Part shown: positions 1-64,000 of the stretch, piece by piece
Layout: the number at the start of each line of letters is the position of its first letter
Numbering within the stretch: position 1 is the stretch's first letter
Source: a virus
Virus record (IMG/VR): IMGVR_UViG_3300020404_001578
Coordinates: 79,639 to 143,638 of that record
DNA: 64,000 nt
Reading direction: 5' to 3' (one strand)
Notes under the pieces: model-generated
The model's database searches: none
Told to the model about the DNA's origin: nothing
The model's input: only the letters and a program-made list of their open reading frames with translations
Translations under genes and position numbers: made by a program

Positions 1-704
1 GCAGATACGTCACGGGTGAATGTTGGTTTACCTGCTAATCCTTCGTATGGATGGTCTGAACCTAACTCAATTGCGTCATTCATAATTGCAGACTCATTAA
101 ATACGCTGTTAGAAGCATAGCCACTTACTCCTACAGGTTTTGTCATTGCTCTAGCAATTTGGCTTAGTGATAGTGACTTGAAAGCAGGGTGGCTGAATGT
201 TCCTCCTGCCATATGCGAAGGCACTGCCGGTGTTGGTAGATTACCTGCACTAGTATAGTCTAGACCCATACCAAATACTGTGGTACTTGGTTTGATACTG
301 TTTCTAATAACTAAACGAATTCTTTTGTTGTAGTCTTCTGGTTGGTCTGGTTTGTATTCCATTGTATACCCTTTAGACGAACTTTGTCCGTCTAATACTT
401 TGAATGAGCGATTGGTGTTGTCTGAATTACCATTGTAGATAATTTCTGCAGCACATTGGCCATTAGGGTCTTTATTGCGGTATTCATCAATCTGTAGTAA
501 GACCTGAACATATGGGTTGTCAGTTGTTACTTTGACTGATTGAAGTGAACCTGCTTCTAACTCATCAAGTACGATGTATTCGTCTTGAGAGTTAATCTCA
601 AGGTTCTTCTGTTCAATTAGAATGAACCGCTCGTCCCTACGGGTCTTGCTATACGCCTTAGTATCAGGTATTGTTCCTACTACTTGGGTTGTATCGTCTG
701 CCAT
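1..704 (-). CDS. Putative virion structural protein (partial, runs off window edge)
   Basis: Not in the ORF track. ATG at 704 with a GGTGA RBS; reads MADDTTQVVGTIPDTKAYSK... and stays open to position 1; co-oriented with the capsid-like cluster. Confidence 0.6.
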   Translation of the reverse strand, partial: MADDTTQVVGTIPDTKAYSKTRRDERFILIEQKNLEINSQDEYIVLDELEAGSLQSVKVTTDNPYVQVLLQIDEYRNKDPNGQCAAEIIYNGNSDNTNRSFKVLDGQSSSKGYTMEYKPDQPEDYNKRIRLVIRNSIKPSTTVFGMGLDYTSAGNLPTPAVPSHMAGGTFSHPAFKSLSLSQIARAMTKPVGVSGYASNSVFNESAIMNDAIELGSDHPYEGLAGKPTFTRDVS

Positions 705-724
705 TCACCTTCACCACCTTACAA

Positions 725-1723
725 TCACTGAGGGAAGTATTCACTCAGCATTGTACCGGCGGTTGGGAGCCCTGCAGGGTTGATTACCTTGAAAGTCAAA
801 CGACCGCCACTACGCTCACGGATTGTACGAAGTTGTCCCATGGTCAATTCCACGATACGGTACTTCCATCCTTGTAGGCGCATACGTCCATCAAGGATGT
901 ATTCTTCGCTATCGTTTACCATACGGAAAGCAGGGAGGTTGTTCTCTCCATGCTCTATCCATACCGAGTAAGACCAGTCTGGGTCTTCTACTGGGCTGAT
1001 TTGTCCGTCAATAAAGCCAGACAACCCTAGTATGTTACCGCTAGTAGTACTGCCAGATTCACCCTCAGGTGATTCATCAAGTACGTATTTGGGTACACCG
1101 GCAGGGTGTTTGAGGTAAATTTTTGTTGATACTGTACCGATTGGGTCTACGCCTGCAGCAGGTCCGGAAGAACTTCCTCCACCTGTTGTTATTGCGCCGG
1201 GGAATCCTACTGGGATACCTGCGGTGACTGATGCACTTGGTAGAACACCGTCACGGCTCAATGCGTTTCCTTCTTGCGAAATATATTTCGGCTGACATGG
1301 TAGTGAAGGACATAGGTGATACAAATGACCCTTGAAAGGTTCTAGGTCTTTGAATACTGTATATCCACTATCATAGTCTGGTGAAATAACTGTGGTTCGG
1401 ACTGGGTTGCCAGAGGTGTCTGTTCCGATTCCTAGAAGTGCATTCATGGTGTGTTCACCATATGCTGCCAGTTTATCGGATTCGTCGTTTGCTGCATTAT
1501 TTAGTCCTAATCCTACACCATCGCCAGTTACTGTGATAGAGTCATTGAAGTAAAGGTCTACGCTTAGACCTTCTACTGCCTCTACCAAAGCAAATCGGTC
1601 ACGAATCTTAATGATGTAACCGGGCTTTAGTACAATGTCGTTCCAATCATTGCCGGCGAAGCCTTCGCCTGCAATCCTACCGAATAGGTTTCCTGCTCTT
1701 GTTCCTTGATTTATGTTTGCCAT
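725..1723 (-). CDS. Putative jelly-roll capsid protein (candidate large MCP)
   Basis: 332 aa with an alternating beta-strand pattern; lies in the structural operon near the packaging ATPase. Fold is inferred. Confidence 0.4.
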   Translation of the reverse strand: MANINQGTRAGNLFGRIAGEGFAGNDWNDIVLKPGYIIKIRDRFALVEAVEGLSVDLYFNDSITVTGDGVGLGLNNAANDESDKLAAYGEHTMNALLGIGTDTSGNPVRTTVISPDYDSGYTVFKDLEPFKGHLYHLCPSLPCQPKYISQEGNALSRDGVLPSASVTAGIPVGFPGAITTGGGSSSGPAAGVDPIGTVSTKIYLKHPAGVPKYVLDESPEGESGSTTSGNILGLSGFIDGQISPVEDPDWSYSVWIEHGENNLPAFRMVNDSEEYILDGRMRLQGWKYRIVELTMGQLRTIRERSGGRLTFKVINPAGLPTAGTMLSEYFPQ

Positions 1724-1806
1724 ATCTTTGTCACTCCTTTTTCTTTCTGTCGGGGACGTTCTGTCGCAGGTAGTGGTCAGTATTAACTATACCTATCCTC
1801 TATTTG

Positions 1807-1850
1807 ATGGGGGCGACAGACAAGGCTTCCGCTATGCCTATCGCCCCCAT
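1807..1850 (-). terminator. GC-rich 3' stem-loop (terminator or mRNA stabiliser)
   Basis: ATGGGGGCGA (1807-1816) and TCGCCCCCAT (1841-1850) form a perfect 10-bp inverted repeat downstream of 1887..2801. Confidence 0.55.
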
Positions 1851-1886
1851 AGAGGGGGAAGTGCCTACTAACCGCTACTGCTAGGC

Positions 1887-2801
1887 TCAGAGAACCTTTG
1901 CAATACAGACTGTGCTTACTGCGCCCATGGCTGCACCAAGGGTGCCTCCATCTTCATCAACAGAAACAATCATTGTTTCGTAGTTCCATACTCCAGTACC
2001 ACCTGCTTGGCCTAGGCCATTGTTTGCATGAAGTGCAGTGTTAGAAGCAATGGTTGCTTCGCTTGGGTCTACTGCAGTTAATCCTTGGATAAGGTTGTCC
2101 ACAGGTGCTTTTAGGTTCAACAATCCGACTTGAGCCTCAGGTACCCCTGCGGTTCCAATGTCTGCTGTAGAATCTACTGCACTAAGACAAGTAGCCAATG
2201 CTGCGCTGTAAACACCTTCTGATGAACCTCCACCTAGAGTGATTTCACCAATCAATGCTGCGTCAGTACTGGCACCAGAAGCCTCTGTACCGAGTGGAGT
2301 CTCTTGACCTACGTTGAATGCCGAAGCAGTACCACTGTTTGCTACAGTTGCGCCCATGATAACTGCACCGACGTTCAAGACTGCGTCAAGAACAAGGTTA
2401 CCGCCAACATGGGTTTCGCCTGCAGTGTCTGAAACTTGTGTGTTCAATGCAGTTGTTCCGAGAAGTGCTTCACCAGTGTAAGAACCAGTGATTGGTACTT
2501 GTCGGTAATCACGAACCAATGGTCCGTTTGCTACGAGTGTAGAGTCAGCAGTGCCGTTACCAGTTGTATCTACTTGGAAATCGCCTGCAACACCCAAGGT
2601 GTGAGTGTTTGCAGCACTAATTGCAACCAGATAGTCTGGTTTGAGGATAGTGTGTCCAAGTCCTTGTTGTAGTGCATCAAAGACAGCGTTACCTTGTGCT
2701 TTGGTCATTGCGCTGTCTTTTGTTAGTGCTACGAAGGTGTTGTTACGTACAATCTGGTGTCGGGCTCCGTATGAAACATCAAGTCCGCCAATATTTGCCA
2801 T
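1887..2801 (-). CDS. Gly/Ala/Thr-rich virion protein (spike or decoration candidate)
   Basis: 304 aa of low charge, G/A/T/V-rich; sits between the two capsid-like genes. Confidence 0.5.
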   Translation of the reverse strand: MANIGGLDVSYGARHQIVRNNTFVALTKDSAMTKAQGNAVFDALQQGLGHTILKPDYLVAISAANTHTLGVAGDFQVDTTGNGTADSTLVANGPLVRDYRQVPITGSYTGEALLGTTALNTQVSDTAGETHVGGNLVLDAVLNVGAVIMGATVANSGTASAFNVGQETPLGTEASGASTDAALIGEITLGGGSSEGVYSAALATCLSAVDSTADIGTAGVPEAQVGLLNLKAPVDNLIQGLTAVDPSEATIASNTALHANNGLGQAGGTGVWNYETMIVSVDEDGGTLGAAMGAVSTVCIAKVL

Positions 2802-2839
2802 ACTTAATCATCTCCTATACTGATAAGCCCCTAAGGGTA

Positions 2840-3454
2840 TCAGGACAACTCCCCGATACTCTGTCTTTGCTGAATCAATTCATGGTGTTGCCCGACTACG
2901 CTACCGATGATACGCCACTTTTCTGCGCCGCTAACGGTACCGTTACCGAATGATGCTGCACCACCGACTACACGGTGAGAGCAGACTACGGTCTTCTCTG
3001 GCTCAATGACTATTGGTTCTTCATACCATACGAATGGTTCTTCCAATACTTCAAAGATTTGTTGGTCAATTACTGGTGTTTCAATACCGCTAATTCTCCA
3101 CTGATGCTCTGTGATAAGTAGAGGCGTTACTGGATATTGAATTCCCATCAAGAGGTAATAGAATTCCTCTAGGGTCTTGAAGTCCAGTGTACGTTGTGAC
3201 CATCCGAAAGTGTCTACGGTAGTACTGTTAGGGTTACCGCTACTTCCACTGGATGGTATCAACCACTGTCCGTATGTGCCTAGAATACTGAATTGGTCTG
3301 CACGTAGTACACCTTTTCCGTATTCGCCTTTTGGCCATACGCCTTTGTTCTCATATCCCCAATGAGGATAGTTTGCTTTAATCTTGGTATCAATACGGGC
3401 AAGGTAGTCCGCAAGGATAGCCGTTGGTCTGTCGTAATATGGTCTTAATTCCAT
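2840..3454 (-). CDS. Putative single jelly-roll major capsid protein
   Basis: Likely start is ATG 3454 (MELRPYY; AGGAGA RBS). About 204 aa, beta-rich (LLMGIQY, WRISGIETPVID, EEPIVIEPEKTV, WRIIGSVVG); first gene of the structural operon. Fold is inferred. Confidence 0.5.
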   Translation of the reverse strand: MELRPYYDRPTAILADYLARIDTKIKANYPHWGYENKGVWPKGEYGKGVLRADQFSILGTYGQWLIPSSGSSGNPNSTTVDTFGWSQRTLDFKTLEEFYYLLMGIQYPVTPLLITEHQWRISGIETPVIDQQIFEVLEEPFVWYEEPIVIEPEKTVVCSHRVVGGAASFGNGTVSGAEKWRIIGSVVGQHHELIQQRQSIGELS

Positions 3455-3530
3455 GTTTATTTCTCCTGTTTGTTTTTTCTTCGCCGGTACTGTTTCGGTT
3501 CCCGACTTATTCTTCCCCAATAATCACTAG

Positions 3531-3594
3531 TATATCAAGTACCGCATTCATTTGTCTTACTTTGTCATACATACGTATACTTATGTCATACATA
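3531..3594. promoter_or_regulatory. Divergent promoter with phased TGTC(A/T)TAC operator-like repeats
   Basis: ACTTGATATA on the - strand (3531-3540); TGTCTTAC at 3553, TGTCATAC at 3563 and 3584, about 10 bp apart, next to an RHH gene. Confidence 0.5.
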
Positions 3595-3643
3595 TTGGCT
3601 GTTTCCGCTAAACTTCATAACCGAGTTGAAATGTGGATAGTTC

Positions 3644-3850
3644 ATGGGGGACAAGCCAAAGAAGGTTCCAGTAACCATTAGGTTTGACCCAGAACTGTTA
3701 TTGTTGTTACGTGAAGAAGCCGATAAACGGGGTGAATCCCTTAGTAACTATATTCGTAGTAGTAGTGTAATGAGATTAACTGGTGAGTTAGTCCCTGTTA
3801 GTAAAGACTCTAGTAAAGAGGCTTATCTTAGGTCTAAGGGATATAGGTGA
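3644..3850 (+). CDS. Ribbon-helix-helix (CopG-like) DNA-binding protein
   Basis: VPVTIRFDPELLLLLREEADKRGESLSNYIR is a classic RHH pattern. Confidence 0.85.
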   Translation: MGDKPKKVPVTIRFDPELLLLLREEADKRGESLSNYIRSSSVMRLTGELVPVSKDSSKEAYLRSKGYR

Positions 3851-4080
3851 AATATTCATTGGCTATGCCAGAGGAATACCATTTACCAATGAATATTTCA
3901 CAAAACATAGGTTTTCTTAAATACAAGTTTGTCTTACGACTAACTGGTATGGAACCTACCTTAGAACGTACTACGGTGTGTAGTTGCGGAAGTACCGAGT
4001 TTATTGAAATCAGCGATACTGGTTCAATAAAGATAGCCTTCTGCATACACTGCGGAGTACAGACTGTTTACTTTGGATGA
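3847..4080 (+). CDS. Small Zn-ribbon protein
   Basis: CSCG...CIHCG; overlaps the stop codon of the RHH gene. Confidence 0.55.
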   Translation: MKYSLAMPEEYHLPMNISQNIGFLKYKFVLRLTGMEPTLERTTVCSCGSTEFIEISDTGSIKIAFCIHCGVQTVYFG

Positions 4081-4183
4081 GTTAGTTAGATTGTTTTACC
4101 AGTCTAACTAATCAAACAGGCGTAGCCTTCGCTCCCTAATCAGTGCAACTACACTAGTACCTACAATGCTTACGGCCCAGATA

Positions 4184-4211
4184 GAGGGGCGATGCCTAAG
4201 CACCGCCCCTC
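4184..4211 (-). terminator. GC-rich 3' stem-loop
   Basis: On the - strand GAGGGGCGGTGC-TTAG-GCATCGCCCCTC gives a 12-bp stem with one G-U pair, downstream of 4244..5305. Confidence 0.55.
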
Positions 4212-4243
4212 ATAGGGACACTACCAGAGGTTCGCTTCTACAA

Positions 4244-5305
4244 TCAGTAGAAGTTCATCTCACGGCTGCCACCGAACATTGCGTTCATGTTGGCATCACC
4301 ATGGTATGTACCGTAGGTCATTGCTGCTCCAAAGGAGCCACCTTCTAGTGGGTCGTCCATCATGTCACCATGCATGGCATTGTGTGCGCCAAGGTAGCCG
4401 ATTGGGGCATATCCTAGGCCAAGTGCGCCACGGACTCTGTCAAAGACTCCCTTATCGTTTGCAAGTTTGAATACTTGGAAAGCGATACCACCGAGGGCGA
4501 TAGCACTTGCAGTACCCATGTTAGCAAGTTTCATGGAGTATAGACCGAATCCGACTAGGCTTGCAACAGCAGCACCGGAAAGGTACGGGGTGTAGGTTCC
4601 GCTAGTCATCCAAGATGCGTTCAGACCAAGTTTAGCAAGTCCGGATTGGACAAGGCTTGGTAGGTAAGCACCTGCAGCCATACCACCAACAGTAGCGAGG
4701 ATAGCCTCAAATGCTGTCATGTGGTTCTTGACCCAGTTGAATGCGTTGCCTAGGCTCATCTTGCGTCCACGGCCAGATGCTTTGCGGCTGCGAGTGGTGC
4801 GGCGGCGGCGTGTGGTACGTGGTCTGCGGGATGCGCTACGGCGGCGGACTGTACGGCGACGGCGAGCAGGGCTGCGTCGGCGGCGAGTTGTTTTACGGCG
4901 ACGTGCAGGGCTGCGGCGTCTGCGTGTGGTCTTGCGACGACGTGCAGGGCTGCGGCGACGGCGAGTAGTCTTCCTGCGGCGTGCAGGTGACTTGCGTCGG
5001 CGTGTCGTCTTGCGACGACGGGTTGTCTTACGACGAGCAGGCGACTTGCGTCGGCGTGTCGTCTTGCGTCGGCGGACAGTGCGTCTGCGAGCAGGGCTCT
5101 TACGACGCTTGGTTGTCTTACGACGACGTGTGGTCTTGCGTCGTGCAGGTGATTTGCGACGACGGGTTGTTGTCTTTCTTCTAGTTGTTCTTCTTCGTGC
5201 CATTGTATTACCTCTGGTTGATTTTTTGGACTTTGCTTTGGTTCTACGTCGGGACGCCTTCTTTTTACGAGGTGGGTTCACTAGCATAACTTCTGCAAGG
5301 GCCAT
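4244..5305 (-). CDS. Protamine-like Arg-rich DNA-condensing core protein with C-terminal membrane helices
   Basis: Tandem RR(R/K)SPARR(R)KTT repeats followed by 2-3 hydrophobic helices. Likely start is ATG 5305, with a TTTTATAT box about 25 nt upstream. Confidence 0.75.
   Translation of the reverse strand: MALAEVMLVNPPRKKKASRRRTKAKSKKSTRGNTMARRRTTRRKTTTRRRKSPARRKTTRRRKTTKRRKSPARRRTVRRRKTTRRRKSPARRKTTRRRKTTRRRKSPARRRKTTRRRRSPARRRKTTRRRRSPARRRKTTRRRRSPARRRRTVRRRSASRRPRTTRRRRTTRSRKASGRGRKMSLGNAFNWVKNHMTAFEAILATVGGMAAGAYLPSLVQSGLAKLGLNASWMTSGTYTPYLSGAAVASLVGFGLYSMKLANMGTASAIALGGIAFQVFKLANDKGVFDRVRGALGLGYAPIGYLGAHNAMHGDMMDDPLEGGSFGAAMTYGTYHGDANMNAMFGGSREMNFY
4790..5200 (-). repeat. Coding tandem repeat of SPARR/KTTRRR units
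   Basis: Seven SPARR units in the translation; high-GC repeated DNA. Confidence 0.85.
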
Positions 5306-5327
5306 GGTCTTCCGACTACCCACTTAG

Positions 5328-5370
5328 ATATAAAAGGTCATACTTTAGTATGCTATAGTATACGATACTT
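5328..5370. promoter_or_regulatory. Divergent promoter with GTCATAC/GTATAC operator-like sites
   Basis: TTTTATAT on the - strand (5328-5335); GTCATAC at 5337, then GTATGC and GTATAC; adjacent to the second RHH gene. Confidence 0.45.
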
Positions 5371-5410
5371 ACAAGTTATTATTAGCAAGAACCCTATTAA
5401 CGAGGATGTT

Positions 5411-5656
5411 GTGGGAATATCAATGTCCCGGCGACGACATGAGCAAGATAAGTCTAAGAAAGTCGCTATTTCAGTTACGTTAGACAAAGAACTGTTTGAC
5501 TTTATTGAGCATGGGATACGTATGCGGTGGTGGCTAAACCGTAGTCAAGCAATCAATATGATGGGATTTGCTTTCATACGAAGTCAGCAAAGTATGCAGC
5601 AAGGGTCACAGCCAACTTCTCATATTCCTCCGAACTTTGGTCGTTTACCTCCATAA
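5411..5656 (+). CDS. Ribbon-helix-helix DNA-binding protein
   Basis: KVAISVTLDKELFDFIE...NRSQAIN. Confidence 0.8.
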   Translation: MGISMSRRRHEQDKSKKVAISVTLDKELFDFIEHGIRMRWWLNRSQAINMMGFAFIRSQQSMQQGSQPTSHIPPNFGRLPP

Positions 5657-6155
5657 GTATGGAAGGAACATCAAACAGTACTGATGCAGTAGTAGTAAGG
5701 AATGCTCCTTCTACACTACTATCAAAGATACCAATATCAAAATCCTTCTCAACTTTCTCTACTAGATTCCTTAGTACTATGGGGTGAGTTACTGAATCTA
5801 TTTCTAGAAATACTGCGGTATGTACTGACCATGCTCTCAAATCATCTCCCATACTAGTTAGTGCATCTTCTTCTGATGCATCTTCTTCTACGAATGGAAA
5901 TGAATGTACATCTAAATGAAATGCTGCCGTATCTAGCAACTCGCAAAAGTCCATGTAATATTCACCACCATAGGACTCTTTTCTGTTAAGGTCTACAAGT
6001 TCTCTATGGGAATCACCTAGTAATACTTCATAATTGATATTTCTATTACGCATAGCCTGTTCTAAGTATGGCAAGAAACTTACTGCTCCTATGTCATAGT
6101 TAGTTGAATTGTTTGACTTTCCATGAGGCACAGTAATGAGTATCAAATGTCCCAC
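5574..6155 (-). CDS. N-formylglutamate amidohydrolase-like Zn hydrolase
   Basis: LITVPHG...DLNR...HLDVHSF...ILMEV motif order. Confidence 0.6.
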   Translation of the reverse strand: MGHLILITVPHGKSNNSTNYDIGAVSFLPYLEQAMRNRNINYEVLLGDSHRELVDLNRKESYGGEYYMDFCELLDTAAFHLDVHSFPFVEEDASEEDALTSMGDDLRAWSVHTAVFLEIDSVTHPIVLRNLVEKVEKDFDIGIFDSSVEGAFLTTTASVLFDVPSILMEVNDQSSEEYEKLAVTLAAYFADFV

Positions 6156-6928
6156 CTCTTTAATCCGAAGTGTTCTACTGTTTTGAGGCTACTGATTGGT
6201 TTGGGATTACCCTTTCTTGTTTTGGTTGTTGTTGGTTTGCTAATGGTGGAAGAGTTGGATGATGTGGATATGGGTTCTCGTATGCGCCATTTGCCGTTAC
6301 CTGTCGTATAGTAAAACCAGTACTTATTGTCTGAATCTAAAAAGAACTCCCTCTTGTCTATGTAGTGGTCTAAGTTTCTAGTCTTGAGGTATTCTGGCCT
6401 ATCGTCTGTCTTGAAGATAATCTTGTTTTCAGATTGACTCCAACAGGTTTCATTGAGAAGTTGGATTCTTTGAGTGATTGCGATTCCTACTACGCCTATA
6501 CCTGCACCAACAGTCCAGATTGTTTCTACGCCATCGTTAGTACCCTTCTTGACCATGAGTTGAATCTCATCAATTGCTACTACACGTTTGATGCGTTTGA
6601 AGCCGTCCTTGTTAGACATAGTAAACAGAAACTCTGTAATCCTGTTCAATTCGTTTACCCTGTCCTCTTTCTTTGGACTAGGTCTGTATACTATAGCAGG
6701 ATTCTTTTTGAGAAGTTGATGGTAAAATTGTAGTGGTGTATTACAGATAGTACCTAACGACGCATAATCGTCGTCATGCTTCGGGTCAAAAAATATAGTG
6801 TGATAATTTTGGTCTTGTAGTTGTTGTAGTACGTGCTTGGTGAAGAATGTCTTACCAGACCTAGTCATTCCCACAATAACAGAATGACGCTTTCCCATGT
6901 TGTCTAAGAATGTACCACTTAGTTTCAT
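6143..6928 (-). CDS. FtsK/HerA-superfamily (A32/P9-like) genome packaging ATPase
   Basis: Walker A GMTRSGKT, FFDPK, Walker B VAIDEIQ and ITQR; 261-aa stand-alone protein beside the capsid genes. Confidence 0.8.
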   Translation of the reverse strand: MKLSGTFLDNMGKRHSVIVGMTRSGKTFFTKHVLQQLQDQNYHTIFFDPKHDDDYASLGTICNTPLQFYHQLLKKNPAIVYRPSPKKEDRVNELNRITEFLFTMSNKDGFKRIKRVVAIDEIQLMVKKGTNDGVETIWTVGAGIGVVGIAITQRIQLLNETCWSQSENKIIFKTDDRPEYLKTRNLDHYIDKREFFLDSDNKYWFYYTTGNGKWRIREPISTSSNSSTISKPTTTKTRKGNPKPISSLKTVEHFGLKRWDI

Positions 6929-7416
6929 CAGCCCATCAACCCGTACGCTATCAGCCCGAGTGCTAACATCCCCGGTAATGCACGGTTTCTTTCGGCTGGA
7001 ACAAGTACCTTTTCATAATACTCTCTGAAATTCTCTTCAAACTTATCTCCTATGTCATCTGGGTCCCTGATACGCAGTGAGTCAATCGGGTTCATCAAAT
7101 GGGGGATGCCGTCTGGAACATGGCCGTGTCCTAGGATGTGTCCATACTCATGCGCCAGAAGCGAGTAATCTGTTTCAGCACCCTTGATAACGTAGATTTC
7201 CTTGGCCTTTTCAATTGCAAGACCTCTTGGGTAGTATCCAATCTTGGTGTGTTCGTAAATCCATTTGAAACTGGGTTGCATATACCATTCGCTAATGTTA
7301 TGCTTCTTGTGTATGTATTCTATGTGCGCTTTCCAAACGCTAGGCTCTACAGTGTATATTCTAGTACCATCTTTACCTGTTACTAGATGTTTTGATTGTC
7401 TAGGTCGTAAGTCCAT
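6928..7416 (-). CDS. Metzincin (matrixin-like) metalloprotease with C-terminal membrane anchor
   Basis: HEYGHILGHGH (HExxHxxGxxH), Met-turn LMNP and a hydrophobic C-terminus. Confidence 0.8.
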   Translation of the reverse strand: MDLRPRQSKHLVTGKDGTRIYTVEPSVWKAHIEYIHKKHNISEWYMQPSFKWIYEHTKIGYYPRGLAIEKAKEIYVIKGAETDYSLLAHEYGHILGHGHVPDGIPHLMNPIDSLRIRDPDDIGDKFEENFREYYEKVLVPAERNRALPGMLALGLIAYGLMG

Positions 7417-7420
7417 GTTA

Positions 7421-10400
7421 TCACCTCAATTCTGGGCTACCGTATGGTATGAAGGTTGTTCCTATCCTCTTGAGTTCTTTGTATGTGTTTGGTACACGCT
7501 TTGATTTTAGTACAGGCATTGATGCTTCAATGATGTATTCCATTTCTGGTAGTCTTGGGTGTTGATGGAATCCGTTTGCCTTGATTTCATAGATGTAAGA
7601 TGGTTCCTTTAGTAATTCAAATGCGCCTTCGTATACTTCGGCTATCATAAACTGACCGTTGATATAACCAATTTCTAAGTCGTCATTAGTAGAATCAATT
7701 GCCATAGCAAGCGCATACTCATAGTTAGGTGTAGCAAATACTACTTCCCTGCCGACTAAATGGTTGTAGTTTTGTTGTAATCTGTTGATGTTGGGTACAG
7801 ATGAACCATGGTACATGACCTTCCTTCCTATTGGGTTTTGCTTTATGGTAAGAATCAATTCAATTCCAGAAGCATCCATCCACTCTCTGTACTCCTTAGT
7901 ATCAGTAATTTGTCCGGATTCAAAGTCAATGCTATCCCACCACTTTACTATGTTCTCAATCTGAGAAGGCTTCACACTTCCTTTGTGATAGTAAGCAATA
8001 TTACTGTCGGCTTTCATTCCTTGAGATAGTGGATGATTAATCTTTAACAATGCAATATCTTTCATTGGTGTTTCCTTTACCTTCTCGTACAAAGCAGGAA
8101 GAATCTTTCCTTTCCAATTAGGGAACGGATAAATCAACGGCACAACTCCATCTTGGGCTTTGATACCTTCTTTCAGTATACCCTTGACTTCTGTTTGAGG
8201 TACGAATGCTAGACCAAATGGTGGTATGGCTAACTCTGGATTTTTCTTTACTGTTGGGCTCATTAGTACAGGAACCTTACCGTACTTACGCTTCTCTGTC
8301 ATTCCTACCCATGGTACATCGGCACACTTAGGCATATTTGCAATGCCGTTCTTTCTTGCCCATCGCCAAGGGTCATGTCCCCATACCCATAGTGATAGTA
8401 GTTTACGGGATGGTTTATTCTGGGTCTTTTGTTTCTTGACTAGTGGGCCTCTTCTATACTCGGCGGCTTTATTGTACGGATATGCGGCTGCTCTACCATT
8501 GAATCTATTTTGTCGTAGCATCCAACCCCAGTCAGTAGTATCTTCCTTGATTGGTACTGAACTGTCAAGTCCTGTCCATTTTTCTAGTGCAAGTTCGTAG
8601 TATCTCTTTGTAGTCTGAGGTCCGGGTTTGATGTAGTCTTTTGGTCCAGTAAGTCCTAGTTTCTTACGCATACGAATAATCCTGCGCAAACTATCTTGTC
8701 CGCTAAAGATTCCCTGCTCTCCTGCTTCTTCTGGTGTTAATCCTGCTACGTCAAACCAGTCTGATTCCATGAAGGCTTTGATTTCTTTATTCTTCATGTT
8801 CACTTGGTCTACCCACTGTCTGAACTCTTCTAACGTAGGTTTGTTGCCCTTTCGTGGGTTTGCCTTGATTAACCCCGCATCAATTGCTAACTGATAGTCT
8901 GGCATTTTCTTGTTGCCTTTCTTGACTGTGTTTCCTAATGTGACGAATGAGTAAACTCTTCCTGCAGCCCATTGGTGTTGTTGAACGCCGGGTCGGTGTC
9001 CTCCTCTCCATGCTGCAAGACCTTTATTGTAGACCTTCTGTAAGATTGACTTCTTGATGCCTGTTGCCTTAGCAATCTTGGTTAAGAATTTGCCTCCTTT
9101 AGGAAGTGGCCCGTACATTTGGATGAACTTCCTCTTGTACTTACTAGGTACAGTCTTGTAGCCTCTTGCTGTTGCTTTAATGTCTGACTTCCAGTATTCG
9201 TATGCCTTAGGGTCGTTAATGTCGTACTTGTACCCCTTGTCAATTTCTTTTGCTGCAATAAGCATCTCTTCTTTGTTTAGACCTTTGAGATATCGCTTAG
9301 GTATCTTTCTACCTTCTGGGGTTTTACTTGGATTTCGTTTTAGTTTCAAGCCACCTTTGCTAATACTCTTGTATAGTAAGTCCTTGAGTTCATCTGGTGT
9401 ACCGCCGTTTCTTTCAAACGCCATCAGTAGTACGATTATTGCGTCAGTGATTTCTCCTTCCACTCCATCTTTACCGGGTTCTTTGTAAGGCTTGAATCCC
9501 TCTTTGATTAAGACTTCTTCAGCGATTTCACCAGACTCTTCCATCAGTTTGATTAATCGGTTAAACAAGGTGTACTGCCTATCTTCACTTATTTCAAAAA
9601 CAACCGGAATTAGTTCTTCAAAGGTTAGGGGTGGATTCTTTTTCTCAATTAACTCAGCAATGTGTTCATTACCTACTACTCTTACCTTACGACCTTTGTA
9701 TTGGAACTTAACTGAGTCTAGTGCATCTCTTTTTGGACCTGCTCGCAACTTGTTTTTATCTTTCTCAAGTTTAGCGGCGTTGCTTTTCTTAAGGAAGTCT
9801 AAGTCTTTGTCTTTGTTTTCATCCATGTAAATTTGCCAGAAAGGTCCGTAGTAGTGAGCCAGTGCATCAGCAGTAGACATTACTGCCCCATACATTGTGG
9901 TTTGTCCGTTCCAATCTGGGGACTTGATTCTTTCCATATCATCAATGTACTGTACTAACTCATCAGCGTAGGCTTTGCCTTTGTGTTTAGAAACTAGATT
10001 TCTGACGAGTTCAAAGTTATCCTTATCGCCTAGCATCTTTGGGTAGTCGTGCATCCAAACCATGTCATTGAATACTTCCATTTCATCGGTCCCGGCATTT
10101 GGTTTAAGCGAGTGAACAATGGCCTTGACATAATCAAGATGATGTTCAATATACCATTCATGGTGTTTGAATGATGGGTCAGTTGCTGCTCTACGTGCTT
10201 CTGTCTCAACAGGGCAATGGTGCGGGTTGTTTGCTGCCAAAAATTCATCAAATGAATATCTTCTTTCTACCGACCCACTTGCAAGTCCTTGTCCAATATT
10301 GAGAGCAATTTGCATAATACGTTCTGGTGTTGGTTGTTTAGTTAATGGTATACGCTTTAGTTGATTCAAGAAGTGTATTGGTAATACATCACCATTTTCG

Positions 10401-13400
10401 TCAAACTCTTTTGATTTATCGCTAGGGTCAAAGTCTGGGTCTTTGATTGGATGTAGCCATGTGTAGTTAAGTGGTTCAGTTCCATAGCGTTCTTCAATTT
10501 GAGGAATCTGTTCATTCCACCAAACCCTGCCATTGAATGTAGGGTCTTCGCCTGTAATTTCTTTCGTGCGTGCCAAGTATGCTCTATTAATCATGGCTTC
10601 AAAATCTGATTGAATGCTGTAAGATGCATTACGCTTTAGCCTAGGTTTGTTTAACATCTTGGATAACTTCTCAATCCATACTTGGTCTTTTTCTCTGTTG
10701 AGCATTTTGTAGAATGCTAATATTGCAGAAAGGGACTGATATCGTACTCCCTCTTTGACTTCATAATCTAACATCTCCGCAGTAAAGTCTGGTCCACCAC
10801 CTATATCTAATTCAAGTCCATTGACATATCCTTCTGAAATATCTGGCTTGCCGGGGATGATTGCATCTACATCATTCATTATCGGTTTGAGTCCGTGCAT
10901 ATACAATGCTGCGCCTGCAATCAACATCGCTTTGTTGGCGTCAAGGCCTTGTTGTTCTCCAAATATATCTAACGCTTCTCTTATTTCTGTAGCAGTTGGC
11001 GTTAGGTTTTCAGATGGATTCCTCTTTGCTTTCTTTAGTTTGATTGCATCGCCAGTAACAATAATTACCGCAGGAATTGTTTTGTTGAATTCTACAATAG
11101 GAAGACCTAGGCTTCCTCCGGTTTCCACTGTAAAGTTCATTACACCATTACCGCCTCTTCGCTTTGTTTCTTCTGTTAGTTCATCAATAGCAAATGCAAT
11201 AGCAAGTGCTGTACGCTTATCTGTTTTCTTTTCGTAGTCTTCTACTAGTCCTAGGAAAATGTCCTTTACGTTTCCTACTAGTTCTTTTGGAATGTTTCTG
11301 TCTACTTCAATCTCAGCCGATACTGCGCCTAAGTTAGTATGCTTCATCGTAGGTACAGTGGTAAAGAATTGCATACCTTCAATGTTAAATTGGGGATTAC
11401 GCCTTGCTTTTGTTTTCTTCTTCATTTCTTCAATGAAGTTGGCGTACACTTTCTGGGCGGCCTTGATTCCCGATGTTGCATTAGGATGGAACCTAGCACG
11501 TTGCTCCATTGCCATGGCTGCTTGAATCTTATGTGCATGAGTCTTACCAGAACGCTTGATGATGTTTACTGAGCGTTCAGCAGTTTCTTTGTCTTTGAAT
11601 CCTAACCCTTGAATGGTTCCTCTTGGGTCTTCATCGGTGTATAGGTCTGAATGTTCGCTTGGGTCTTGCCCCTCATATTTCTTTGGAATACGTGGATTTA
11701 CTCTGTACCTCGGACCTCTTTCTCTAGGTTTGATTTTTACTGATTTGACTACGGTATCGGGTTCTCCGTGGCTCTTTGAATTATTATCAAAGTCAGTGAT
11801 TTCTCCACCTGTTACTAGTTTGGCACTCTCCCAATCTACTTCTGCTCTACCTCTTACCATGACGTGTGCCGATGGTTCACGAAAGTTAAATGGCGCACTG
11901 TTAAGGTATACTACCCCGTCAATCTCTACCCTTTCAACATATATTGAATCAAACCCTTGTGAATCTCTAGAATATTGTATAATCTTTCTGTCGCCCCACT
12001 TTGCAATGTTAAAGTAGTGAAGTCCTCCTGCAAAGCGTTCACGTCCTTTTGGTATAGGTGTTGGGTCCCCAACCACGTAAACATCTTTGTTGGTATCTAG
12101 TGTTGCCCCATCAAACGATTTGCCTGTGATATCCTCGTCCGTATCAGCATTGTAGAAATGGCTTGTACCATCTTCGGTCTTATCCCTGCGGACTACTTTG
12201 ATTGGAGGGTTCAATTTGGATATGGGAACTGTTTGAGAAATCAAGTCCGCCGACTTTAGCCAAGGGTATTTGTTCACTGCTTCACCGGGAAAGAAGTTGG
12301 AGTTGTTTAGAACCATGGCGGCATTCATATAATCGTCGTCATCAACAGGAATCACAGTATCAAACTGCGAAGCCTTGCGCTTTTGATGGTATGCAAACTT
12401 AGATGCAGCCTTTGCTTGGCGTGGAGTAATACCACTTCTTGATGATAGTTTCATTTCGTGTTGTTGTGGTGATTGGTTGTTTTGTAGGTAAACAATGTGT
12501 AGGTGTGGAAGACTGTCTTTCATTCGTAGTGCCATCGTAGGTGAAGTGTACATTACTGTCTTTGGTGCCTGTAGTTGTTCCTTAGTATATCCATAACAAT
12601 GTCCTTTCTCGTCCATAGTCCAATAGGGCATTTGGTCGGCTTTGACTAATTGCATGAATGATTCTTTATCGTGGTCTACAGAATCTCGGTTAGGTACACG
12701 CCCTACGGGTGAAGGTTGCGTGGTGTGCATCGGACATATCTGGTATCCGTGTCGTCCTAATTCTTTGGCGACTTCACGGCGACCGCTTCCCATTGGGCCT
12801 GCAATTACTATCGTGGATTGGCTCGGTTGTTGGACAACACCACGAACGTCCTTTTTGCAGTGTTTTGGATTAATCATCGGTTGCACAGGGAAACTTACGT
12901 TTGCTGCAGGTAAAACATCTGCTTCGGGTGATTCTGTTGTTTCGTTATCCGACGTCGTGTCCGACGACGGTTCCAATAACTCGTCACTTTTCACATCGTA
13001 AACTTGAGCGAGAACTTGACCCACACGGCTGTAAACTTCTGATGCTGCGCTGACTCCGTAATCTTCTCTTGAAGGAATACCTAGAATGTTTAATTTTGCA
13101 GGGTATGCAAAACCAAGTGTGGCTGTGGCAATATACCCGTCCTTTAACGGCATTCGTATGTATATTCCTTGTCCATATGACATACGGAAATTGCTACCAA
13201 ACTTACCATCATTCCCGACTATTTTACGTGGGTCGTAATCTTCAAACAACATTTCAGCCGTGTCTGGGTCAATGGCAATCTCATATGATGCGCCATATTG
13301 AACATTGTAGGGCATTTTGGGTGGAGGGTTAGGAATTACATTATGTTGTAAAATATGCTCAATGGTTTCAATGTCCTGCTTGTTTCGTACTGCAATGTAG

Positions 13401-14989
13401 GCATCGCCATATTGCCCTGCTTGAAGTAGTCCTTCTTGTCTTGCTGTGGCTGCTGCGCTAGTGAACATATACGGGTGGTGGGCGGTTCTGTCAGCCATGT
13501 GAAATATCTTACACAGTAAGTACAGGTCGCCTGCAATTGTTTGGAATTCTTCTTCTGTAATACCTCTTCGTCCTACATCTGATTGTAATAGAAGTGAGAT
13601 GTGGTCTGTCAAATTTTGAGATAGTCCAATTTCTGGTGCTATCTCTTCTCTAAACATCTCAGCACCGATTACTGAATGGTGTCTGTTATCTTCCTTTTCT
13701 CTACGCTTTGCAATGTCATGGTATAGCCCAAGCATCAATAGAACATCTGACCTAGTCCAACCTGCTTCTATTTCAGTGTCTAAGTATTCTCGTAGTTTAG
13801 CCCTGCTTTCCTTGCTTAATCCTTCCCAAGTGTAAAGTCGGTCTTTACCGTCGGCCTTTGGCAAGAAGTGATACTTGGTCCACCAATAGACGTACATAGT
13901 GTGAGCAAACTCATCTCCGCCGTAATGAATCCAATCATAGTCTAAGCCTTTCAACTCACCAAGGGCGGTTGAGATGTGACGGTCGTCCAACCCTATTCGC
14001 TTCGCTACTCCTAAAGGGGTACCACTCCCCGGATTTTTTAATGGGGTTTCTTTCTTGATATGTGAATGATACTTGATGTTCATAATATGCCCAAAGCGTT
14101 CATTCATTTCTGCGACCCATTTTCTAGTAACCTTCTCGCAGAACTTCTCGTCTGATATTGCATCGCCCTTGTATTGTTCTTCAAGTTTTGATAGCATCGT
14201 ATCTAAATCATCAATGAACTTACCTTCGTCCATTCGTAAGTAACTATTTCTTCCTTTATCTCCTTTGGTAGTTATCTCAAAGTGGTCTAAGCGATTAGCC
14301 ATAATGGTGTAGTAATGTCTAATTCCCCACTTGTATGCAGCGTCAAGATACCATTGGATATCATCGGCACTACTGAAAGATGGTTCATCCTTTGATGGGT
14401 GAGTGTGATACATTACCTTTGCATTCTCAACGTGTTTGTTGATTTTAACATAAGGCATGATTAAGGAACCTTTTCTATGGTAGATTTGTTTTCCCACTAC
14501 CCATCCATAGGACTCTCCTCTTCTTGTGACAAACGACCATAGTTTGTTGCGGAATGAAGGCGAATGTAATTCTGTTATTGGATGTATACGGAACCATTTA
14601 GTTGGTTTCTTTACTGTCATTTTTCCTAATTCTTCTTCAAATGCTTCCACTGTTGTTGGGTTCTGGAAAGCAGTATCTCCAAAGAATCTACCATGTACTA
14701 GTGTTTGTACTGATGTTGGTGGATTGTTGCGCACATACTCTATCTTGGTTTCCTTTGTTGGAAACTCTACACTATGCTCTATACCGTCTACTTCAAACAC
14801 TGCAACCTTTCCTAAGAACGGTTTTAGTGCCTGTAGTGCATATTGTTTCTGGATTTCATCAGAAAATAATACCGACCATGTCCCTTTGTTAGCATCAAAG
14901 TTAGATGATACTACATCAAACGACCCGTATACCTCTCCCGCCTTAGGAAAGCCAAAGACCATTTCAATCGTCTTCTGACTCGGTTCCAT
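7421..14989 (-). CDS. Giant NP-delimited polyvalent polyprotein (JAB, HD, guanylate kinase-like, YbjQ, NTase, HD, MazG, DUF3140-like, ART-like domains)
   Basis: Likely start MEPSQ (14989). Motifs: YHTHP..SSADD; YHDIAK..HS..HMAD; IAGPMGSGR; IAGAALYMHG..DVD; MHDYPK..AD; EESGEIAEE..GEITD; VNM..WGHDP; YHGSS..VFAT..YIYEI. Confidence 0.8.
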   Translation of the reverse strand: MEPSQKTIEMVFGFPKAGEVYGSFDVVSSNFDANKGTWSVLFSDEIQKQYALQALKPFLGKVAVFEVDGIEHSVEFPTKETKIEYVRNNPPTSVQTLVHGRFFGDTAFQNPTTVEAFEEELGKMTVKKPTKWFRIHPITELHSPSFRNKLWSFVTRRGESYGWVVGKQIYHRKGSLIMPYVKINKHVENAKVMYHTHPSKDEPSFSSADDIQWYLDAAYKWGIRHYYTIMANRLDHFEITTKGDKGRNSYLRMDEGKFIDDLDTMLSKLEEQYKGDAISDEKFCEKVTRKWVAEMNERFGHIMNIKYHSHIKKETPLKNPGSGTPLGVAKRIGLDDRHISTALGELKGLDYDWIHYGGDEFAHTMYVYWWTKYHFLPKADGKDRLYTWEGLSKESRAKLREYLDTEIEAGWTRSDVLLMLGLYHDIAKRREKEDNRHHSVIGAEMFREEIAPEIGLSQNLTDHISLLLQSDVGRRGITEEEFQTIAGDLYLLCKIFHMADRTAHHPYMFTSAAATARQEGLLQAGQYGDAYIAVRNKQDIETIEHILQHNVIPNPPPKMPYNVQYGASYEIAIDPDTAEMLFEDYDPRKIVGNDGKFGSNFRMSYGQGIYIRMPLKDGYIATATLGFAYPAKLNILGIPSREDYGVSAASEVYSRVGQVLAQVYDVKSDELLEPSSDTTSDNETTESPEADVLPAANVSFPVQPMINPKHCKKDVRGVVQQPSQSTIVIAGPMGSGRREVAKELGRHGYQICPMHTTQPSPVGRVPNRDSVDHDKESFMQLVKADQMPYWTMDEKGHCYGYTKEQLQAPKTVMYTSPTMALRMKDSLPHLHIVYLQNNQSPQQHEMKLSSRSGITPRQAKAASKFAYHQKRKASQFDTVIPVDDDDYMNAAMVLNNSNFFPGEAVNKYPWLKSADLISQTVPISKLNPPIKVVRRDKTEDGTSHFYNADTDEDITGKSFDGATLDTNKDVYVVGDPTPIPKGRERFAGGLHYFNIAKWGDRKIIQYSRDSQGFDSIYVERVEIDGVVYLNSAPFNFREPSAHVMVRGRAEVDWESAKLVTGGEITDFDNNSKSHGEPDTVVKSVKIKPRERGPRYRVNPRIPKKYEGQDPSEHSDLYTDEDPRGTIQGLGFKDKETAERSVNIIKRSGKTHAHKIQAAMAMEQRARFHPNATSGIKAAQKVYANFIEEMKKKTKARRNPQFNIEGMQFFTTVPTMKHTNLGAVSAEIEVDRNIPKELVGNVKDIFLGLVEDYEKKTDKRTALAIAFAIDELTEETKRRGGNGVMNFTVETGGSLGLPIVEFNKTIPAVIIVTGDAIKLKKAKRNPSENLTPTATEIREALDIFGEQQGLDANKAMLIAGAALYMHGLKPIMNDVDAIIPGKPDISEGYVNGLELDIGGGPDFTAEMLDYEVKEGVRYQSLSAILAFYKMLNREKDQVWIEKLSKMLNKPRLKRNASYSIQSDFEAMINRAYLARTKEITGEDPTFNGRVWWNEQIPQIEERYGTEPLNYTWLHPIKDPDFDPSDKSKEFDENGDVLPIHFLNQLKRIPLTKQPTPERIMQIALNIGQGLASGSVERRYSFDEFLAANNPHHCPVETEARRAATDPSFKHHEWYIEHHLDYVKAIVHSLKPNAGTDEMEVFNDMVWMHDYPKMLGDKDNFELVRNLVSKHKGKAYADELVQYIDDMERIKSPDWNGQTTMYGAVMSTADALAHYYGPFWQIYMDENKDKDLDFLKKSNAAKLEKDKNKLRAGPKRDALDSVKFQYKGRKVRVVGNEHIAELIEKKNPPLTFEELIPVVFEISEDRQYTLFNRLIKLMEESGEIAEEVLIKEGFKPYKEPGKDGVEGEITDAIIVLLMAFERNGGTPDELKDLLYKSISKGGLKLKRNPSKTPEGRKIPKRYLKGLNKEEMLIAAKEIDKGYKYDINDPKAYEYWKSDIKATARGYKTVPSKYKRKFIQMYGPLPKGGKFLTKIAKATGIKKSILQKVYNKGLAAWRGGHRPGVQQHQWAAGRVYSFVTLGNTVKKGNKKMPDYQLAIDAGLIKANPRKGNKPTLEEFRQWVDQVNMKNKEIKAFMESDWFDVAGLTPEEAGEQGIFSGQDSLRRIIRMRKKLGLTGPKDYIKPGPQTTKRYYELALEKWTGLDSSVPIKEDTTDWGWMLRQNRFNGRAAAYPYNKAAEYRRGPLVKKQKTQNKPSRKLLSLWVWGHDPWRWARKNGIANMPKCADVPWVGMTEKRKYGKVPVLMSPTVKKNPELAIPPFGLAFVPQTEVKGILKEGIKAQDGVVPLIYPFPNWKGKILPALYEKVKETPMKDIALLKINHPLSQGMKADSNIAYYHKGSVKPSQIENIVKWWDSIDFESGQITDTKEYREWMDASGIELILTIKQNPIGRKVMYHGSSVPNINRLQQNYNHLVGREVVFATPNYEYALAMAIDSTNDDLEIGYINGQFMIAEVYEGAFELLKEPSYIYEIKANGFHQHPRLPEMEYIIEASMPVLKSKRVPNTYKELKRIGTTFIPYGSPELR

Positions 14990-17900
14990 CGTCGTCGTCC
15001 TCCTCTTCAAGGTCCCCAAACAGCGAAGGACCATACAGGCTTGAGAAAGCCGAGGTCAATGTAACACTTGAGGTCTGCGGTGAAAATGACTGTTTAATCA
15101 TATTGATTTCGTCGTCAGTATAACCTAGTTCTCTTTCCATTTGCCTTAGTTTTCTTGCTTTCTCTAATGCTTCATATTCCCATGTAGGATACTTTGATTG
15201 AATAATGGCATCAACATTTGCCGGCCCTTCTTTCTGTTGAGTTTCATTGTAAAACATTTCATACGCATCAATACGTTGTTCCCAATCAGGTGTTACGAAT
15301 GCGGGGTTGATTGCAATATTGCCGTCAAGTACTTCTAGTAACTTACGTTTCTCGGCTTTAGTTAGTGGTGATTCTTTGCTTGCATCTTTTACATCAATAT
15401 CCATTTGGTCAATGTTTTCATACCATTTATTAAAAAATTCTTCAGGCTCTAATTGTTCAGTTGGCTTGCCTGCATCAAACGCCACTCTTACACCTAAGGC
15501 ATAATCTCTGGCTGCTTGTTCTTTATCTTCGTGGTATAGCCCCTTTTCAATATCATACCAAGACTTAGGTACAGTGTAGTCTTTGTCATATTGCGGTAAT
15601 AACTTCGCTGCATCTTGACCTTCGCCAAAGTCGTCATAAATTGCAGTGGCAAATACACCTTGCGGTAATAGTGATGCATCTAAGTAGACCTTTTTGCCCC
15701 TAATTTGCACTGGACTTGGTGTTTGGTATCCTCCGCTTTGGCCTCTTGCTTGTGTACCGAATAAGTACAACTTTTGGTCGCCCGGTGGTTTGTCAAAGCC
15801 GTATGCACGTTTGTAAGCCAAATCAAACTCCTGTTCAATTTTCAAGAACTTGTCATCAGCAGGTGTTCCTCCTCTCACCATACGCTTTGGTTCATATCCA
15901 TAGAATGCAGGGTTCTTTATGGCTTCAATTTGTGGGTAATCACCTTTCCATTGTACGCTATACAATGGTAGTGGTAGCGTCCTGTATTCATACTGGAAGT
16001 ACTTTGATTTTTGATTAACCTCTTTAATTACCATCGCTGATAAATCAAATGGAGTAAAAGCATAATTATGATGGACTAAGTAATTGTAGGCTCTACGTCG
16101 CATACTTGTTTTCTCACTATAAGCATCCCTGCAAATTTGTGCGTGTTCTTTGAATGCTTTACGTATCTGTTTATCAATTTTCGTTAATGCTTTTTTGTCT
16201 TCCTTTTTGAATGCCTTAACCCAAGCCTTGAGGAGTTTTATCATAGGCTTTTGTGGTACTGTTCTAATGCATTCAAAGCCGTATTGTTCTACGATAACGT
16301 GCCAATCAATATTATATGAAAACGAAACCATAGACATTGCTATCATATCAGCCGAACTCATAAACCCTAACTCTGTACGGAATAGCCTGCTATATGGGTG
16401 AGTGTGAAACATGAAGTCGCAATCCAACATATCTGGGTGGAATTCGTAGTTTACTGCGCCTCTAACGTGAGAACTACCGTAGTGTATTTCATTGTCTTTG
16501 ACAAACCCAACAAACTCTCTTCTTCGGTCCATTAAGTTGTACAATTTTCTCCACATATCAATAGGGGCTTGGAATTTACGTTTTTTGTGTACATCTCCTA
16601 CAAATGACCTAGTAACTAATTCTTCAATGGACATTTTCACCGCTATCATCTTTTTGTCAGCACTTCTTGGTGACAATACCAATTCTTGTTCAAGGTTAGC
16701 CAAGTAATCAAGTGGTAGTTGAATGTGGTCTGGTTCTGGTGCAGGGTTTGGTCTTGCACCTATCTTGAAGCCTCCTGCTGCTTCTCCTTGTTCATGGTTA
16801 GCATCTAAGTAATTCAATGCATTCTTATCATCACGAACACCGACTATTCTTGCACTACGCATTCTTCGGGAAAATACTGGTTTATCTATGAGGATAACTT
16901 GTGTTTTTGCTGCTTTACCTTTGCCTTTCTGTTGCCTTCTATAGACTGAGAATGTTCCTTTTCTTTCTGGTAAAAGAGTTTCATATTGGACTTCTACAAC
17001 AGTTGTAGGCTCAACAAAAATCACATCTTCTAATCCCGTTGTGGTTTCTTTCTCTTCAGTTGCCTTTTCTATAGATTGTTGGATAGGAATAATGTTTGCA
17101 TTATCTTCTCCTAAGACTTGCTCAGTTAAGCGCATACGTTCTTCATCAGTGATGCCTGTAGTTCCTACACGTCCTAGACTTACGTAAGTAGTTCCATAGT
17201 TAGGTCGTTTCTTCATTACTGCGACATAAGCGGAGCCTATTCCTTTACCGTCAATCCATCGCTTACTTGTTTTGTCAATACCTATGATTACTGCATCAAC
17301 GGTAAACTTTCTTTTCACCTTAATGCGACTGTCTTTGGTGTAAACAACCATACCCTCATGTCCGTCGGCTACTGTTATCTGTTCCCATAGAGAATCAAAG
17401 CGTTGATTGAAAGGAGTTACCAAGTGATAGTACTCAACTGGGAATATCCGGAATGTTCCAAATTCTTTCAGGATATCGTGCTTTTCTCGGAAGTCCATTT
17501 CCGGTGCAAACTCTTTTCCATCCAATTTTATCAAATCATGTGTAGCAAACCTAAGTTTGCTGAACATTTTGACGTTTTGTGTGGCCTGACCTTTACCGTA
17601 CTCACCCTTAGCAGACTCCACGGTTTCTTCTCCCCCAGTAAGGGTAGTTTCTTTTCTGTTGATTACAGCAGTGACTCCTGCGGGTCCTGCGACTTTACCA
17701 AAGTCGTCGTATGCAATCATTTCACCAGTTATGATTGCTTCACGTAGTTTCATGCGTTTGCACAGTGTTTCAAACTCACGTGTAATGTGGTTATCCCACA
17801 TTACAATGCCTCCGCTAGTGACAAGCACTGTTGTTACTTCTTCTGTTGTTGATGTTTTTCTTCCTCTTCGGTCAAGTCTAGTAACCTTGCTTGCTATGCG

Positions 17901-19445
17901 TTTACCGCCTATCTTGAAACCACCTGTTGCCCTATAGTGAATGACTCCTAACCAACCGTCTAATTTTGGTGTGACAATTAATTCTGGTTCTTCGGCCAAT
18001 TCTGCTCTAGCCGTAGGGAAATCATACTCATGGAACTTGCTTCCTTTCTTCCACTTCTCGGCAATGAGAGTTGTTTCAAAGTCCTCAATCTTATCGGCTG
18101 AACGTAAGCATCTTGGTTCAATACCAAGTGTTCCTTTGCTTTCATATCCTCGTCCGATTTCTACTTCACTAAACCATGCGTCTACTAACAATGAAAGACT
18201 AGAGAAGTTCTTCATTACGTTATCTGGGTGCGCATCTATAGATGGGTCAAATGTAGTTAGTTGAGCAAGCGGTACAGGCACCCTAACAAATCCTGTTCCT
18301 ACATTGTCTGTAGGTCTGTACTGTGGTTTGTAATGCATACCAAAGAACATACCAAGCATTGAATTCTTATCTTGGACACTCAAATCAATAAGTAACTGCT
18401 CTCGTATTTGCGCTTCTTCTATTGCTTTGGTTCCTCTTCCTACAACTACTTCTATTCCTTTTGCTAGTTGCTCAATGTAGGTATTAATTTCTTGGAAGGC
18501 GACGATATCTCCTAAGTGCTTTGTACCAAACCAGATTTGCCAAGAGTTTCCTGTAAACATGATAATGTAAGGCACATCATCGTTTTCTAATTTGGTCGCT
18601 AAGGCTCTAATCTTGGTACGGATTCTTTTGTCTGGGAGATTGGCAGGATTGTCAATATCAATACAACCCATCTTCATATTTTGACCAGTTATTGAAGGAG
18701 TCCACCATAGACCACGAAATGAATCGCTACCTATTGCGATAACATCTTTGTATTCCTTTACAGACATAAACTCTGTAATATCATCATCGGAGTCTACTGT
18801 TGTATATGGTTCGCCCTTTGGTCTTGATACTAATGTAGACTTTCTGTTGTCTACTTTCTTGGCGTTGAATGAGAAGTAAACACTGGCAAGTGGGTGGTGC
18901 ATTGTTTTCTCTAGCATAAACTGTCCTACACGGTCAAAGTATTCGCTATTCTTTTTGGATGTAAAAATTGCATCGCTTAGTGCTTTTTGGTATGCGGGTG
19001 TTTCTTGCATTTCTGCAATTGTAAGTTTGCTCCATTCTGTAGCATCAATTCCTTCTAATGCTGCATATTCAATAGCACGTTCTTCAATAGTAAACGGCGC
19101 AGGTTCCCAAACTCTGTTCCGTTCAGATGTACCTAAATCTCCGTAGATTTCCTTTGCATGGCCTATAAGTAGGTCCCGCATTTCAACAAATAGGTCTTGG
19201 TTGTTTATCCCATCTGTAATATCCAAGATACGCTCAGAGGTTAGTCTATCTAAACTAGAAACACCTTGTATCATTTGTGATGGTATTCCTGTCCCTATTG
19301 GCGGGTAATACCAGAATCGCTTAGTGATTGACTCCTTACAGAACAATTCAATGTCTTGTACAGATGGTGGGTATTTACCTTCGGCTTCTAGTATACGAAT
19401 GAACTTATCAAATTCACGGTAAACGAATTTGTAGTCCCTATCCAT
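14964..19445 (-). CDS. AEP primase-polymerase plus ATP-dependent DNA ligase (LigD-like) plus JAB domain polyprotein
   Basis: CIDID..FTGNSWQIW (AEP); PKLDG, TGEM, HEGMV, KVKRKFTVDAVIIG and EPTTVVEVQY (ligase and OB fold); FHTHP..SSAD (JAB). Confidence 0.75.
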   Translation of the reverse strand: MDRDYKFVYREFDKFIRILEAEGKYPPSVQDIELFCKESITKRFWYYPPIGTGIPSQMIQGVSSLDRLTSERILDITDGINNQDLFVEMRDLLIGHAKEIYGDLGTSERNRVWEPAPFTIEERAIEYAALEGIDATEWSKLTIAEMQETPAYQKALSDAIFTSKKNSEYFDRVGQFMLEKTMHHPLASVYFSFNAKKVDNRKSTLVSRPKGEPYTTVDSDDDITEFMSVKEYKDVIAIGSDSFRGLWWTPSITGQNMKMGCIDIDNPANLPDKRIRTKIRALATKLENDDVPYIIMFTGNSWQIWFGTKHLGDIVAFQEINTYIEQLAKGIEVVVGRGTKAIEEAQIREQLLIDLSVQDKNSMLGMFFGMHYKPQYRPTDNVGTGFVRVPVPLAQLTTFDPSIDAHPDNVMKNFSSLSLLVDAWFSEVEIGRGYESKGTLGIEPRCLRSADKIEDFETTLIAEKWKKGSKFHEYDFPTARAELAEEPELIVTPKLDGWLGVIHYRATGGFKIGGKRIASKVTRLDRRGRKTSTTEEVTTVLVTSGGIVMWDNHITREFETLCKRMKLREAIITGEMIAYDDFGKVAGPAGVTAVINRKETTLTGGEETVESAKGEYGKGQATQNVKMFSKLRFATHDLIKLDGKEFAPEMDFREKHDILKEFGTFRIFPVEYYHLVTPFNQRFDSLWEQITVADGHEGMVVYTKDSRIKVKRKFTVDAVIIGIDKTSKRWIDGKGIGSAYVAVMKKRPNYGTTYVSLGRVGTTGITDEERMRLTEQVLGEDNANIIPIQQSIEKATEEKETTTGLEDVIFVEPTTVVEVQYETLLPERKGTFSVYRRQQKGKGKAAKTQVILIDKPVFSRRMRSARIVGVRDDKNALNYLDANHEQGEAAGGFKIGARPNPAPEPDHIQLPLDYLANLEQELVLSPRSADKKMIAVKMSIEELVTRSFVGDVHKKRKFQAPIDMWRKLYNLMDRRREFVGFVKDNEIHYGSSHVRGAVNYEFHPDMLDCDFMFHTHPYSRLFRTELGFMSSADMIAMSMVSFSYNIDWHVIVEQYGFECIRTVPQKPMIKLLKAWVKAFKKEDKKALTKIDKQIRKAFKEHAQICRDAYSEKTSMRRRAYNYLVHHNYAFTPFDLSAMVIKEVNQKSKYFQYEYRTLPLPLYSVQWKGDYPQIEAIKNPAFYGYEPKRMVRGGTPADDKFLKIEQEFDLAYKRAYGFDKPPGDQKLYLFGTQARGQSGGYQTPSPVQIRGKKVYLDASLLPQGVFATAIYDDFGEGQDAAKLLPQYDKDYTVPKSWYDIEKGLYHEDKEQAARDYALGVRVAFDAGKPTEQLEPEEFFNKWYENIDQMDIDVKDASKESPLTKAEKRKLLEVLDGNIAINPAFVTPDWEQRIDAYEMFYNETQQKEGPANVDAIIQSKYPTWEYEALEKARKLRQMERELGYTDDEINMIKQSFSPQTSSVTLTSAFSSLYGPSLFGDLEEEDDDDGTESEDD

Positions 19446-19447
19446 AA

Positions 19448-22321
19448 TTACAACCCCGGTCTACGTACTACTTGCTCAGGTCTTATTTGGCGTGGAGATA
19501 TATCTGTAATTGCTGCAACAATTGGTTCTCCAGATTGACTACCTCTTGGTCCTCGCATTTGCTGACGCATCATTTCCTTTGCTTCTTCATCAAATACCAT
19601 TGCACTATATTCGCCTCGTACATTTGCAGGTATATCTGCAAAGGAGCGCATAATGTAGAGCAATGTTTGGTATGCAGGGAAGTACCTACGGCCAAGAATC
19701 TTAGCCTTGGAGTCTTGGTGTAATCTTTCAACAAAATAGCGTTGTAGTGTTGGTATATCGCTAATCATATTGATTCTAATCTTGTCAAGTGCTGCGGAAA
19801 GCCTTCCTAAGAATGTGAATGAATTGAAGTAGGTTGTTTCAAGGAAGTTCATATAATCAATAAGTAGTTCACGTTGCTCCTCTTCGTTTACCGTTTCTCC
19901 GTACACTTCTGGGTCTTTGCGTAGGTTGGCAACCGTGAATGTTGTGGCCCAGTGTTCTGGCACTAATGGGTATTGCATGGTAAGTTCTGAGCGATACTTG
20001 TCTACGGTATCAAGAAGTAGGTTCCACATAATATGCGGTTTCAAGTTTTCAGTAGATGCAATAGACAATGCTTGTTGTTTAATTAGCATCCACATTGTTG
20101 GTAAAATTTTCTTGTTTGATTGGTTCTTGTTTTTACCGCCCTGTCCCTTGCGATTCTTTTTCTTTTTCTTACCTGCTTGTCTAGCGGTTTCAGCAACATA
20201 TGCATTTTGCTGAGTTACGTATTCAATGAAAATATCACGCAGTAATGCACTATCTAGTTTGAGGAAGATGACTTCTGGTTTTACTCTTTCAAGTTGGTAC
20301 TCTTGGTCTTCTTGTAGACCTGCAGGTGGAATATACATTTCCTGTACTAACACGTTGCCCTTTAGTTGTGGTCCTGCGGTTGTTAGTGTTGGCGAAAATT
20401 GTGATATGGAACTAGACAACCATTGTACTTCGGCACCTAGTAGGTCTTGAGAGTAGAACTTCTCCATGTTTAGTGTCCCTGTTCGCATACTTGCGTACTG
20501 TGTTGCTAACTGTCCTAGTGTAATCTCCAGTCTTTGCTCAACTAGGAATTCACCGATTGGTTTTGATGAACCTCCGCTACCTCCGCCTCCTCCAACAGGC
20601 GAGCGCAAATTTGGCTCCTTGTTTTTGCCTTGGAACCTACTGAACTTCTTGTATCCTACGAAGTTGGTAATAAGCGTAGCATATGTTTCAAATGTCATGT
20701 ATACGTCCATTACAATGCGCATGAATACTTTGTGAAGGTTGTCAATCTTACCTCCTAAATTCTTTTCTCGCATTTCTTCTTCATCTAACTCTACTTCGCT
20801 ATCTTCATCATATACTGTAAATTCATTACGTTCCAGCCATGTTACTGCATTTTCATCTGGGCTACCATCTAATAATGGGTGAAGCGGGAATATTGCTTCT
20901 CCGTTGTAATCTCCTTTGTAAATTCGTGAAACTTGATACCTATCTGCGGGTCCTACTCTCTCTACCTTACTGATGTAGAAAGTTTCCTCTGGGTCAAATT
21001 CTTCTTGTAATCCGAGTAGTTCCTCATCTTGATTGTCTGGTGGCCCGACTTGTAAATTATCAACTTGTTGTTGAAACCTATTGCGTACGGCTTCTTTTAG
21101 TTTAACTGCTGTACCTTCACCGAATGCTGCACGGCCTGCATTAAGTAATTCTTTGATGAAGTACTCTCCTGCCTTGAACATATTATCTCGCTGCGTTGCA
21201 TTCTTTGCAATCCTAAAAATCACACTCGGCATTGCGACTCGTAAATCTGGTTCCTTGTTGTTATTCCTGCTAACAATTGTCTGTCCTCCGCAAGCGTCAA
21301 TGATATTCTGTTCGTCCGGGGTCATAGTGGCAACTTGCTCTAAGTACATCTGATAATCTGGATGTGCGCAAATGTGTTTCGCCCATTCATAGAATAATCT
21401 TGGTGCGGTTTCAATACCTTCATTGTCTAAATCTCTAGCAATATTATTGATGTTTGATATCGGTTGATATTCAGTTTGTAGTTCGTTTGGTTCTCTATGT
21501 TGGAATTGGTACAGGTAGTCATATCTTTGTTGAGGTATATTGTCTACTATGTCGTCTATGATGAAGTCTAATCTATTGCCTATGTAATTGGCCAGTTTTG
21601 TTAAGTCACCACTTACTAACATAGTGCCTAAACTGGGTAGAAAGAAGCGTGTTGCTTGTGTTCCTGCGTGGAGTTGTTTATTGGCCCAGTGGGACATTCT
21701 TGCCTCAATTTGTGTCCGTCGCCTACTTTGTTTGACAAATGGCCCTGACGCTGCTGCTTCAAACCCAAAGAATCCGTTCAATTTGTCTAAGTATCGGCTC
21801 TCTACTCTTAGTCTGTTCGCAAGTCTATTCTCACGGTTTTCATTGGGTATAATACTTTGACGTTCAAGTGGGGCTCCATATTGTGTAGTTTTGAAACGCA
21901 TAATAGGTAATGTTCTGAAACTTTGCCTAGCCCCTATTTGTACCAATGGCGACATTACTGTTTCAGTAGTGTCGTAATGTTCTTCAATTTGTTGAATATA
22001 TTCGGCTAGTTCATCTTGGTCTGCTCTAGTCAAATCATTGGGGGTGAACGGAAATTCACCGGGGTCAATGTGTGGTCCCATTACTTGGCTTACTAGTAGT
22101 CTGTAATCGCCATAAACGTGGTAGTGAACTATGTCATCAAATGATAATTGACTGCGGTCGTCGGCGGCACCTACCCCTGAATAATCACGTAACATTGTGT
22201 AGTGAATTAACAAATACTCCTCAAGGTTCTTCGCAGCCTGTAGAGCCTTTTGTTTGGCGATATTAATGTCGCCGCCTTTTGGGGCTGCTACGTGTGCTTG
22301 CGACTTGATTGCCATACTCAT
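19448..22321 (-). CDS. Large hypothetical helical protein (probable virion or core protein)
   Basis: 957-aa ORF in a tightly packed operon; no motif recognised. Confidence 0.6.
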   Translation of the reverse strand: MSMAIKSQAHVAAPKGGDINIAKQKALQAAKNLEEYLLIHYTMLRDYSGVGAADDRSQLSFDDIVHYHVYGDYRLLVSQVMGPHIDPGEFPFTPNDLTRADQDELAEYIQQIEEHYDTTETVMSPLVQIGARQSFRTLPIMRFKTTQYGAPLERQSIIPNENRENRLANRLRVESRYLDKLNGFFGFEAAASGPFVKQSRRRTQIEARMSHWANKQLHAGTQATRFFLPSLGTMLVSGDLTKLANYIGNRLDFIIDDIVDNIPQQRYDYLYQFQHREPNELQTEYQPISNINNIARDLDNEGIETAPRLFYEWAKHICAHPDYQMYLEQVATMTPDEQNIIDACGGQTIVSRNNNKEPDLRVAMPSVIFRIAKNATQRDNMFKAGEYFIKELLNAGRAAFGEGTAVKLKEAVRNRFQQQVDNLQVGPPDNQDEELLGLQEEFDPEETFYISKVERVGPADRYQVSRIYKGDYNGEAIFPLHPLLDGSPDENAVTWLERNEFTVYDEDSEVELDEEEMREKNLGGKIDNLHKVFMRIVMDVYMTFETYATLITNFVGYKKFSRFQGKNKEPNLRSPVGGGGGSGGSSKPIGEFLVEQRLEITLGQLATQYASMRTGTLNMEKFYSQDLLGAEVQWLSSSISQFSPTLTTAGPQLKGNVLVQEMYIPPAGLQEDQEYQLERVKPEVIFLKLDSALLRDIFIEYVTQQNAYVAETARQAGKKKKKNRKGQGGKNKNQSNKKILPTMWMLIKQQALSIASTENLKPHIMWNLLLDTVDKYRSELTMQYPLVPEHWATTFTVANLRKDPEVYGETVNEEEQRELLIDYMNFLETTYFNSFTFLGRLSAALDKIRINMISDIPTLQRYFVERLHQDSKAKILGRRYFPAYQTLLYIMRSFADIPANVRGEYSAMVFDEEAKEMMRQQMRGPRGSQSGEPIVAAITDISPRQIRPEQVVRRPGL

Positions 22322-22893
22322 GCCCCGACAATGAAAGCGATAGTCTTGGTCTTACCCTTACCGCTTACATTGAGGGTGACGGAGTACTCAGTTATGGATT
22401 TGCCGTCTTGATTAATTTCTTTGTCAAAGTCAGTTTTTGGTTCAATATCAAACGATGATTGGACAACTCCTTCTCCGTACTGTTGTTCGGTGTTCTTGTT
22501 GTCCCTCATTGAGGTTGTTCTCATTGTTTCTGACTTGCTGACAGATTTGGTGCTACCATCATTGAATGTTGCTTTGATGGTTGCTGTAAGCGAATCTTCT
22601 CCATTATGGATTGCAAAGATGTTAATTTCACCATTGGTATCAAATCCTACTAGGGTTTGCTTTTGTGTGCTTCTTACATTAAGTGGTTGGAGTACAAATC
22701 CTGTACCACGTTCTTGGTATGCGCCTCCTGCGAATAAAGTTAAATCTCTGGCAGGAAGTACAGATGGTTTACTTGTTAGCCAAAGGTATGTTAGTCCACC
22801 AATCAATGCAATGCCACCAAGGGCTCTTGTTGCTTCTCGTTCATCAGTGGTCATTCGCTTTGACCCGCCGCCATCATAATTGTATCCTACCAT
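22318..22893 (-). CDS. Membrane-anchored beta-rich protein
   Basis: N-terminal TM ALGGIALIGGLTYLWL followed by a beta-rich domain; GAGGTGA RBS. Confidence 0.6.
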   Translation of the reverse strand: MVGYNYDGGGSKRMTTDEREATRALGGIALIGGLTYLWLTSKPSVLPARDLTLFAGGAYQERGTGFVLQPLNVRSTQKQTLVGFDTNGEINIFAIHNGEDSLTATIKATFNDGSTKSVSKSETMRTTSMRDNKNTEQQYGEGVVQSSFDIEPKTDFDKEINQDGKSITEYSVTLNVSGKGKTKTIAFIVGA

Positions 22894-22902
22894 CTATTCA
22901 CC

Positions 22903-23289
22903 TCAAAAGAAATTGGTTAGTGCGTCTACACCTCTACCTGCCTTCGCACTAGCCTGCGCAGGTAATGTTTTCAATCCTTTCGCAGCATTAACTACTACTT
23001 CAGGAATAAGACCTCTACCGGGGAATACTGCATCTTGCTTAACTAATACATCATATTCTTCTAGTGTATCAACCAGTCCTCTAAGTAAAGTAAAAACCAA
23101 CAACACATCGGAAGCAGTATTGACTTTGTTCCATGTTCTGTTTTTCATACCGAACTGCTTGTACTTTCTTGTTCTTTTACTTAGGGTCATTAGTTTGGCC
23201 GAGTTGATTGCAAGAATGAAACTCAATGATAGTGCATCAATAGTCTTCCAACCCTGTGCGGATATGCCAAATAGTGTGTGATTTGCCAT
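22903..23289 (-). CDS. Hypothetical protein with hydrophobic segments
   Basis: Start MANH is coupled to the upstream stop (TAATG). Confidence 0.55.
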   Translation of the reverse strand: MANHTLFGISAQGWKTIDALSLSFILAINSAKLMTLSKRTRKYKQFGMKNRTWNKVNTASDVLLVFTLLRGLVDTLEEYDVLVKQDAVFPGRGLIPEVVVNAAKGLKTLPAQASAKAGRGVDALTNFF

Positions 23290-26200
23290 TAGCCCACCAA
23301 CCAATTGATTCCTGTATCTGGGTCTACATCAAGACTAAAGGTTCCTCCAATGATACGCAAATCAATTACGTTGCCCTTTTCGTCTAATGCTGCATACAAG
23401 TCAGGTTCCTTGCGATGCCCCTTCTTTGGTTTTTTCTTTGGGAATCTCCCAAAGTCGCCAAATTCGTGAATGTACTTTTGCTTCTCGCCGTGTCCTTCTT
23501 TGTCTGAGCGATAGCCTACTGACCAACATCCTCCTTCTCCTACTCGTACTAATGTTGTTGGAATCTTGATGCTTGTTTTCTCAACTTTGTCAGGTGCTTT
23601 ACCATTGAACTCTCTATAGAGTTTAGTTGCTTTACCGCCGCCGGGGTTGTTTCTAACTGTGCTAGTCTTGATGGCATCTCCATGTGCAATCAAAGTGACA
23701 CTAGCCGTTCCTTTAGGTATTTCATAATCTAGATTTAGATTTGATATGGCGTTGCCTCCAAGTTCTACTGCTTTGTCTGAAAGTTCCTTTTGCATGGTTG
23801 CAACTGCCATAGCCATTCTCTTTTCAGCCATTGACGTTCTTCCTCCAATGATGCCTCTGTAGATTGCTTGTACTACTTCTCCAACGTCAGCACCAATGTT
23901 TCTACCAATGAACACTTCTGAAAATACTGTACCTAGTTTAGTATGCTTGCCTGTTGGTTCACCTGTCATAATAGGTATGACTCCGGCGGGATTTGCATAG
24001 GGTGAATCATCAAACATATCTCTGTATGCTTCTTCGTCTTCATCAGGGTCGTGTGGATTTACTTTCATTCCAGTCATTAAACGGAAGAAGTGTTCAGCAT
24101 GGTGACTTAATGGCTCAGACATAGTCAATGCTTCTTCTGGGGTCACCCAAATATAGTGGTCATGTTCTTCTGAAAGTACTACCTTTGCACCTTTCTTTGG
24201 TCTAGCAAGGAAGCAGTGGTAACATTTCTTCATATCATGGTCTACGTGTACTGGAGTTAGTTCTTTGACAATCTTTACGTCCATGCCTGCTTCTTCTTTG
24301 GTTTCAATCATAGCGGTTTGTTTTGGTGTTTCGCCTTCTTCTAATTTACCGCCGGGTAACTCATAGAGTCCATGCATTGATGTTTCCTTTGGTGACCTAC
24401 GTAGTAAGAGTACTTTCTTATCAGTTGCTCTTTGTACAATACAACCTGCTGCACGTCGGTACGATGATACATCAACATGACTTGGGTTGTCTAAATGAGC
24501 AGGTACTTTCTTGAATCGGTCAGCAAGTGCTGTAATCCCTGTGTATTGGTCTATGGCCAAGTAAAGACCGGGGATTCCTAATTGTCTGCCTACTTCTAGA
24601 TTCTTTGCATTGTTGTCAAAGAAGAACCTAACATCGTAAGTTGATTGTAGGCTACTCAAGATATTCTTTTTCCAAGCCGCAGTTTCTCTTGCAGTCTCTG
24701 GTTTGCAATAAACCAAAGTTGCCCCGTATTTGTCGTTTGTTAGTGGGAAACCTAAGTTTCGTAGTTGGGACTTGGTTAATTCCAGAGTTGTGTCTGGTCT
24801 TCCGGTGATGTAAGCAATCTTGTAACCTTCCTTGAGCATGGCGTGTGCAAAGTCTACTGCGCCTATGATTGGCTTGTCAAGTGAGAACCTGTCAGAACTA
24901 TAGAAGTACTCACGGAAAGCCTCTCTACCCTTCGGGTGCTGTTTCTTTCCTACTTGCTTGGGGTCAAACAAACCCATACGCTTTGCAGACCTCATTCGCT
25001 GACTTGTGTCTACTAATGTATCATCAATGTCTAGAGCGATTAGTAATTCAGGTTTGGTGTATGCGTAGCCTGTTGGCTGATAGTCATGTGTAGCCCTAGG
25101 TCGCATCTGTACTGGCGTAGTAGTGTTTAACATTTGAGGGCTTGGGTTATTTTTAGGTTTACCTTTGCCCTTGCCCTTGCGTTTGCCCTTACCTTTGCCC
25201 TTGCCTTTGCCCTTCCCTTTGCCCTTGCCTTGCTTCTGTTGGTTTTGGGGTTGGTTTTGGGCTTGTTTTTTCTTGTGTCCTTTACCAGATGAATTGTTTG
25301 CAGTAATTTCAATGTGACTGCCTATGTAATTCCAATATGATACGAATGAGATGAAGTCTACCCAGAGATAACCTCCGTCGCCGTAACCTTCTCCATAACT
25401 GTTTCTAATCAATACCCAACACTGGTTCAAATCATCTATTAATGGTGCATCAAGGTAATAGCGTGGCTTTTCATGTTTCCCCTTTGTATTGAGAGTCAAG
25501 AGTTGTTGTTGTTTCGGAGGGTCATCTGGTTTACCTCCTTGTTTTTGTGTTGTTGGTTCATCCAGTACTTTTGGTTTTGGGTCTTCTGGTTCGGATACTA
25601 TGGTTTTTTGTTTGCCTTTCCCTATTCTTACTTCTATGTTCTTTGAAGGATAATTTCTTGCAATGATTTCTAATATGGTGTCTATTTCTTCATTAGTGAA
25701 ATTTTTGTTTCCAAGATTCACTTTGATTTCATTGGTCTTATGGTCTACTTGGATAAATTTCTTTATTGCTGCTATTGACAGACCAAGGGCTTTGTTTAGT
25801 TCCTGATACATGAAACTGCCACCGCCCTTATGTGAGCCGTATCTAGAATATTTTCCTGTCTTTTTGGTATGTTTTAGTGGGTCCATTCTAAGGCGTGGGT
25901 TCTCCAGTATACCGGGTGCTTTGATTGCTTCAGTTACTTGCACGCCAACAATGCTTACTGCGTGGTTGCCACCTCCAGTAGGTCCAGATGCAATCATGTA
26001 ATTGCTAGAGGGTCTTCTAAGCGACTGTGGCCATCCAGTAGAAAGATACAATGGTATACCTTGGTAAATACTTGAAGATACTATTTGCCAAATTTCCGAG
26101 GTGCTACCTGCTGCGCCTTCTCCTATTCTTTGTGCATAACTTCCTCTTGTCCATACATTTGAGCGATTTGTTTCTGAACCTACTGACACTTGTTTTGCTT

Positions 26201-27107
26201 GCTTTCTGAGTGCTAGCAACTTTGCATCATCACAGTTATCTGTTTCTGCTTCATTGAACGCTTCTATGTTGGTGTTTATTTGTCCTTCATTAACATCAGT
26301 GATAAGCATTGATTCTACAGTTCCGCCCATCCTCAAATCTCCTAACGGGGGTGGAGGCCATGGTCCCTTTGCTTTTTTGTACATCCAATGAACAAAGTTT
26401 GGGTTTGAATCAAAATTGTACCAACCTCCTATTCCTGCTGTTGCATGAGAATAGCAAGTTCCCCATGGATTTTGGTCTGTTATTGATTTGAATCTATTTT
26501 TGATGTTTCTTAACCGAAGCCATCCATCGTCGGTCAAGTCAAATCTTTCTCCTACCTCCATCTTGACAGGGGGTAAGTCATACACATAAGCAGGTTCTGA
26601 ATCTACCCCTCCTGCTAGTACTGTTTTGTGGTTGTATACTTCTGGTGGTGTATCTCTTAGTACTATACTTGATAGGTCTGATGTTAGTACCTCTGGGTCT
26701 TCGCCCAATGGTATATCAGGCATTTCTATACTTGGTTTTGGTAATTCTTTATTCTTCTGAGGGTCTATTGCAGGCACTGCAATATTACGTTCTGGTAGCG
26801 TGATATCTGGTAATGCAGGTACTCCTGCACTAAGGAATTTCGCATCTTGGATTTTCTTTGGTCTAATCTCTTTCATTATTGATTGATGATTCTCGGCGTT
26901 GGCTCGCTCTTGATGGTTAGCATAATCTGGCTGTGCTTGCCAGTTATACTTGTGCCAATACTTAGTGTGTCTATTGTTTTTGACTCCCCATGGTGTTTGA
27001 CTGGGGTTTCCTGCCAAACCACATCTTGCACAAGGTCCTATTGTTTCGTTATCGTGAGAACAGTAAGGACATACATACACTGACACCACCTCATACGTAC
27101 AAGTCAT
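23289..27107 (-). CDS. NP-delimited polyprotein: Zn finger, papain-like C1 cysteine peptidase, HAD phosphatase, Nudix hydrolase, YbjQ-like and C-terminal domains
   Basis: CPYC..CARC; DQNPWGTCYSHA / GNHAVSIVG / IRNSYGEGYGDGGY; DIDDTL..ITGRP..FDN; Nudix box GGKLEEGETPKQTAMIETKEEAG. Confidence 0.85.
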   Translation of the reverse strand: MTCTYEVVSVYVCPYCSHDNETIGPCARCGLAGNPSQTPWGVKNNRHTKYWHKYNWQAQPDYANHQERANAENHQSIMKEIRPKKIQDAKFLSAGVPALPDITLPERNIAVPAIDPQKNKELPKPSIEMPDIPLGEDPEVLTSDLSSIVLRDTPPEVYNHKTVLAGGVDSEPAYVYDLPPVKMEVGERFDLTDDGWLRLRNIKNRFKSITDQNPWGTCYSHATAGIGGWYNFDSNPNFVHWMYKKAKGPWPPPPLGDLRMGGTVESMLITDVNEGQINTNIEAFNEAETDNCDDAKLLALRKQAKQVSVGSETNRSNVWTRGSYAQRIGEGAAGSTSEIWQIVSSSIYQGIPLYLSTGWPQSLRRPSSNYMIASGPTGGGNHAVSIVGVQVTEAIKAPGILENPRLRMDPLKHTKKTGKYSRYGSHKGGGSFMYQELNKALGLSIAAIKKFIQVDHKTNEIKVNLGNKNFTNEEIDTILEIIARNYPSKNIEVRIGKGKQKTIVSEPEDPKPKVLDEPTTQKQGGKPDDPPKQQQLLTLNTKGKHEKPRYYLDAPLIDDLNQCWVLIRNSYGEGYGDGGYLWVDFISFVSYWNYIGSHIEITANNSSGKGHKKKQAQNQPQNQQKQGKGKGKGKGKGKGKGKRKGKGKGKPKNNPSPQMLNTTTPVQMRPRATHDYQPTGYAYTKPELLIALDIDDTLVDTSQRMRSAKRMGLFDPKQVGKKQHPKGREAFREYFYSSDRFSLDKPIIGAVDFAHAMLKEGYKIAYITGRPDTTLELTKSQLRNLGFPLTNDKYGATLVYCKPETARETAAWKKNILSSLQSTYDVRFFFDNNAKNLEVGRQLGIPGLYLAIDQYTGITALADRFKKVPAHLDNPSHVDVSSYRRAAGCIVQRATDKKVLLLRRSPKETSMHGLYELPGGKLEEGETPKQTAMIETKEEAGMDVKIVKELTPVHVDHDMKKCYHCFLARPKKGAKVVLSEEHDHYIWVTPEEALTMSEPLSHHAEHFFRLMTGMKVNPHDPDEDEEAYRDMFDDSPYANPAGVIPIMTGEPTGKHTKLGTVFSEVFIGRNIGADVGEVVQAIYRGIIGGRTSMAEKRMAMAVATMQKELSDKAVELGGNAISNLNLDYEIPKGTASVTLIAHGDAIKTSTVRNNPGGGKATKLYREFNGKAPDKVEKTSIKIPTTLVRVGEGGCWSVGYRSDKEGHGEKQKYIHEFGDFGRFPKKKPKKGHRKEPDLYAALDEKGNVIDLRIIGGTFSLDVDPDTGINWLVG
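25155..25235 (-). repeat. (Gly-Lys)n low-complexity coding repeat
   Basis: QGKGKGKGKGKGKGKGKRKGKGKGK just before an NP junction. Confidence 0.8.
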
Positions 27108-28275
27108 CTAATGGGTCAGGATTTTGTTTTCCATAAGTGATACAAGGATTCTGACCGCAACCACAATTCATAGCAGGGTTCTCTAAGGGTCTTCCACTAC
27201 CGCCTTTTTCTCTTTCAGTTTTGAGTCCTAACTCTTTTGTTAGTAACTCATCTGGTGATAATGGTACAATGTTGCCATAGAAGTCCTGCTTGTGAGTATC
27301 TGGGTTAAATGGTATGTCCATTGCTTCTGTTTGCACTTTTGTCCAAGGCTTACCACTTGCTTCAGCCTTCTCTATTTGTTGTTCTATAGAAACAATCATT
27401 CTGTCGCCACCTTCAAGGCTTGCTTTAAGAGCGACACTGTTTAGGAATTTACCGACTGACTCACTAGGCTTACGTGCAACCTTTGATGAGCCTTGCATTC
27501 CGGGTACCCCTTGCAGTGATTGCATTACTCTGTTGTATGAATGGAAAAAATCAACTGCGGACTTAATTGCACTAGTAGGTACTAAATTTTGGTCTGCTTT
27601 TAGCCCTAAGAAGAATGGCTTACCTTTGCCTATGTCTTTTGCTGCGGTCATTAGAGATATTGCTATATCGCCTAATTCACCCATGATTTCATGGCATAGA
27701 TTACTTGTTGATGAGATTGTTCCTATCAATCTGAAATGGTCGGTATCTTCCTCATGGCCTTCCATTGTCTTTCTTACTTCAAAGTCATCTAGTAGTAATT
27801 TAGTGTCAGCGAGAATATCTGCTGCACTACGGGCCCTTTGTCCAAGTGCGTTATACTGTGCTTTGAGTTGCTTACGGCTCTTACGAGTATTCGTGCTTGT
27901 TGCTACTGGCCATCCCTGTGCAATGGCAATTAGGGTGTCTTTTGTTGTCTTTATGATTTTATCAGCAAGACGCTCTAGTTGTCTTATCTCCAATGAAAGC
28001 AAAGCATTGGGCCTGTCTTTGATGAAAGCATCTATTTCTCCTCCATATTTTTGACTGACCATTTCATCTATAGAACCTAGCACTACCTCTCTTTGTTGCA
28101 TTGCTTCTGTTGCTGCAGCATCAATAACTGCTTGAACTACTGCGGAGTTAGATACTGTTGAAGTAACAGATACTCCTTTTTTATCTAACTCGGTCTTTCT
28201 TTTTTCTAGTAGTTTCCTGAGTTCTTTTTTACTACCGTGGTCCATTTGTTTTAGAAGTTCATGTAGATTACTCAT
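27091..28275 (-). CDS. Helical hypothetical protein with C-terminal NP peptides and CGCGQNPC motif
   Basis: 394 aa; four NP motifs in the last ~75 aa. Confidence 0.6.
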   Translation of the reverse strand: MSNLHELLKQMDHGSKKELRKLLEKRKTELDKKGVSVTSTVSNSAVVQAVIDAAATEAMQQREVVLGSIDEMVSQKYGGEIDAFIKDRPNALLSLEIRQLERLADKIIKTTKDTLIAIAQGWPVATSTNTRKSRKQLKAQYNALGQRARSAADILADTKLLLDDFEVRKTMEGHEEDTDHFRLIGTISSTSNLCHEIMGELGDIAISLMTAAKDIGKGKPFFLGLKADQNLVPTSAIKSAVDFFHSYNRVMQSLQGVPGMQGSSKVARKPSESVGKFLNSVALKASLEGGDRMIVSIEQQIEKAEASGKPWTKVQTEAMDIPFNPDTHKQDFYGNIVPLSPDELLTKELGLKTEREKGGSGRPLENPAMNCGCGQNPCITYGKQNPDPLDDLYV

Positions 28276-28276
28276 T

Positions 28277-31009
28277 CTATAACCTCCTTAACATTTCATC
28301 TATCAATAGTGCTTCTTGAACTTCGTCAAGATTTGCGTTATCAAACGCATTACCTACGACATCAGCCACATTACGTTCTCTACGGTCAGCAAGGTTATTC
28401 ATTACTCCACGAAGTAGGTCTGTAATGCCTCTACGTTCTTCGCTAGTTTGTCTTCTTGCTCCTAAGCAATTATCAAGACACCAAACTAGTACGTGATAAA
28501 TAAATGCTGTATCATCGGCACTTGCTACGTAGTTGTACTTAGTACGTGATTGCTTTAGAATTTCTCTTAGAATAAACATACTGGATAATCCATTGCTTGT
28601 ATCTACATTTAGATTAACCATACCTTGTCCACTTTGCATAGCATACTGGAAGAAGTCGTCCCAGTGCATCTGAATTATTAACTGACAGAACTCCATACGA
28701 TTTCTAGCGTTTACAATGTTATCTCCGCCTGCATCAAAGAGATGTTTACTTGCTCCTGCAGCAGTGATATATCCCATGGTTTCTAGCACACGGTTGTTTA
28801 GTAGTTGATTGTAAAGTGTGTTGTATCTTGCAAACCCTGTAGTCAATTTGCCTTTTGGTTGTGAATTGATTATTCCTAACATTTCACTTAGGTCATCAAA
28901 GTTTCTTCTTTGTGTTGCATCCAGTTGCATCATACTATCTGACAATGTCATAAGAGAATATGCAGTTCTTGCTACGACTGATAATTTATCATGGTAGTAT
29001 TTTAGATTATCTTCCTCTGTAGAATACCGTAGTGCATCCCTAATCATTCTATATGATAGTCCATACCTACGCTGACGTTGTTCATCTTCATCATACCATG
29101 ATACTTCTACTTCAGCGTCTGGGTCAAATCTAAAGTCGCTATTGATTGAAGGCGAAAGGAAGTCTTCTCTACTAAATGTAGTGCCGTTAAGTCCTGCGAT
29201 TTGTTCACGATACTTTGCAAGTACTTCCATCATTGAGTAGACCAACTCTTCTGGCCAACCCACAGGGTTGGGGTGAAGTCCCGGTAAATCAATCTCAAAC
29301 AGAATAGGTGTATTTGCCATTACGACTGTATGGTAGTTTACCTCATACAAATTCGGGTTGTTGGCTTGATAGTCTAGTATTGCTTGAACGGTTTCTGCTT
29401 TAGTTCCGTATCCACCTTCTACCCCAGTCATATTCATTGCAAGGTCAATCAATTCGTCTTTTTTCATCCTGTTTAGTTCGGCACGGGTGTAATTACCAAT
29501 GTATGGCATTGAAACCATTTCACCGGTTTGTCTGGTTCCCCTCCAAGGTGTTCGGTTCCTACGCAATGCTTTGTTTAAGTTATTTTGACTGAGCGTGTCT
29601 TCTGCATTACGTGTCCGATTGTATAGTCTTCTAGCGGCTTCAACATAGTCCTGAACTCGGTGAGCAGTGATTTCTACTTCGTCTTGTTCAAGTGGTGCGA
29701 ATAGTGCTTCTAGAATACCCGGGACGTCTAAGTTTTGTATTCTTTCTTGTAAGAACGCCCAACTAAATGCTGCTGTACCGGGTCCTACTGCTGCAGTATG
29801 ATGTAATGGTACTAATGCAGGTCCTCCACTACCTTCTCTTTCTGAATATCTAACAATAATGCGTTGTCCTGTATTTGCATACCTTGGTGGTTCGCCTCCT
29901 TCATTGAGTACTCTTTCGGCTCTTGTGACGTGAGTACGACGATTACGGGCTCCTTCTAATTCAATATGCGGTGGAGGAAGTAGTACGAATTGCATATGCG
30001 GTATCAAAAATATTGGGTGTACCATTAGGGACATATCCTTGCCGTGGTAGAAGTCCGCAGCATCAGTTGCAAGACGTTGCATCATGTATTTCATTTGAGA
30101 ACTATAGCGTCGTCTGTTTCCTGCACGGGCACTTCTAGAGTTTCCTCCCACTGGAGTTGAATCCAAACCTACGTTTCGTCCCTCTTCACCTAGTCTTGTG
30201 AGGCTTGGAAGAATTTCTGCGTTCATATGACGGATGAAATTATCTACGGTGGCCGAATGCACTAAGTAGGGTTCAAGTACGTAATTACAGAATCTGTAAA
30301 GTACATCGGTATTTACTTGATACTTGCTTGACATACGATGGTTATCATAAAATTGGTCTACATCGGACATATGGTATGAAACCATTGGCTGACCATCGGG
30401 TGATGTACTAACCTCAGTATATGGGTCAATACGATATCCTTCTTCACTAAAGTATTCTTTCAACCTGCGGTCAATCTCAGCATTGAAGATATCTTCTTGG
30501 CCTGCAAGAATCTGAGCAGGTCTAGCAACTATTGGGCGTGGATTACTACGTACATACTCGCTACCGGGGGTGATACTATCAACATCAACAATTCTTGCTC
30601 GCATGATTCCTTGATGTGGTAGGCTTGGTGAGCGAACCTTCATGTTAAGTCCTGAAATGATATTACATGTTCCTTGGAAGGCTCCATGTTGCTCAAACAT
30701 ATCATGTACTAATGATGCGGACAGATGCTTTGGTGAAAGTAAAGGAAAATAGTTTCCTCTTGGGTCTGGTCGCTCATTTTTGAATTTAGCGAAAGCGTAT
30801 GGTTGTGGTGGGTTAGATAGCATTGCTGACCCCGGTTCAATTAGGAAATCTCCTCCACTTTGTACGGTTTTCAAATCAACCATTCTACCATTTGTTGTTT
30901 GAATGGTAAAGTTGGTATCAACATAACCTGCTTCTCTAAGTGTTTTCTTGGCCAAGTCGTATGCTTCCAAGAAGGAAGACAAGGGCGTGGAAACTGTTAG
31001 AGGAATCAT
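28277..31009 (-). CDS. Large NP-motif protein with a Rho-N/HeH-like nucleic-acid-binding module
   Basis: ELNRMKKDELIDLA..GTKAETVQAIL; LSNP, RSNP and ANNP motifs. Confidence 0.55.
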   Translation of the reverse strand: MIPLTVSTPLSSFLEAYDLAKKTLREAGYVDTNFTIQTTNGRMVDLKTVQSGGDFLIEPGSAMLSNPPQPYAFAKFKNERPDPRGNYFPLLSPKHLSASLVHDMFEQHGAFQGTCNIISGLNMKVRSPSLPHQGIMRARIVDVDSITPGSEYVRSNPRPIVARPAQILAGQEDIFNAEIDRRLKEYFSEEGYRIDPYTEVSTSPDGQPMVSYHMSDVDQFYDNHRMSSKYQVNTDVLYRFCNYVLEPYLVHSATVDNFIRHMNAEILPSLTRLGEEGRNVGLDSTPVGGNSRSARAGNRRRYSSQMKYMMQRLATDAADFYHGKDMSLMVHPIFLIPHMQFVLLPPPHIELEGARNRRTHVTRAERVLNEGGEPPRYANTGQRIIVRYSEREGSGGPALVPLHHTAAVGPGTAAFSWAFLQERIQNLDVPGILEALFAPLEQDEVEITAHRVQDYVEAARRLYNRTRNAEDTLSQNNLNKALRRNRTPWRGTRQTGEMVSMPYIGNYTRAELNRMKKDELIDLAMNMTGVEGGYGTKAETVQAILDYQANNPNLYEVNYHTVVMANTPILFEIDLPGLHPNPVGWPEELVYSMMEVLAKYREQIAGLNGTTFSREDFLSPSINSDFRFDPDAEVEVSWYDEDEQRQRRYGLSYRMIRDALRYSTEEDNLKYYHDKLSVVARTAYSLMTLSDSMMQLDATQRRNFDDLSEMLGIINSQPKGKLTTGFARYNTLYNQLLNNRVLETMGYITAAGASKHLFDAGGDNIVNARNRMEFCQLIIQMHWDDFFQYAMQSGQGMVNLNVDTSNGLSSMFILREILKQSRTKYNYVASADDTAFIYHVLVWCLDNCLGARRQTSEERRGITDLLRGVMNNLADRRERNVADVVGNAFDNANLDEVQEALLIDEMLRRL

Positions 31010-31020
31010 CTTTTATCACC

Positions 31021-31443
31021 TCATAGTCCATACTTTGGGTCTAGGATTAGAATTTGTCTGCCTGCTTCATCTGTAGTGTACACATAGTCTTTAGGAGGTG
31101 TCAAACGATGTGTATGGCGAGAAGTAGCGTAATCACGAATTCTATTTGGTTGTGTATTCACATTGTACTTGACGTGTTGGTTTAGTCCGCCCATGTTGCT
31201 ACCCTCTTTGTTGCTCATTACATTGTAGTAGGCTAAAGGTAGGCCAAAAAGAAGTCCCACTGCTGCACCACGGATTATTACATCAGTGTTACTTCGGGTA
31301 CTCTTGAAGCCGAGTGTATAGTTGAATACGTGCTTGTCAAGAAGCGTTCCTAATCCTGCGACTCCTGCTAATGCTCCACCAATTGTTGCAGTTTTCAGGA
31401 TGTCGTTTGGTGTCGTGCTTTTTATTGTATCAATGAAGGTCAT
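31021..31443 (-). CDS. Small membrane protein
   Basis: Two Gly-rich hydrophobic helices; NMGG motif. Confidence 0.6.
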   Translation of the reverse strand: MTFIDTIKSTTPNDILKTATIGGALAGVAGLGTLLDKHVFNYTLGFKSTRSNTDVIIRGAAVGLLFGLPLAYYNVMSNKEGSNMGGLNQHVKYNVNTQPNRIRDYATSRHTHRLTPPKDYVYTTDEAGRQILILDPKYGL

Positions 31444-33581
31444 GCTTTCTTACCCCTTTTCTTTGCTATTTTTCTTTGGTGAGCATCATACATTGAGCCT
31501 TTGAAAGCATTAGGTATGATGAACCTTGTTGGTAGACTCTTTGTACTCTTGAATACGGGCATCCCGTATACATCACCAAACTTAGCGAAGGCTTTCTTGA
31601 GTTCAGCACTACCCTTCATCAATGATATGGTTCTGTAGTTTTTGCCGTCTACGTTTGTATTGGCTGCTTGGAAGTGTGAAGTTGGTAATCGCATAAGCCA
31701 TGGAACTTCTTCTCCGGAATCCTTGTGGGTCGCAGTATGTACGAATACGCCTCCGTAAGATTGCTTAGGTGGAACTAGTTTTGTTAGCCCTAGTTTGGTT
31801 TCGCCTTTGGTCTTACCAAGTTTGCGTTCTTCATCGGTGAGGTTCTTCTTTCTGGGAAACGTAAGTTTTGTCTTAGGGAATAGTTGAACATAAAGGAATT
31901 TTCCTCTTCCAAGTGGGACTTCTCCCCCATATCCCGGATTGTTCCGTGATTCTCTTGCTTTTCCTCTAACAAAATCATTTCCACTGGCAGGAATTCTGTC
32001 ACGTGGTCTGCGATTGCGGTTTCCTCCGGCGCCGTCACGATTGCCGCCGTCACGATTGCCGCCGCCACCGCCGCCTTGACCCGGTCTGCCTCCGCTTCGG
32101 TTGTTACCTTGTTGGCGGTTTCCTCGGTCTTGACGACGCTCGTCTAATAGGCGTTGTTCTCCTTGGCGTTGTCTTTGGGTGTAGGAGTCATCTCCTAGAC
32201 CGCCGGTTAAGTTCTTGAATTCATCTTCGGTAATCTTAACGAGTTTGTCTTTTGCTTTCATCCAACGGCCAATAGGCTTGGAGTTAGTTAGTGAAACAAC
32301 TTCAGTGTAAACACCTTCTGCTAGATTCTTCATGTTAAGGGTGTTATCTTTCTTCAATGCTGCAGCAAGGCTTGGGTGGTACATCATAATGTGTTGCTTG
32401 GCAGGGTCATTCTTCCCACCTTTGAAGATAACAATCAATGGTTGGTGTCCAACATAGTTATCGTTTGTTGGGTCAAACATACCGACATAGCCTGTTTCTG
32501 GTTTGAAGTTGTAAGGTGGCTTCATTAGAATGTCAAGGTTGGTTCTCATAGTGAGAATGTCCCCTGCATCGTATGCAGCCACGGTTTGGAGCATCAATTC
32601 GTATGCACCGATAGGGTCGTGATTTTCATTGGTGGTTCTAAACGCATAGTTGCGACCATGTGCTTGAGTCATGGTTTTGATTTCCTTGACTACCGATGCT
32701 TCTTCGGGCAGTGGTGGTCGGTATCTACTGGTCAAAGATTGGTAGATTGCCCAACCTTCATCACGGTGGACCAATGGTAATTCGTAGTAGTTGTATCGCT
32801 TGATACGCATACTTGCGATGATATCTCTGGCAAGTTTGAACATTCTGTTGAAGTTTGTTGTTGCCGTGTCAAGGTTCTGGTGAATGGTGAACCCATCTGT
32901 CATTAGGTTGTATACTAGGGAGCCTTTCTGTAATAGGTCCGCTTCGTTTCCTCCATGAACCATACGGCGCATTAATTCCATGTGGTCACGGTCTTTCTCC
33001 CAATTGAATAAGAAATGGTGGATGATTGCCCTATCTTCTTCTGAAACTGATGCGTTTAATTCTGCACCTACGTCGGTCATGGTCATGTTGTCAATGTATT
33101 CTTTCCATGTACCTGCAGGAACTAGAGTAATCAGGTGTGAGTCACGGAAATCTGCTGCTCGGATTCCTGCTCTTTCAAGACCACGGATGAATGGTCTTAG
33201 GATACCTCCGCCTCTTTCGCTACCTCTTACAAGACGCAATGCTCTCCATGGGATACCAAGTAGCGATTGCGCTAGTGATTCTTGTCTTGTTACTGGGTTA
33301 GATAGCAAGTAGTCCTCATTGGGGTCTTGCGTACCCATAATCATTTCATCGTCTGTAGTCGTTCCTAACATATCTTCATCATCCTCTATGTCTCTTTCTT
33401 CAATACTGAATGCTAATTCTCCGGGCGGTACTGGATTACTCCTTACCATCTTTGTCAGTCTTCGCCCATTATGGTTTGCAGTTAGTATTGTTGCTCCTGA
33501 TGATGGGTTGGACATTACGGTATAATTATCGGTGCTTATTGCACCTCCTTCTGGCAAATTGAAAGTTTGAACTTGCCTCAC
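31440..33581 (-). CDS. NP-motif protein with an RG/N-rich linker and basic C-terminal domain
   Basis: MSNP, RSNP, LSNP and RNNP; GGNRDGGNRDG low-complexity stretch. Confidence 0.6.
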   Translation of the reverse strand: MRQVQTFNLPEGGAISTDNYTVMSNPSSGATILTANHNGRRLTKMVRSNPVPPGELAFSIEERDIEDDEDMLGTTTDDEMIMGTQDPNEDYLLSNPVTRQESLAQSLLGIPWRALRLVRGSERGGGILRPFIRGLERAGIRAADFRDSHLITLVPAGTWKEYIDNMTMTDVGAELNASVSEEDRAIIHHFLFNWEKDRDHMELMRRMVHGGNEADLLQKGSLVYNLMTDGFTIHQNLDTATTNFNRMFKLARDIIASMRIKRYNYYELPLVHRDEGWAIYQSLTSRYRPPLPEEASVVKEIKTMTQAHGRNYAFRTTNENHDPIGAYELMLQTVAAYDAGDILTMRTNLDILMKPPYNFKPETGYVGMFDPTNDNYVGHQPLIVIFKGGKNDPAKQHIMMYHPSLAAALKKDNTLNMKNLAEGVYTEVVSLTNSKPIGRWMKAKDKLVKITEDEFKNLTGGLGDDSYTQRQRQGEQRLLDERRQDRGNRQQGNNRSGGRPGQGGGGGGNRDGGNRDGAGGNRNRRPRDRIPASGNDFVRGKARESRNNPGYGGEVPLGRGKFLYVQLFPKTKLTFPRKKNLTDEERKLGKTKGETKLGLTKLVPPKQSYGGVFVHTATHKDSGEEVPWLMRLPTSHFQAANTNVDGKNYRTISLMKGSAELKKAFAKFGDVYGMPVFKSTKSLPTRFIIPNAFKGSMYDAHQRKIAKKRGKKA

Positions 33582-35125
33582 TTACGCCGCCTCCCTTTAA
33601 GCCCACGGATACCTGCCATTAAGCCCTTTCCTTGCTTTTTGCCTTTGTTAAGAAAACTTGTAAGTGATTTCTTTTTTGTTTTGGGTGATTTTACGCTAAC
33701 TGGTTCGGTTTTGAGTTTGCTGCCTGAGCGCATTTTCATTACAGCCAATACGCCTCCTAGTGCCATTAAACCGATTACAGGGTATGCTACGTACGATTGA
33801 AAATATCCTCCGTATGTTGGTTGTACTGTGATTAATTGTCCTCCGGGTTTTCCACCTGTGGTGCTTCTAAGTATTGCAGCAGATTTGTCTGCATTGTTTG
33901 ATGCAAACGCTTGTTGGTTCTCCATTAGTTTCTCAATTTGACTACGATAGTAAACCTTTGATTGTTCAAGTGCGTTAGTATCGCCTCCAAACGAGCCTGA
34001 TGTTAGCATATTGACTTGACGCAAAAGCATGGCTCCATCTTCTGGGTTGAGCATACCTTGACCTTGAGCGGTCTGTAGGTTCTCAGCCAGTACATCAGCC
34101 ACTTTTTGTGGAGGGTCGTCAAGTGTTACTGTAGGGAAGGCACCGCCTAAGCCCCTAGCCGAAGCACGACTAGGGGCGCTTAGAAAAGGTCGGCCACCAC
34201 CTCTTATTGAGGGATAACGCTTCCCCGGTAAATCACCGAATCCATAGAAGGCTCTTGTTTGACGCTTAGGTGACATAAACTGTCCTCCACCTAAGTTATC
34301 TCGGAATTGCAGGCTATCTACTACTTTACGGATAGTGTCAAGGTGTTTGTCAATAACCGCAATCTTTTGATTACGTAGTGCAGTGTTAAACGACCCCGCA
34401 TCAGACTTTAGTTCAGTAAGAATCCTTAGTACTTCACCAGATGCTTTAGCAACAACAACACGTTCATTGTTGTTTAGTTTATCTTCAACCATCTTAATTT
34501 GTGATGCTAAGGATAGTCTTTCAGCAGCCTTTTCTTCAACAAGGTTCTGTAGGTTCTTTTGCATGGTATAGTTTGCATACTTTGAGAACCTGTCATTTAG
34601 TGCTGCAAATGTCTGGTCAATGTGGGCCATGTGTGCTTGGGCAAAAGATGGTGATGGGTTTGCCTTGAATGCCTTTTCTACATTCAACAGTACATCTTCA
34701 AGTTGGAAATCAAGTTTCTTTTTGTCTACTGATGGTAGAGTTGAAATCTGGGCCGAATAGATTGCAGTGAATCTTTCAAGGTGCCTTTGAGCGTGTGCAA
34801 GTACTGCTGCCCACTGTGGGTCGTTAGTGATAGGTACTTGGGGCAAAGCACTACCTAGTCCAACGGCCTTTTGTTTGACTTTCTCATTTAGAAGAAGTTC
34901 AATGCGAATTTTAGTTCTATGGAAATCATTTGCTATTCTTTCCATGCTAGCCTCTGGTCTGGTAATGTATCTTTGATGCACATCAACAAGGCTATCTATT
35001 TCCTTCTGAACGTCATCTAGGAAGCCAGTACCTTTGTACTGACCCATTCCTCTACTATCTATCATATGCTCTACCTCACCGGCAAAGCGTTCTAATGCTC
35101 CTTCATATACTGCTGCTCTTATCAT
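33578..35125 (-). CDS. Coiled-coil membrane-anchored virion protein
   Basis: Helical; C-terminal TM and basic tail; GLG/NLGG motifs. Confidence 0.55.
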   Translation of the reverse strand: MIRAAVYEGALERFAGEVEHMIDSRGMGQYKGTGFLDDVQKEIDSLVDVHQRYITRPEASMERIANDFHRTKIRIELLLNEKVKQKAVGLGSALPQVPITNDPQWAAVLAHAQRHLERFTAIYSAQISTLPSVDKKKLDFQLEDVLLNVEKAFKANPSPSFAQAHMAHIDQTFAALNDRFSKYANYTMQKNLQNLVEEKAAERLSLASQIKMVEDKLNNNERVVVAKASGEVLRILTELKSDAGSFNTALRNQKIAVIDKHLDTIRKVVDSLQFRDNLGGGQFMSPKRQTRAFYGFGDLPGKRYPSIRGGGRPFLSAPSRASARGLGGAFPTVTLDDPPQKVADVLAENLQTAQGQGMLNPEDGAMLLRQVNMLTSGSFGGDTNALEQSKVYYRSQIEKLMENQQAFASNNADKSAAILRSTTGGKPGGQLITVQPTYGGYFQSYVAYPVIGLMALGGVLAVMKMRSGSKLKTEPVSVKSPKTKKKSLTSFLNKGKKQGKGLMAGIRGLKGRRRK

Positions 35126-35155
35126 TCTGGCCCCGTTCCTGCGATTATCTATTTT

Positions 35156-35165
35156 TATATCAAGT
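35156..35165 (-). promoter_or_regulatory. Putative late promoter ACTTGATATA
   Basis: Identical 10-mer to 3531-3540; about 31 nt upstream of ATG 35125. Confidence 0.45.
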
Positions 35166-35170
35166 CATTG

Positions 35171-35455
35171 CTACTTTCTACCTATTGCATTTGGTATTAC
35201 CATTATGGCATCTGCACCTACTTTGATTGCTGTACCTGCCATATTCACTGCTCCTTTAGCAATGTCTACTGGTAATCTAATATATCTCCCTATTACTCTA
35301 GGGTCTTTTATTACAATGTATGCAGCACCTAAGCCTAAAGCACCAATCAATGTCCACTTGAATATTGTTTGCGCATTGTCCTTAATGGATTCTGCTGAGT
35401 CCCCAATCCAATTCATTGGGTTGAATGAAAATCCCAGATTACTATAGCCGGACAA
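35171..35455 (-). CDS. Small membrane protein
   Basis: TM WTLIGALGLGAAYIVI; N-terminal SNLGF. Confidence 0.6.
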   Translation of the reverse strand: MSGYSNLGFSFNPMNWIGDSAESIKDNAQTIFKWTLIGALGLGAAYIVIKDPRVIGRYIRLPVDIAKGAVNMAGTAIKVGADAIMVIPNAIGRK

Positions 35456-35469
35456 GTTAGGTCTGGGTC

Positions 35470-38400
35470 CTACCTGCCCTCTTGAAAATCTGGTTCAGTC
35501 ATTATGTGTCCACGCTTCTTTGCGACGTTACTTCTAGCGTATGCGGAGCCGAACTGTGGAATGCGGGGGCGTGCTTTCACAGTAGAAGGTCTTGGTTGAG
35601 ATTGTGTGAACCAGCCCAAGTTAGCACTTGTTGGTTCGTGTGGGTTAATCAAGAATATCTCTTGGATATCTGTCTTTTCTCCTGTTATTGGCTTTCTTGC
35701 ACCGCCGAGAGATGTTACTCTGTCGCCGGCATACTTGTTGCTTACGTCTTCTATTGTGTGGTTATTCATTCCGCTAAGGCCCCCTAGTGGTATTTTCTTT
35801 CCGACTGGTAGCAAGGTCTTTGCTCTTATCTTGCTATCAGTTTGGAATGGTTTTGGTCTGAGGAAATCAAATATTCCCCAGTTATCTTGCTTCGGTGGTT
35901 CCGCTTCCGCAGGTGCTTGTACCGAATCGTGGTATGCTTGGTGGCTAACTTCTACCATCTTGTCTGGTATTTGTCCTGCCGTGAGTAAAGATTCAGAAGG
36001 CGACATTCCACCGCTAAGTGCAGCAAGTTGCTCTCTAATTTCTCCTGAAAGATTGATTTTCTGTTTCGCATCATACCTAAGTGAGTTAGTGCCTACAAAG
36101 TATACTAAAGCCTCTCCTGCTGCATTGTCTTTTATTGATTTCTCTGTTGTTTTCCAATCACCTGCTACTTCTTCAAAGTCTAGTACTGGTCCTGCCCAGT
36201 TAGTGGGTACTTCTACAATACCGATTGAATACGGGAATGAAAACTCTTGGCCTTGCATTGAAACAAGATAATTGAGTGGGTTATCTGGGTCGGCACCTTC
36301 AAGTCCGGGGATTGTGTTTCCTTCTTTGTCTTTCATTCCTGCATTAATGTCATAGAACCATTGTGTACTCAAATCAATACCAAATACCTCTTTCCATGCC
36401 ATCTTTACATTTGCTTCCACGGCTCTTTTGTTGAATACTAAGTCTATGTCATCTTCTAAATCAGCCGTAGTAATAACATCCACTAATTTCAGTAAGTCAC
36501 TATCTTTACTTCCTCCCATGTTGTTTGTTCGCTTTAATCCATAATTTTCAATGTGTATATCTACTGCTAACTTATTGGGTTTGGTTGTTAGGCCTAAGTA
36601 TGCTCCCTTTTGGAAACCAGTAAGTGCTTGTCCGATAACAACCAATTTACATCCGGGTGAAAACTCTCCTTCTTTCCAGTATATGTTAGAGAAGTTTGGT
36701 TGAGTAAGGTACGCTTGCTTGGCAACATCTGTAATAGCAAATGTTTGTGTGTCAGCGATATGCATAGCATTATGCTTGCCTCTTCTCAAACAACATACTA
36801 CTCCGCTATAGTCTGGTGCGCCTTGTAGTGTTGTGTTGCCTACTGTAACTGTTGCTGATGTGCGTTGTCCGTCTTGAATAACTTCTGGTCTTCCTACGAT
36901 ATTGTAAATCACTCCCTTTTTACTATTGTAGGTTGGGTAACAATGTGCGGTCCCTCCATTCTTTGAGTTAGACGACATACTAAATCCTTCCCAGTGTTTC
37001 AAATCTGGGTCTTTGGAGGATAGTTGTCTTGGGAATCTAAAGTACACTACAAACTTGCCATCGCCTTTGATTTCTGGGTCATATGGTGGGTGTCGTCCTA
37101 AAGTCCACTTGCCTGTTTTTGGATTGTACCATTCTACCTTGACTGCTAATCTGCGTACGTCTTTGTTGCTGTAATTGCCATTGGATTCGTTTGCTTTGTT
37201 ACCTTCTGGGTCTGAACTTGGCATACCGGCAATTGCCTTTGGTAGTTTGTACCTAAATTGTTTAGATGGACCTATGGCTGCATCAATAACCGTTCCTGCA
37301 GGCCATTTTGCATTCAAACGTTTTTTCTCATTAGATTCTTTTACTTGATTAGGGAATCTGGTTGCATTCATTTGTTGCATGAACCAAATCTTTTCCCTTG
37401 ATACTTTTCCTTTAGACCAATGGTATTCGGGGTTACCCGGCGCACGAACTTCGGGTACTACTGTGTCTACTGCCTTCTTGACGAATTTTGTTGTACTCTT
37501 TGCGGCTTTCTTGATGCCCTTTCCTGCTTTCTTAATGCCCTTCTTTAATTTCTTGAATAACCCTAAGTTAGAGAAATCACCAACTGCTTGGTCGTATGCT
37601 AACAACTGTTCATCACTGATGTTTCCTATACCATCAAAGACTCGGTTTTTAGATTTGCTATCTCCAAATCTAACTTGTCCTGTAAGTGAATCGTCGTCGT
37701 GATAAATCATCTGTCCAACCATTGCAATTGGGATTGCGGACCCCATTCTATAGTTAGGCTTGGTGATTGCGTGCCATCCAAAATTATTGTCGTCTGAAAA
37801 GTCAGCGTAGTAATATCCTGCTCTAAATGCGTGTAGCGCAGTAGGATATGAAACCCATGCGGGTCCAATAGGTTTGGTTGGTCCGCCTTTAGCAAAAGTG
37901 GAAGTCTTACCAGTATATCCATGTCGCTTGAAGGAATGCTTGCTTAATTTACCGTCCCAGAATTCTCGGTCCCCGACCGTGGTCTTTCCTTTTGCTTTGA
38001 ACTGTAATTCGTTTTGTGGTATGAAACCTAAGTTTCCTAGCGTTGGACTAATCATTGTGTTAGGTGTTCTAGTTCTTGACAACTGCAGCGAGTTGTTTGC
38101 GATGAACCTTCTTTCCTCATCTGTTAATTGTGAGCCATCAACGTCAGATGGAATAGATGTAGCCAAGGCAATCTTTAGACCAACTAACTTAGGTAATGGG
38201 ATTCGTACAGTAAAGGAACCTTCACCAGTACGAACAGGTCTAATAAACAACAATGATTCTACTCCACTAGATACGTGAGAACCCACTAGGATTGCATTCC
38301 CATCCCCTAGTGTCTTGTAATGAATAGTAATATCTTCGTCAGTAACGAAAGTTTGTTTGTTCTTTTTCCATCTACCGGCTTCGTATAGAGTGTGTACTCT

Positions 38401-38538
38401 ACCTCCTCCTTCGTGTTGGAATCCTAAATACATCAATGTCAATGGTCGGCCTGTAGGCAAGGAAGTGCTTACGTTTCCTATAGACCCGAATCTACGGTGT
38501 CTACGGGACTGACGGGCCTGCCTTGCTGCACGATTCAT
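35470..38538 (-). CDS. Large putative virion protein with multiple hydrophobic-Gly motifs
   Basis: 1022 aa; TLGNLGF, SNLGL, PLGGLSG and NLGW. Confidence 0.55.
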   Translation of the reverse strand: MNRAARQARQSRRHRRFGSIGNVSTSLPTGRPLTLMYLGFQHEGGGRVHTLYEAGRWKKNKQTFVTDEDITIHYKTLGDGNAILVGSHVSSGVESLLFIRPVRTGEGSFTVRIPLPKLVGLKIALATSIPSDVDGSQLTDEERRFIANNSLQLSRTRTPNTMISPTLGNLGFIPQNELQFKAKGKTTVGDREFWDGKLSKHSFKRHGYTGKTSTFAKGGPTKPIGPAWVSYPTALHAFRAGYYYADFSDDNNFGWHAITKPNYRMGSAIPIAMVGQMIYHDDDSLTGQVRFGDSKSKNRVFDGIGNISDEQLLAYDQAVGDFSNLGLFKKLKKGIKKAGKGIKKAAKSTTKFVKKAVDTVVPEVRAPGNPEYHWSKGKVSREKIWFMQQMNATRFPNQVKESNEKKRLNAKWPAGTVIDAAIGPSKQFRYKLPKAIAGMPSSDPEGNKANESNGNYSNKDVRRLAVKVEWYNPKTGKWTLGRHPPYDPEIKGDGKFVVYFRFPRQLSSKDPDLKHWEGFSMSSNSKNGGTAHCYPTYNSKKGVIYNIVGRPEVIQDGQRTSATVTVGNTTLQGAPDYSGVVCCLRRGKHNAMHIADTQTFAITDVAKQAYLTQPNFSNIYWKEGEFSPGCKLVVIGQALTGFQKGAYLGLTTKPNKLAVDIHIENYGLKRTNNMGGSKDSDLLKLVDVITTADLEDDIDLVFNKRAVEANVKMAWKEVFGIDLSTQWFYDINAGMKDKEGNTIPGLEGADPDNPLNYLVSMQGQEFSFPYSIGIVEVPTNWAGPVLDFEEVAGDWKTTEKSIKDNAAGEALVYFVGTNSLRYDAKQKINLSGEIREQLAALSGGMSPSESLLTAGQIPDKMVEVSHQAYHDSVQAPAEAEPPKQDNWGIFDFLRPKPFQTDSKIRAKTLLPVGKKIPLGGLSGMNNHTIEDVSNKYAGDRVTSLGGARKPITGEKTDIQEIFLINPHEPTSANLGWFTQSQPRPSTVKARPRIPQFGSAYARSNVAKKRGHIMTEPDFQEGR

Positions 38539-40679
38539 CGGGTCATCCTCTCCATCGCAGACCTAGTGCGAGGGAAGATGCCGGCAAGGGACTGTCTGTT
38601 TTCAACACGTTCCTGACTTTTCTTGAGCCGTTCTTCCTCCGCAATTCTTTGCTTATCATAGAAAGCCCGACGTTCAGCCGTCAATTGGCGTACTGCGGGT
38701 AGTTGTTTTGATTTCCTACTACGGATAGTGGCTGCAATACCTAATGCTCTTGCATGACCAAGTTCTGCAATAGTGACCTTCTTTTGAACAAATCTTGGGT
38801 TACCTACTATTTGCATGAACTGTGCTTCAGCCTCTTGTTTTGTTTTAATTTGACCAACCGCATATTTGTTTACCAACTTACGAAGTGATTCTTTGCCTGC
38901 TGCACTAAATTCCATGCCTTGCATTGCCAAGAAGTACTTTTCATATTCATTGATACCCTGTTGCATTCCTGCAACATCTCGCTTTATCATATCTCCTCCC
39001 TTTGGAGTATGTGCTTGTTTTAACGTTCTATAGATACGAGTCTTGGCTTCGTCAAATGGAATCTGACGCTTGTCAAATTGTCTGATGATTGCTTTTGCTT
39101 TGTTGATGCCCTCTCCAGAAACATGGCCAGATTGGTTAAGTTCCATTAGTTTGTTAGACAGACACTTCTCAAGTGATTTGGTTTCAGAAAGGTTCTCCTT
39201 GTTTTCTTGGTATAGTCTACTTGGATTTAGATTACCAATTTGGTCGGATACTACTTGTAGTTCACCTTGTAAGTTCATTTCCTGTTGCTTGAGTTTTCTA
39301 GCAATTGCGCCTAATGAGTTTGCTTCATTCTCAAGTTTAGAAAGTTCTTGCATATTGTCACGGTGGTTGTCAGCAAGGGTATCATCTCTACGGATAGCAC
39401 CTAGATTCGCTTCACCTAATTTGAATGACCTTCTATAAGTTGAAATTCTTGACTTGATTGGTGATAGTCTGTTTGCCACACTTTGTTGTTTAGCACGAAC
39501 CTTGGCTAGATGTTCTTCAAGTTGTTTTGCTTGGAGTACTGCGGCACTACGGCTCTTGGAAATATTTGCTTTCAACATTCTAAGGCGTTGTTGAGATATT
39601 GAATCACTTTTCATCTTTGCAGCAGAACGACGGGCTGCAATGTTGCGGAGTCTTGCTTGTTGTGCAGCAAATGCTTTCCTGCGCTCAATTTCCTGTTTCA
39701 CCTTTTGTTGGTTTTGAATTGCAACTGCCTTAGGTCTAGGTCTGTTGATTCTTGATGGTGTTCTTCTAACAATCGGGCGGCGCACTGTGCCTCGTCTTGC
39801 TCTCATTCTGTCCATAGATGCTTTTCGTGCAGCCATGTATCGGTCGTAGACTGGTTTAGAAACACGCATTGGTTTTCCAGATTTACTTGGGATAACGTAC
39901 GTTTGCCTTCTACTAGAGCGACTGATGATTCTTCTTGCGTCCTTAGGGGTGGGTCCCACACGACTACGACTTGCTCTTTGCTTCTGTTGTTCCAAATATC
40001 TTCGGCGCATCATTGCAATACGAGCATTCTGTTGCTGTAATCTATTCTTATTGAGTTGTGATTGAGCAACCTTTGCGTTTCTTGCTTGAACGGATGCTTC
40101 TTGAGATAATGCCCTTCTTTTACTAGGTGAGCGAGTTCTTCTAGACATACGCTTGAACATCCTAGACATTCTAGAAGGACGCTTGATAATACTACGTGCC
40201 TTTCTGACTGGACTTTGAGGCATACGACGAACATATCCTCGGCGTGGTGAACGGCGAACAACTCTTTTGATTTGTGGGGGTTTTGGTGAAGGCTTTGCTA
40301 CATTGAATGGTTTGGCAGCCTTTGATTGTTGGAGTCTGTTATTCTTTGCTGCAATGGATGCTTGAATGCTTCTACGCAGTGGTACTCTTCTTCTTCTTTG
40401 TCTACGAATGGGTCTAACTTTGGTAGGCATTCTGTACCTCATGTACTTATTGCGCTTGGAATATTTTATGGCAGGAGAGTTTTGTAAATCAATTCGCAAC
40501 TCCTTTGCTTTGGCTGATTGAGTTGCAGCAATACGTCTTGCTTCACTGAGATTATCCACACGGCGATTCATAATGTCCCTACGAATCTTTGCACTTCTTT
40601 TCTCAAGTTGATGAATTGCACTTTTTGCTGCTTTGACTTCTCTGGGAGTGTTAGGTGGTCGTACTGGAATCTTTGCCAT
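38535..40679 (-). CDS. Arg/Lys-rich basic coiled-coil protein (putative DNA-binding core protein)
   Basis: Likely start MAKIP (40679; GGAGG RBS); very basic N-terminal ~420 aa. Confidence 0.6.
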   Translation of the reverse strand: MAKIPVRPPNTPREVKAAKSAIHQLEKRSAKIRRDIMNRRVDNLSEARRIAATQSAKAKELRIDLQNSPAIKYSKRNKYMRYRMPTKVRPIRRQRRRRVPLRRSIQASIAAKNNRLQQSKAAKPFNVAKPSPKPPQIKRVVRRSPRRGYVRRMPQSPVRKARSIIKRPSRMSRMFKRMSRRTRSPSKRRALSQEASVQARNAKVAQSQLNKNRLQQQNARIAMMRRRYLEQQKQRASRSRVGPTPKDARRIISRSSRRQTYVIPSKSGKPMRVSKPVYDRYMAARKASMDRMRARRGTVRRPIVRRTPSRINRPRPKAVAIQNQQKVKQEIERRKAFAAQQARLRNIAARRSAAKMKSDSISQQRLRMLKANISKSRSAAVLQAKQLEEHLAKVRAKQQSVANRLSPIKSRISTYRRSFKLGEANLGAIRRDDTLADNHRDNMQELSKLENEANSLGAIARKLKQQEMNLQGELQVVSDQIGNLNPSRLYQENKENLSETKSLEKCLSNKLMELNQSGHVSGEGINKAKAIIRQFDKRQIPFDEAKTRIYRTLKQAHTPKGGDMIKRDVAGMQQGINEYEKYFLAMQGMEFSAAGKESLRKLVNKYAVGQIKTKQEAEAQFMQIVGNPRFVQKKVTIAELGHARALGIAATIRSRKSKQLPAVRQLTAERRAFYDKQRIAEEERLKKSQERVENRQSLAGIFPRTRSAMERMTR

Positions 40680-40681
40680 GT

Positions 40682-41578
40682 TTATCCCTCCCTTGTAATC
40701 AATGCTAATCCGAGTATCACCCATGGAAGGGCCGATACGCTTGATGCGATGGACTCGTCCTCTATATCAATACCGCCTAATTTGGGGAAGATAGTTTCTT
40801 GCGCTGCTTCCTTGAAATCACTCCAGTTTTTGTATATAGTAGCATTGTTGATATTCTTTTCAGCCAACATTTCTTGCTCACTTATACGTTGCATAAGTAC
40901 TGCGTTTCTAGTTTGCATCTCTTTCAATTGCTCATTGATTAAACGGTTTCTTTCTTGACCTAGTCGCAAACGGTTTAGATATTGACGACGCATTTCATCT
41001 TTCTCTAATTTATGCTTCCAACGGTCAGTTGTTGAGATACTTTTACCGGGCAATCCCCTTGGTCCTCTTTGACCTCTTGCACCGGGGTATCCTCTTGGTC
41101 CTTGTTGTCCTGATGGTCCTGCAGGCCCTATTGGTCCTGTAGGTCCTACAACTAACTTAGGTTTGAGGGCCTTGTTTACACGTCTAGGTTTGCTTGTAAT
41201 TGCTCGCACTTCTTTTGGTGCTGCTCTAATTACTGGTTTTGGTTTGAGATTTTTAGGAGGTAGTGGTTTAGGTTTGGGTACTCTTATTCCCATTCTCTTT
41301 AGTGCTTCACGTTGTTTACTTGACAATGACTTTGATGCTTTGGCCTTTGAACGAGTAATGAATGAGCGTGTACTTCTTCTTACTGGTTTAGGTACTGATT
41401 TACTTGCTACCTTTGCTTTTTCCATCATTTTTCTAAATGTGGAAGTTTTGCGAACCGATGAAGTTTTTGCTTTCGCTTTCTTTTTTATTCGCTTGAGTGT
41501 TTTCTTGAAAGAGAATCCTAACTCACCGTAGGGAGAATGAGGGCTATACCCTAGGTGGTGCGGAGGCCTTCCTATCAA
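40682..41578 (-). CDS. Basic protein with collagen-like Gly-X-Y repeat, coiled coil and C-terminal TM
   Basis: GPTGPIGPAGPSGQQGPRGYPGARGQRGPRGLPGK; LPWVILGLALI. Confidence 0.7.
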   Translation of the reverse strand: MIGRPPHHLGYSPHSPYGELGFSFKKTLKRIKKKAKAKTSSVRKTSTFRKMMEKAKVASKSVPKPVRRSTRSFITRSKAKASKSLSSKQREALKRMGIRVPKPKPLPPKNLKPKPVIRAAPKEVRAITSKPRRVNKALKPKLVVGPTGPIGPAGPSGQQGPRGYPGARGQRGPRGLPGKSISTTDRWKHKLEKDEMRRQYLNRLRLGQERNRLINEQLKEMQTRNAVLMQRISEQEMLAEKNINNATIYKNWSDFKEAAQETIFPKLGGIDIEDESIASSVSALPWVILGLALITREG

Positions 41579-41587
41579 GGACTCACC

Positions 41588-41983
41588 TCAGTTTAGTGCT
41601 TTCAACAGAATGTATCCGCCGCCAAGGTACATGGCTACGTCTTTCATTTTCATCTTGGTTGGGTTTAGGTTACCAGTAAGTGCTAGTAGTGCGCCACCAG
41701 TAGCAACTGCCTTGATGAATCCTGAGTCAGACATTGAAAGGTTTCCAAACATTCCGTAAAGTCCGGGTGTTTGTAGGTTTTCTAATCCTTGGTTGAATTC
41801 TGGGTCGTTACCGAATCCATTCATTCGTCCAAGTCCACCGAACATGATTGGTTCCTTTTGGATGTTAGCCATGTATTCTTCCGGTAGTCTGATATCTGTT
41901 TCAAAGAAGTTGTTGCTATTGGCCGGCATTTGGTTAGGCTGTAGCATACCTCTTCGCTTTGCTTCTTTCATACTCATTTGCAT
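41588..41983 (-). CDS. Small membrane protein
   Basis: MFGGLG/GFGN motifs, then two hydrophobic helices. Confidence 0.55.
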   Translation of the reverse strand: MQMSMKEAKRRGMLQPNQMPANSNNFFETDIRLPEEYMANIQKEPIMFGGLGRMNGFGNDPEFNQGLENLQTPGLYGMFGNLSMSDSGFIKAVATGGALLALTGNLNPTKMKMKDVAMYLGGGYILLKALN

Positions 41984-41994
41984 ATTTGTTCCCT

Positions 41995-42291
41995 CTATTT
42001 GGTTCTGTGGTCCCAGATTCTCACTATTCCAAGTCCTAGTAATGCGCCAATTCCAAGGAGCATAAAGGACTCCTTTTTGTTAGCGATAAGACCCATCGGT
42101 GTGGTTCTGGGAGCAGGAAGGTTAGGCATTGCGCCTAGTTGTTGCATCTCTGGATGCTGATTTATCAAACGCTCGGCATCGTTATTGATATTCATGTTAG
42201 CCATATCGGTATTGCCTAACTGTGTCATGGGTTCATCTCCGAATGCTATCGGTATATTTCCGTCTTCTTCATCTGTACCCATCCAAACCAT
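41995..42291 (-). CDS. Small membrane protein
   Basis: C-terminal TM FMLLGIGALLGLGIV; QLGN and QLGA. Confidence 0.55.
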   Translation of the reverse strand: MVWMGTDEEDGNIPIAFGDEPMTQLGNTDMANMNINNDAERLINQHPEMQQLGAMPNLPAPRTTPMGLIANKKESFMLLGIGALLGLGIVRIWDHRTK

Positions 42292-42295
42292 ACTT

Positions 42296-42985
42296 TCACC
42301 TTCTCCCTTTTATGAAACCAAGTACCTTACTATATGGGTGTTGATAACCCGTGCCTAAGTTAGCCGAGGACACACCACTTAATGAATTGATTCCTCCGGC
42401 AATGTTTTGGTGGTGTATCGGACTTCTTGCTGTGCTTGCATCAGCAATAAGCGGGTATACCTTGCTTACTGGTACTGATTGGTTGAGTTTGAAATTAGGG
42501 AAAATTAATTCGGCAACAATCCACTTGTTACCGTATTTCTTAGTTGGTGCCATAGTTTTAACGCAGCCCATTACGTGGTTGAATACTCCATCTTTGTTAG
42601 AGTCTACAATAATTGCACCTGTTTGATATCCTAATGCGCCGAGTAGTGATGCCCATACAATAACGAAGTCGTCGCAATCAGCACCAGAGTTTCCTGCTTC
42701 TACGTCCTTTAGGATACGTCTAGCCGTCATAAAGTACTCTACTGCCCATGGGTCCTTAACATAGTGTACATTGTTTTGTACCCATTTGGTAATAGCAGTA
42801 ATCTCTCCTAACTCGTCGTGTTGTCGTACACCTGCAGCATGAATAATTTGTAATGCTTTTTGTCGGACATACCTATCTCTAAGTCCATCCTCAATCAATC
42901 TGCGGAGGTATTCAACAACAACTTTGAATCGTTGGTCCATTGTTGTACCGGGCTTGAACTTTACACGAAGAACCTGCTCGGCCAT
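42296..42985 (-). CDS. Transglutaminase-like cysteine protease (candidate maturation protease)
   Basis: WVQNNVHYVKDP..GADCDD..SLLGALGY..FNHV..WIVAE; likely start MAEQ (42985). Confidence 0.75.
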   Translation of the reverse strand: MAEQVLRVKFKPGTTMDQRFKVVVEYLRRLIEDGLRDRYVRQKALQIIHAAGVRQHDELGEITAITKWVQNNVHYVKDPWAVEYFMTARRILKDVEAGNSGADCDDFVIVWASLLGALGYQTGAIIVDSNKDGVFNHVMGCVKTMAPTKKYGNKWIVAELIFPNFKLNQSVPVSKVYPLIADASTARSPIHHQNIAGGINSLSGVSSANLGTGYQHPYSKVLGFIKGRR

Positions 42986-43022
42986 GTTATGGCCCAATCT
43001 ATTCTTCGTATTAACACCTACG

Positions 43023-43448
43023 CTATTCATCAATAGTAGTAATTTCAATCATTACTTTAGGACCTTTTTCTTGGGCTGCTGTTTTCTTGATAACTTGTAA
43101 GTTACATATCTGGGAATCATTATGATACGCTACTCCTTCCAACCCGTCTGCAATACCTTTGTACAAGTTATCCACATCTGGTTTTTTGGTATTCCATTTT
43201 TCCGGTACTGGTGTTCGCTTCCTATGTGCTGACTTAGGTAAGGGCATAATACACTTAATCCATACTTTGAGAGGTCCAGAGAATGGTTCTTCATGTCCAT
43301 GTTCACGCATTGCTTTCATTCCAAATTCCTTGACCATTGTTTTCCAATCTCTAGATTTCTTTGGGTCGTACGCACGTGCGTAACCTCCGAATGTAGTAAG
43401 TCTGGGTCTACCCTGCGCAACCGGAGTGCCGGGAATTATTATTCGCAC
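43023..43448 (-). CDS. rusA: RusA-family Holliday junction resolvase
   Basis: PVAQGRPR..KPDVDNLYKGIADGL..NDSQI. Confidence 0.9.
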   Translation of the reverse strand: MRIIIPGTPVAQGRPRLTTFGGYARAYDPKKSRDWKTMVKEFGMKAMREHGHEEPFSGPLKVWIKCIMPLPKSAHRKRTPVPEKWNTKKPDVDNLYKGIADGLEGVAYHNDSQICNLQVIKKTAAQEKGPKVMIEITTIDE

Positions 43449-43461
43449 GTGTGGTATAGAA

Positions 43462-44253
43462 TCATCTCCTTCTAAGAGTAGGAGTCCTGTTTCGTTTTAG
43501 TGAAAGTGTAGGCTCTGGTGGTGTGTATCCTTCGTCTTCCTCTTCTTCAAAATCATCTTCTTCGTCGTCCCAATCAGGAGTGTATTCATCTTCTTCCTCT
43601 GGCCAATCTTCTGGTTCTAATTGAATTGTTTCTGGTAGGGTGATGTTTTGCATAATGTCATTTGTTGTTACTGTTGTTTCTGGTGCCTTTGGTCGTGCTT
43701 GGATGAATCCTAAGATTTCTTCTGCAGCGTCTAGTAGTTGTTTCCAATCAATTCGCTTTGCTTGGTTGATGTACATTGTTACATCTACCTCACGGAGATT
43801 ATCTAGGACTTCGCTCAGTCCATCTTTGTTTTCCTTTAGTTTCTCTACTACTTCGGCAATGGGGTCTAAATCTAATTCATTTAGATTAACTCCAACCTTT
43901 TGGAATATACCCTTTGCTTCATCTAAGTCAGAAGTAAACGACGTAACTTTTTGATTAGCATCCTGTAATGTTTCATCAAGTTCTTCTGTAGCATCAATAA
44001 CAACATCAAGATGGTCTAGTGTGTCGTTTGATTTACCATCTAATCTAATTGTTAGATAGGCGATTACGCTATTGATACTTGCATTTAGAATTGCAACTGA
44101 AACGATTGATGTGTTGGTCAATCCCCAATCCGAGTTGAGTTGTAAAAGAGCAAATACGCTAAGAGCAGGAACAATGAATAACAAAACGTAGATTACCGTC
44201 GTCATTGAAAATGCCGAAGCATCTCGGTCAAAATGTGATTCGTCTTCCTGCAC
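43462..44253 (-). CDS. Membrane protein with coiled coil and acidic tail
   Basis: Two N-terminal TMs; D/E-rich C-terminus. Confidence 0.6.
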   Translation of the reverse strand: MQEDESHFDRDASAFSMTTVIYVLLFIVPALSVFALLQLNSDWGLTNTSIVSVAILNASINSVIAYLTIRLDGKSNDTLDHLDVVIDATEELDETLQDANQKVTSFTSDLDEAKGIFQKVGVNLNELDLDPIAEVVEKLKENKDGLSEVLDNLREVDVTMYINQAKRIDWKQLLDAAEEILGFIQARPKAPETTVTTNDIMQNITLPETIQLEPEDWPEEEDEYTPDWDDEEDDFEEEEDEGYTPPEPTLSLKRNRTPTLRRR

Positions 44254-44262
44254 TTAATCACC

Positions 44263-45801
44263 TCACGACCTCAAGGCTGCAAGGATTTCACGACAGAAGT
44301 TAGCGGTATCGGGTCTTTGTAGGAATCCAATATCGTGATGTAGCCCTCCTGTTGATTCAAACGGTTTAATTTTAGCAATCAATTCTTCGTAGGTACTATT
44401 GACAAATGTTGCACCTAGTACTGGATTACTAGTTAGCCTATTCCGTGCTTCTGTAAGTACTGTATCTTTGCTGACTCCGTTCTCAACCATTTCCATTGCT
44501 TGTCTAATGTTTAATCCGATATCACGTACACTATCAATCAATAGGATGCGTTCTACCATCAATTCCATCTTCTTTTGCGGGATTAGTTTAGAGTGTTCGG
44601 TCATAATAATTTCAACACCAATCTCAATTCTTTCCTGTAGTGCTTTCAAACGCTTAGGGTCTTGCAATTCCTCGGCTTTACCGGGGATTTGCTTCCAAGC
44701 ATTCAACAACTCCATTTTGTATTGGTCTGGGGTGAAGTCCTGAATAACTGGTTCGGGTTCCTCCACTCCTTCTGAAAAGAATCCCGGTAGTTCATCTGCT
44801 TCGGCTTGTACCATTTGTTGTGGTTGCATCATCTGTTGCTCTTGCATCATTTGCTGCTGTTGCATCATCTGTTGTTGTTGAAGCATCTGTTGTTGCTGTA
44901 TCTGTTGTTGGGATGGAACGGCTTCCTGTGCATACGGGTCATATGTTGGTACATCATAACCTGCCGGCACATTTCGCTTTGCGGCCATTGCGGAGGCTCC
45001 AGTGGCTACTGCTGATAGCACATCACTGTTGAGTAGTTTACTTGCTACTCTTTCAATCGCTCCTCCTTCATTGTTACCTAGAAGTTGGTCTACCATTTTC
45101 TCTTTGAAGATGCCTTTCATTTCACCATCAAAGAATCCATCGTTATCTGACTTCTTCATCATGTCACGCATGAACGCCATTTGTTGGGTTAGGAATTGTT
45201 GGTCCCTTGCCATCTGTTCACGACGGTTTTCAATTTCTCTTTGTTGGTCCATTCTACGTTGTTCCATTTGTTGGTATGATGAAAACTTCATAGATTCAAG
45301 TTGCAGTGCTTGTTGCTGTGCCATGAAATTCATCATAGCAAATACAGAGTTGGATGTTGAATCTCCTCCAGTCGGTGGTTGTATTGGTGGTGAGGGTAAT
45401 GTAACAGGGGCTCTCATCATCTCTTCCATATGTTGTCCGGGGGTGTTTCTTCTACCTTCGGAGGTGTCTGGTCCGACTGATGAAATGATGCTACCGGGGA
45501 TTGCGAATGCAGTTTTTGCATCTAATCCTCTAGCACTAAGCCATGCAGCATAATACTTCTTGATTGTTTTCTGGGGCGCACCAATTCTGTTTGCTATTTC
45601 ATCAAACGCAGGGTTTGCTGAACCGCCTACATAGTATGGGCTACCATCGTACCAATCATCATCTTGGAATACTTCGTCCAATAATGTCTTTCTTTCACTG
45701 GGTTTTAGCGAATCCCATGCAGGGTCGCCACTTTGTTCATCTTCGTTACTATCTTCAAATAATTCGTCTACCATATTATCACCTTTACAATTCTTCTCCA
45801 A
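44263..45801 (-). CDS. Gln/Met-rich hypothetical protein
   Basis: Poly-Q/M tracts (about 44810-44910). Confidence 0.6.
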   Translation of the reverse strand: MEKNCKGDNMVDELFEDSNEDEQSGDPAWDSLKPSERKTLLDEVFQDDDWYDGSPYYVGGSANPAFDEIANRIGAPQKTIKKYYAAWLSARGLDAKTAFAIPGSIISSVGPDTSEGRRNTPGQHMEEMMRAPVTLPSPPIQPPTGGDSTSNSVFAMMNFMAQQQALQLESMKFSSYQQMEQRRMDQQREIENRREQMARDQQFLTQQMAFMRDMMKKSDNDGFFDGEMKGIFKEKMVDQLLGNNEGGAIERVASKLLNSDVLSAVATGASAMAAKRNVPAGYDVPTYDPYAQEAVPSQQQIQQQQMLQQQQMMQQQQMMQEQQMMQPQQMVQAEADELPGFFSEGVEEPEPVIQDFTPDQYKMELLNAWKQIPGKAEELQDPKRLKALQERIEIGVEIIMTEHSKLIPQKKMELMVERILLIDSVRDIGLNIRQAMEMVENGVSKDTVLTEARNRLTSNPVLGATFVNSTYEELIAKIKPFESTGGLHHDIGFLQRPDTANFCREILAALRS

Positions 45802-46324
45802 ACTCGTCGCATTCTACTTCTTCACCAGTATCTGGGTCGTAAAAGAAATACGAACCGTCTTCTCTTTGGTAGAATTCGTCGTCTACTTCTTCATAATTAG
45901 CACTGTGGTCCATGGAGTCTTCTTTGATTCTACGCCAAAAACTGAGTGCGCCAGAAAATGCTTTAGAGCCAAACATAAGCCCTAATTCTCCCATTCCCTC
46001 TTTGATTACATCTTCAGCAGTACGTTCTTTCTTTGGAACTTCTACTTTTACATCGTGTTCCATCAATACCGCAGCCAACATTACTACGTTTCTCCTAAGG
46101 TCGTCAATTGCATCTACAGAATGCCTGTGTGGGTTTGCAATCAGTTTTGACCAAATAAGTAAATCGTTATCACGAATATCCTTTAGTTTCATGGTCAAGT
46201 CCTTATGGACAAAATCAATATCCATTGGTTTGCCCGTTTCTGGGTCAATGTCAATGGTCTTGTCGTCATTGGTAATATGAATCACCTCATGCGTATGGGT
46301 CGTCTGATTTTGTTTCCTTATCAT
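45785..46324 (-). CDS. Hypothetical protein
   Basis: ORF in operon; start uncertain. Confidence 0.5.
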   Translation of the reverse strand: MIRKQNQTTHTHEVIHITNDDKTIDIDPETGKPMDIDFVHKDLTMKLKDIRDNDLLIWSKLIANPHRHSVDAIDDLRRNVVMLAAVLMEHDVKVEVPKKERTAEDVIKEGMGELGLMFGSKAFSGALSFWRRIKEDSMDHSANYEEVDDEFYQREDGSYFFYDPDTGEEVECDEFGEEL

Positions 46325-46679
46325 CTGACTCTACTGGTTCTTGTGTTTCAGTAGTTTCTTTTGATTCGGGTTCCGCTTTTGGGGTTTCTTCTGCAAGACC
46401 GTACGGGTCATCCTCGTCATCTTCATCGTCCCAAAGATATTCATCATCAAATTCTAGGTCTGATGCTAACTGTGCCAACATTAGCCCCCATACTTGATTG
46501 ATTACTTGTGGGTCTGACCAAGACACTTGCTTTACTCTGTCCCAAGTGTATAGGGTTAAACCCGAATCGTTCTTTACGGCTAATCCAAAATCATGCATGA
46601 TTACGGTAGCCGATACATATTCTTTCACTTCATCTTCGGGGCCGTCAAGGACGACCAACTTACTAGCAACGGTCTGCAT
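46287..46679 (-). CDS. Acidic hypothetical protein
   Basis: First gene of the leftward operon after an AT-rich intergenic region. Confidence 0.55.
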   Translation of the reverse strand: MQTVASKLVVLDGPEDEVKEYVSATVIMHDFGLAVKNDSGLTLYTWDRVKQVSWSDPQVINQVWGLMLAQLASDLEFDDEYLWDDEDDEDDPYGLAEETPKAEPESKETTETQEPVESDDKETKSDDPYA

Positions 46680-46808
46680 GAATATAACGACATTACGGGT
46701 AGGCTATTAACAAATTGTGTGAATAGATGTATGAATGTTGTAAACAAGAATACAATGTTTTAGAAAAAACACAATAGTAATATTCTACCTTAATCGTCGT
46801 ACGTATCA

Positions 46809-47366
46809 ATGGAAACCAATAATTCTGAAACACGTTCACAAAAACAAGTTGCCCGTGAAAAGAAAAAGCGAGAAGATAAAATCAGAAACATATTCTGGAC
46901 AAAAAACCTTGAAACAGAACCAAAAAAGAAAAGATTGCATATTGCAATTCCATCTTCTTCAATAGAAACTATCAGTGACATTAGACAAATGCATTCTGTT
47001 GAATGTTGGAAGTATATTCCTGACGTAGTGTTAGATGCATTGTTCAATGAACAGATACATCTTCGTGATGAGGACCCTACAGACCCTACATATGTTCTAA
47101 CTGATAGGGAGATTGTTCGTATGTCTTTGGAACTGTTGCGTTTGTATTTGATGGGTGCTGACCATTACAACCGTAGATTACTAAGGAAACTAATTACTGC
47201 ACATGGTCAAGAGTTGCAACCAGAGAAGTTGTTGGCGAATGTAGAAAGTGGTGCAAGGTATACTCTTGCAGTAGATGCGTTACTTGAGATGCGTGAACAG
47301 GAAGAGGCTGCAATGAAGTCCGATGAAGCGTTTGACTTCTCGGCTGCTGACTTCCTAGATGATTAG
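46809..47366 (+). CDS. Hypothetical protein (possible regulator)
   Basis: 185-aa divergent ORF. Confidence 0.55.
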   Translation: METNNSETRSQKQVAREKKKREDKIRNIFWTKNLETEPKKKRLHIAIPSSSIETISDIRQMHSVECWKYIPDVVLDALFNEQIHLRDEDPTDPTYVLTDREIVRMSLELLRLYLMGADHYNRRLLRKLITAHGQELQPEKLLANVESGARYTLAVDALLEMREQEEAAMKSDEAFDFSAADFLDD

Positions 47367-47803
47367 TCAATGCGTATTTCGCAAATAGAAAGTGTAAGTA
47401 CGGCGTCATTAGACATACGATTCTTCATGTGCCACTTCTCTACGTACTGTGTTGCTGATTCCTCATCGGTGAATGTTGCAAGTAATCCTAATGGGTGACT
47501 TTGCATTGTTGGTTCGGATATATCTACAATAACTGCACCCTCTGGTACTTCGTCTACACCCATGATAGCATCCTTCAACTCTTCGTTACCCTCGGCGGCG
47601 TACTTTACTTTACGAGCCAACCTACCGCAGTCGCCCTTAGAACACCATGTAGATATTCTGTCTGGTGAGTACACTACCCATATTGATGAGGCTTTACTCA
47701 AGTCTGATGCACGATATGCATTTACTTCTTCTTCAAGTGAACTAATTTTATCTTGAAGTGTGTTGATAGTGATGCTTAATGCATCTACAACTGGGTCACC
47801 CAT
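47363..47803 (-). CDS. Hypothetical protein
   Basis: N-terminal coiled coil. Confidence 0.5.
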   Translation of the reverse strand: MGDPVVDALSITINTLQDKISSLEEEVNAYRASDLSKASSIWVVYSPDRISTWCSKGDCGRLARKVKYAAEGNEELKDAIMGVDEVPEGAVIVDISEPTMQSHPLGLLATFTDEESATQYVEKWHMKNRMSNDAVLTLSICEIRID

Positions 47804-47809
47804 AGGGCA

Positions 47810-48526
47810 TCAACCTTCATAACTGTGCGACGAAGTAACAATTGCTTCAAGTTTACTTGCAGGTAGCATGATTTCAATACCGGGGATTGGATTACGTAGT
47901 ACGAGTTTTCCTTTCCTACGGAAGTTGTTTCGCAGTACACCTACTCGGTCTGGTTCATCAAGTACCATATCTTGGACTAAGAAACTGCCTTGGTAATTCT
48001 TCATCCACCATGAACGTGAGATACAGAAAGCAACTTGAGTGCGTTCATTTACAATTAATGCGTCTGGGGTTGGGCCAACCCAAAGTTGCCAACCATCTTC
48101 GGGTTTGCAAGTGTAGTTAGCAGGGCGAGTAGCCTTTGCAGAATCAAGTAAACGCTTTTGTAGAATTGCAGTTTGTTGTTCTGTAAGTTTTCTACCGTGG
48201 GCTTGTAGTGTTCTATATGAATCGGCAAACAATTGAAGATTCTCTTGGTAGATTTGTAGTGGGGTCTTTTCTTCCACCTCTTCTACCTCTTTGGTTTCTT
48301 CTACTGTTTCTTCAATGGTGATTTCATCATCAACGGAATCGTGTATCCCGTCATTATCTGCATCAGGTTCATATTCACCTGCTTTGTATTTCTTCCAAAG
48401 TTCACTCAGTTGTCCTTGCGGTGTACCCTTGTGTAGAGTACGAAATTCATTGTATGATAGGTCTGCCATGTTACTCGCCTGTATCAAACCAGTCTTCAGG
48501 TTGATATTAGTCATTGCTATCGTCAA
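47810..48526 (-). CDS. Hypothetical protein
   Basis: 238-aa ORF in operon. Confidence 0.5.
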   Translation of the reverse strand: MTIAMTNINLKTGLIQASNMADLSYNEFRTLHKGTPQGQLSELWKKYKAGEYEPDADNDGIHDSVDDEITIEETVEETKEVEEVEEKTPLQIYQENLQLFADSYRTLQAHGRKLTEQQTAILQKRLLDSAKATRPANYTCKPEDGWQLWVGPTPDALIVNERTQVAFCISRSWWMKNYQGSFLVQDMVLDEPDRVGVLRNNFRRKGKLVLRNPIPGIEIMLPASKLEAIVTSSHSYEG

Positions 48527-49400
48527 AGTAAATTGAATACGCCTTTACTACTCTACCAATTGACTGCCTTGACCTTCCAGAAATGGTTTGCAGTGTCTTC
48601 ATTGTAAGTTTGAAATCAAGTGTTCTACAAATAAGTAAGAGCCATGCAAGTGCTTTGAGTTCGTCATCGGCCACTACCATCTTTGGTTCGGCTTCTCTAA
48701 AGAAGTCTATTGCCTGTTCAACTATCTCACTCGGTACCTTTGCTGATGCACCATGAATCTTCATCCAAGTTTGTATCGGTCCTTCTTCTAGTCCCTTTAG
48801 TTTGCGCATACCTTCTAAAACAATTGGCCGTACTTGATTAATATCTTCACCTGATTGCTCAACTACAGTTTTGTCAAGTGTGTATTTTTCTTGTGTAATG
48901 AAGTGAACCAATGAAGAACAAAGCATCATCTTTTTCTTGTACATACGTGGTCCGTAGAAGTTTCTGTCTACAAGTGTATTGTGTGTTGCCATTATTGCAT
49001 TAAATTCTGTATTGATTCTGGTTCCGTAGTTTTTGGCTGCGTCACTATCCGAACCTAACAGTAGTATTGCGAGATTTCTTAATGCCTCTTTTTCGGCTTC
49101 TAGTTTTTTCTTCGCAGCGTCCCATTCAGTATCTATGTCATCCTTATCGGTGTTAATGTTATCATCACCATCGTCTACATAGTCGTCATCTGATGTTTCA
49201 TCTTCATCAGTACCACCTGCTGCAGCATCAGGTTCTTCCTCTTCTGTACCTACAATTAAGGAACATAACAAACAAGTAATTTCACCAGTGATTGGGTCTG
49301 TCTTGGTTTCATTTCTAAACACCCCGCAATCTTCGTTATCCCTGTCGTCTAGACAGTCAAACAATTCAAGCGAGATGCTGTCTAATCTTCGTGATACCAT
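48507..49400 (-). CDS. tfb: Transcription factor B (TFIIB)-like protein
   Basis: Zn ribbon C..C..DPITGEITCLLC, acidic linker, and a cyclin-repeat HTH (ALAWLLLICR..LTMKTLQTISGRSRQSIGRV). Confidence 0.7.
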   Translation of the reverse strand: MVSRRLDSISLELFDCLDDRDNEDCGVFRNETKTDPITGEITCLLCSLIVGTEEEEPDAAAGGTDEDETSDDDYVDDGDDNINTDKDDIDTEWDAAKKKLEAEKEALRNLAILLLGSDSDAAKNYGTRINTEFNAIMATHNTLVDRNFYGPRMYKKKMMLCSSLVHFITQEKYTLDKTVVEQSGEDINQVRPIVLEGMRKLKGLEEGPIQTWMKIHGASAKVPSEIVEQAIDFFREAEPKMVVADDELKALAWLLLICRTLDFKLTMKTLQTISGRSRQSIGRVVKAYSIYFDDSND

Positions 49401-49590
49401 CTAACCGTACTCCATTGTCAAATAAGATAGGCGTATTATAATCCTCTACTAATCCATATAGAATTATTCTGTTGTTGATATTGGAGGTGGTGTCAAAGAA
49501 CCTGTACTGTAGTCCTAAGTCCTCTAATAGATTACGTGCCTCTCTGACTTGTCTTTTCCATTCTTCACCGAACAAGACGAGTCTTCTCAT
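49366..49590 (-). CDS. Glutaredoxin-like protein lacking CxxC
   Basis: ARNLLEDLGLQY..NTPILFDNGVRLDG. Confidence 0.55.
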   Translation of the reverse strand: MRRLVLFGEEWKRQVREARNLLEDLGLQYRFFDTTSNINNRIILYGLVEDYNTPILFDNGVRLDGITKIRQHLA

Positions 49591-49655
49591 GTACCCTCCG
49601 ACGGGTTGCTTATACTTGAGAATACTTATGGCTCACCTGATATTACCGTTGTACT

Positions 49656-50309
49656 ATGAGTGAAGATTCTGTTTGGGCCAGACTCGGCGTGCCGTATGTT
49701 GTACCGTTTGATGAGTTAGATAAATTAAAGACATTACTGCGTGATATACAAATTGAAACGCTTACTTCTATTGAAGCACTTTCAACAAGGCTCGCTACCA
49801 TTGAAGGTAAGATGAGTATACTTGAGAAAGTCATGGACCGACGTGAATCGTCCGATAATGTATTTGATTTCGTTTCAAAGGAAGAACTTGGTATCAAACA
49901 AAACGTAAGTTTGCCGGAGGAACCTGAATATCTTACAGAAACAGGCACTGACGAAATCCGATACATTGAAACTGGATTTTCTGCACCTCCTCCAGAAGAT
50001 GAGGAGATAGTATATGAGCCGTTGGCCGAGGAAGAGGAAGAAGCACACTCTAACAATCCAGACGACTGGGCTAAGAATATTGTAGAAGATATCCGTTCTA
50101 ACGGGGGTTCAATCAACCAATACTGGAAGCGTTTTGGTTTAATTCCTAAGGAAATGTCGGCAGCAAACAAAACAACCATGCTTGCTTCACTGAAACAACT
50201 AATGGTTACAGAAGGTATCAGTAAGTACAATGTAAACCGTATGCGACATTTCTATTATTTCGGTACTACAGAAGAAGGGGAGGAGAAGTACAATGCTTTC
50301 ATCAGTTGA
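49656..50309 (+). CDS. Hypothetical acidic coiled-coil protein
   Basis: 217-aa ORF; first gene of the rightward unit. Confidence 0.55.
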   Translation: MSEDSVWARLGVPYVVPFDELDKLKTLLRDIQIETLTSIEALSTRLATIEGKMSILEKVMDRRESSDNVFDFVSKEELGIKQNVSLPEEPEYLTETGTDEIRYIETGFSAPPPEDEEIVYEPLAEEEEEAHSNNPDDWAKNIVEDIRSNGGSINQYWKRFGLIPKEMSAANKTTMLASLKQLMVTEGISKYNVNRMRHFYYFGTTEEGEEKYNAFIS

Positions 50310-50646
50310 GATAGGTAGAGCAGTAGAAGAAGGAGAGGTGTTAGTCGCCCTTGAGGTTTTTCCTAATCATCCATTGTACGTATATGCTAGAGTAGATAGT
50401 GGAGCGTCAATGTCCTCTATTGACTTCAGATTGGTTTCAATGATTGTAGACTACTCTGATGATACAATAATCTATACTGACAAGACTAAGGTAATCAAAT
50501 CATCATTAGGAAAAGAGGAGAGGAGTGTGGTACTCACTACATTCACATGGGGTGATTCAACCTTTGAATTAGAAATGAATTCGGCAGACCGCTCTAAAGT
50601 TTCTTGTCCGATTTTATTAGGAAGAGATTGGTTAGGTACGAATTAA
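50293..50646 (+). CDS. Retropepsin-like (RimK-associated type) aspartic protease
   Basis: ARVDSGASMSSID..DRS..ILLGRDWL. Confidence 0.8.
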   Translation: MLSSVEIGRAVEEGEVLVALEVFPNHPLYVYARVDSGASMSSIDFRLVSMIVDYSDDTIIYTDKTKVIKSSLGKEERSVVLTTFTWGDSTFELEMNSADRSKVSCPILLGRDWLGTN

Positions 50647-50697
50647 TTTGTCCCTTTGTCTGTTCCCTATGTCTTCCCGTATGTATAGTAAAGTAAG

Positions 50698-50854
50698 TGT
50701 GTCTATTTTGTGTCTATGATTTACGTACAGCGTTTTTATCTCAAAAACTGTGTCTATTCCATGATAGACACAAAAACACGTTTTCACTTGTATTCACTGT
50801 GTCTATGGGTATCTAATTCAATGCAGTACATTGTTTAGAGCCCGAATAGACACA
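50698..50854. repeat. Six TGTGTCTAT iteron-like repeats; putative replication origin
   Basis: Direct copies at 50698, 50709, 50749 and 50798; inverted copies at 50764 and 50846; AT-rich non-coding gap upstream of the MCM operon. Confidence 0.75.
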
Positions 50855-50924
50855 CTTTGATACAAAATACTATTTCCTGTGACCTCGGGAATGAATATGT
50901 GAAAAAGAATATAAGCCCAATGCG

Positions 50925-51596
50925 ATGACGATTTTCGCCGGAGGTGAGGATTTGGAGAGGTTAGACAATTGGACGGTGGCTGAACACGTTAGCAGTATGA
51001 CGGTTTTGGATTTCAAAGACCACCTTAACACGGTTATTTCCAGAGTCAATCAAGACCCAGAATTGCTCGCTTATGTACATAATCACATCAAATCCTTAGA
51101 AGGAAAGCGCAACCCTAAGCGTGATTTACAGGCAATTGCTGATGATATCACCAAGGTTTTGGATTCCAATGGATACATTACATGGAAACAGGCTAAAGAT
51201 TCTTACGACCTTGACAACGCTAAACAGTTTGAACGGGTGATGAATAGAGTCCCCGAATCAACCCGTTGTAAAAAGTTGCACAGGGATGGAGGTCGCAACT
51301 GGTATTACCATCGTGATATTGACCCATCTAAGTGGATTGCTTCTCACGATGAAGGACCGATTGATGTAGAGCAAGACCCAAAAGAGGCAGCATCGGCTTT
51401 ACTACAGATAGTTCTAACAAGGTATGCAGACGAACCCCGAGTTAATGTTCATAAGATATTGATTCAACAAAAATCAATGTTTAGATTACCAGATAAATTC
51501 AGAATGAAATCATGGGCTGAAGCACACTTCACCCCACTGATGTACGAAAACGGGTATGTACCAACCCCAACAAGAAAGGTATACCATAAACAATAG
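50925..51596 (+). CDS. Hypothetical protein (candidate origin-binding protein)
   Basis: Lies between the iterons and mcm; possible wHTH-like segments. Function is inferred from position. Confidence 0.45.
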   Translation: MTIFAGGEDLERLDNWTVAEHVSSMTVLDFKDHLNTVISRVNQDPELLAYVHNHIKSLEGKRNPKRDLQAIADDITKVLDSNGYITWKQAKDSYDLDNAKQFERVMNRVPESTRCKKLHRDGGRNWYYHRDIDPSKWIASHDEGPIDVEQDPKEAASALLQIVLTRYADEPRVNVHKILIQQKSMFRLPDKFRMKSWAEAHFTPLMYENGYVPTPTRKVYHKQ

Positions 51597-51609
51597 GAGA
51601 GAAAAGTAA

Positions 51610-53982
51610 ATGCCAGAAGTAGGACAAGACAGAGACAGTAGAGCCGCACAAGTAAGGAGGTCAGTGAACGCATATCTAATGTGGCACACTGGGCAACTGC
51701 CGGGGATTACCCGTGAGTGGTTAGATAACAGAGCGGAGAACATATCTAATGAATTCGTTTCAACAGAAACACTACCAAATCCTGAAGCCCATTGGTGTAT
51801 GTATTCCCTAAAGGGACAACTAGACAGAGAGGATAGACTAGGAGAAAAACCAATGTTGGTTCTTGATGCATCAACATTAGCGATGGGCCAACATCTACCT
51901 CCCGCAGATATGTTACCGCAACTTATACCAAGTACATCATTGACTGTCCCAAACCACGACATACCGTTATTCAATAGTGTAGATGATTTACTAACCGCCT
52001 ATCGCAACTTACCAAACTTTTTGATTCATTACTACGAATTAGTAATGGAACAAATTGAAGAATTACAGAGAGCGTATCTACAAGAAGTAGACTTTGTTTA
52101 CGCTTCATCAATAGCCAATATCCATTTTGAACCACCAGAATGGAGAATCATGTGTGGCGACCATGAATCTACAATGACTGTCCATGAATTGCGACAGTCA
52201 AATGACATAGGCAAATTAACCAGACTAACGGCGCAAGTCATTCATACTGGAGGAACCAATACTACCGTTTTATTGGGTGCATTCAGGTGTAGCGGACACC
52301 CTAACGAACCTTCTGATGAGAGGTGCTGTGCAATCACATACATACCACAAGACCCATACGATGATAGCCTCAGGGAACCGTCTTCTTGCTCAACAAGTGA
52401 TGATGTTGCGGGATGCGGTAGAAAGAAAGGAGAAGTAACTTTCACACTACTAAACAAACCAGATACTACAACAACCACAATCCAAATGATTCAAGTCCAA
52501 GACCTTGACAGTGATGACGGTAGCCCTAAGACAATATTTGTTGAGATGAGAGGCGACCTATGTGGTTCTGTTGTTGATGGTGGATTCGTTACTCTTGATG
52601 GTGTACTAATGAGTAGACCTATCGGTAGAGGTAAGAAACATCGTGAACCGTACTTCTTCTGTACTGCTATCATTGAGAATGGTAAGACTAGAACCATTGC
52701 GGTTTCCCCAGAGGATGAAGAAATTATCCGACAGTGGGTTTCCGAGCGTTCCGTTGAACAGGTTATGAATGACTTAGCAAAGCACTTTGCTCCTGTCATT
52801 CACGGCCACATGAATGTCAAGAAAGCGATTATCCTGCAAACCGTCGGAGGTATTCGTATTGAGGCTCAAAGTAAGCGAGGCGATATTCACATTCTATTAC
52901 TGGGCGACCCCGGTGTAGCCAAGTCGCAGTTGCTTGATGCAGCCGTCAAAGCAGCCCCCGGTTCATATCTATACGACTGTTCCCAAGCATCTCAAGCAGG
53001 ATTGGTTGCAGCCGCCGAGAAATTGAAAGACGCTATCAGTAGTGGTGAATCATGGGGAATTAAAGCAGGTGCTTTGGCTCTAACACCAGACCACGCTATT
53101 TGCGCTCTTGATGAATTCCATCTATTGGGAGGAAAGGATAAGACAGTGACTGAGTCGCTGAACGTTGCTCTTGAATCTCAAGAAGTCCGAATTAGTAAGG
53201 CCGCTAAGGGTGTAGTAAGGACTAGGGTTGCCGTTCTCATGGCCGCTAACCCACGAACCCGTGATGCTAGATTTGACCCAGATAGCCCAACACCACTTTA
53301 CCAACAGGCAGGAATCAAAGTCAATACTGCTTCAAGGACAGACTACATCGCCGTCATGCGTGATTTAGAATCCGAAGCATTAGACATTAGTATCTCCGAG
53401 GCAATGTGGGATGCATCAGACCCAATGATGCAAACACTACAGTCGCAGGAATTCCCTATTGAAAACTTCATGCCTAAACTAGTTACTCTAGCAAAGCGCA
53501 TTGGTACAGTATTCTATAGCAATGAAGCCAAGAGTTACTTAGTCAATACTTACAATGAAGCACGTAAGAATGCAGGTGCCGAAGGGAAAGTAACACCAAG
53601 GCGTAACGAATCACTACGTAGATTTGTACAAGCAGTTACCAGACTCACCTTACAAAGTGAAGTATCATTAGACCATGCAAAGTTTGCTGAGAATCTACTC
53701 CGTACTAGCATGACTGATACTCATCCCGCTCAAATGGATGGCGGACAAACCAGTAAGCAAAAGGAAATCTATGATGAAGTTTGGCGACTCTTTAACGAGG
53801 CTTGGATGGACACCGAAGGCGATTCGGTCCATCTGGATACCTTGGAAAACTACGTTTCGCAAAACTGGGATATCAAACTTGATAAACCGGCTAGGAATAC
53901 AATCAGTTCAGCGATGAAGGCATTTGAAACCGAGGGCAAAATTCAACGCCGTGGAAACAAATATGCCGTGAAATCGTGGTAA
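51610..53982 (+). CDS. mcm: MCM replicative helicase
   Basis: RGDIHILLLGDPGVAKSQ, AGLVAA, ICALDEF, MAANP, SRTD, TPRRNESL; Zn finger. Confidence 0.95.
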   Translation: MPEVGQDRDSRAAQVRRSVNAYLMWHTGQLPGITREWLDNRAENISNEFVSTETLPNPEAHWCMYSLKGQLDREDRLGEKPMLVLDASTLAMGQHLPPADMLPQLIPSTSLTVPNHDIPLFNSVDDLLTAYRNLPNFLIHYYELVMEQIEELQRAYLQEVDFVYASSIANIHFEPPEWRIMCGDHESTMTVHELRQSNDIGKLTRLTAQVIHTGGTNTTVLLGAFRCSGHPNEPSDERCCAITYIPQDPYDDSLREPSSCSTSDDVAGCGRKKGEVTFTLLNKPDTTTTTIQMIQVQDLDSDDGSPKTIFVEMRGDLCGSVVDGGFVTLDGVLMSRPIGRGKKHREPYFFCTAIIENGKTRTIAVSPEDEEIIRQWVSERSVEQVMNDLAKHFAPVIHGHMNVKKAIILQTVGGIRIEAQSKRGDIHILLLGDPGVAKSQLLDAAVKAAPGSYLYDCSQASQAGLVAAAEKLKDAISSGESWGIKAGALALTPDHAICALDEFHLLGGKDKTVTESLNVALESQEVRISKAAKGVVRTRVAVLMAANPRTRDARFDPDSPTPLYQQAGIKVNTASRTDYIAVMRDLESEALDISISEAMWDASDPMMQTLQSQEFPIENFMPKLVTLAKRIGTVFYSNEAKSYLVNTYNEARKNAGAEGKVTPRRNESLRRFVQAVTRLTLQSEVSLDHAKFAENLLRTSMTDTHPAQMDGGQTSKQKEIYDEVWRLFNEAWMDTEGDSVHLDTLENYVSQNWDIKLDKPARNTISSAMKAFETEGKIQRRGNKYAVKSW

Positions 53983-54875
53983 GGAAAAATAAAAAGGAGA
54001 GGAAAAATTTGGAAGAAGTGTACAACGAATATGACAAAATCGGACCTGCGCTCGTCAAGGCGATTGCAGAAATTCCGACCATAGGAAAGAACGCCCAAGC
54101 GTATGGGTACAAATACGCAACACTGGATGATATTTTGTCTGTAGTGAAGCCAATTCTGGCAAAACATGAATTGGCCCTGCTACAACCACTATCCGGCAAC
54201 GGAATAGAAACAATTGTCATGCACAGTAGCGGTCAATGTGTCCGTGATGTGTTTATGCTACCAGAAATGAGCGAGAGCAAAAAGATGAATTCTGCCCAAG
54301 CACTTGGCGCAGCAATCACATACACACGAAGGTACGCACTGTCCTCTATGTTGTGTATTGGTGTTGATGAAGACACCGATGGAGCAATAGGACAGAAAGC
54401 AACAACAAAACCAGTACAAAACAATGAAGGTCAAGGCTCCTTTTCAGGTTTTAAGCCGGCTGCTCAAGTAGAGAGCGTAAGACCCACCCCTGAGCCTGTA
54501 GAAGAAGTACCAGAAGAACCAACACCACCAACATGGGTTGAAACTGCTCAAGTAGTGTTAGATGGTACTAAGGAAAAGACGCAGGAAAAAGAAAAAGCCC
54601 CGCAATCTCAAACCATTGACTGGGATGAGAAAGCGAGGCTAGATGGAAACCTGTGTACCAAGAAGCAAGCGAGTTATATTTACTCACTTGCTCAACGGGC
54701 TCTTGGGCAAGACTTTGAGTTAGAAGAATTAGTCAATTGGACCGAAGACCACGGACTAGCGGAGTCAGACTTCGTCGGCCTTGAGCCAGACGAATTTTGC
54801 GGCAACCTCAAGAAGAGGGATGCCACCAAGGTCATTGGTGAAATGAAGCGACTAGCAGGCATAGAAACAAACTGA
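53976..54875 (+). CDS. erf: ERF-family ssDNA-annealing protein
   Basis: YKYATLDDI..HSSGQ..AQALGAAITYTRRYAL..DEDTDG; true start may be the TTG near 54009. Confidence 0.9.
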   Translation: MVRKNKKERKNLEEVYNEYDKIGPALVKAIAEIPTIGKNAQAYGYKYATLDDILSVVKPILAKHELALLQPLSGNGIETIVMHSSGQCVRDVFMLPEMSESKKMNSAQALGAAITYTRRYALSSMLCIGVDEDTDGAIGQKATTKPVQNNEGQGSFSGFKPAAQVESVRPTPEPVEEVPEEPTPPTWVETAQVVLDGTKEKTQEKEKAPQSQTIDWDEKARLDGNLCTKKQASYIYSLAQRALGQDFELEELVNWTEDHGLAESDFVGLEPDEFCGNLKKRDATKVIGEMKRLAGIETN

Positions 54876-54885
54876 GGTTGATTCT

Positions 54886-56052
54886 ATGACTCTAACTAAG
54901 GCAGACCTCCCTACGATTCTTCGTAATCATTACAAAGAATGTGATTTATCAATACCAGATATCTCACGGAGGTCTGTCGCATTTAGCACATGGGACAGAC
55001 ATAATGCATATTCAAGTATTGAGGAATTGCGCAAGGACTTAGTAGAAAATGTACCAGAGACAATGTATTACTCTACGGCAAGATATCTCAACCCATCTGC
55101 AAATGCAGGCGCAGGTAACGCAAGCGAAACATGGAAACAGAAAGACCGTAAGGCAACAGACCTTACGTTTGATTTGGATTTTGACCATGTTGAAGGACAC
55201 AGTAATCTAGATTACGCTGACCAAATCAAGGTCATAGCCGAACACACACTCCGTTTGGTAAACATTCTAGAATCACAGTATGGTGTCCCGCAGAATAAGT
55301 ATGAAATTACATTCTCCGGAAGACGGGGGTTTCATGTGAGGGTGTTTGATGAGAGGTATATTTACCTCAACAAAAATCAACGCAAAGAAATAATGCGCCA
55401 CCTTCTTGGCGAAAGATTAGACCGTAAGGCTACTCTTGCATCTTATCACATGAACCCCCGTAGTGGAGATTTAGCATTTAGGCTACATAAGCCATCTATG
55501 AAGAGTTGGGGTGGCCGTATACGGTTAGCCTGTAATTGGTTGATGGACAACTTTGACCAAGCAACCCTTGAACAGTGGTGGCCAAAGAAAATCACTCCAA
55601 AGGAATTACAGAATCTAATGTCCCGCTTTGTAAACTCAACATTCCGTGCTAGACTAACCAAGACAGGTGATTTGAGAGCATTCTTTGGCCAGAAACTAGC
55701 CACCAAAGCCAGACTAGAGAATATGTACAAGATGTTAGAAACTCTAGCAATATCAATGTATTCTGTAGAAATAGATACTTCTGTTACTGCCGAAGTAAAC
55801 AAAATTATTCGCATGAAGGGCTCTATAAACATCAAACAGGGCTACGAATGCCGTGCCGTTGAGAAAGACGAATTGACCGACATGGACTATTTATTCTACA
55901 ACTGTAGGCAGACTTTTGGTGAGAAGCCCGTTGAAATTCAAGTCCCTAAACACATGGTTGTTCATGGTGAAAGGACATTCCCATTACTAGCAGGAACACA
56001 CACGCTTCCAATGCATGAAGCGGTTCTTGCACTTTGTCAAATGGACCAGTAA
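54886..56052 (+). CDS. priS: Archaeo-eukaryotic DNA primase catalytic subunit
   Basis: YYSTARY..DLTFDLDFD..FSGRRGFHV..IDTSVT..IIRMKGSIN. Confidence 0.9.
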   Translation: MTLTKADLPTILRNHYKECDLSIPDISRRSVAFSTWDRHNAYSSIEELRKDLVENVPETMYYSTARYLNPSANAGAGNASETWKQKDRKATDLTFDLDFDHVEGHSNLDYADQIKVIAEHTLRLVNILESQYGVPQNKYEITFSGRRGFHVRVFDERYIYLNKNQRKEIMRHLLGERLDRKATLASYHMNPRSGDLAFRLHKPSMKSWGGRIRLACNWLMDNFDQATLEQWWPKKITPKELQNLMSRFVNSTFRARLTKTGDLRAFFGQKLATKARLENMYKMLETLAISMYSVEIDTSVTAEVNKIIRMKGSINIKQGYECRAVEKDELTDMDYLFYNCRQTFGEKPVEIQVPKHMVVHGERTFPLLAGTHTLPMHEAVLALCQMDQ

Positions 56053-56203
56053 ATCTTTGAGGTTCTTGAGGAACCATTCGTCTGGTACGTGGACGTACGT
56101 GCGAAAAAGAATAAGACCCGCAATAGCGAGTCTTAGGGTAGCAAACGTAGATTTGCACGAAAAAGAATAGACCATACTGTAAATAGTATGGTCTTAGTTC
56201 CAT
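55946..56203 (-). CDS. Questionable small ORF (MELRPYY...), last unit of the hairpin array
   Basis: Preceded by a hairpin-TAG element, but overlaps the priS 3' end convergently. Confidence 0.3.
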   Translation of the reverse strand: MELRPYYLQYGLFFFVQIYVCYPKTRYCGSYSFSHVRPRTRRMVPQEPQRFTGPFDKVQEPLHALEACVFLLVMGMSFHHEQPCV

Positions 56204-56224
56204 ATTCTAGGCCCCGAAGGGCGG

Positions 56225-56764
56225 TTAAAATCCTAAGTGTAATTGGAATGAGGTCTTGTTAGCAAGCCCTCTTTCCTCTTCTTTAGGAGGTACGCAATCA
56301 CTTGGCCATGTATAGCCAAGGGCGTCCCATACTTTACCTGCCGCATACTTCAGTGTACAGATTTCTGGCCAAGGTTCTGGAGGATTATCCCCCCATGATG
56401 CAGTACCGGCGATGAATATTTCCCATTCACCGATTCTGTTACTTGTCATAAATCTCCACCTACTTCTAGACAGATTTTTTAATGTACTCAAGGAGCCTTC
56501 AATTGAACCAATGTATTCTTCAAAGTATAAATCATCGGCAGAATGTATTCCTGTCCAATGTACTTCCCAGATGTAGAATTCTTGAGCGAACTTCTGGATA
56601 TTATCATCAATGATATCTCCTTCGCCTTCTTCACCTTCACGCCACGGATTCTCTTCGTGGAACTTCTTCATTTCTTCAATTACGCCTTGAGCGTTAGCGT
56701 AGCACACTTCTTCATCCCTACCGGGAGGAACAGCGAACCACTCCATGATTAGGTCAGCACCCAT
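56225..56764 (-). CDS. Hypothetical acidic, Trp-rich protein
   Basis: Start reassigned to MGADL (56764), just after the hairpin element. Confidence 0.55.
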   Translation of the reverse strand: MGADLIMEWFAVPPGRDEEVCYANAQGVIEEMKKFHEENPWREGEEGEGDIIDDNIQKFAQEFYIWEVHWTGIHSADDLYFEEYIGSIEGSLSTLKNLSRSRWRFMTSNRIGEWEIFIAGTASWGDNPPEPWPEICTLKYAAGKVWDALGYTWPSDCVPPKEEERGLANKTSFQLHLGF

Positions 56765-56784
56765 ATCTAAGCCCGTTAAGGCAT

Positions 56785-56904
56785 TCATATGTATCTAATA
56801 CCGGAACCGGGTTTGCGATACCGATTAAGTAGATACTGTAGTAACATCCATCCTGCGGCGAATCCAAATCCCCACAAGAGTCCGTATAGCACGGTCATTA
56901 ACAT
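56785..56904 (-). CDS. 39-aa membrane microprotein
   Basis: MLMTVLYGPLVGFGFAAGWMLLQYLLNRYRKPGSGIRYI; exactly fills the space between two hairpin elements. Confidence 0.6.
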   Translation of the reverse strand: MLMTVLYGLLWGFGFAAGWMLLQYLLNRYRKPGSGIRYI

Positions 56905-56922
56905 ACTAGGGGCATTTGCCCA

Positions 56923-57237
56923 TCACGAATGATAGTTGCAGTGTTTATCATACTTTGATATCTCCCTCTTACAGGGTTTACCGTCTTTCTTGATAAAACC
57001 GCATTTCTTCTTATTCGCTTGTATTTTTTGTCTTCTTTGTTCTTCCACTACATCATACCATTCTTCGTAGGTTTCTTTTGTAGTGTTATAATCACCATTA
57101 TAGGTTTCTTCAAAACATTCTAAACATAATACAAAGGACTTTTCCGTTGAACCACCAAAATCAATGTGTGGTCTAGGAGCGTCCCATTTACTGTAGATGT
57201 AACAATTACATTCTCTACATGTAGTGTATCTTGACAT
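56923..57237 (-). CDS. Cys-rich Zn-binding protein
   Basis: CREC, CLEC and C-x9-C-x8-C-x2-H. Confidence 0.6.
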   Translation of the reverse strand: MSRYTTCRECNCYIYSKWDAPRPHIDFGGSTEKSFVLCLECFEETYNGDYNTTKETYEEWYDVVEEQRRQKIQANKKKCGFIKKDGKPCKREISKYDKHCNYHS

Positions 57238-57256
57238 GTCTAGGGCTGTTAAGCCT

Positions 57257-57598
57257 TTATTCTTCTTCGTTAGGTAAAGGAGGAATCCCGTTATCCATCA
57301 ATGATTGAACCATGTCCATCATCTCACCGTGTCTTCCACCTATTTGCATACCTGCTTCCTTTATACACCGGTCTAGTGCTAGGCCGCAAGGATACATACC
57401 TTGTGATGTACCAATCAAACTAGGTACGTGTTCTGTCTCACGAAGCATTTCAACTAATTGAGGATGATAACCATTATCAATAAGACACTGTAATGCATCT
57501 TCTTTGGTTTTGAAAAACTTAGAGATACGCCCATACGCATCGCTCACTGTTTCTTTGAAGCACCATCCTCTTCCTGTTTCAACTAAATCTCTTCCCAT
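57257..57598 (-). CDS. Hypothetical protein
   Basis: ORF bounded by hairpin elements. Confidence 0.55.
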   Translation of the reverse strand: MGRDLVETGRGWCFKETVSDAYGRISKFFKTKEDALQCLIDNGYHPQLVEMLRETEHVPSLIGTSQGMYPCGLALDRCIKEAGMQIGGRHGEMMDMVQSLMDNGIPPLPNEEE

Positions 57599-57623
57599 AG
57601 TTGTCTAAGGCCGTCTAAGGCCG

Positions 57624-58157
57624 TTACTCTTCTTCTTTATGCGTTAGTGCATTAAGAAGGTCAGTCACTAATTTTCGGTATTCATCGTGCATGGTATCAG
57701 CAAGTGCGCCCTCTGGCCAATTTCCTAGACCGTGCATAGGGCTTCCTTGCATACGCTGAACTTCTTCTTTTAAGAAGTTCATATGGTCTTCATTGTCTGG
57801 CCTAAACCAAACTCCAAAACCGTTTAATTCTTGGGCGTACATCACTTTCTGGATAAAGAGTTCTGGATTTAATTCACCAGAGTCCTCATCCCATATACCA
57901 CTTGTTACAGGGTATTTTCGTAAAATACTTCTATTGTAACATTCCTTTGAACAATAGAACATTATCTTATGTTTGACAATATCTCCTGTAGGTTCTAACC
58001 TATGTATTATCATAGGTGTAACAGTAGTTTCTTTACAAGATTTGTCCTGATTTTTACGCCAAGGCTTCATAAATAAGCCATTTCCGTTATACCTTTCTAA
58101 TTGCAAAGGGACAGGAATACTGCCACCATTACATTTTATTGGTGATACTTGTAGCAT
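57624..58157 (-). CDS. Hypothetical protein
   Basis: Contains YCSKEC; bounded by hairpin elements. Confidence 0.55.
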   Translation of the reverse strand: MLQVSPIKCNGGSIPVPLQLERYNGNGLFMKPWRKNQDKSCKETTVTPMIIHRLEPTGDIVKHKIMFYCSKECYNRSILRKYPVTSGIWDEDSGELNPELFIQKVMYAQELNGFGVWFRPDNEDHMNFLKEEVQRMQGSPMHGLGNWPEGALADTMHDEYRKLVTDLLNALTHKEEE

Positions 58158-58166
58158 CTAAGGCCG

Positions 58167-58295
58167 TTAAGCCAGTAATTGAATAACAACTACTGCACCT
58201 ATACCGAATAAAAGCCATGGTAGTGCATCTGTAACTAGATTTACTGCTTGTACCTTTAGATTGTATAGAGCATCGTCTAAATTGTCGTCTTTCAT
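58167..58295 (-). CDS. 42-aa membrane microprotein
   Basis: MKDDNLDD...LPWLLFGIGAVVVIQLLA; its stop codon lies in the loop of the next hairpin. Confidence 0.6.
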   Translation of the reverse strand: MKDDNLDDALYNLKVQAVNLVTDALPWLLFGIGAVVVIQLLA

Positions 58296-58316
58296 ACCTA
58301 GGGCCAATTGGCCTGT

Positions 58317-59444
58317 TTATTCGTAGTCACGGATTGTGATTCCCACTGGGAATCTTGGAACTCCATCATCAGTAAGTTCTTGATATCGGACAGTCAATTG
58401 CTTTCCGATGTATTCATTACCGTTTTGGAAGAGTTCTGTTCTGTACTCATGTGTTCCACGTGGTCTGACACGGAAGGTCTGTCCTTTAGGAGTTTCACAT
58501 TCCCAAATAACAGTACCCGCATCATTTCCTGTTGCCTCAGTAAAGCCAACAATCTTGTACTCACCGTCCAAGAAGGTCTTCACCTTCTGTAAGTCAGCAC
58601 TTCGCTTTCCGATTGCGTAGGCACCTTTCTGGTTTCTAACCATGGCACCTTCGTAACCTTCTTCTACAAATCTTGCTTGTGCTTGGTGAATTTCTAATTC
58701 GTTATTCACCGTAATGTTCTCTACAAGAGTCAAATACTCAGCACCGTCAGTAACTTTGGTGATTAAGTCGTATCTCTCTGTAAAGTCCGCACTAGCCTTC
58801 ATCAAATGAACACAGTCGTATACACGCAAGGAAACTTGGAGCATTTGCTCGTCATTCCCCGGTTTTAGCGTTACACGTTTTACAAGTCCTACAAGTTCTT
58901 GAAATGTCAAAGTATCAGAATATAGTTCACCATCTAATATCAAAGATTGGTCCTTGTTGTTTGCAAGCACGTCTTTCTTGATATGTTCTAGATGAGGAAA
59001 CTCCTTTCCTTTTCTTGACATTAGTGTTACATCTTTGCCTTTCAATACTGCAAGGCATCTAACACCGTCAAACTTTCTCTGTACAAATGCCGGATAGTTG
59101 ATGTTATGCTTACGCTTGTTAAACGGGTGCGCTAGCATAGGGAGCAACTTTACTTGAGTTTGCGCTTCTTCAATAGTATCAAAGTACGCTTCATCTCTTT
59201 TCTTTTTCAACTTTGAATTAGATTCAAAGATTGCTTGCTCTTGTGCTGTACGCTTTTGTTTGCCTACATCAATTACCTGTCCTGCGGTTTGTTTTAGTTT
59301 ACCGTCAGTTTGTCCAGATTCAACTTTCAACAGATATCCTGTTGCCGTCTTCTCCACCCAAGCCCTCCATTGTTGGATTTTGCCTGTACTGGTTTTCTTG
59401 TATACGGTTTGTGTTTCGTATATGATTTCGCTTTCGCTAGTCAT
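58317..59444 (-). CDS. lig: ATP-dependent DNA ligase
   Basis: PMLA, QRKFDGVRC, LDGELY, YEGAMVR, KVK, RYQELTDDGVPRFP. Confidence 0.95.
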   Translation of the reverse strand: MTSESEIIYETQTVYKKTSTGKIQQWRAWVEKTATGYLLKVESGQTDGKLKQTAGQVIDVGKQKRTAQEQAIFESNSKLKKKRDEAYFDTIEEAQTQVKLLPMLAHPFNKRKHNINYPAFVQRKFDGVRCLAVLKGKDVTLMSRKGKEFPHLEHIKKDVLANNKDQSLILDGELYSDTLTFQELVGLVKRVTLKPGNDEQMLQVSLRVYDCVHLMKASADFTERYDLITKVTDGAEYLTLVENITVNNELEIHQAQARFVEEGYEGAMVRNQKGAYAIGKRSADLQKVKTFLDGEYKIVGFTEATGNDAGTVIWECETPKGQTFRVRPRGTHEYRTELFQNGNEYIGKQLTVRYQELTDDGVPRFPVGITIRDYE

Positions 59445-59453
59445 CTAGGGTCC

Positions 59454-59612
59454 TTAGACCAGTATTAGTCCGATAGCGGCTACAAATATTACCGACGCTA
59501 TTGGTTCTCTTGACAACTTCCTTCGTAGGTAGTACGAAAGGTGGTCAATTATTTTTAATCCATCCATTACAATAAATAGTAAAAGCACGGCTAACCAAAA
59601 TTTTTGGTCCAT
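59454..59612 (-). CDS. 52-aa two-helix membrane microprotein
   Basis: MDQKFWLAVLLLFIV...VIFVAAIGLILV; its stop codon lies in the loop of the next hairpin. Confidence 0.6.
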   Translation of the reverse strand: MDQKFWLAVLLLFIVMDGLKIIDHLSYYLRRKLSREPIASVIFVAAIGLILV

Positions 59613-59630
59613 CTAGGGCCGTAAGGCCTT

Positions 59631-59969
59631 TTACCATGTTTTTGGCATGATAGTTAGTTTGTAGTCGCATCCTTCAAACAAGGTATGCTCACGCATACTA
59701 TGTAGCAACTCAAGTAATTCAGTCGCTAGTTCAAACGTCTTTGGATACCAGAAAAGTTCGTAGGTAGTTACCCTACCCTGTACTTCATTGGTTTCCGACC
59801 ACTTTAGGTCCTTTACGTTTGGAGGTTTGTCAGTGCGTACTTCTACTTCCCAACCATCAAAATTGTATTTCTTCTGATGTAGTTCATCAGGCATCATATC
59901 GTTCCATAAATGCCCGTCGTCTAAAGACGACATTTTACGGATAACTGTAACAGCATAAAGCCATTCCAT
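59631..59969 (-). CDS. Hypothetical protein
   Basis: ORF bounded by hairpin elements. Confidence 0.55.
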   Translation of the reverse strand: MEWLYAVTVIRKMSSLDDGHLWNDMMPDELHQKKYNFDGWEVEVRTDKPPNVKDLKWSETNEVQGRVTTYELFWYPKTFELATELLELLHSMREHTLFEGCDYKLTIMPKTW

Positions 59970-59987
59970 ACTAGGGCCATTAGGCCA

Positions 59988-60305
59988 TTATTGCTCTTGC
60001 TCTTTCCTACAAATGGGACACCATGTCCCATCTTCTCTTGGTTGGCATAGCCACGTTCCACCTTCTTCAAGGTGCTTTATCCAATACGTGAACTTTTTGC
60101 GATAGCAATATGCTTCTTTTCCAATAGTTCTTCGCAAGGTGCGTAGTTCGTCAATGATATTTTTCTCACCGACAGATTTTCCCCATTCCAGCCTACTTTT
60201 CTCTTCTCGTAAGTAATACTTCGTTGAGAGAATTTCGCCCCCGGGGTGTGCCAATAGATGTATGTAATACAGCCAGTTGGTTGTTTCTTTGGATAGTTCA
60301 TCCAT
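59988..60305 (-). CDS. Hypothetical protein
   Basis: C-terminal C..CPIC; bounded by hairpin elements. Confidence 0.55.
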   Translation of the reverse strand: MDELSKETTNWLYYIHLLAHPGGEILSTKYYLREEKSRLEWGKSVGEKNIIDELRTLRRTIGKEAYCYRKKFTYWIKHLEEGGTWLCQPREDGTWCPICRKEQEQ

Positions 60306-60328
60306 CTATGGCCATGTGGCCTATTTTT

Positions 60329-60405
60329 TGGCGGACGTACAGGGATTTGAACCCCGGTAATCGGCTTAGAAGGCCGAGATGATATCCAAACTACATCATA
60401 CGTCC
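60329..60405 (-). tRNA. tRNA-Arg (anticodon TCT), CCA encoded
   Basis: Acceptor stem GGACGTA/TACGTCC, anticodon arm TCGGC-CTTCTAA-GCCGA, T loop TTCAAAT, 3' GCCA followed by an A-run; no intron. Confidence 0.92.
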
Positions 60406-60427
60406 ATTACTAGGGCCTCTCGGCCTT

Positions 60428-60910
60428 TCAAGGGAAAGGGTGAGGTATCGGCTTCAATAAGAAGAAGTCGTCCTTATTTCCCTTTTTAATATTCTTGAAG
60501 AGTATCTTTATGATAGGACACTCTTGCGTTATTAGTAAGCAATCCCAGTTAAATCCATCATCAGCACCATTTGGCCATCGGCCAATAGGGTATTGTAATA
60601 CAATACCTTGTGCTACGTGTTCACAATCAATGTTATCATTCATACGATGAAGGCCATCAATTAATTCTTCAAAGAAAGTAAGTATTTGTGATTGGGTCCT
60701 AGTACCGAACTCAAAAAATCCACCTTTTGTGTCATCTCCCATAGGAGGTGATTCATGGTGTTGTAATTCAAGTTGCCAATACGGACCATGCGAATCTAAT
60801 ACTTCTCCCATGGATTTATTCATTGCTCGTTTTAATTCTGACACCAAAGGACTAATTGCCTTTGGTTCTATAGGAACCAATATCCTACGTTTCATCTTTG
60901 GATGCGTCAT
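60428..60910 (-). CDS. Hypothetical protein
   Basis: ORF bounded by hairpin elements. Confidence 0.55.
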   Translation of the reverse strand: MTHPKMKRRILVPIEPKAISPLVSELKRAMNKSMGEVLDSHGPYWQLELQHHESPPMGDDTKGGFFEFGTRTQSQILTFFEELIDGLHRMNDNIDCEHVAQGIVLQYPIGRWPNGADDGFNWDCLLITQECPIIKILFKNIKKGNKDDFFLLKPIPHPFP

Positions 60911-60921
60911 CTAAGGGCCTT

Positions 60922-61434
60922 TCAGCCCAACATTAGTATGTCTACATGGTAGTGGGAATCTCCCCACCATTCTGGTGTCTTGTATCGGTTTCTGTTAATA
61001 TGGTATTCATTTCTAATTACCCTTAATACAGAAGCGGCGGTCCATTTACCACCTCTTTTACCTAAAGTTCCAGATTTATTCATTTTCTTTGCAACATAAG
61101 ATGCACTTCGCTCATCTTTGTAATACAAATATCTCATGTAATCAATAAGGTCCTGTTCTTCCCAATTAGGTTTAACAGTACCATCAACAACATTATCCCA
61201 ACCAAATATACTGCTAGTGAATATTTGTCCACTGTCTTTCAGTTTATCCATTGCTACTCTTGTACGCCTTGCCATTTCACTTCTAGAAATGTACTTGTCA
61301 TCTAAACAAGTTTCATCAAGAGCCGCCACTAGGTTCTTCAAATCTTTATAATCTTTGAAATAGTAATCTTCAGTAATTAGGTATTCTTTCAGTTTGATAA
61401 TGCCTTCACGGAGTTTCTTCATTCGTTTATCCAT
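60922..61434 (-). CDS. Protein with a serine-recombinase-type DNA-binding domain and no catalytic domain
   Basis: SYVAKKMNKSGTLGKRGGKWTAASVLRVI; start reassigned to MDKRM (61434). Confidence 0.55.
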   Translation of the reverse strand: MDKRMKKLREGIIKLKEYLITEDYYFKDYKDLKNLVAALDETCLDDKYISRSEMARRTRVAMDKLKDSGQIFTSSIFGWDNVVDGTVKPNWEEQDLIDYMRYLYYKDERSASYVAKKMNKSGTLGKRGGKWTAASVLRVIRNEYHINRNRYKTPEWWGDSHYHVDILMLG

Positions 61435-61451
61435 GTCTAAGAGCCTCTGGC

Positions 61452-61688
61452 TCATTCTAGTGGATGGGTAACGTTCTTATCTCCAAGAACCCATCGCAGT
61501 GATTTAATCACACCCTCCAAGGCTTTGTAATTACGCATATGAGAAATACGAACTTTCTTCGGTATTCCCTTCTTCTGCATTTGCAAGAAGTGTTGATTTT
61601 GTTTGCGTTCAGCCTTATCTAACATATTTTCTATTTGCTCCCACGTGGTATTGTAGGAGAAATGTTCGCTGTCTTGATGGTCATTCAT
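61452..61688 (-). CDS. Small helical hypothetical protein
   Basis: 78 aa; LEGVIKSLRWVLG. Confidence 0.55.
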   Translation of the reverse strand: MNDHQDSEHFSYNTTWEQIENMLDKAERKQNQHFLQMQKKGIPKKVRISHMRNYKALEGVIKSLRWVLGDKNVTHPLE

Positions 61689-61744
61689 CTATGAGGCCTC
61701 TTAAGCAGGCCCCCGTAACTGTAGTATTTAATCTACTCTAAGGA

Positions 61745-62269
61745 CTACTCAAGTAGCCCAGTTGTGTATTGTTTGACTTCTTTGATTAACTGATTTGCTT
61801 CCAAGTAATGAAAGTTATCAATATGGCTATCAATTGTTGAGTACGGCACTCCATGAATGCATCTTTCAAGCAATTTATGTGCCACTTCTTGTGTTGCATC
61901 CTCGCCAAGGTTGTGACAGTACCCGATTAAATCAGGTTCATAGATAATACAATCTACACCTGCTAACTTAGCCAACCAGATGTAAGGAGCGATTTCCCAG
62001 TAATTGATGAACGTGTTAGCCACGATTACATCTTTACCAAGGTATAAGTCTTCCATTACTCTTGTTGTTGTTTCGGTGTGCGCACGGCTTAGAAACCGTT
62101 TGTCAAACTTGTATTCGCCATCTTTAGTTGTGAACCAGTCGTCTGTTGAGTGTATAGCAGGATTCAAAATAAGGTCTACACCCATGGTAAAAATTATTTC
62201 ATCCCGTAGTTTCTCAGCAAACGTAGATTTGCCACAACCTGATGGACCCCTTACAAGATGTAGGGTCAT
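61745..62269 (-). CDS. AAA_33-type P-loop polynucleotide or nucleotide kinase
   Basis: VRGPSGCGKST, HSTDDWF, VANTF, HGVP; start MTLHL (62269). Confidence 0.8.
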   Translation of the reverse strand: MTLHLVRGPSGCGKSTFAEKLRDEIIFTMGVDLILNPAIHSTDDWFTTKDGEYKFDKRFLSRAHTETTTRVMEDLYLGKDVIVANTFINYWEIAPYIWLAKLAGVDCIIYEPDLIGYCHNLGEDATQEVAHKLLERCIHGVPYSTIDSHIDNFHYLEANQLIKEVKQYTTGLLE

Positions 62270-62282
62270 ACTAAGGAACAGA

Positions 62283-63395
62283 TTACTCTTGCTCCAAATT
62301 TCCTGACATATATCGTGATTTAACTTCATCGTAAAATTTGTCAGGGTTTAGTTCTAGTAGTTCTTTCATATCGTCGGTTAGCAAATGAGGGTTCTTCTTC
62401 AAGAACCCCTCTATTGCATTTCTTTGGTGAAAATCTGCTAATTTACCGTCGGTTGCCATGTGGTTGGTCTGATGCAGTAATGGATTACCATTCATTTGCT
62501 TCAGACTCCAAGCAATACCGTTAGAGTCAGTAGTCAGTACAGCATCTCTTGGGTCGCTAAACTCAAGATTTACTATACGTTCAAACTGGTCAGCGATTCG
62601 GTTTGATTCAGCCTCTCGGTAATCAAGTTTCATTAACGCTACAACTTGCAGTATTGCATTTGTTTCACTTGATGTTGCCATACTGTCATTGTTTTCCATT
62701 AACCGTTTGACTTGATTAACAATATATTCTTCGCCTCCGAAATACCTTGCATGTACATCGTCTGCTATTTTACCTGCTCCCGAATTGTACCACCATCCCG
62801 GTGCGATATCAACTAGTTCGTATTCGTATCCAAGTTCTTTGAAAAAGAAAAGATTTGCTTCATGGAAAAATGTCTTGTGACCTCCAGATGCATACTCATT
62901 ATCTTCACCTTCTCTCCATACTCTTGAAATATAATTCCCTCTTCCGTGAGGGTATTTTCTTAAGTATACATTGAATATATAGGGATGTATTTTGATGCAA
63001 TAAACAGTTTTGGTAGTTTTGTTTACGATATATGTGATACCGTTTTCCATCTGCCATAAGGATAATCGGGCCATCTTTCTAAAATGGTCTTCAAACCATC
63101 TCATAATCATCTTACGTTCTTTTCTGCTTGTCTTGCTTGAAAATACGTGGTAAGACCCTTGTCCGTTCCATTTGTTCATTCCATTTACCCACCGATACCC
63201 TGCATCCTTTTTGTGTTCTGCAAGTTTTGTATCAAAGTAGTAATCAAAGCGTTCATCAAAGGTCATTTTTGCTTCCATATCAGCAATCATGCCTTCCAGA
63301 TGTTCTATCCCACCCTTCGCATCACCAAAGTATTCAACTTTAGGTGTAGAAGGTTTCTTTTTCTTCTTGAATTGTCTAGATTTTCGTCTAGCCAT
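62283..63395 (-). CDS. Hypothetical protein
   Basis: 370 aa with a basic N-terminus. Confidence 0.6.
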   Translation of the reverse strand: MARRKSRQFKKKKKPSTPKVEYFGDAKGGIEHLEGMIADMEAKMTFDERFDYYFDTKLAEHKKDAGYRWVNGMNKWNGQGSYHVFSSKTSRKERKMIMRWFEDHFRKMARLSLWQMENGITYIVNKTTKTVYCIKIHPYIFNVYLRKYPHGRGNYISRVWREGEDNEYASGGHKTFFHEANLFFFKELGYEYELVDIAPGWWYNSGAGKIADDVHARYFGGEEYIVNQVKRLMENNDSMATSSETNAILQVVALMKLDYREAESNRIADQFERIVNLEFSDPRDAVLTTDSNGIAWSLKQMNGNPLLHQTNHMATDGKLADFHQRNAIEGFLKKNPHLLTDDMKELLELNPDKFYDEVKSRYMSGNLEQE

Positions 63396-63406
63396 ACTAA
63401 GAGGTG

Positions 63407-63691
63407 TTATTCCTCAATTGTTAAGAATTGTTCCAATTCCCGTAGTTCAGGGTCGTACTTTAATTCTAATTTTGCCCATTCATCGTACTTTGGTGGAAGA
63501 CCTATGCCTTCGTAGTTTAGGTTTCCATTGTTTACTTCATTTGATTCTCTATCTCTAGCATCTAGCCACTTTGGATGGCGACGTTCAATAGTGATACAAA
63601 GTTCACAACACCAATCTTGATTGAACATGGACATTCTAAATCCGCCACGGGTTATACCGCAACGGTCACACTTTGCCTTTGGCATAGTCAT
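63407..63691 (-). CDS. Small Zn-binding protein
   Basis: CDRC..MSMFN..CCELC..YEGIGLP. Confidence 0.6.
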   Translation of the reverse strand: MTMPKAKCDRCGITRGGFRMSMFNQDWCCELCITIERRHPKWLDARDRESNEVNNGNLNYEGIGLPPKYDEWAKLELKYDPELRELEQFLTIEE

Positions 63692-63702
63692 GTCTAAGGA
63701 GG

Positions 63703-63939
63703 CTATTCCTCCAATATGTCAATATAGTCTTGAAGAAATATTGCTACATCTTTCCAGTATGCTACTTCTTGATTACCATGCTTTAAGTTGTAATTCTCCT
63801 TTTCAAGTTCTTTGATTTTCTTTTCTAAAATTCTTACTTGTTCTCTTAACCTACTATTGTAATCTTGCTCCCTTCTATACAAGTCTTGAGTCTTGTGAGG
63901 GTCACCAGTGTAGGGGTTTCTATTACTGAAACTTACCAT
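63703..63939 (-). CDS. Small coiled-coil protein
   Basis: LREQVRILEKKIKELEKEN. Confidence 0.55.
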   Translation of the reverse strand: MVSFSNRNPYTGDPHKTQDLYRREQDYNSRLREQVRILEKKIKELEKENYNLKHGNQEVAYWKDVAIFLQDYIDILEE

Positions 63940-64000
63940 ATCTAGGGCCTATTGGCCATCAGTTCTTTTTATCTTCCACGTACACACTATCATTAAGCGT

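What the first reader, a model, noticed from the sequence alone, without database searches (positions are those of the whole stretch)
7421..33581. NP-delimited polyprotein system: unrelated enzyme domains joined by a recurring (K/R)x-Asn-Pro junction motif
Seen: the ~2500-aa protein has 15 NP dipeptides (RNNPP, FQNPT, LKNPG, IPNPP, MINPK, KLNPP, RVNPR, RRNPQ, KRNPS, ANNPH, KKNPP, KRNPS, KANPR, KKNPE, KQNPI). They fall between, not inside, the recognisable domains (JAB, HD, GK-like, YbjQ, NTase, HD, MazG, DUF3140-like, ART-like). The same motif punctuates 23289..27107 (KNNP-HAD-LDNP-Nudix-KVNP/YANP-YbjQ-RNNP) and 14964..19445 (RPNP-JAB-IKNP). It also occurs in 27091, 28277, 31440 and at the N-terminus of the protamine-like core protein (LVNPP). 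JAB and YbjQ modules recur in different polyproteins, each NP-bounded. Inference: NP is a protease cleavage site and/or capsid-loading tag. It would let the virus package and release an interchangeable enzyme cargo, and new domains could be added simply by flanking them with NP. Polyvalent proteins are known in MGEs, but a shared junction code across a 26-kb locus in an archaeal virus looks undescribed.
Basis: partly seen in the sequence, partly recalled or inferred. Interest (0 to 1): 0.92.

Follow-up and report, generated by a model that had tools for sequence, protein, structure and literature searches.

The report
Asn-Pro seams join swappable viral modules
In an uncultured marine virus of about 110-140 kb, giant multi-enzyme proteins are chains of interchangeable modules that each begin with a strictly conserved Asn-Pro pair; related viruses gain, lose and swap modules exactly at these pairs, which look like cut-here marks, but no cutting has been shown.

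Summary
P0001 (7421-15034, 2537 aa) has 15 Asn-Pro (NP) pairs against 6.5 expected. Across 27 family members there are 389 against 136 expected.

- **Seams are module edges.** Rearrangement breakpoints between homologues fall within 5 residues of an NP in 51-60% of cases, against 7-8% for random sites. Pieces cut at NP align end to end.
- **Seams are conserved.** Seam NPs stay invariant down to about 30% identity, inside otherwise variable linkers. Codon use at them is ordinary.
- **Modules move between viruses.** Some modules are 80-92% identical between viruses whose core is only 50-65% identical. Two near-identical genomes differ by one 98-codon module whose breakpoints lie inside the Asn-Pro codons.
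- **A wider motif.** The seam reads [P/V/A/I/T]-[L/K/R/M/I]-x-N-P-[P/S/G] and is largely confined to block 7421-33581.
- **A leader case.** The arginine-rich, membrane-anchored core protein carries a conserved 9-residue leader ending in NP.

Cleavage, and any packaging role, remain untested. Three candidate peptidases are encoded:
- a highly conserved transglutaminase-fold enzyme, homologous to virion protein gp34 of Salisaeta phage SSIP-1;
- a papain-type module;
- two JAB domains.

The host domain is unresolved. This scan has noted similar NP seams on other viral DNA at least ten times, never with proof of cutting. I found no published description.

The parts
7421..15034 (-). P0001, a 2537-aa polyvalent protein. 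It has a conserved N-terminal core (about 100-aa beta-rich module, a 21-aa peptide, JAB, HD, an unnamed module, guanylate-kinase fold) followed by variable modules (YbjQ, DUF5824 and several of unknown family).
   Evidence: The Asn-Pro codons lie at 14720-14725, 14657-14662, 14030-14035, 13325-13330, 12866-12871, 12206-12211, 11693-11698, 11393-11398, 11015-11020, 10223-10228, 9632-9637, 9329-9334, 8855-8860, 8237-8242 and 7832-7837.
14036..14662 (-). JAB/MPN-type module of P0001 (residues 125-333), bounded by NP on both sides. It is a candidate peptidase.
   Evidence: The motif E174...H210-x-H212...S..D is invariant in 10 homologues down to 33% identity. It was recognised by motif only and has no Pfam hit.
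14964..19445 (-). P0002, a 1493-aa protein with a primase-like N-terminal region, ATP-dependent ligase OB domain, then NP, a JAB module, NP, a C-terminal region and NP.
   Evidence: DNA_ligase_A_C 733-874. In one search, N900, N1178 and N1380 are invariant in 4 genomes. In one search there are 44 NP against 21.7 expected in 8 homologues.
19448..22321 (-). A 957-aa non-modular protein of the same operon. It serves as an internal control without seams.
   Evidence: 0 NP here. In 12 homologues there are 22 NP against 28 expected, and none is conserved.
23289..27107 (-). P0003, a 1272-aa protein: zinc ribbon, NP, papain-type peptidase, NP, HAD phosphatase, NP, NUDIX, NP, YbjQ, NP, C-terminal module.
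25212..26660 (-). Papain-family (C1) cysteine peptidase module of P0003 (residues about 150-632). In this genome it carries an insertion of about 170 aa between the His and Asn motifs.
   Evidence: Profile A3 matches papain, falcipain-2 and cathepsin L at E about 1e-6. Gln63, Cys69, His233 and Asn420 of A3 are invariant. The module is present in 6 related loci and absent from one relative's near-complete P3.
27091..28275 (-). P0004, a 394-aa largely helical protein. Four NPs cluster in its last 70 residues, and it ends in the tail NPDPLDDLYV.
   Evidence: One search gives 4 NP against 0.6 expected (p about 0.002).
28277..31009 (-). P0007, a 910-aa protein with NP at residues 66, 156, 551 and 581.
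31440..33581 (-). P0005, a 713-aa protein with NP at residues 25, 49 and 95 near the N-terminus, and NP at 548 directly after an Arg/Gly/Asn-rich stretch.
4244..5323 (-). P0006, an arginine-rich repeat protein (RRRKTT/SPARR units) with a C-terminal hydrophobic, membrane-type region. Its conserved leader MALAE(V/L)(M/V)(L/M)V is followed by NPP-RK. The real start is probably the Met at 5302.
   Evidence: the leader plus NPP is identical in pattern in all related contigs.
42296..43048 (-). Transglutaminase-fold Cys-His enzyme of 250 aa, the most widely conserved candidate peptidase. It could equally be an entry or lysis enzyme.
   Evidence: Homologous to SSIP-1 structural protein gp34 (blastp E 2e-12). 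206 homologues, the 120 best listed being at least 53% identical, on contigs up to 143 kb. C125 and H158 are invariant. Transglut_core/DUF553 are found in 20 of 32 members. The model's fold matches 3isr, TglA, PNGase, LapG and PeiP.
6143..6928 (-). FtsK/HerA-type packaging ATPase. It places the block in the morphogenesis operon.

Best explanation
Block 7421-33581 lies in the morphogenesis operon of a large uncultured marine virus. Its genes encode giant polyvalent proteins that are chains of independent modules.

Each module starts with Asn-Pro. The pair is preceded by a loose [P/V/A/I/T]-[L/K/R/M/I]-x and followed by Pro/Ser/Gly. Selection on this seam acts on the protein, not the DNA. Whole modules are inserted, deleted and exchanged between viruses at the seam.

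I propose that the seam is a processing signal. A virus-encoded cysteine peptidase, or less likely a JAB peptidase, would cut the chains at or next to Asn-Pro. This would happen during particle assembly or after delivery into the cell. It would release single enzymes and small spacer peptides, and would remove the 9-residue leader of the arginine-rich core protein.

Shown: the seams, their conservation, their confinement to module edges, the exchange of modules, and the presence of peptidase genes.

Inferred: packaging of these proteins in the particle, cutting at the seam, and which enzyme does it.
For: - NP excess and its position at module edges.
- Seam NPs are invariant within variable linkers down to about 30% identity.
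- Codon use at seams matches bulk usage, so selection is on the protein.
- Subsite-like preferences: position -3 is almost never charged, and position -2 is 85% long aliphatic or basic. The extended motif occurs at 18 of 40 NPs in the block against 2 of 31 elsewhere in the window.
- Inter-NP lengths are bimodal, with spacers of 10-25 aa and domains of 100-250 aa and none above 300 aa. This differs from an exponential expectation.
- Only 18 of 389 NPs split a module that is unsplit elsewhere, although composition alone predicts 136 NPs.
- The core protein has a conserved short leader plus NP. From my own knowledge, this resembles the removed leaders of adenovirus pVII and T4 internal proteins.
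- In relatives, natural protein ends lie 2-3 residues before the seam position.
- Peptidase candidates are present.
- The Asn-Pro bond is a known cleavable bond, in RsgI and in reovirus mu1/VP5 (PMC10328401).
Against: - There is no observation of protein ends.
- Most proteases dislike Pro directly after the scissile bond (my own knowledge).
- No candidate peptidase has been tied to the seams. The papain-type module is itself a variable module and is absent from one relative's P3. The transglutaminase-fold enzyme could be a cell-wall or entry enzyme like PeiP or PeiW.
- A conserved NP sits inside the primase active-site motif of P0002, so NP alone cannot be sufficient for cutting.
- SSIP-1, the only cultured virus sharing a gene with this one, shows no NP excess in its giant protein gp43.
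Confidence: 0.5

Rival explanations
1. The seams are never cut. Asn-Pro would act as a rigid turn or insulator that lets neighbouring modules fold independently. Alternatively it would be a repeated docking tag that binds the capsid interior, scaffold or membrane, so that the whole chain is loaded into the particle.
For: - The seams lie in predicted flexible linkers.
- Many seams per chain would give multivalent binding.
- Stand-alone relatives keep M-x(3-6)-NP at their start, so NP may matter even without an upstream module.
- An earlier follow-up in this scan favoured a structural reading (e1-5468567).
Against: - Ordinary linkers do not keep two invariant residues across 30% identity.
- Tandem NPs 4-25 residues apart and the leader on the core protein are hard to explain as hinges.
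- The purge of NP from module interiors is not predicted by a hinge.
Confidence: 0.28
2. The seams cut themselves. The Asn side chain attacks its own peptide bond through a succinimide, as in RsgI and reovirus mu1/VP5, and no protease is needed.
For: - Asn-Pro is the bond used by those two systems (PMC10328401).
- Asn followed by Pro cannot deamidate, so chain cleavage is the reaction left open to it (my own chemical knowledge).
- Self-cutting would explain why no single protease is universal.
Against: - In the known cases the bond sits in a defined fold that supplies the catalytic surroundings.
- Here the flanks are variable, predicted disordered, and lie between unrelated modules.
- Uncatalysed Asn-Pro cleavage is slow, on a scale of weeks or more (my own knowledge).
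Confidence: 0.08
3. NP is only a footprint of recombination. AAY-CCN would serve as microhomology for module exchange and would have no role in the protein.
For: In the L016/L021 module insertion-deletion, the breakpoints lie inside the Asn-Pro codons and share the 6-nt repeat AAATCC.
Against: - Both Asn codons and all four Pro codons are used in bulk proportions. Only 5 fixed bases remain, which is too few for targeting.
- Seams of the never-shuffled N-terminal core are invariant as amino acids across 30% identity.
- Neighbouring positions show amino-acid class preferences, not nucleotide preferences.
Confidence: 0.05
4. The transglutaminase-fold enzyme uses the Asn side chain as an acyl donor and cross-links cargo to a lysine of a capsid, membrane or core protein. 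The seam would then be a covalent anchoring tag rather than a cut site.
For: - A highly conserved transglutaminase-fold Cys-His enzyme is encoded, and its SSIP-1 homologue is a particle protein.
- Lys-Asn isopeptide bonds exist in the HK97 capsid and in pilins (my own knowledge).
Against: - Known transglutaminases use Gln, not Asn.
- Nothing here links the enzyme to the seams.
- Cross-linking enzymes into the particle would hinder their release.
Confidence: 0.04

Closest known systems
Polyvalent proteins of phages and conjugative elements (Iyer, Burroughs, Anand, de Souza, Aravind 2017; PMC5512222)
   Same: Many unrelated enzymatic domains sit in one very large polypeptide of a mobile element. 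Domain architectures are strongly mosaic between relatives. Peptidase domains occur in the same chains. That paper proposes delivery with the DNA and release of domains by proteolysis.
   Different: That paper describes no shared junction motif: 'linker' occurs 0 times and no Asn-Pro is mentioned. Its typical domains (zincin-like MPTase, ArdC-N, DarA, ParB-like) were not found here by Pfam. Here a fixed dipeptide marks every module edge and also the leader of a core protein.
One-motif maturation cleavage of particle proteins: adenovirus protease on pVII and others, ASFV pS273R on pp220/pp62, T4 gp21 on internal proteins, giant-phage prohead proteases (SPN3US gp245, PMC10052503)
   Same: A short recurring motif marks where many different particle proteins are cut. 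Short N-terminal leaders are removed from DNA-binding or internal proteins. The cut products stay in the particle and enter the cell.
   Different: From my own knowledge, those motifs are Gly-Gly-X, (M/I/L)XGX-G, L/I-x-E or S/A/G-x-E, not Asn-Pro. Their proteases are identified and cleavage is demonstrated, and neither holds here. The substrates here are strings of enzymes rather than structural precursors.
Asn-Pro autoproteolysis in the RsgI periplasmic domain and in reovirus mu1 / aquareovirus VP5 (PMC10328401)
   Same: The same dipeptide. Cleavage occurs between Asn and Pro by attack of the Asn side chain.
   Different: In those proteins there is a single site inside a dedicated fold, with conserved surrounding residues. 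Here there are dozens of sites in variable, apparently flexible linkers between unrelated modules.
[quoted passage not shown]
   Same: It shares the transglutaminase-fold protein (gp34, annotated as a structural protein). It also encodes a giant structural protein (gp43, 2319 aa).
   Different: No other gene is detectably shared. gp43 has no NP excess (3 against 2.5 expected). Its genome is 44 kb, against about 110-143 kb here.

Membership tests
Polyvalent proteins (Iyer et al. 2017) | Two to fifteen or more distinct, mostly enzymatic domains in one polypeptide of a virus or plasmid | tested here: met
   - P0001: HD, guanylate-kinase fold, YbjQ, DUF5824 and a JAB motif.
- P0003: C1 peptidase, HAD, NUDIX, YbjQ.
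- P0002: ligase OB plus JAB.
- Sources. Relatives add SET, PAP2, NUDIX and guanylate kinase.
Polyvalent proteins (Iyer et al. 2017) | Mosaic, rapidly changing domain architecture among relatives | tested here: met
   There are 27 module families plus 20 singleton segments in 27 proteins, in different orders.
Polyvalent proteins (Iyer et al. 2017) | Signature domains of the class (zincin-like MPTase, ArdC-N, DarA, ParB-like and others) | tested here: not met
   Pfam scans of P0001-P0003 and of single modules found none. Divergent versions cannot be excluded.
Polyvalent proteins (Iyer et al. 2017) | Packaged in the particle and delivered into the host with the DNA | not testable with these tools
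   Only the gene position supports this: the block lies in the operon with the packaging ATPase and the core protein.
Protease-processed viral polyprotein or particle precursor | A recurrent short consensus at the boundaries of the mature products | tested here: met
   The consensus is [PVAIT]-[LKRMI]-x-N-P-[PSG]. It lies at module edges.
Protease-processed viral polyprotein or particle precursor | A cognate virus-encoded protease | tested here: inconclusive
   Three kinds of candidate exist: a transglutaminase-fold enzyme, a C1 papain-type module, and JAB domains.
Protease-processed viral polyprotein or particle precursor | Mature products with termini at the consensus | not testable with these tools
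   This needs proteomics or N-terminal sequencing.
Asn-Pro autoproteolytic domains (RsgI-PD, reovirus mu1/VP5) | The Asn-Pro lies in a conserved fold that supplies the catalytic environment | tested here: not met
   Flanks are variable. Seams fall in stretches with pLDDT below 50 between unrelated modules.
2A / StopGo ribosome-skipping peptides | C-terminal NPGP with a conserved D(V/I)ExNPGP context | tested here: not met
   NPGP occurs at 3 of 389 seams and at 0 in the window's block.
Papain family C1 peptidases (for the P0003 module) | Gln, Cys, His and Asn catalytic residues in family order, with sequence similarity to the family | tested here: met
   Q63, C69, H233 and N420 of A3 are invariant. 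The profile matches papain and cathepsin L at E about 1e-6. Pfam's own model did not reach threshold.
Transglutaminase-like cysteine peptidase superfamily (for 42296-43048) | Cys-His(-Asp) core in a transglutaminase fold | tested here: met
   C125 and H158 are invariant in 32 sequences. Transglut_core/DUF553 are found in 20 of 32 members. Fold matches include 3isr, TglA, PNGase, LapG and PeiP at E 1e-4 to 1e-2. The third catalytic residue was not assigned.

The most novel reading that the evidence does not exclude
Asn-Pro would be a general 'cut here' code. It would be read by a particle-borne transglutaminase-fold cysteine peptidase shared by a large, undescribed assemblage of membrane-containing viruses of prokaryotes, including SSIP-1 relatives and the other NP-seam viruses this scan has met. 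Any protein flanked by the seam would then be loaded into the particle and released as a free enzyme in the next host. That would amount to a plug-and-play cargo system whose modules are traded between viruses.
Probability: 0.2. Interest if true: 0.9.

Novelty: new variant of a known kind. Interest (0 to 1): 0.78.

Why it matters
If the seams are processing sites, this would be a new protease-site code. It would also give a simple rule for how large viruses of marine microbes assemble, diversify and deliver a changing kit of enzymes, many of them acting on nucleotides, into host cells. The rule is directly testable with a two-module reporter and three candidate enzymes.

Even if the seams are not cut, an invariant dipeptide that defines exchangeable protein modules is useful. 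It lets module boundaries be read from sequence alone in thousands of unannotated viral giant proteins. The recent module insertion-deletion between near-identical genomes shows this exchange is happening in present-day populations.

Tried and rejected
- **2A/StopGo reading.** NPGP occurs at 3 of 389 seams.
- **Helix N-cap reading.** Positions +2 and +3 are rich in Pro and Gly, and few seams precede a helix in the model.
- **DNA-level motif.** Codon use at NP matches bulk usage.
- **Seams as fused gene boundaries that keep a start codon** (lead from e1-5595005). Met follows within +2..+7 at 42 of 389 seams, about 66 being expected from the 3% Met content (my arithmetic).
- **Wider kinship with SSIP-1.** Only gp34 matches. 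blastp, phmmer and hhalign of seven window proteins against 21 SSIP-1 proteins gave probabilities below 4%.
- **Papain-type module as a universal seam protease.** It is absent from one relative's near-complete P3 and from that 71-kb record, which is only about 51% complete.
- **Search for the transglutaminase-fold gene in three IMG/VR records.** No match, but all three fragments break at P3, upstream of where the gene would lie, so this is uninformative.
- **PDB sequence search with the transglutaminase-fold profile.** No hit.
- **Cultured relatives.** tblastn of the packaging ATPase against the phage library gave no match.
- **ESM Atlas look-ups of two structural candidates.** No usable name, so the capsid protein type was not determined.
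- **Complex prediction** (peptidase with a seam peptide).
- **Aalto et al. 2012 (SSIP-1 proteomics).** The paper is not held.
- **Short pieces of P0001 homologues on 143-kb and 13-kb contigs.** These may be frameshift artefacts of the assemblies, so I did not use them as evidence of natural gene splits.

Full report
**What is there**

The window carries a long minus-strand operon. It contains:
- a FtsK/HerA-type packaging ATPase (6143-6928);
- an arginine-rich protein with a hydrophobic C-terminal region (4244-5323);
- very large proteins of 2537, 1493, 957, 1272, 394, 910 and 713 aa.

A replication module lies elsewhere: MCM, ERF, primase small subunit and ATP-dependent ligase, plus a RusA-like resolvase. 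No whole genome is held for the window. Relatives sit on marine, estuarine and salt-marsh contigs of up to 110-143 kb.

That is 15 against 6.5 expected from composition (shuffle p about 0.004). P0003 has 9 against 4.2, and P0004 has 4 against 0.6. In 27 members of the P0001 family the total is 389 against 136, a ratio of 2.2-3.7 in every member.

NPs sit between domains:
- In P0003 the Pfam envelopes of HAD, NUDIX and YbjQ each lie between consecutive NPs.
- In P0002 the JAB motif lies between NP900 and NP1178, which are invariant in four genomes, as is NP1380.
- In an AlphaFold model of P0001 residues 1-940 (mean pLDDT only 55), all five NPs fall in stretches with pLDDT below 50 that start right after folded blocks.
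- The block at residues 740-910 has a guanylate-kinase fold.

**The decisive comparison: relatives swap modules at NP**

Homologues of P0001 range from 1476 to 2513 aa.
- Among five proteins, 60% of 80 internal BLAST alignment ends lie within 5 residues of an NP. Random sites give 7%, none of 2000 random sets reaches the observed value, and the next dipeptide scores 26%.
- On 21 further proteins not used before, the figures are 51% of 830 ends against 8.5%. NP ranks first of 174 dipeptides.
- Cutting every protein at NP and clustering the pieces gives discrete modules that align end to end, with median coverage of 98% on both sides. A conserved N-terminal core is followed by a combinatorial set of modules.
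- YbjQ and NUDIX modules occur in both the P0001 and the P0003 families.
- Module identity disagrees with core identity. One module is 81-92% identical to viruses whose core is 50-65% identical. The DUF5824 module is 71% identical to viruses whose core is 27-48% identical. Modules therefore move between lineages.
- Two contigs whose P0001 genes are 100% and 99.96% identical differ by a single 294-nt module. The breakpoints lie inside the Asn-Pro codons and share the repeat AAATCC.

**The seam is selected as protein**

- Both Asn codons and all four Pro codons are used at seams in bulk proportions.
- In a ten-sequence alignment reaching 33% identity, N104, N125, N569 and N722 and their prolines are invariant while the linkers around them vary. 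The fifth seam is shifted by a few residues in the most distant pair.
- From 194 distinct contexts, position -3 is P/V/A/I/T and almost never charged. Position -2 is L/K/R/M/I in 85%. Position -1 is polar. Positions +2 and +3 are rich in P, S and G.
- This extended motif accompanies 18 of 40 NPs in block 7421-33581 but only 2 of 31 elsewhere in the window. In the four block proteins not used to derive it, the count is 6 of 16.
- The 957-aa protein in the middle of the same operon has NP at chance level and not conserved.
- Inter-NP distances are bimodal, at 10-25 and 100-250 aa, with none above 300.
- Only 18 of 389 NPs split a module that is unsplit in another member, although composition alone predicts 136 NPs. 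Chance NPs therefore seem to be purged from module interiors. This last point depends partly on defining modules by NP, so it is an inference.

**Leader and ends**

The arginine-rich core protein begins MALAE(V/L)(M/V)(L/M)V-NPP-RK in every related contig. This is a short conserved leader ending at a seam. In relatives, several proteins end at '...EAGVR', two or three residues before the place where P0001 has '...AGLIKANP'. Module ends are therefore natural protein ends. Other relatives start with Met, three to six residues, then NP. Some of these short forms may be assembly frameshifts, and I give them little weight.

**Candidate enzymes**

1. *Transglutaminase-fold enzyme, 42296-43048.*
   - It has 206 homologues, the 120 best listed being at least 53% identical, on contigs up to 143 kb.
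   - Cys125 and His158 are invariant.
   - Pfam Transglut_core/DUF553 are found in 20 of 32 members.
   - The model (pLDDT 70) matches a putative cysteine protease (3isr), TglA, PNGase, LapG and PeiP.
   - It is the only protein shared with the cultured phage SSIP-1, where the homologue gp34 is annotated as a structural protein.
   - It could equally be an entry or lysis enzyme.
2. *Papain-family module of P0003.* The profile matches papain and cathepsin L at E about 1e-6, with invariant Gln, Cys, His and Asn. It is itself a module and is missing from one relative's P3. The hydrophobic-or-basic preference at -2 would fit the S2 pocket of some papain-family enzymes if the cut were one residue before Asn. 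That is my speculation.
3. *JAB domains in P0001 and P0002.* They were recognised by motif only. The P0001 motif residues are invariant in 10 homologues, and the P0002 domain's core histidines in its four.

None of these could be tied to the seams. The complex predictor was unavailable.

**Readings considered**

- *Cutting by a viral peptidase* is my best explanation (0.5). It accounts for the subsite-like motif, the spacer peptides, the leader, the peptidases in the operon and the absence of NP inside modules.
- *An uncut hinge or docking tag* is the main rival (0.28).
- *Self-cutting of Asn-Pro* is chemically established in RsgI and reovirus mu1/VP5 (PMC10328401). There it needs a dedicated fold, which the seams lack.
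- *A pure recombination footprint* is contradicted by free codon use and by invariant seams in the never-shuffled core.
- *A 2A-like skip* is excluded by the near absence of NPGP.

**Host**

For an archaeon:
- MCM matches only archaeal viruses in the phage library, at 25-29% identity.
- One homologue of the transglutaminase-fold protein is labelled as from a Euryarchaeota MAG.
- Many late genes have GAGGTGAT-type ribosome-binding sites. Flavobacteria rarely use these (and my own knowledge).

Against:
- An MCM 78% identical lies on a contig binned as Flavobacteriales.
- RusA and ERF are typical of phages of bacteria.

The question is unresolved. The capsid protein type was not determined. 'Tailless, membrane-containing' rests on the ATPase type, the membrane-anchored core protein and the SSIP-1 link.

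**Known or new**

Polyvalent proteins are known (PMC5512222), but that paper describes no junction motif. My literature searches found no Asn-Pro seam in virus particle proteins.

Within this scan, similar seams were noted and followed up on other viral DNA at least ten times. Examples are e1-5309875, e1-5360282, e1-5625262, e1-5350430 and e1-3642411. The verdict was always the same: real, conserved, cutting unproven.

What this window adds:
- a replicated breakpoint statistic;
- incongruent module identities;
- a recent NP-to-NP module insertion-deletion resolved to the base;
- an internal control protein;
- the gene-level link between this virus group and SSIP-1 through the transglutaminase-fold enzyme.

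Noticed in passing
L016:14367-20093 and L021:14367-20387: Two contigs with otherwise identical P0001 genes differ by one 294-nt module. The junctions are ...CTCAAAAATCC|TCGCAC against ...CTCAAAAATCC|ATCCTC... and ...CAAAGAAATCC|TCGCAC. This is an NP-to-NP insertion or deletion with the 6-nt repeat AAATCC.
   Followed up: yes
relatives P0161, P0171, P0188, P0217, P0155, P0174; window 27091-27120 for the only local counterpart: Different giant proteins of relatives end in a shared acidic tail after a last seam: NP-x-WRHG-x-(F/M)-x-E-DDPF-x-x-F. In the window only P0004 has a similar tail (NPDPLDDLYV). This may be a docking peptide.
   Followed up: partly
window 4244-5323 (-): The core protein combines about 190 residues of RRRKTT/SPARR repeats with a C-terminal glycine- and alanine-rich hydrophobic region. 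It looks like a DNA-condensing protein anchored in a membrane. The opposite strand carries a spurious Arg-rich ORF (4719-5327 +).
   Followed up: partly
window 56900-61000: Upstream of most small genes there is a short GGCC...GGCC-type hairpin followed by TAG and then ATG within a few bases, for example GGCCTTAGACGGCCTTAGACAACT-ATG.
   Followed up: partly
window 7400-45000, gene starts: Many late genes have a strong GAGGTGAT or AGGAGG ribosome-binding site 5-9 nt before the start (17 of 42 genes). The small-gene array at 56-64 kb mostly lacks it.
   Followed up: partly
window 43023-43448 (-): A RusA-like Holliday-junction resolvase (phrog_140, E 3.5e-39) lies next to the transglutaminase-fold gene. 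Together with ERF it gives the genome a phage-of-bacteria flavour, beside the MCM and primase.
   Followed up: no
window 25600-26110 (-), P0003 residues about 395-560: In this genome only, the papain-type module carries an insertion of about 170 aa between its His and Asn motifs. The insertion starts at an NP (ILENPRL). Relatives have 0-60 residues there.
   Followed up: partly
window 40682-41578 (-): A 298-aa protein with a collagen-like Gly-X-Y stretch (residues 145-178). Some homologues of the transglutaminase-fold protein are fused to collagen repeats (P0110, P0113, P0129 and others).
   Followed up: no
L024 (PAND01000013.1) and P0073: Relatives of this virus are binned into a Flavobacteriales MAG and into a Euryarchaeota MAG. 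At least one of these bins is likely contaminated by viral contigs.
   Followed up: no
L025:268-2058 (Pelagibacter phage HTVC008M gp130): The DUF5824 module of P0001 also forms the C-terminal domain of a 596-aa 'cytidyltransferase' of a T4-like pelagiphage. The module therefore travels well beyond this virus group.
   Followed up: partly

Follow-up and report, generated by a model that had tools for sequence, protein, structure and literature searches.

The described systems that come close to the locus studied here include the PeSL (promoter-early stem-loop) cassettes of T4-type phages (PMC2839356, PMC4122927) and halovirus HGTV-1, in whose left arm a conserved "TATA-box-like region plus inverted repeat" is reported to precede most ORFs (PMC3950731). 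Like both, our array has a short motif and a stem-loop between most of the small, variable and mostly orphan genes of a hyperplastic region, and the motif coincides with the points at which related viruses differ by a gene insertion, deletion or replacement. Unlike PeSL with its sigma-70 early promoter and HGTV-1 with its TATA-like promoter, the array shows no TATA signal; its conserved word is just (TAY)TAG and touches the ATG, its hairpin overlaps the upstream stop codon, and what its copies have in common is much shorter than ordinary homologous recombination would need.

Integron cassettes are promoterless single genes in one orientation, each with a terminal, strand-specific attC site that is conserved in structure (57–141 bp, with R and L boxes, extrahelical bases and the core G↓TTRRRY), and an integron is defined by an adjacent IntI tyrosine recombinase and attI. 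The array likewise consists of promoterless cassettes in one orientation with cassette-specific hairpins and a crossover at a short invariant boundary core, but its hairpins measure 12–25 nt, the core is YTAG, and no IntI tyrosine recombinase or attI was found with it. REP/RAYT systems and IS200/IS605 ends combine a GC-rich imperfect hairpin with a conserved tetranucleotide (GTAG in REPs), are recognised in the form of folded single-stranded DNA, are strand-specific and often lie at gene ends inside operons. The array shares the small GC-rich hairpin beside a short conserved word, but no Y1/HUH transposase was found in its families or the window, and REPs, unlike the array element, are neither set against start codons nor delimit every gene. 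Intercistronic processing, be it by RNase III at T7 early mRNA hairpins, by mitochondrial tRNA punctuation or by Cas6 on CRISPR repeats, also relies on a structured element at every unit boundary of a long transcript, and the cut that we propose would similarly leave a hairpin upstream and a defined, here near-leaderless, 5' end downstream. However, RNase III needs stems of about 20 bp and to our knowledge is generally absent from archaea; tRNAs are not the signal here, and the array's one tRNA is itself a cassette; and the repeats that Cas6 cuts, at the base of their stems, are identical to each other, whereas the array stems differ in every copy and the putative cut lies 3–6 nt downstream, between A and G of UAG. 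Replication-dependent histone mRNAs are cleaved a few nucleotides 3' of a short, GC-rich stem whose loop has 4 nt, much as proposed here, and archaea carry aCPSF1, a homologue of the cutting enzyme CPSF73. SLBP and U7 snRNP are required at the histone site, which lies at the end of a monocistronic mRNA, and nothing ties aCPSF1 to the array element. Neither an Rfam family nor a published paper matched the element, which is probably an undescribed gene-punctuation signal of an uncultured marine archaeal virus and 82 relatives.

The window, i.e., the whole stretch of 64,000 nt that was analysed, ends in a minus-strand array of 17 small genes and a tRNA-Arg (56207..64000) in which every unit is terminated by a hairpin, one base and TAG. 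The array extends past the window end at 64000, and a DNA contig reaching about 3.9 kb further (X1) carries more copies. All 19 junctions between 56207 and 63957, of which 18 lead to an ATG and one to the tRNA, carry the element; it occurs on the minus strand alone and always in the order stem-loop, one base, TAG, 0–6 nt and ATG. In each of the 18 folded ATG-start junctions, the minimum-free-energy hairpin stops exactly 1 nt 5' of TAG; the junction before the tRNA (TAG 60412–60410) has matching geometry by eye and in a second analysis.

From high to low coordinates, the elements are ggccAATAggcc-C-TAG (63942..63957; 2-nt spacer, ATG 63939), ggaggAATAGcctcc-T-TAG (63694..63712; 2 nt, ATG 63691), gaggAATAACAcctc-T-TAG (63397..63415; 1 nt, ATG 63395) and a 21-nt hairpin with a G.U pair plus T-TAG (62271..62295; 1 nt, ATG 62269) in front of a P-loop kinase gene. 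An extra element, gggctacTTGAgtagtcc-T-TAG (61738..61759), has no ORF after it and is followed by a 45-nt non-coding mini-unit; then come another 21-nt hairpin (7-bp stem, 7-nt loop, MFE -12.6) with A-TAG (61689..61713; no spacer, ATG 61688), gagccAGAggctc-T-TAG (61437..61453; 2 nt, ATG 61434) and gggctGAAAggccc-T-TAG (60911..60928; no spacer, ATG 60910). The tRNA-Arg(TCT) cassette, with CCA encoded (60329..60405), is preceded by ggccGAGAggcc-C-TAG (60410..60425) and TAAT, which lead up to the tRNA 5' end at 60405, and has its own hairpin-TAG behind it, ggccACATggcc-A-TAG (60306..60321; no spacer, ATG 60305). Further on lie ggccTAATggcc-C-TAG (59971..59986; 1 nt, ATG 59969), ggccTTACggcc-C-TAG (59613..59628; no spacer, ATG 59612) and ggtcTAAGgacc-C-TAG (59445..59460), which holds the upstream stop in its loop and directly abuts the ATG at 59444 of an ATP-dependent DNA ligase (58317..59444). 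The ligase is followed by ggccAATTggcc-C-TAG (58298..58313; 2 nt, ATG 58295), ggctTAACggcc-T-TAG (58158..58173, with G.U; no spacer, ATG 58157), ggccTTAGACggcc-T-TAG (57605..57622; 6 nt, ATG 57598), ggctTAACagcc-C-TAG (57240..57255; 2 nt, ATG 57237), gggcAAATgccc-C-TAG (56906..56921; 1 nt, ATG 56904) and gcctTAACgggc-T-TAG (56767..56782, with G.U; 2 nt, ATG 56764). After the last element, gcccTTCGgggc-C-TAG (56207..56222), there is no convincing gene but a conserved AAT-ATGGAACTAAGACC unit and two tandem terminator-like hairpins of 10 bp each (56112..56194), each with a T-rich tail (TTCTTTTT), which are the end of the array's transcription unit.

This anatomy agrees with a first-pass annotation of the window, which had described a hairpin and TAG before all 19 starts. 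The UUCG and GAGA loops that it listed are present (56209 and 60412, besides GAAA at 60913), the wobble pairs at 56769 and 58160 read G.U on the coding strand as it had stated, and the absence of the GGTGA ribosome-binding site was borne out, with SD-like GGTGA or GGAGG before about one third of the structural genes and 0 array genes. Its claim of stem covariation held as well: across 16 copies, 87.5% of cells are paired compared to 74.4% after shuffling, and the covariation score is 0.402 against 0.166, a value that none of 500 shuffles reached. The picture of a signal "before every gene" needs to be reversed: each hairpin forms the 3' end of the unit that precedes it and travels with that unit; the upstream stop lies 8–11 nt 5' of TAG, within or beside the hairpin, and has no frame relation to TAG. 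Nothing similar was found in the remaining 56 kb of the window. The pattern CTAGGGCCNNNNGGCC with up to 2 mismatches gave 12 matches (1.65 expected), 11 of them inside 56207–63957, and a covariance model trained on 16 element copies and run over both strands with filters off gave no non-training match above 14.4 bits (E 0.61) elsewhere in the window.

In 82 related marine contigs or loci, which were collected using the ligase as anchor gene, TAG stands 0–6 nt 5' of the ATG of 862 of 1061 array genes, and 703 of these 862 elements read TAGATG without spacer. Their position matrix has the core (T/A)-A-Y-TAG-ATG; AYTAG is followed by ATG 582 times, with GTG outside the twelve commonest following triplets, and the whole 21-kb contig containing locus L001 has YTAGATG 33 times in forward and once in reverse orientation. 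The 26 nt 5' of TAG fold at -4.97 kcal/mol compared to -2.59 at random positions (p 6e-61), and the stem ends 1–4 nt 5' of TAG in 361/535 elements versus 87/336 controls. At the orthologous site behind the ligase stop, the 29 hairpin variants comprise 11 distinct stems, all paired, including CG/GC and GC/AU swaps. The coding-strand fold beats that of the opposite strand in 182 cases versus 130 (p 0.004), and interior stem positions hold 50 G.U against 31 A.C; this G.U preference fits folded single-stranded DNA as well as RNA. Inside genes, TAYTAG occurs 130 times (170 expected) and its reverse complement 114 times (162 expected), i.e., there is no strand-specific avoidance, so that the hexamer alone cannot suffice as a cut site.

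The genes between the elements change very quickly. Nearly all of the 373 families among the 1061 array genes lack a Pfam match, and the ligase alone has 33 different families as upstream and 34 as downstream neighbours. Where two loci have the upstream gene in common and unrelated genes downstream (245 pairs), similarity stops at +5..+8 in 171; where the downstream gene is common and the upstream one unrelated (621 pairs), it begins at -4..0 in 472. Breakpoints fall exactly after TAG: a spacer moves together with the gene that follows it, and a hairpin with the gene that precedes it. Comparison of close strains, a check that the first-pass annotation had proposed, gave the same picture: L140 (99.6% identical) parts from the window exactly after 58298, and the differences of both L140 and L141 (about 92% identical) from the window are cassette replacements or absences bounded at TAG. 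L141 has a clean one-cassette absence behind element 57240..57255, with the joint inside CCCTAG, and the swapped cassette in a 99.6%-identical strain shows that cassettes turn over very quickly compared with the pace of point mutation.

Metatranscriptomes were consulted as well, as the first-pass annotation had suggested, at the level of assembled contigs. Among 22 listed array pieces (seventeen more pieces lie beyond the listing), whose ends are contig rather than read ends so that a cut and a transcription start look alike, three from two runs have an end precisely at the G of a TAG that marks a junction (59445, 57605 and 62271, with spacers of 0, 6 and 1 nt to the ATG), compared to about 0.1 expected by chance. 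Four more of the listed contigs stop 6–19 nt short of a TAG G, two span junctions as a precursor would, and none has its 3' end at a hairpin. De Bruijn contigs can also break where co-occurring strains diverge, and strains do diverge at these junctions; the ends seen here fall 2 nt into the TAG that the strains share, no exact fit to such an artefact. TATA-like words at -42..-19 occur in 19/740 elements versus 14/651 in the background; no TATA signal precedes the array genes, and terminators are found at the array end only. The array promoter, not seen in the window, would lie beyond it.

Our preferred reading, to which we tentatively give a probability of about 0.42, is that the element punctuates RNA: a cut between A and G of UAG would yield near-leaderless mRNAs, and the site would double as a joint for cassette shuffling. 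The array would be a train of single-gene cassettes, each running from a 0–6 nt spacer over ATG...stop to a short hairpin, 1–4 nt and TAG. Most likely, one long RNA would start from an upstream promoter and be closed by the terminators at 56112–56194; the hairpin and Y-U-A-G would be recognised on this RNA at each junction, and a putative nuclease, viral or host, would cut between A and G. Downstream, this would give a near-leaderless mRNA (5' G, 0–6 nt, AUG) on which archaeal ribosomes could start without a Shine-Dalgarno site, while the upstream RNA would retain its 3' hairpin. Because every junction has the same short motif beside a hairpin, cassettes could be gained, lost and exchanged there; we infer any catalysis of this exchange, like the cut, its enzyme and leaderless translation, from the patterns above. 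RNA processing, ranked first by the first-pass annotation, gains moderate support from the contig ends on G and the missing TATA signal. The suggested Cas6-like cut at the stem base does not agree with a putative site 3 nt (window) to 3–6 nt (relatives) 3' of the stem, neither the proteins encoded in the window nor 150 gene families of the array included a recognisable endoribonuclease, and no cas gene was seen.

The breakpoints themselves give the strongest direct support to what the first-pass annotation had ranked last, a recombination site. By analogy to integron attC/IntI, IS200/IS605 or REP/RAYT, a strand-specific recombinase or transposase might target the single-stranded DNA hairpin with YTAG and excise or insert cassettes after TAG, with gene expression merely tolerating the site. 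The breakpoint position, the fast turnover, the extreme gene diversity, a strand-specific structure that allows G.T wobble and the hairpin-TAG kept at the tRNA cassette and at the last, gene-less junction would all fit. We nevertheless hold this to be unlikely as the whole explanation: neither the array families nor the window yielded a tyrosine, serine or HUH recombinase, and the sole recombinase-type match is a weak "Recombinase"/HTH DNA-binding domain in a 170-aa protein (60922–61434); microhomology between similar hairpins with a common motif, together with selection for intact genes, could yield the same breakpoints; and a DNA site alone leaves unexplained why TAG abuts ATG in 703/862 elements, why SD sequences are missing and why RNA ends on G. 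Quite unlikely, in our view, is a translation start without any cut, in which hairpin and YUAG would place the ribosome on an AUG that is internal and lacks an SD; the ribosome would arrive there de novo or once it has terminated at the stop within the hairpin. Starts in the array are ATG only and without SD, the upstream stop is within a terminating ribosome's footprint of TAG, and the hairpin would sit roughly where an SD helix does. However, the element is found behind the untranslated tRNA too and therefore cannot depend on an upstream ribosome, and this weakens the pure termination-reinitiation that had been suggested earlier; the element also stands behind the last gene with nothing translated there, stop and TAG have no frame relation, and the contig ends on G are not accounted for. 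Measured against the general archaeal anti-SD sequence, no complementarity of the element to the 16S 3' tail can be proposed.

The contig ends would also suit a promoter per gene, read from the G of TAG onwards by an unrecognised viral RNA polymerase or factor that acts on the extruded hairpin. Phage N4 virion RNA polymerase binds such a hairpin, the loop centre about 10 nt upstream of G comes close to the N4 promoter geometry, and several giant proteins of the virus have no assigned function. Yet the long ORFs of the window show no RNA-polymerase family, PDB relative or DxDGD motif, so that the hairpin promoter of the first-pass annotation found no support; with TATA/BRE signals absent, contigs spanning junctions, terminators confined to the array end and a hairpin that stays with the upstream gene in inheritance and reaches into the end of its coding sequence, we judge it improbable. 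We give hardly any credence to the view that nothing special is involved, i.e., that ordinary 3' stabilising hairpins in packed genes coincide with a functionless lineage habit of placing TAG before ATG. The hairpins are indeed small (mean about -5 kcal/mol) and the hexamer is not avoided inside genes, but TAG is kept across lineages despite differing flanks (CC/CT, TAC, AAC, ATT, TTT), its distance to the stem is fixed, the element is confined to the array and missing from other same-strand genes of the same virus, and in the more distant relatives L002 and L005 it is absent, SD sequences with ATGA overlaps taking its place.

Several gene calls in the array were corrected, with starts at 62269, 61434, 58295 and 56764 in place of the longest ORFs. 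Doubt also attaches to the 85-aa "gene" at 56203, whose frame passes through both terminator hairpins and extends over the primase 3' end. The ATG preceding the tRNA is coincidental; relatives have TACT or ACACA at its position.

From 64000 down to about 56200, the window carries only minus-strand genes that are convergent with the plus-strand replication genes, and the units of this array are protein genes of 39-375 aa together with one tRNA-Arg(TCT) at 60329-60405. A minus-strand stem-loop precedes 18 of 18 ATG starts as well as the tRNA, just as the first-pass annotation had claimed for every gene of the array, and the 3' arm of each stops exactly one base before a TAG that is followed by the ATG 0-6 nt later. 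These junction hairpins are minihelices of 4-7 bp (12-25 nt in length), and their invariant word is YTAG. Some gene starts proposed in that annotation needed small corrections, to 62269, 61434, 58295, and 56764, and its "gene" at 56203 is doubtful. One additional copy of the element (61738-61759) has no ORF, and an ORF-less 45-nt unit between two elements (61692-61744, minus strand) contains a small hairpin of its own, GTAG-ATTAAATA-CTAC; this unit could be what is left of a lost cassette, or a small RNA.

The element is specific to the array. A mismatch-tolerant pattern found 12 matches against 1.65 expected, of which 11 lie within 56207-63957, and a covariance model built from 16 copies and run over the whole window, on both strands and with filters off, gave no further match of comparable score on either strand (best non-training match 14.4 bits, E 0.61). 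The claim that the stems covary was borne out: In the 16 copies, 87.5% of cells were paired as compared to 74.4% after shuffling, and a covariation score of 0.402 versus 0.166 was reached by none of 500 shuffles. Rfam covariance models applied to 55500-64000 with E up to 1 detected the tRNA alone above threshold.

Relatives were collected via the ligase of the array and comprised one IMG/VR contig (L001), 80 marine metagenome loci with ligase identities of 74-100%, and one MAG-binned contig. Across these 82 loci, a TAG was found 0-6 nt before the ATG of 862 out of 1061 same-strand genes encoding 50 aa or more, in 703 cases as TAGATG. The consensus of the position matrix is (T/A)-A-Y-TAG-ATG, in which position -1 is never G and rarely A. 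The whole 21-kb contig behind L001 contains YTAGATG 33 times in forward and once in reverse orientation. The 26 nt before the TAG fold with -4.97 kcal/mol as compared to -2.59 kcal/mol at random positions (p 6e-61), and the stem ends 1-4 nt before the TAG in 361 of 535 unique elements versus 87 of 336 controls. The bases just before the TAG vary by lineage (the stem followed by C or T in the lineage of the window, TAC in L001 and L211, and AAC, ATT, or TTT in others), yet TAG-ATG is invariable throughout. Exact-pattern scans of IMG/VR with GGCCNNNNGGCCCTAGATG and TCCTCTACTAGATG gave chance single matches only, except for the L001 contig, and scanning the same database by way of the MCM gave no match. 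Several adjacent cassettes at 7012-8874 of L001 encode paralogous, highly basic proteins with repeats of the type RKYREENREK.

The element is absent from the distant ligase relatives L002 and L005 (ca. 54% identity), which use GGAGG-type sites with ATGA overlaps as well as TTTAAA promoters and avoid CTAG almost completely. More broadly, 5 distant ligase-bearing viral contigs (L002, L004, L005, L010, and L012) have 0-6 CTAG sites where 55-82 are expected; with stop-start overlaps of the form GGAGG...GAAGA-ATGA and with TTTAAA promoters, their expression grammar is quite different, and their hosts are probably different as well. The only match in the genome collection was contig PAND01000013.1 (34 kb), which has the array and the replication module in common with the window and is filed under a Flavobacteriales MAG. 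This contig is probably mis-binned, and no host was assigned from it; the rest of the 2.1-Mb MAG shows only a slight motif excess (309/328 versus 239/234 for a reversed-pattern control) that is far below array density.

Selection on a folded structure is seen at an orthologous noncoding site directly after the conserved stop codon of the ligase. Its 29 sequence variants form 11 distinct stems, each of them fully paired (GGCC/GGCC, GGCU/AGCC, GGC/GCC, AGCC/GGCU, AGGC/GCCU, GCCC/GGGC, GCCG/CGGC, GUCC/GGAC, and others), and the only non-Watson-Crick pairs among them are U.G. Over all unique elements, the better hairpin score falls on the coding strand 182 times and on the opposite strand 130 times (p 0.004), with 50 interior G.U as compared to 31 A.C. 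These sequence comparisons argue for selection acting on a folded single strand in the coding sense, and both RNA and single-stranded DNA would fit.

The hairpin belongs to the gene upstream of it. Upstream stop codons mostly lie 8-11 nt before the TAG, within the loop or 5' arm, and the hairpin 3' of the ligase is kept with the ligase when the next gene changes, whereas the one 5' of the ligase varies together with the upstream gene. The tRNA cassette is built as hairpin-YTAG, 4-9 nt, tRNA, 4-8 nt, its own hairpin-(A/C)TAG, and ATG, and is followed by at least 4 different genes in different strains; the last array unit retains its hairpin-CTAG though only terminators come after it. The unit is therefore [spacer-ATG...stop-hairpin-N-TAG]. 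We also asked whether the upstream gene could use the TAG as a recoded stop in its own frame and rejected this idea because the upstream stop has no frame relation to the TAG (stop-to-TAG distances spread evenly over the frames, 189/165/180).

These units are exchanged with base precision. Among 621 unique TAGATG junctions, similarity ends at +5 to +8 in 171 of the 245 pairs that have the upstream gene in common and unrelated downstream genes, and it begins at -4 to 0 in 472 of the 621 pairs of the converse kind; only 99 pairs share both sides. The ligase alone has neighbors from 33 families upstream and 34 downstream, and the 1061 array genes fall into 373 families, nearly all of them without a Pfam match. 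Close strains show the same breakpoints: Locus L140 matches the window at 99.6% identity for 3.27 kb, departs from it exactly behind the final G of the TAG at 58298, and rejoins at the TAG preceding ACAACT-ATG at 57605, while locus L141 (ca. 92% identical) differs by 6 replacements or absences within 5 kb, most of them bounded within a few bases of a TAG. One clean single-cassette absence in L141 has its joint within a common CCCTAG, and the boundaries of one other change (61417/60896) lie around 15 nt inside the flanking genes. The 0-6 nt spacer moves with the downstream gene. The prediction that gene gain and loss would break at the element, made by the first-pass annotation for a recombination site, is therefore borne out by both the close strains and the junction pairs. 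Searches of the window proteins and 150 array gene families yielded no integrase, no HUH transposase, and no recombinase of another kind; the only recombinase-like match was a weak "Recombinase"/HTH domain in a 170-aa protein (60922-61434).

Array genes have no Shine-Dalgarno sequence and start almost exclusively with ATG, whereas GGTGA or GGAGG is visible at many structural genes of the same virus. A canonical archaeal promoter before each gene was rejected since TATA-like words at -42 to -19, the place expected for leaderless promoters, are not enriched (19/740 elements versus 14/651 in the background). Sigma-70-like sites stay below shuffled expectation (14 versus 21.6). Pieces of the array are present in 3 metatranscriptomes, 2 of them from the samples in which the DNA occurs. 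Three of the 22 listed array pieces, which are assembled contigs and as such cannot prove RNA ends, have an end that coincides exactly with the G in the TAG of a junction (59445, 57605, and 62271, with spacers to the ATG of 0, 6, and 1 nt, respectively), and these come from 2 runs; around 0.1 of the 44 ends would be expected there by chance, given 19 such positions in ca. 8 kb. Four further pieces end 6-19 nt before a G would be reached, and 2 bridge junctions. RNA contigs may break where strains diverge, i.e., at the same junctions, though the ends seen here fall 2 nt within the common TAG. This is a moderate hint that the RNAs begin between A and G of the UAG, at a position set by the TAG and not by the ATG. 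At 57605-57624 (minus strand), a tandem duplication GGCCTTAGAC GGCCTTAGAC creates two TTAG words 10 nt apart, and the RNA contig terminates at the second one.

A site of RNA punctuation fits the combined evidence best: One long transcription unit would be cut between UA and G at each junction into near-leaderless mRNAs, and the same motif would double as the cassette joint. We favor this reading because there is one transcription unit with no per-gene promoters, no Shine-Dalgarno sequences, and ATG-only starts, and because RNA ends fall on the G and the element also serves the gene behind an untranslated tRNA. Recombination of single-stranded DNA at the folded element accounts for the breakpoints equally well and may hold together with RNA punctuation, but leaves the contact with the ATG and the RNA ends without explanation. 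The hairpin promoter that had been suggested earlier stays low on our list because no viral RNA polymerase signature was found in the window: Pfam searches of the giant ORFs, PDB searches of 3 large orphan proteins, and a DxDGD scan were all empty. Mimicry of a bulge-helix-bulge, RNase Z, or RNase P substrate was rejected by eye since the flanks are unpaired and the RNA ends are found 3 nt beyond the stem instead of 1. Against RNA punctuation, the hexamer TAYTAG shows no strand-specific avoidance inside genes, and no nuclease was identified among window proteins or array gene families. Taken as a whole, we tentatively propose, at a probability of roughly 0.3, that the early or accessory genes of a large group of uncultured archaeal viruses from the sea are organized as an RNA-punctuated cassette train. 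A putative dedicated nuclease would read any short hairpin plus YUAG and cut before the G, which would release near-leaderless mRNAs. This very site, either as folded DNA or through the ends of processed RNAs, would also serve as the joint at which cassettes are exchanged, with genes turning over faster than point mutations build up. If true, archaeal viruses would have an equivalent of integrons that brings its own expression signal along; this would explain how dozens of tightly packed genes are expressed without promoter or ribosome-binding site, and would add a defined, portable signal for leaderless mRNA production in archaea. It would also give a mechanism-level handle on the extreme orphan-gene turnover of marine viruses, with base-precise breakpoints detectable even between 99.6%-identical strains. 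The element is also of practical use for annotation: It shows where genes truly start and where cassettes end across a widespread group of uncultured viruses.

Among described systems, those nearest to the element are the PeSL cassettes of T4-type phages with their promoter and stem-loop (PMC2839356, PMC4122927), the TATA-like motif with inverted repeat that precedes most ORFs in the left arm of halovirus HGTV-1 (PMC3950731), the attC cassettes of integrons, hairpin-plus-word sites of the REP/IS200 type, and intercistronic RNA processing (T7/RNase III, Cas6, and mitochondrial punctuation). Like PeSL and the HGTV-1 motif, the element is a stem-loop between ORFs of a hyperplastic region at indel and replacement breakpoints, but their repeats hold a promoter (sigma-70 early or TATA-like) that is absent here (19/740 versus 14/651). 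Integrons have the tyrosine recombinase IntI and an adjoining attI, whereas the window proteins and 150 array families include no integrase, and attC sites of 57-141 bp with R''-L''/L'-R' boxes and core GTTRRRY differ from hairpins of 12-25 nt with the word YTAG. CRISPR/Cas6 systems consist of near-identical direct repeats, short noncoding spacers, and cas genes, while here the stems vary from copy to copy and no Cas families were found among the window proteins. REP/RAYT and IS200/IS605 sites come with a Y1 (HUH) transposase gene, but array families and window proteins gave no PF01797-type match; tRNA punctuation uses tRNAs or tRNA-like folds at gene boundaries, whereas the single tRNA of the window is itself flanked by the element. 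Intrinsic terminators have a T run directly after the GC hairpin, in place of which junction hairpins have N-TAG-ATG, and a hairpin with T run occurs only at the 2 sites within 56112-56194. Given the lack of a promoter, integrase/attC build, identical repeats or cas genes, Y1 transposase, and Rfam match, the element works like these systems and is a member of none, and a literature search on the motif found no paper describing it.

The source virus is uncultured, marine, and archaeal. Protein family searches of the window identified an MCM helicase (51610-53982), an ERF recombinase (53976-54875), and a PriS-type primase (54886-56052) on the plus strand as well as the ATP-dependent DNA ligase of the array (58317-59444, minus strand), and the nearest isolate relatives of the MCM are archaeal tailed viruses (23-32% identity). 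Giant orphan ORFs of 2537, 1493, 957, 1272, and 910 aa (7421-31009, minus strand) have scattered DUF5824, HD, ligase C-terminal, HAD phosphatase, NUDIX, and YbjQ modules, and sequence searches found no PDB relatives for them.

No start or promoter of the array was found; the window ends within it, gaps in relatives show no clear signal, and a DNA contig from a probable source sample continues for ca. 3.9 kb past the window end with more copies of the element. In L150, another of the related loci, gene-poor stretches of 2-2.7 kb (4350-6530 and 11430-14120) interrupt an otherwise dense cassette array and could contain noncoding RNA cassettes or array starts. At the other end, 2 strong minus-strand hairpin-plus-T-run terminators (56169-56194 and 56112-56135) close the array unit. 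They are tandem 10-bp hairpins with T-rich tails and a common frame TAAGAC...GTCTTA-TTCTTTTT, located directly after the last cassette and facing the primase gene at its 3' end. Behind the last TAG, a conserved unit ATGGAACTAAGACC(A/C)TACTA... (56185-56206, minus strand; also at ca. 4130-4160 of L141 and ca. 5722-5750 of L144) continues into the first terminator hairpin and is kept in strains that differ in the last gene; this could be a very small ORF or no more than the conserved end of the array. Besides the ligase, the array encodes a P-loop kinase of the AAA_33 type (polynucleotide-kinase-like class; 61745-62269, minus strand), and the two together could heal and seal cut nucleic-acid ends, a pairing that would be interesting if cutting at the junctions produced 5'-OH ends.
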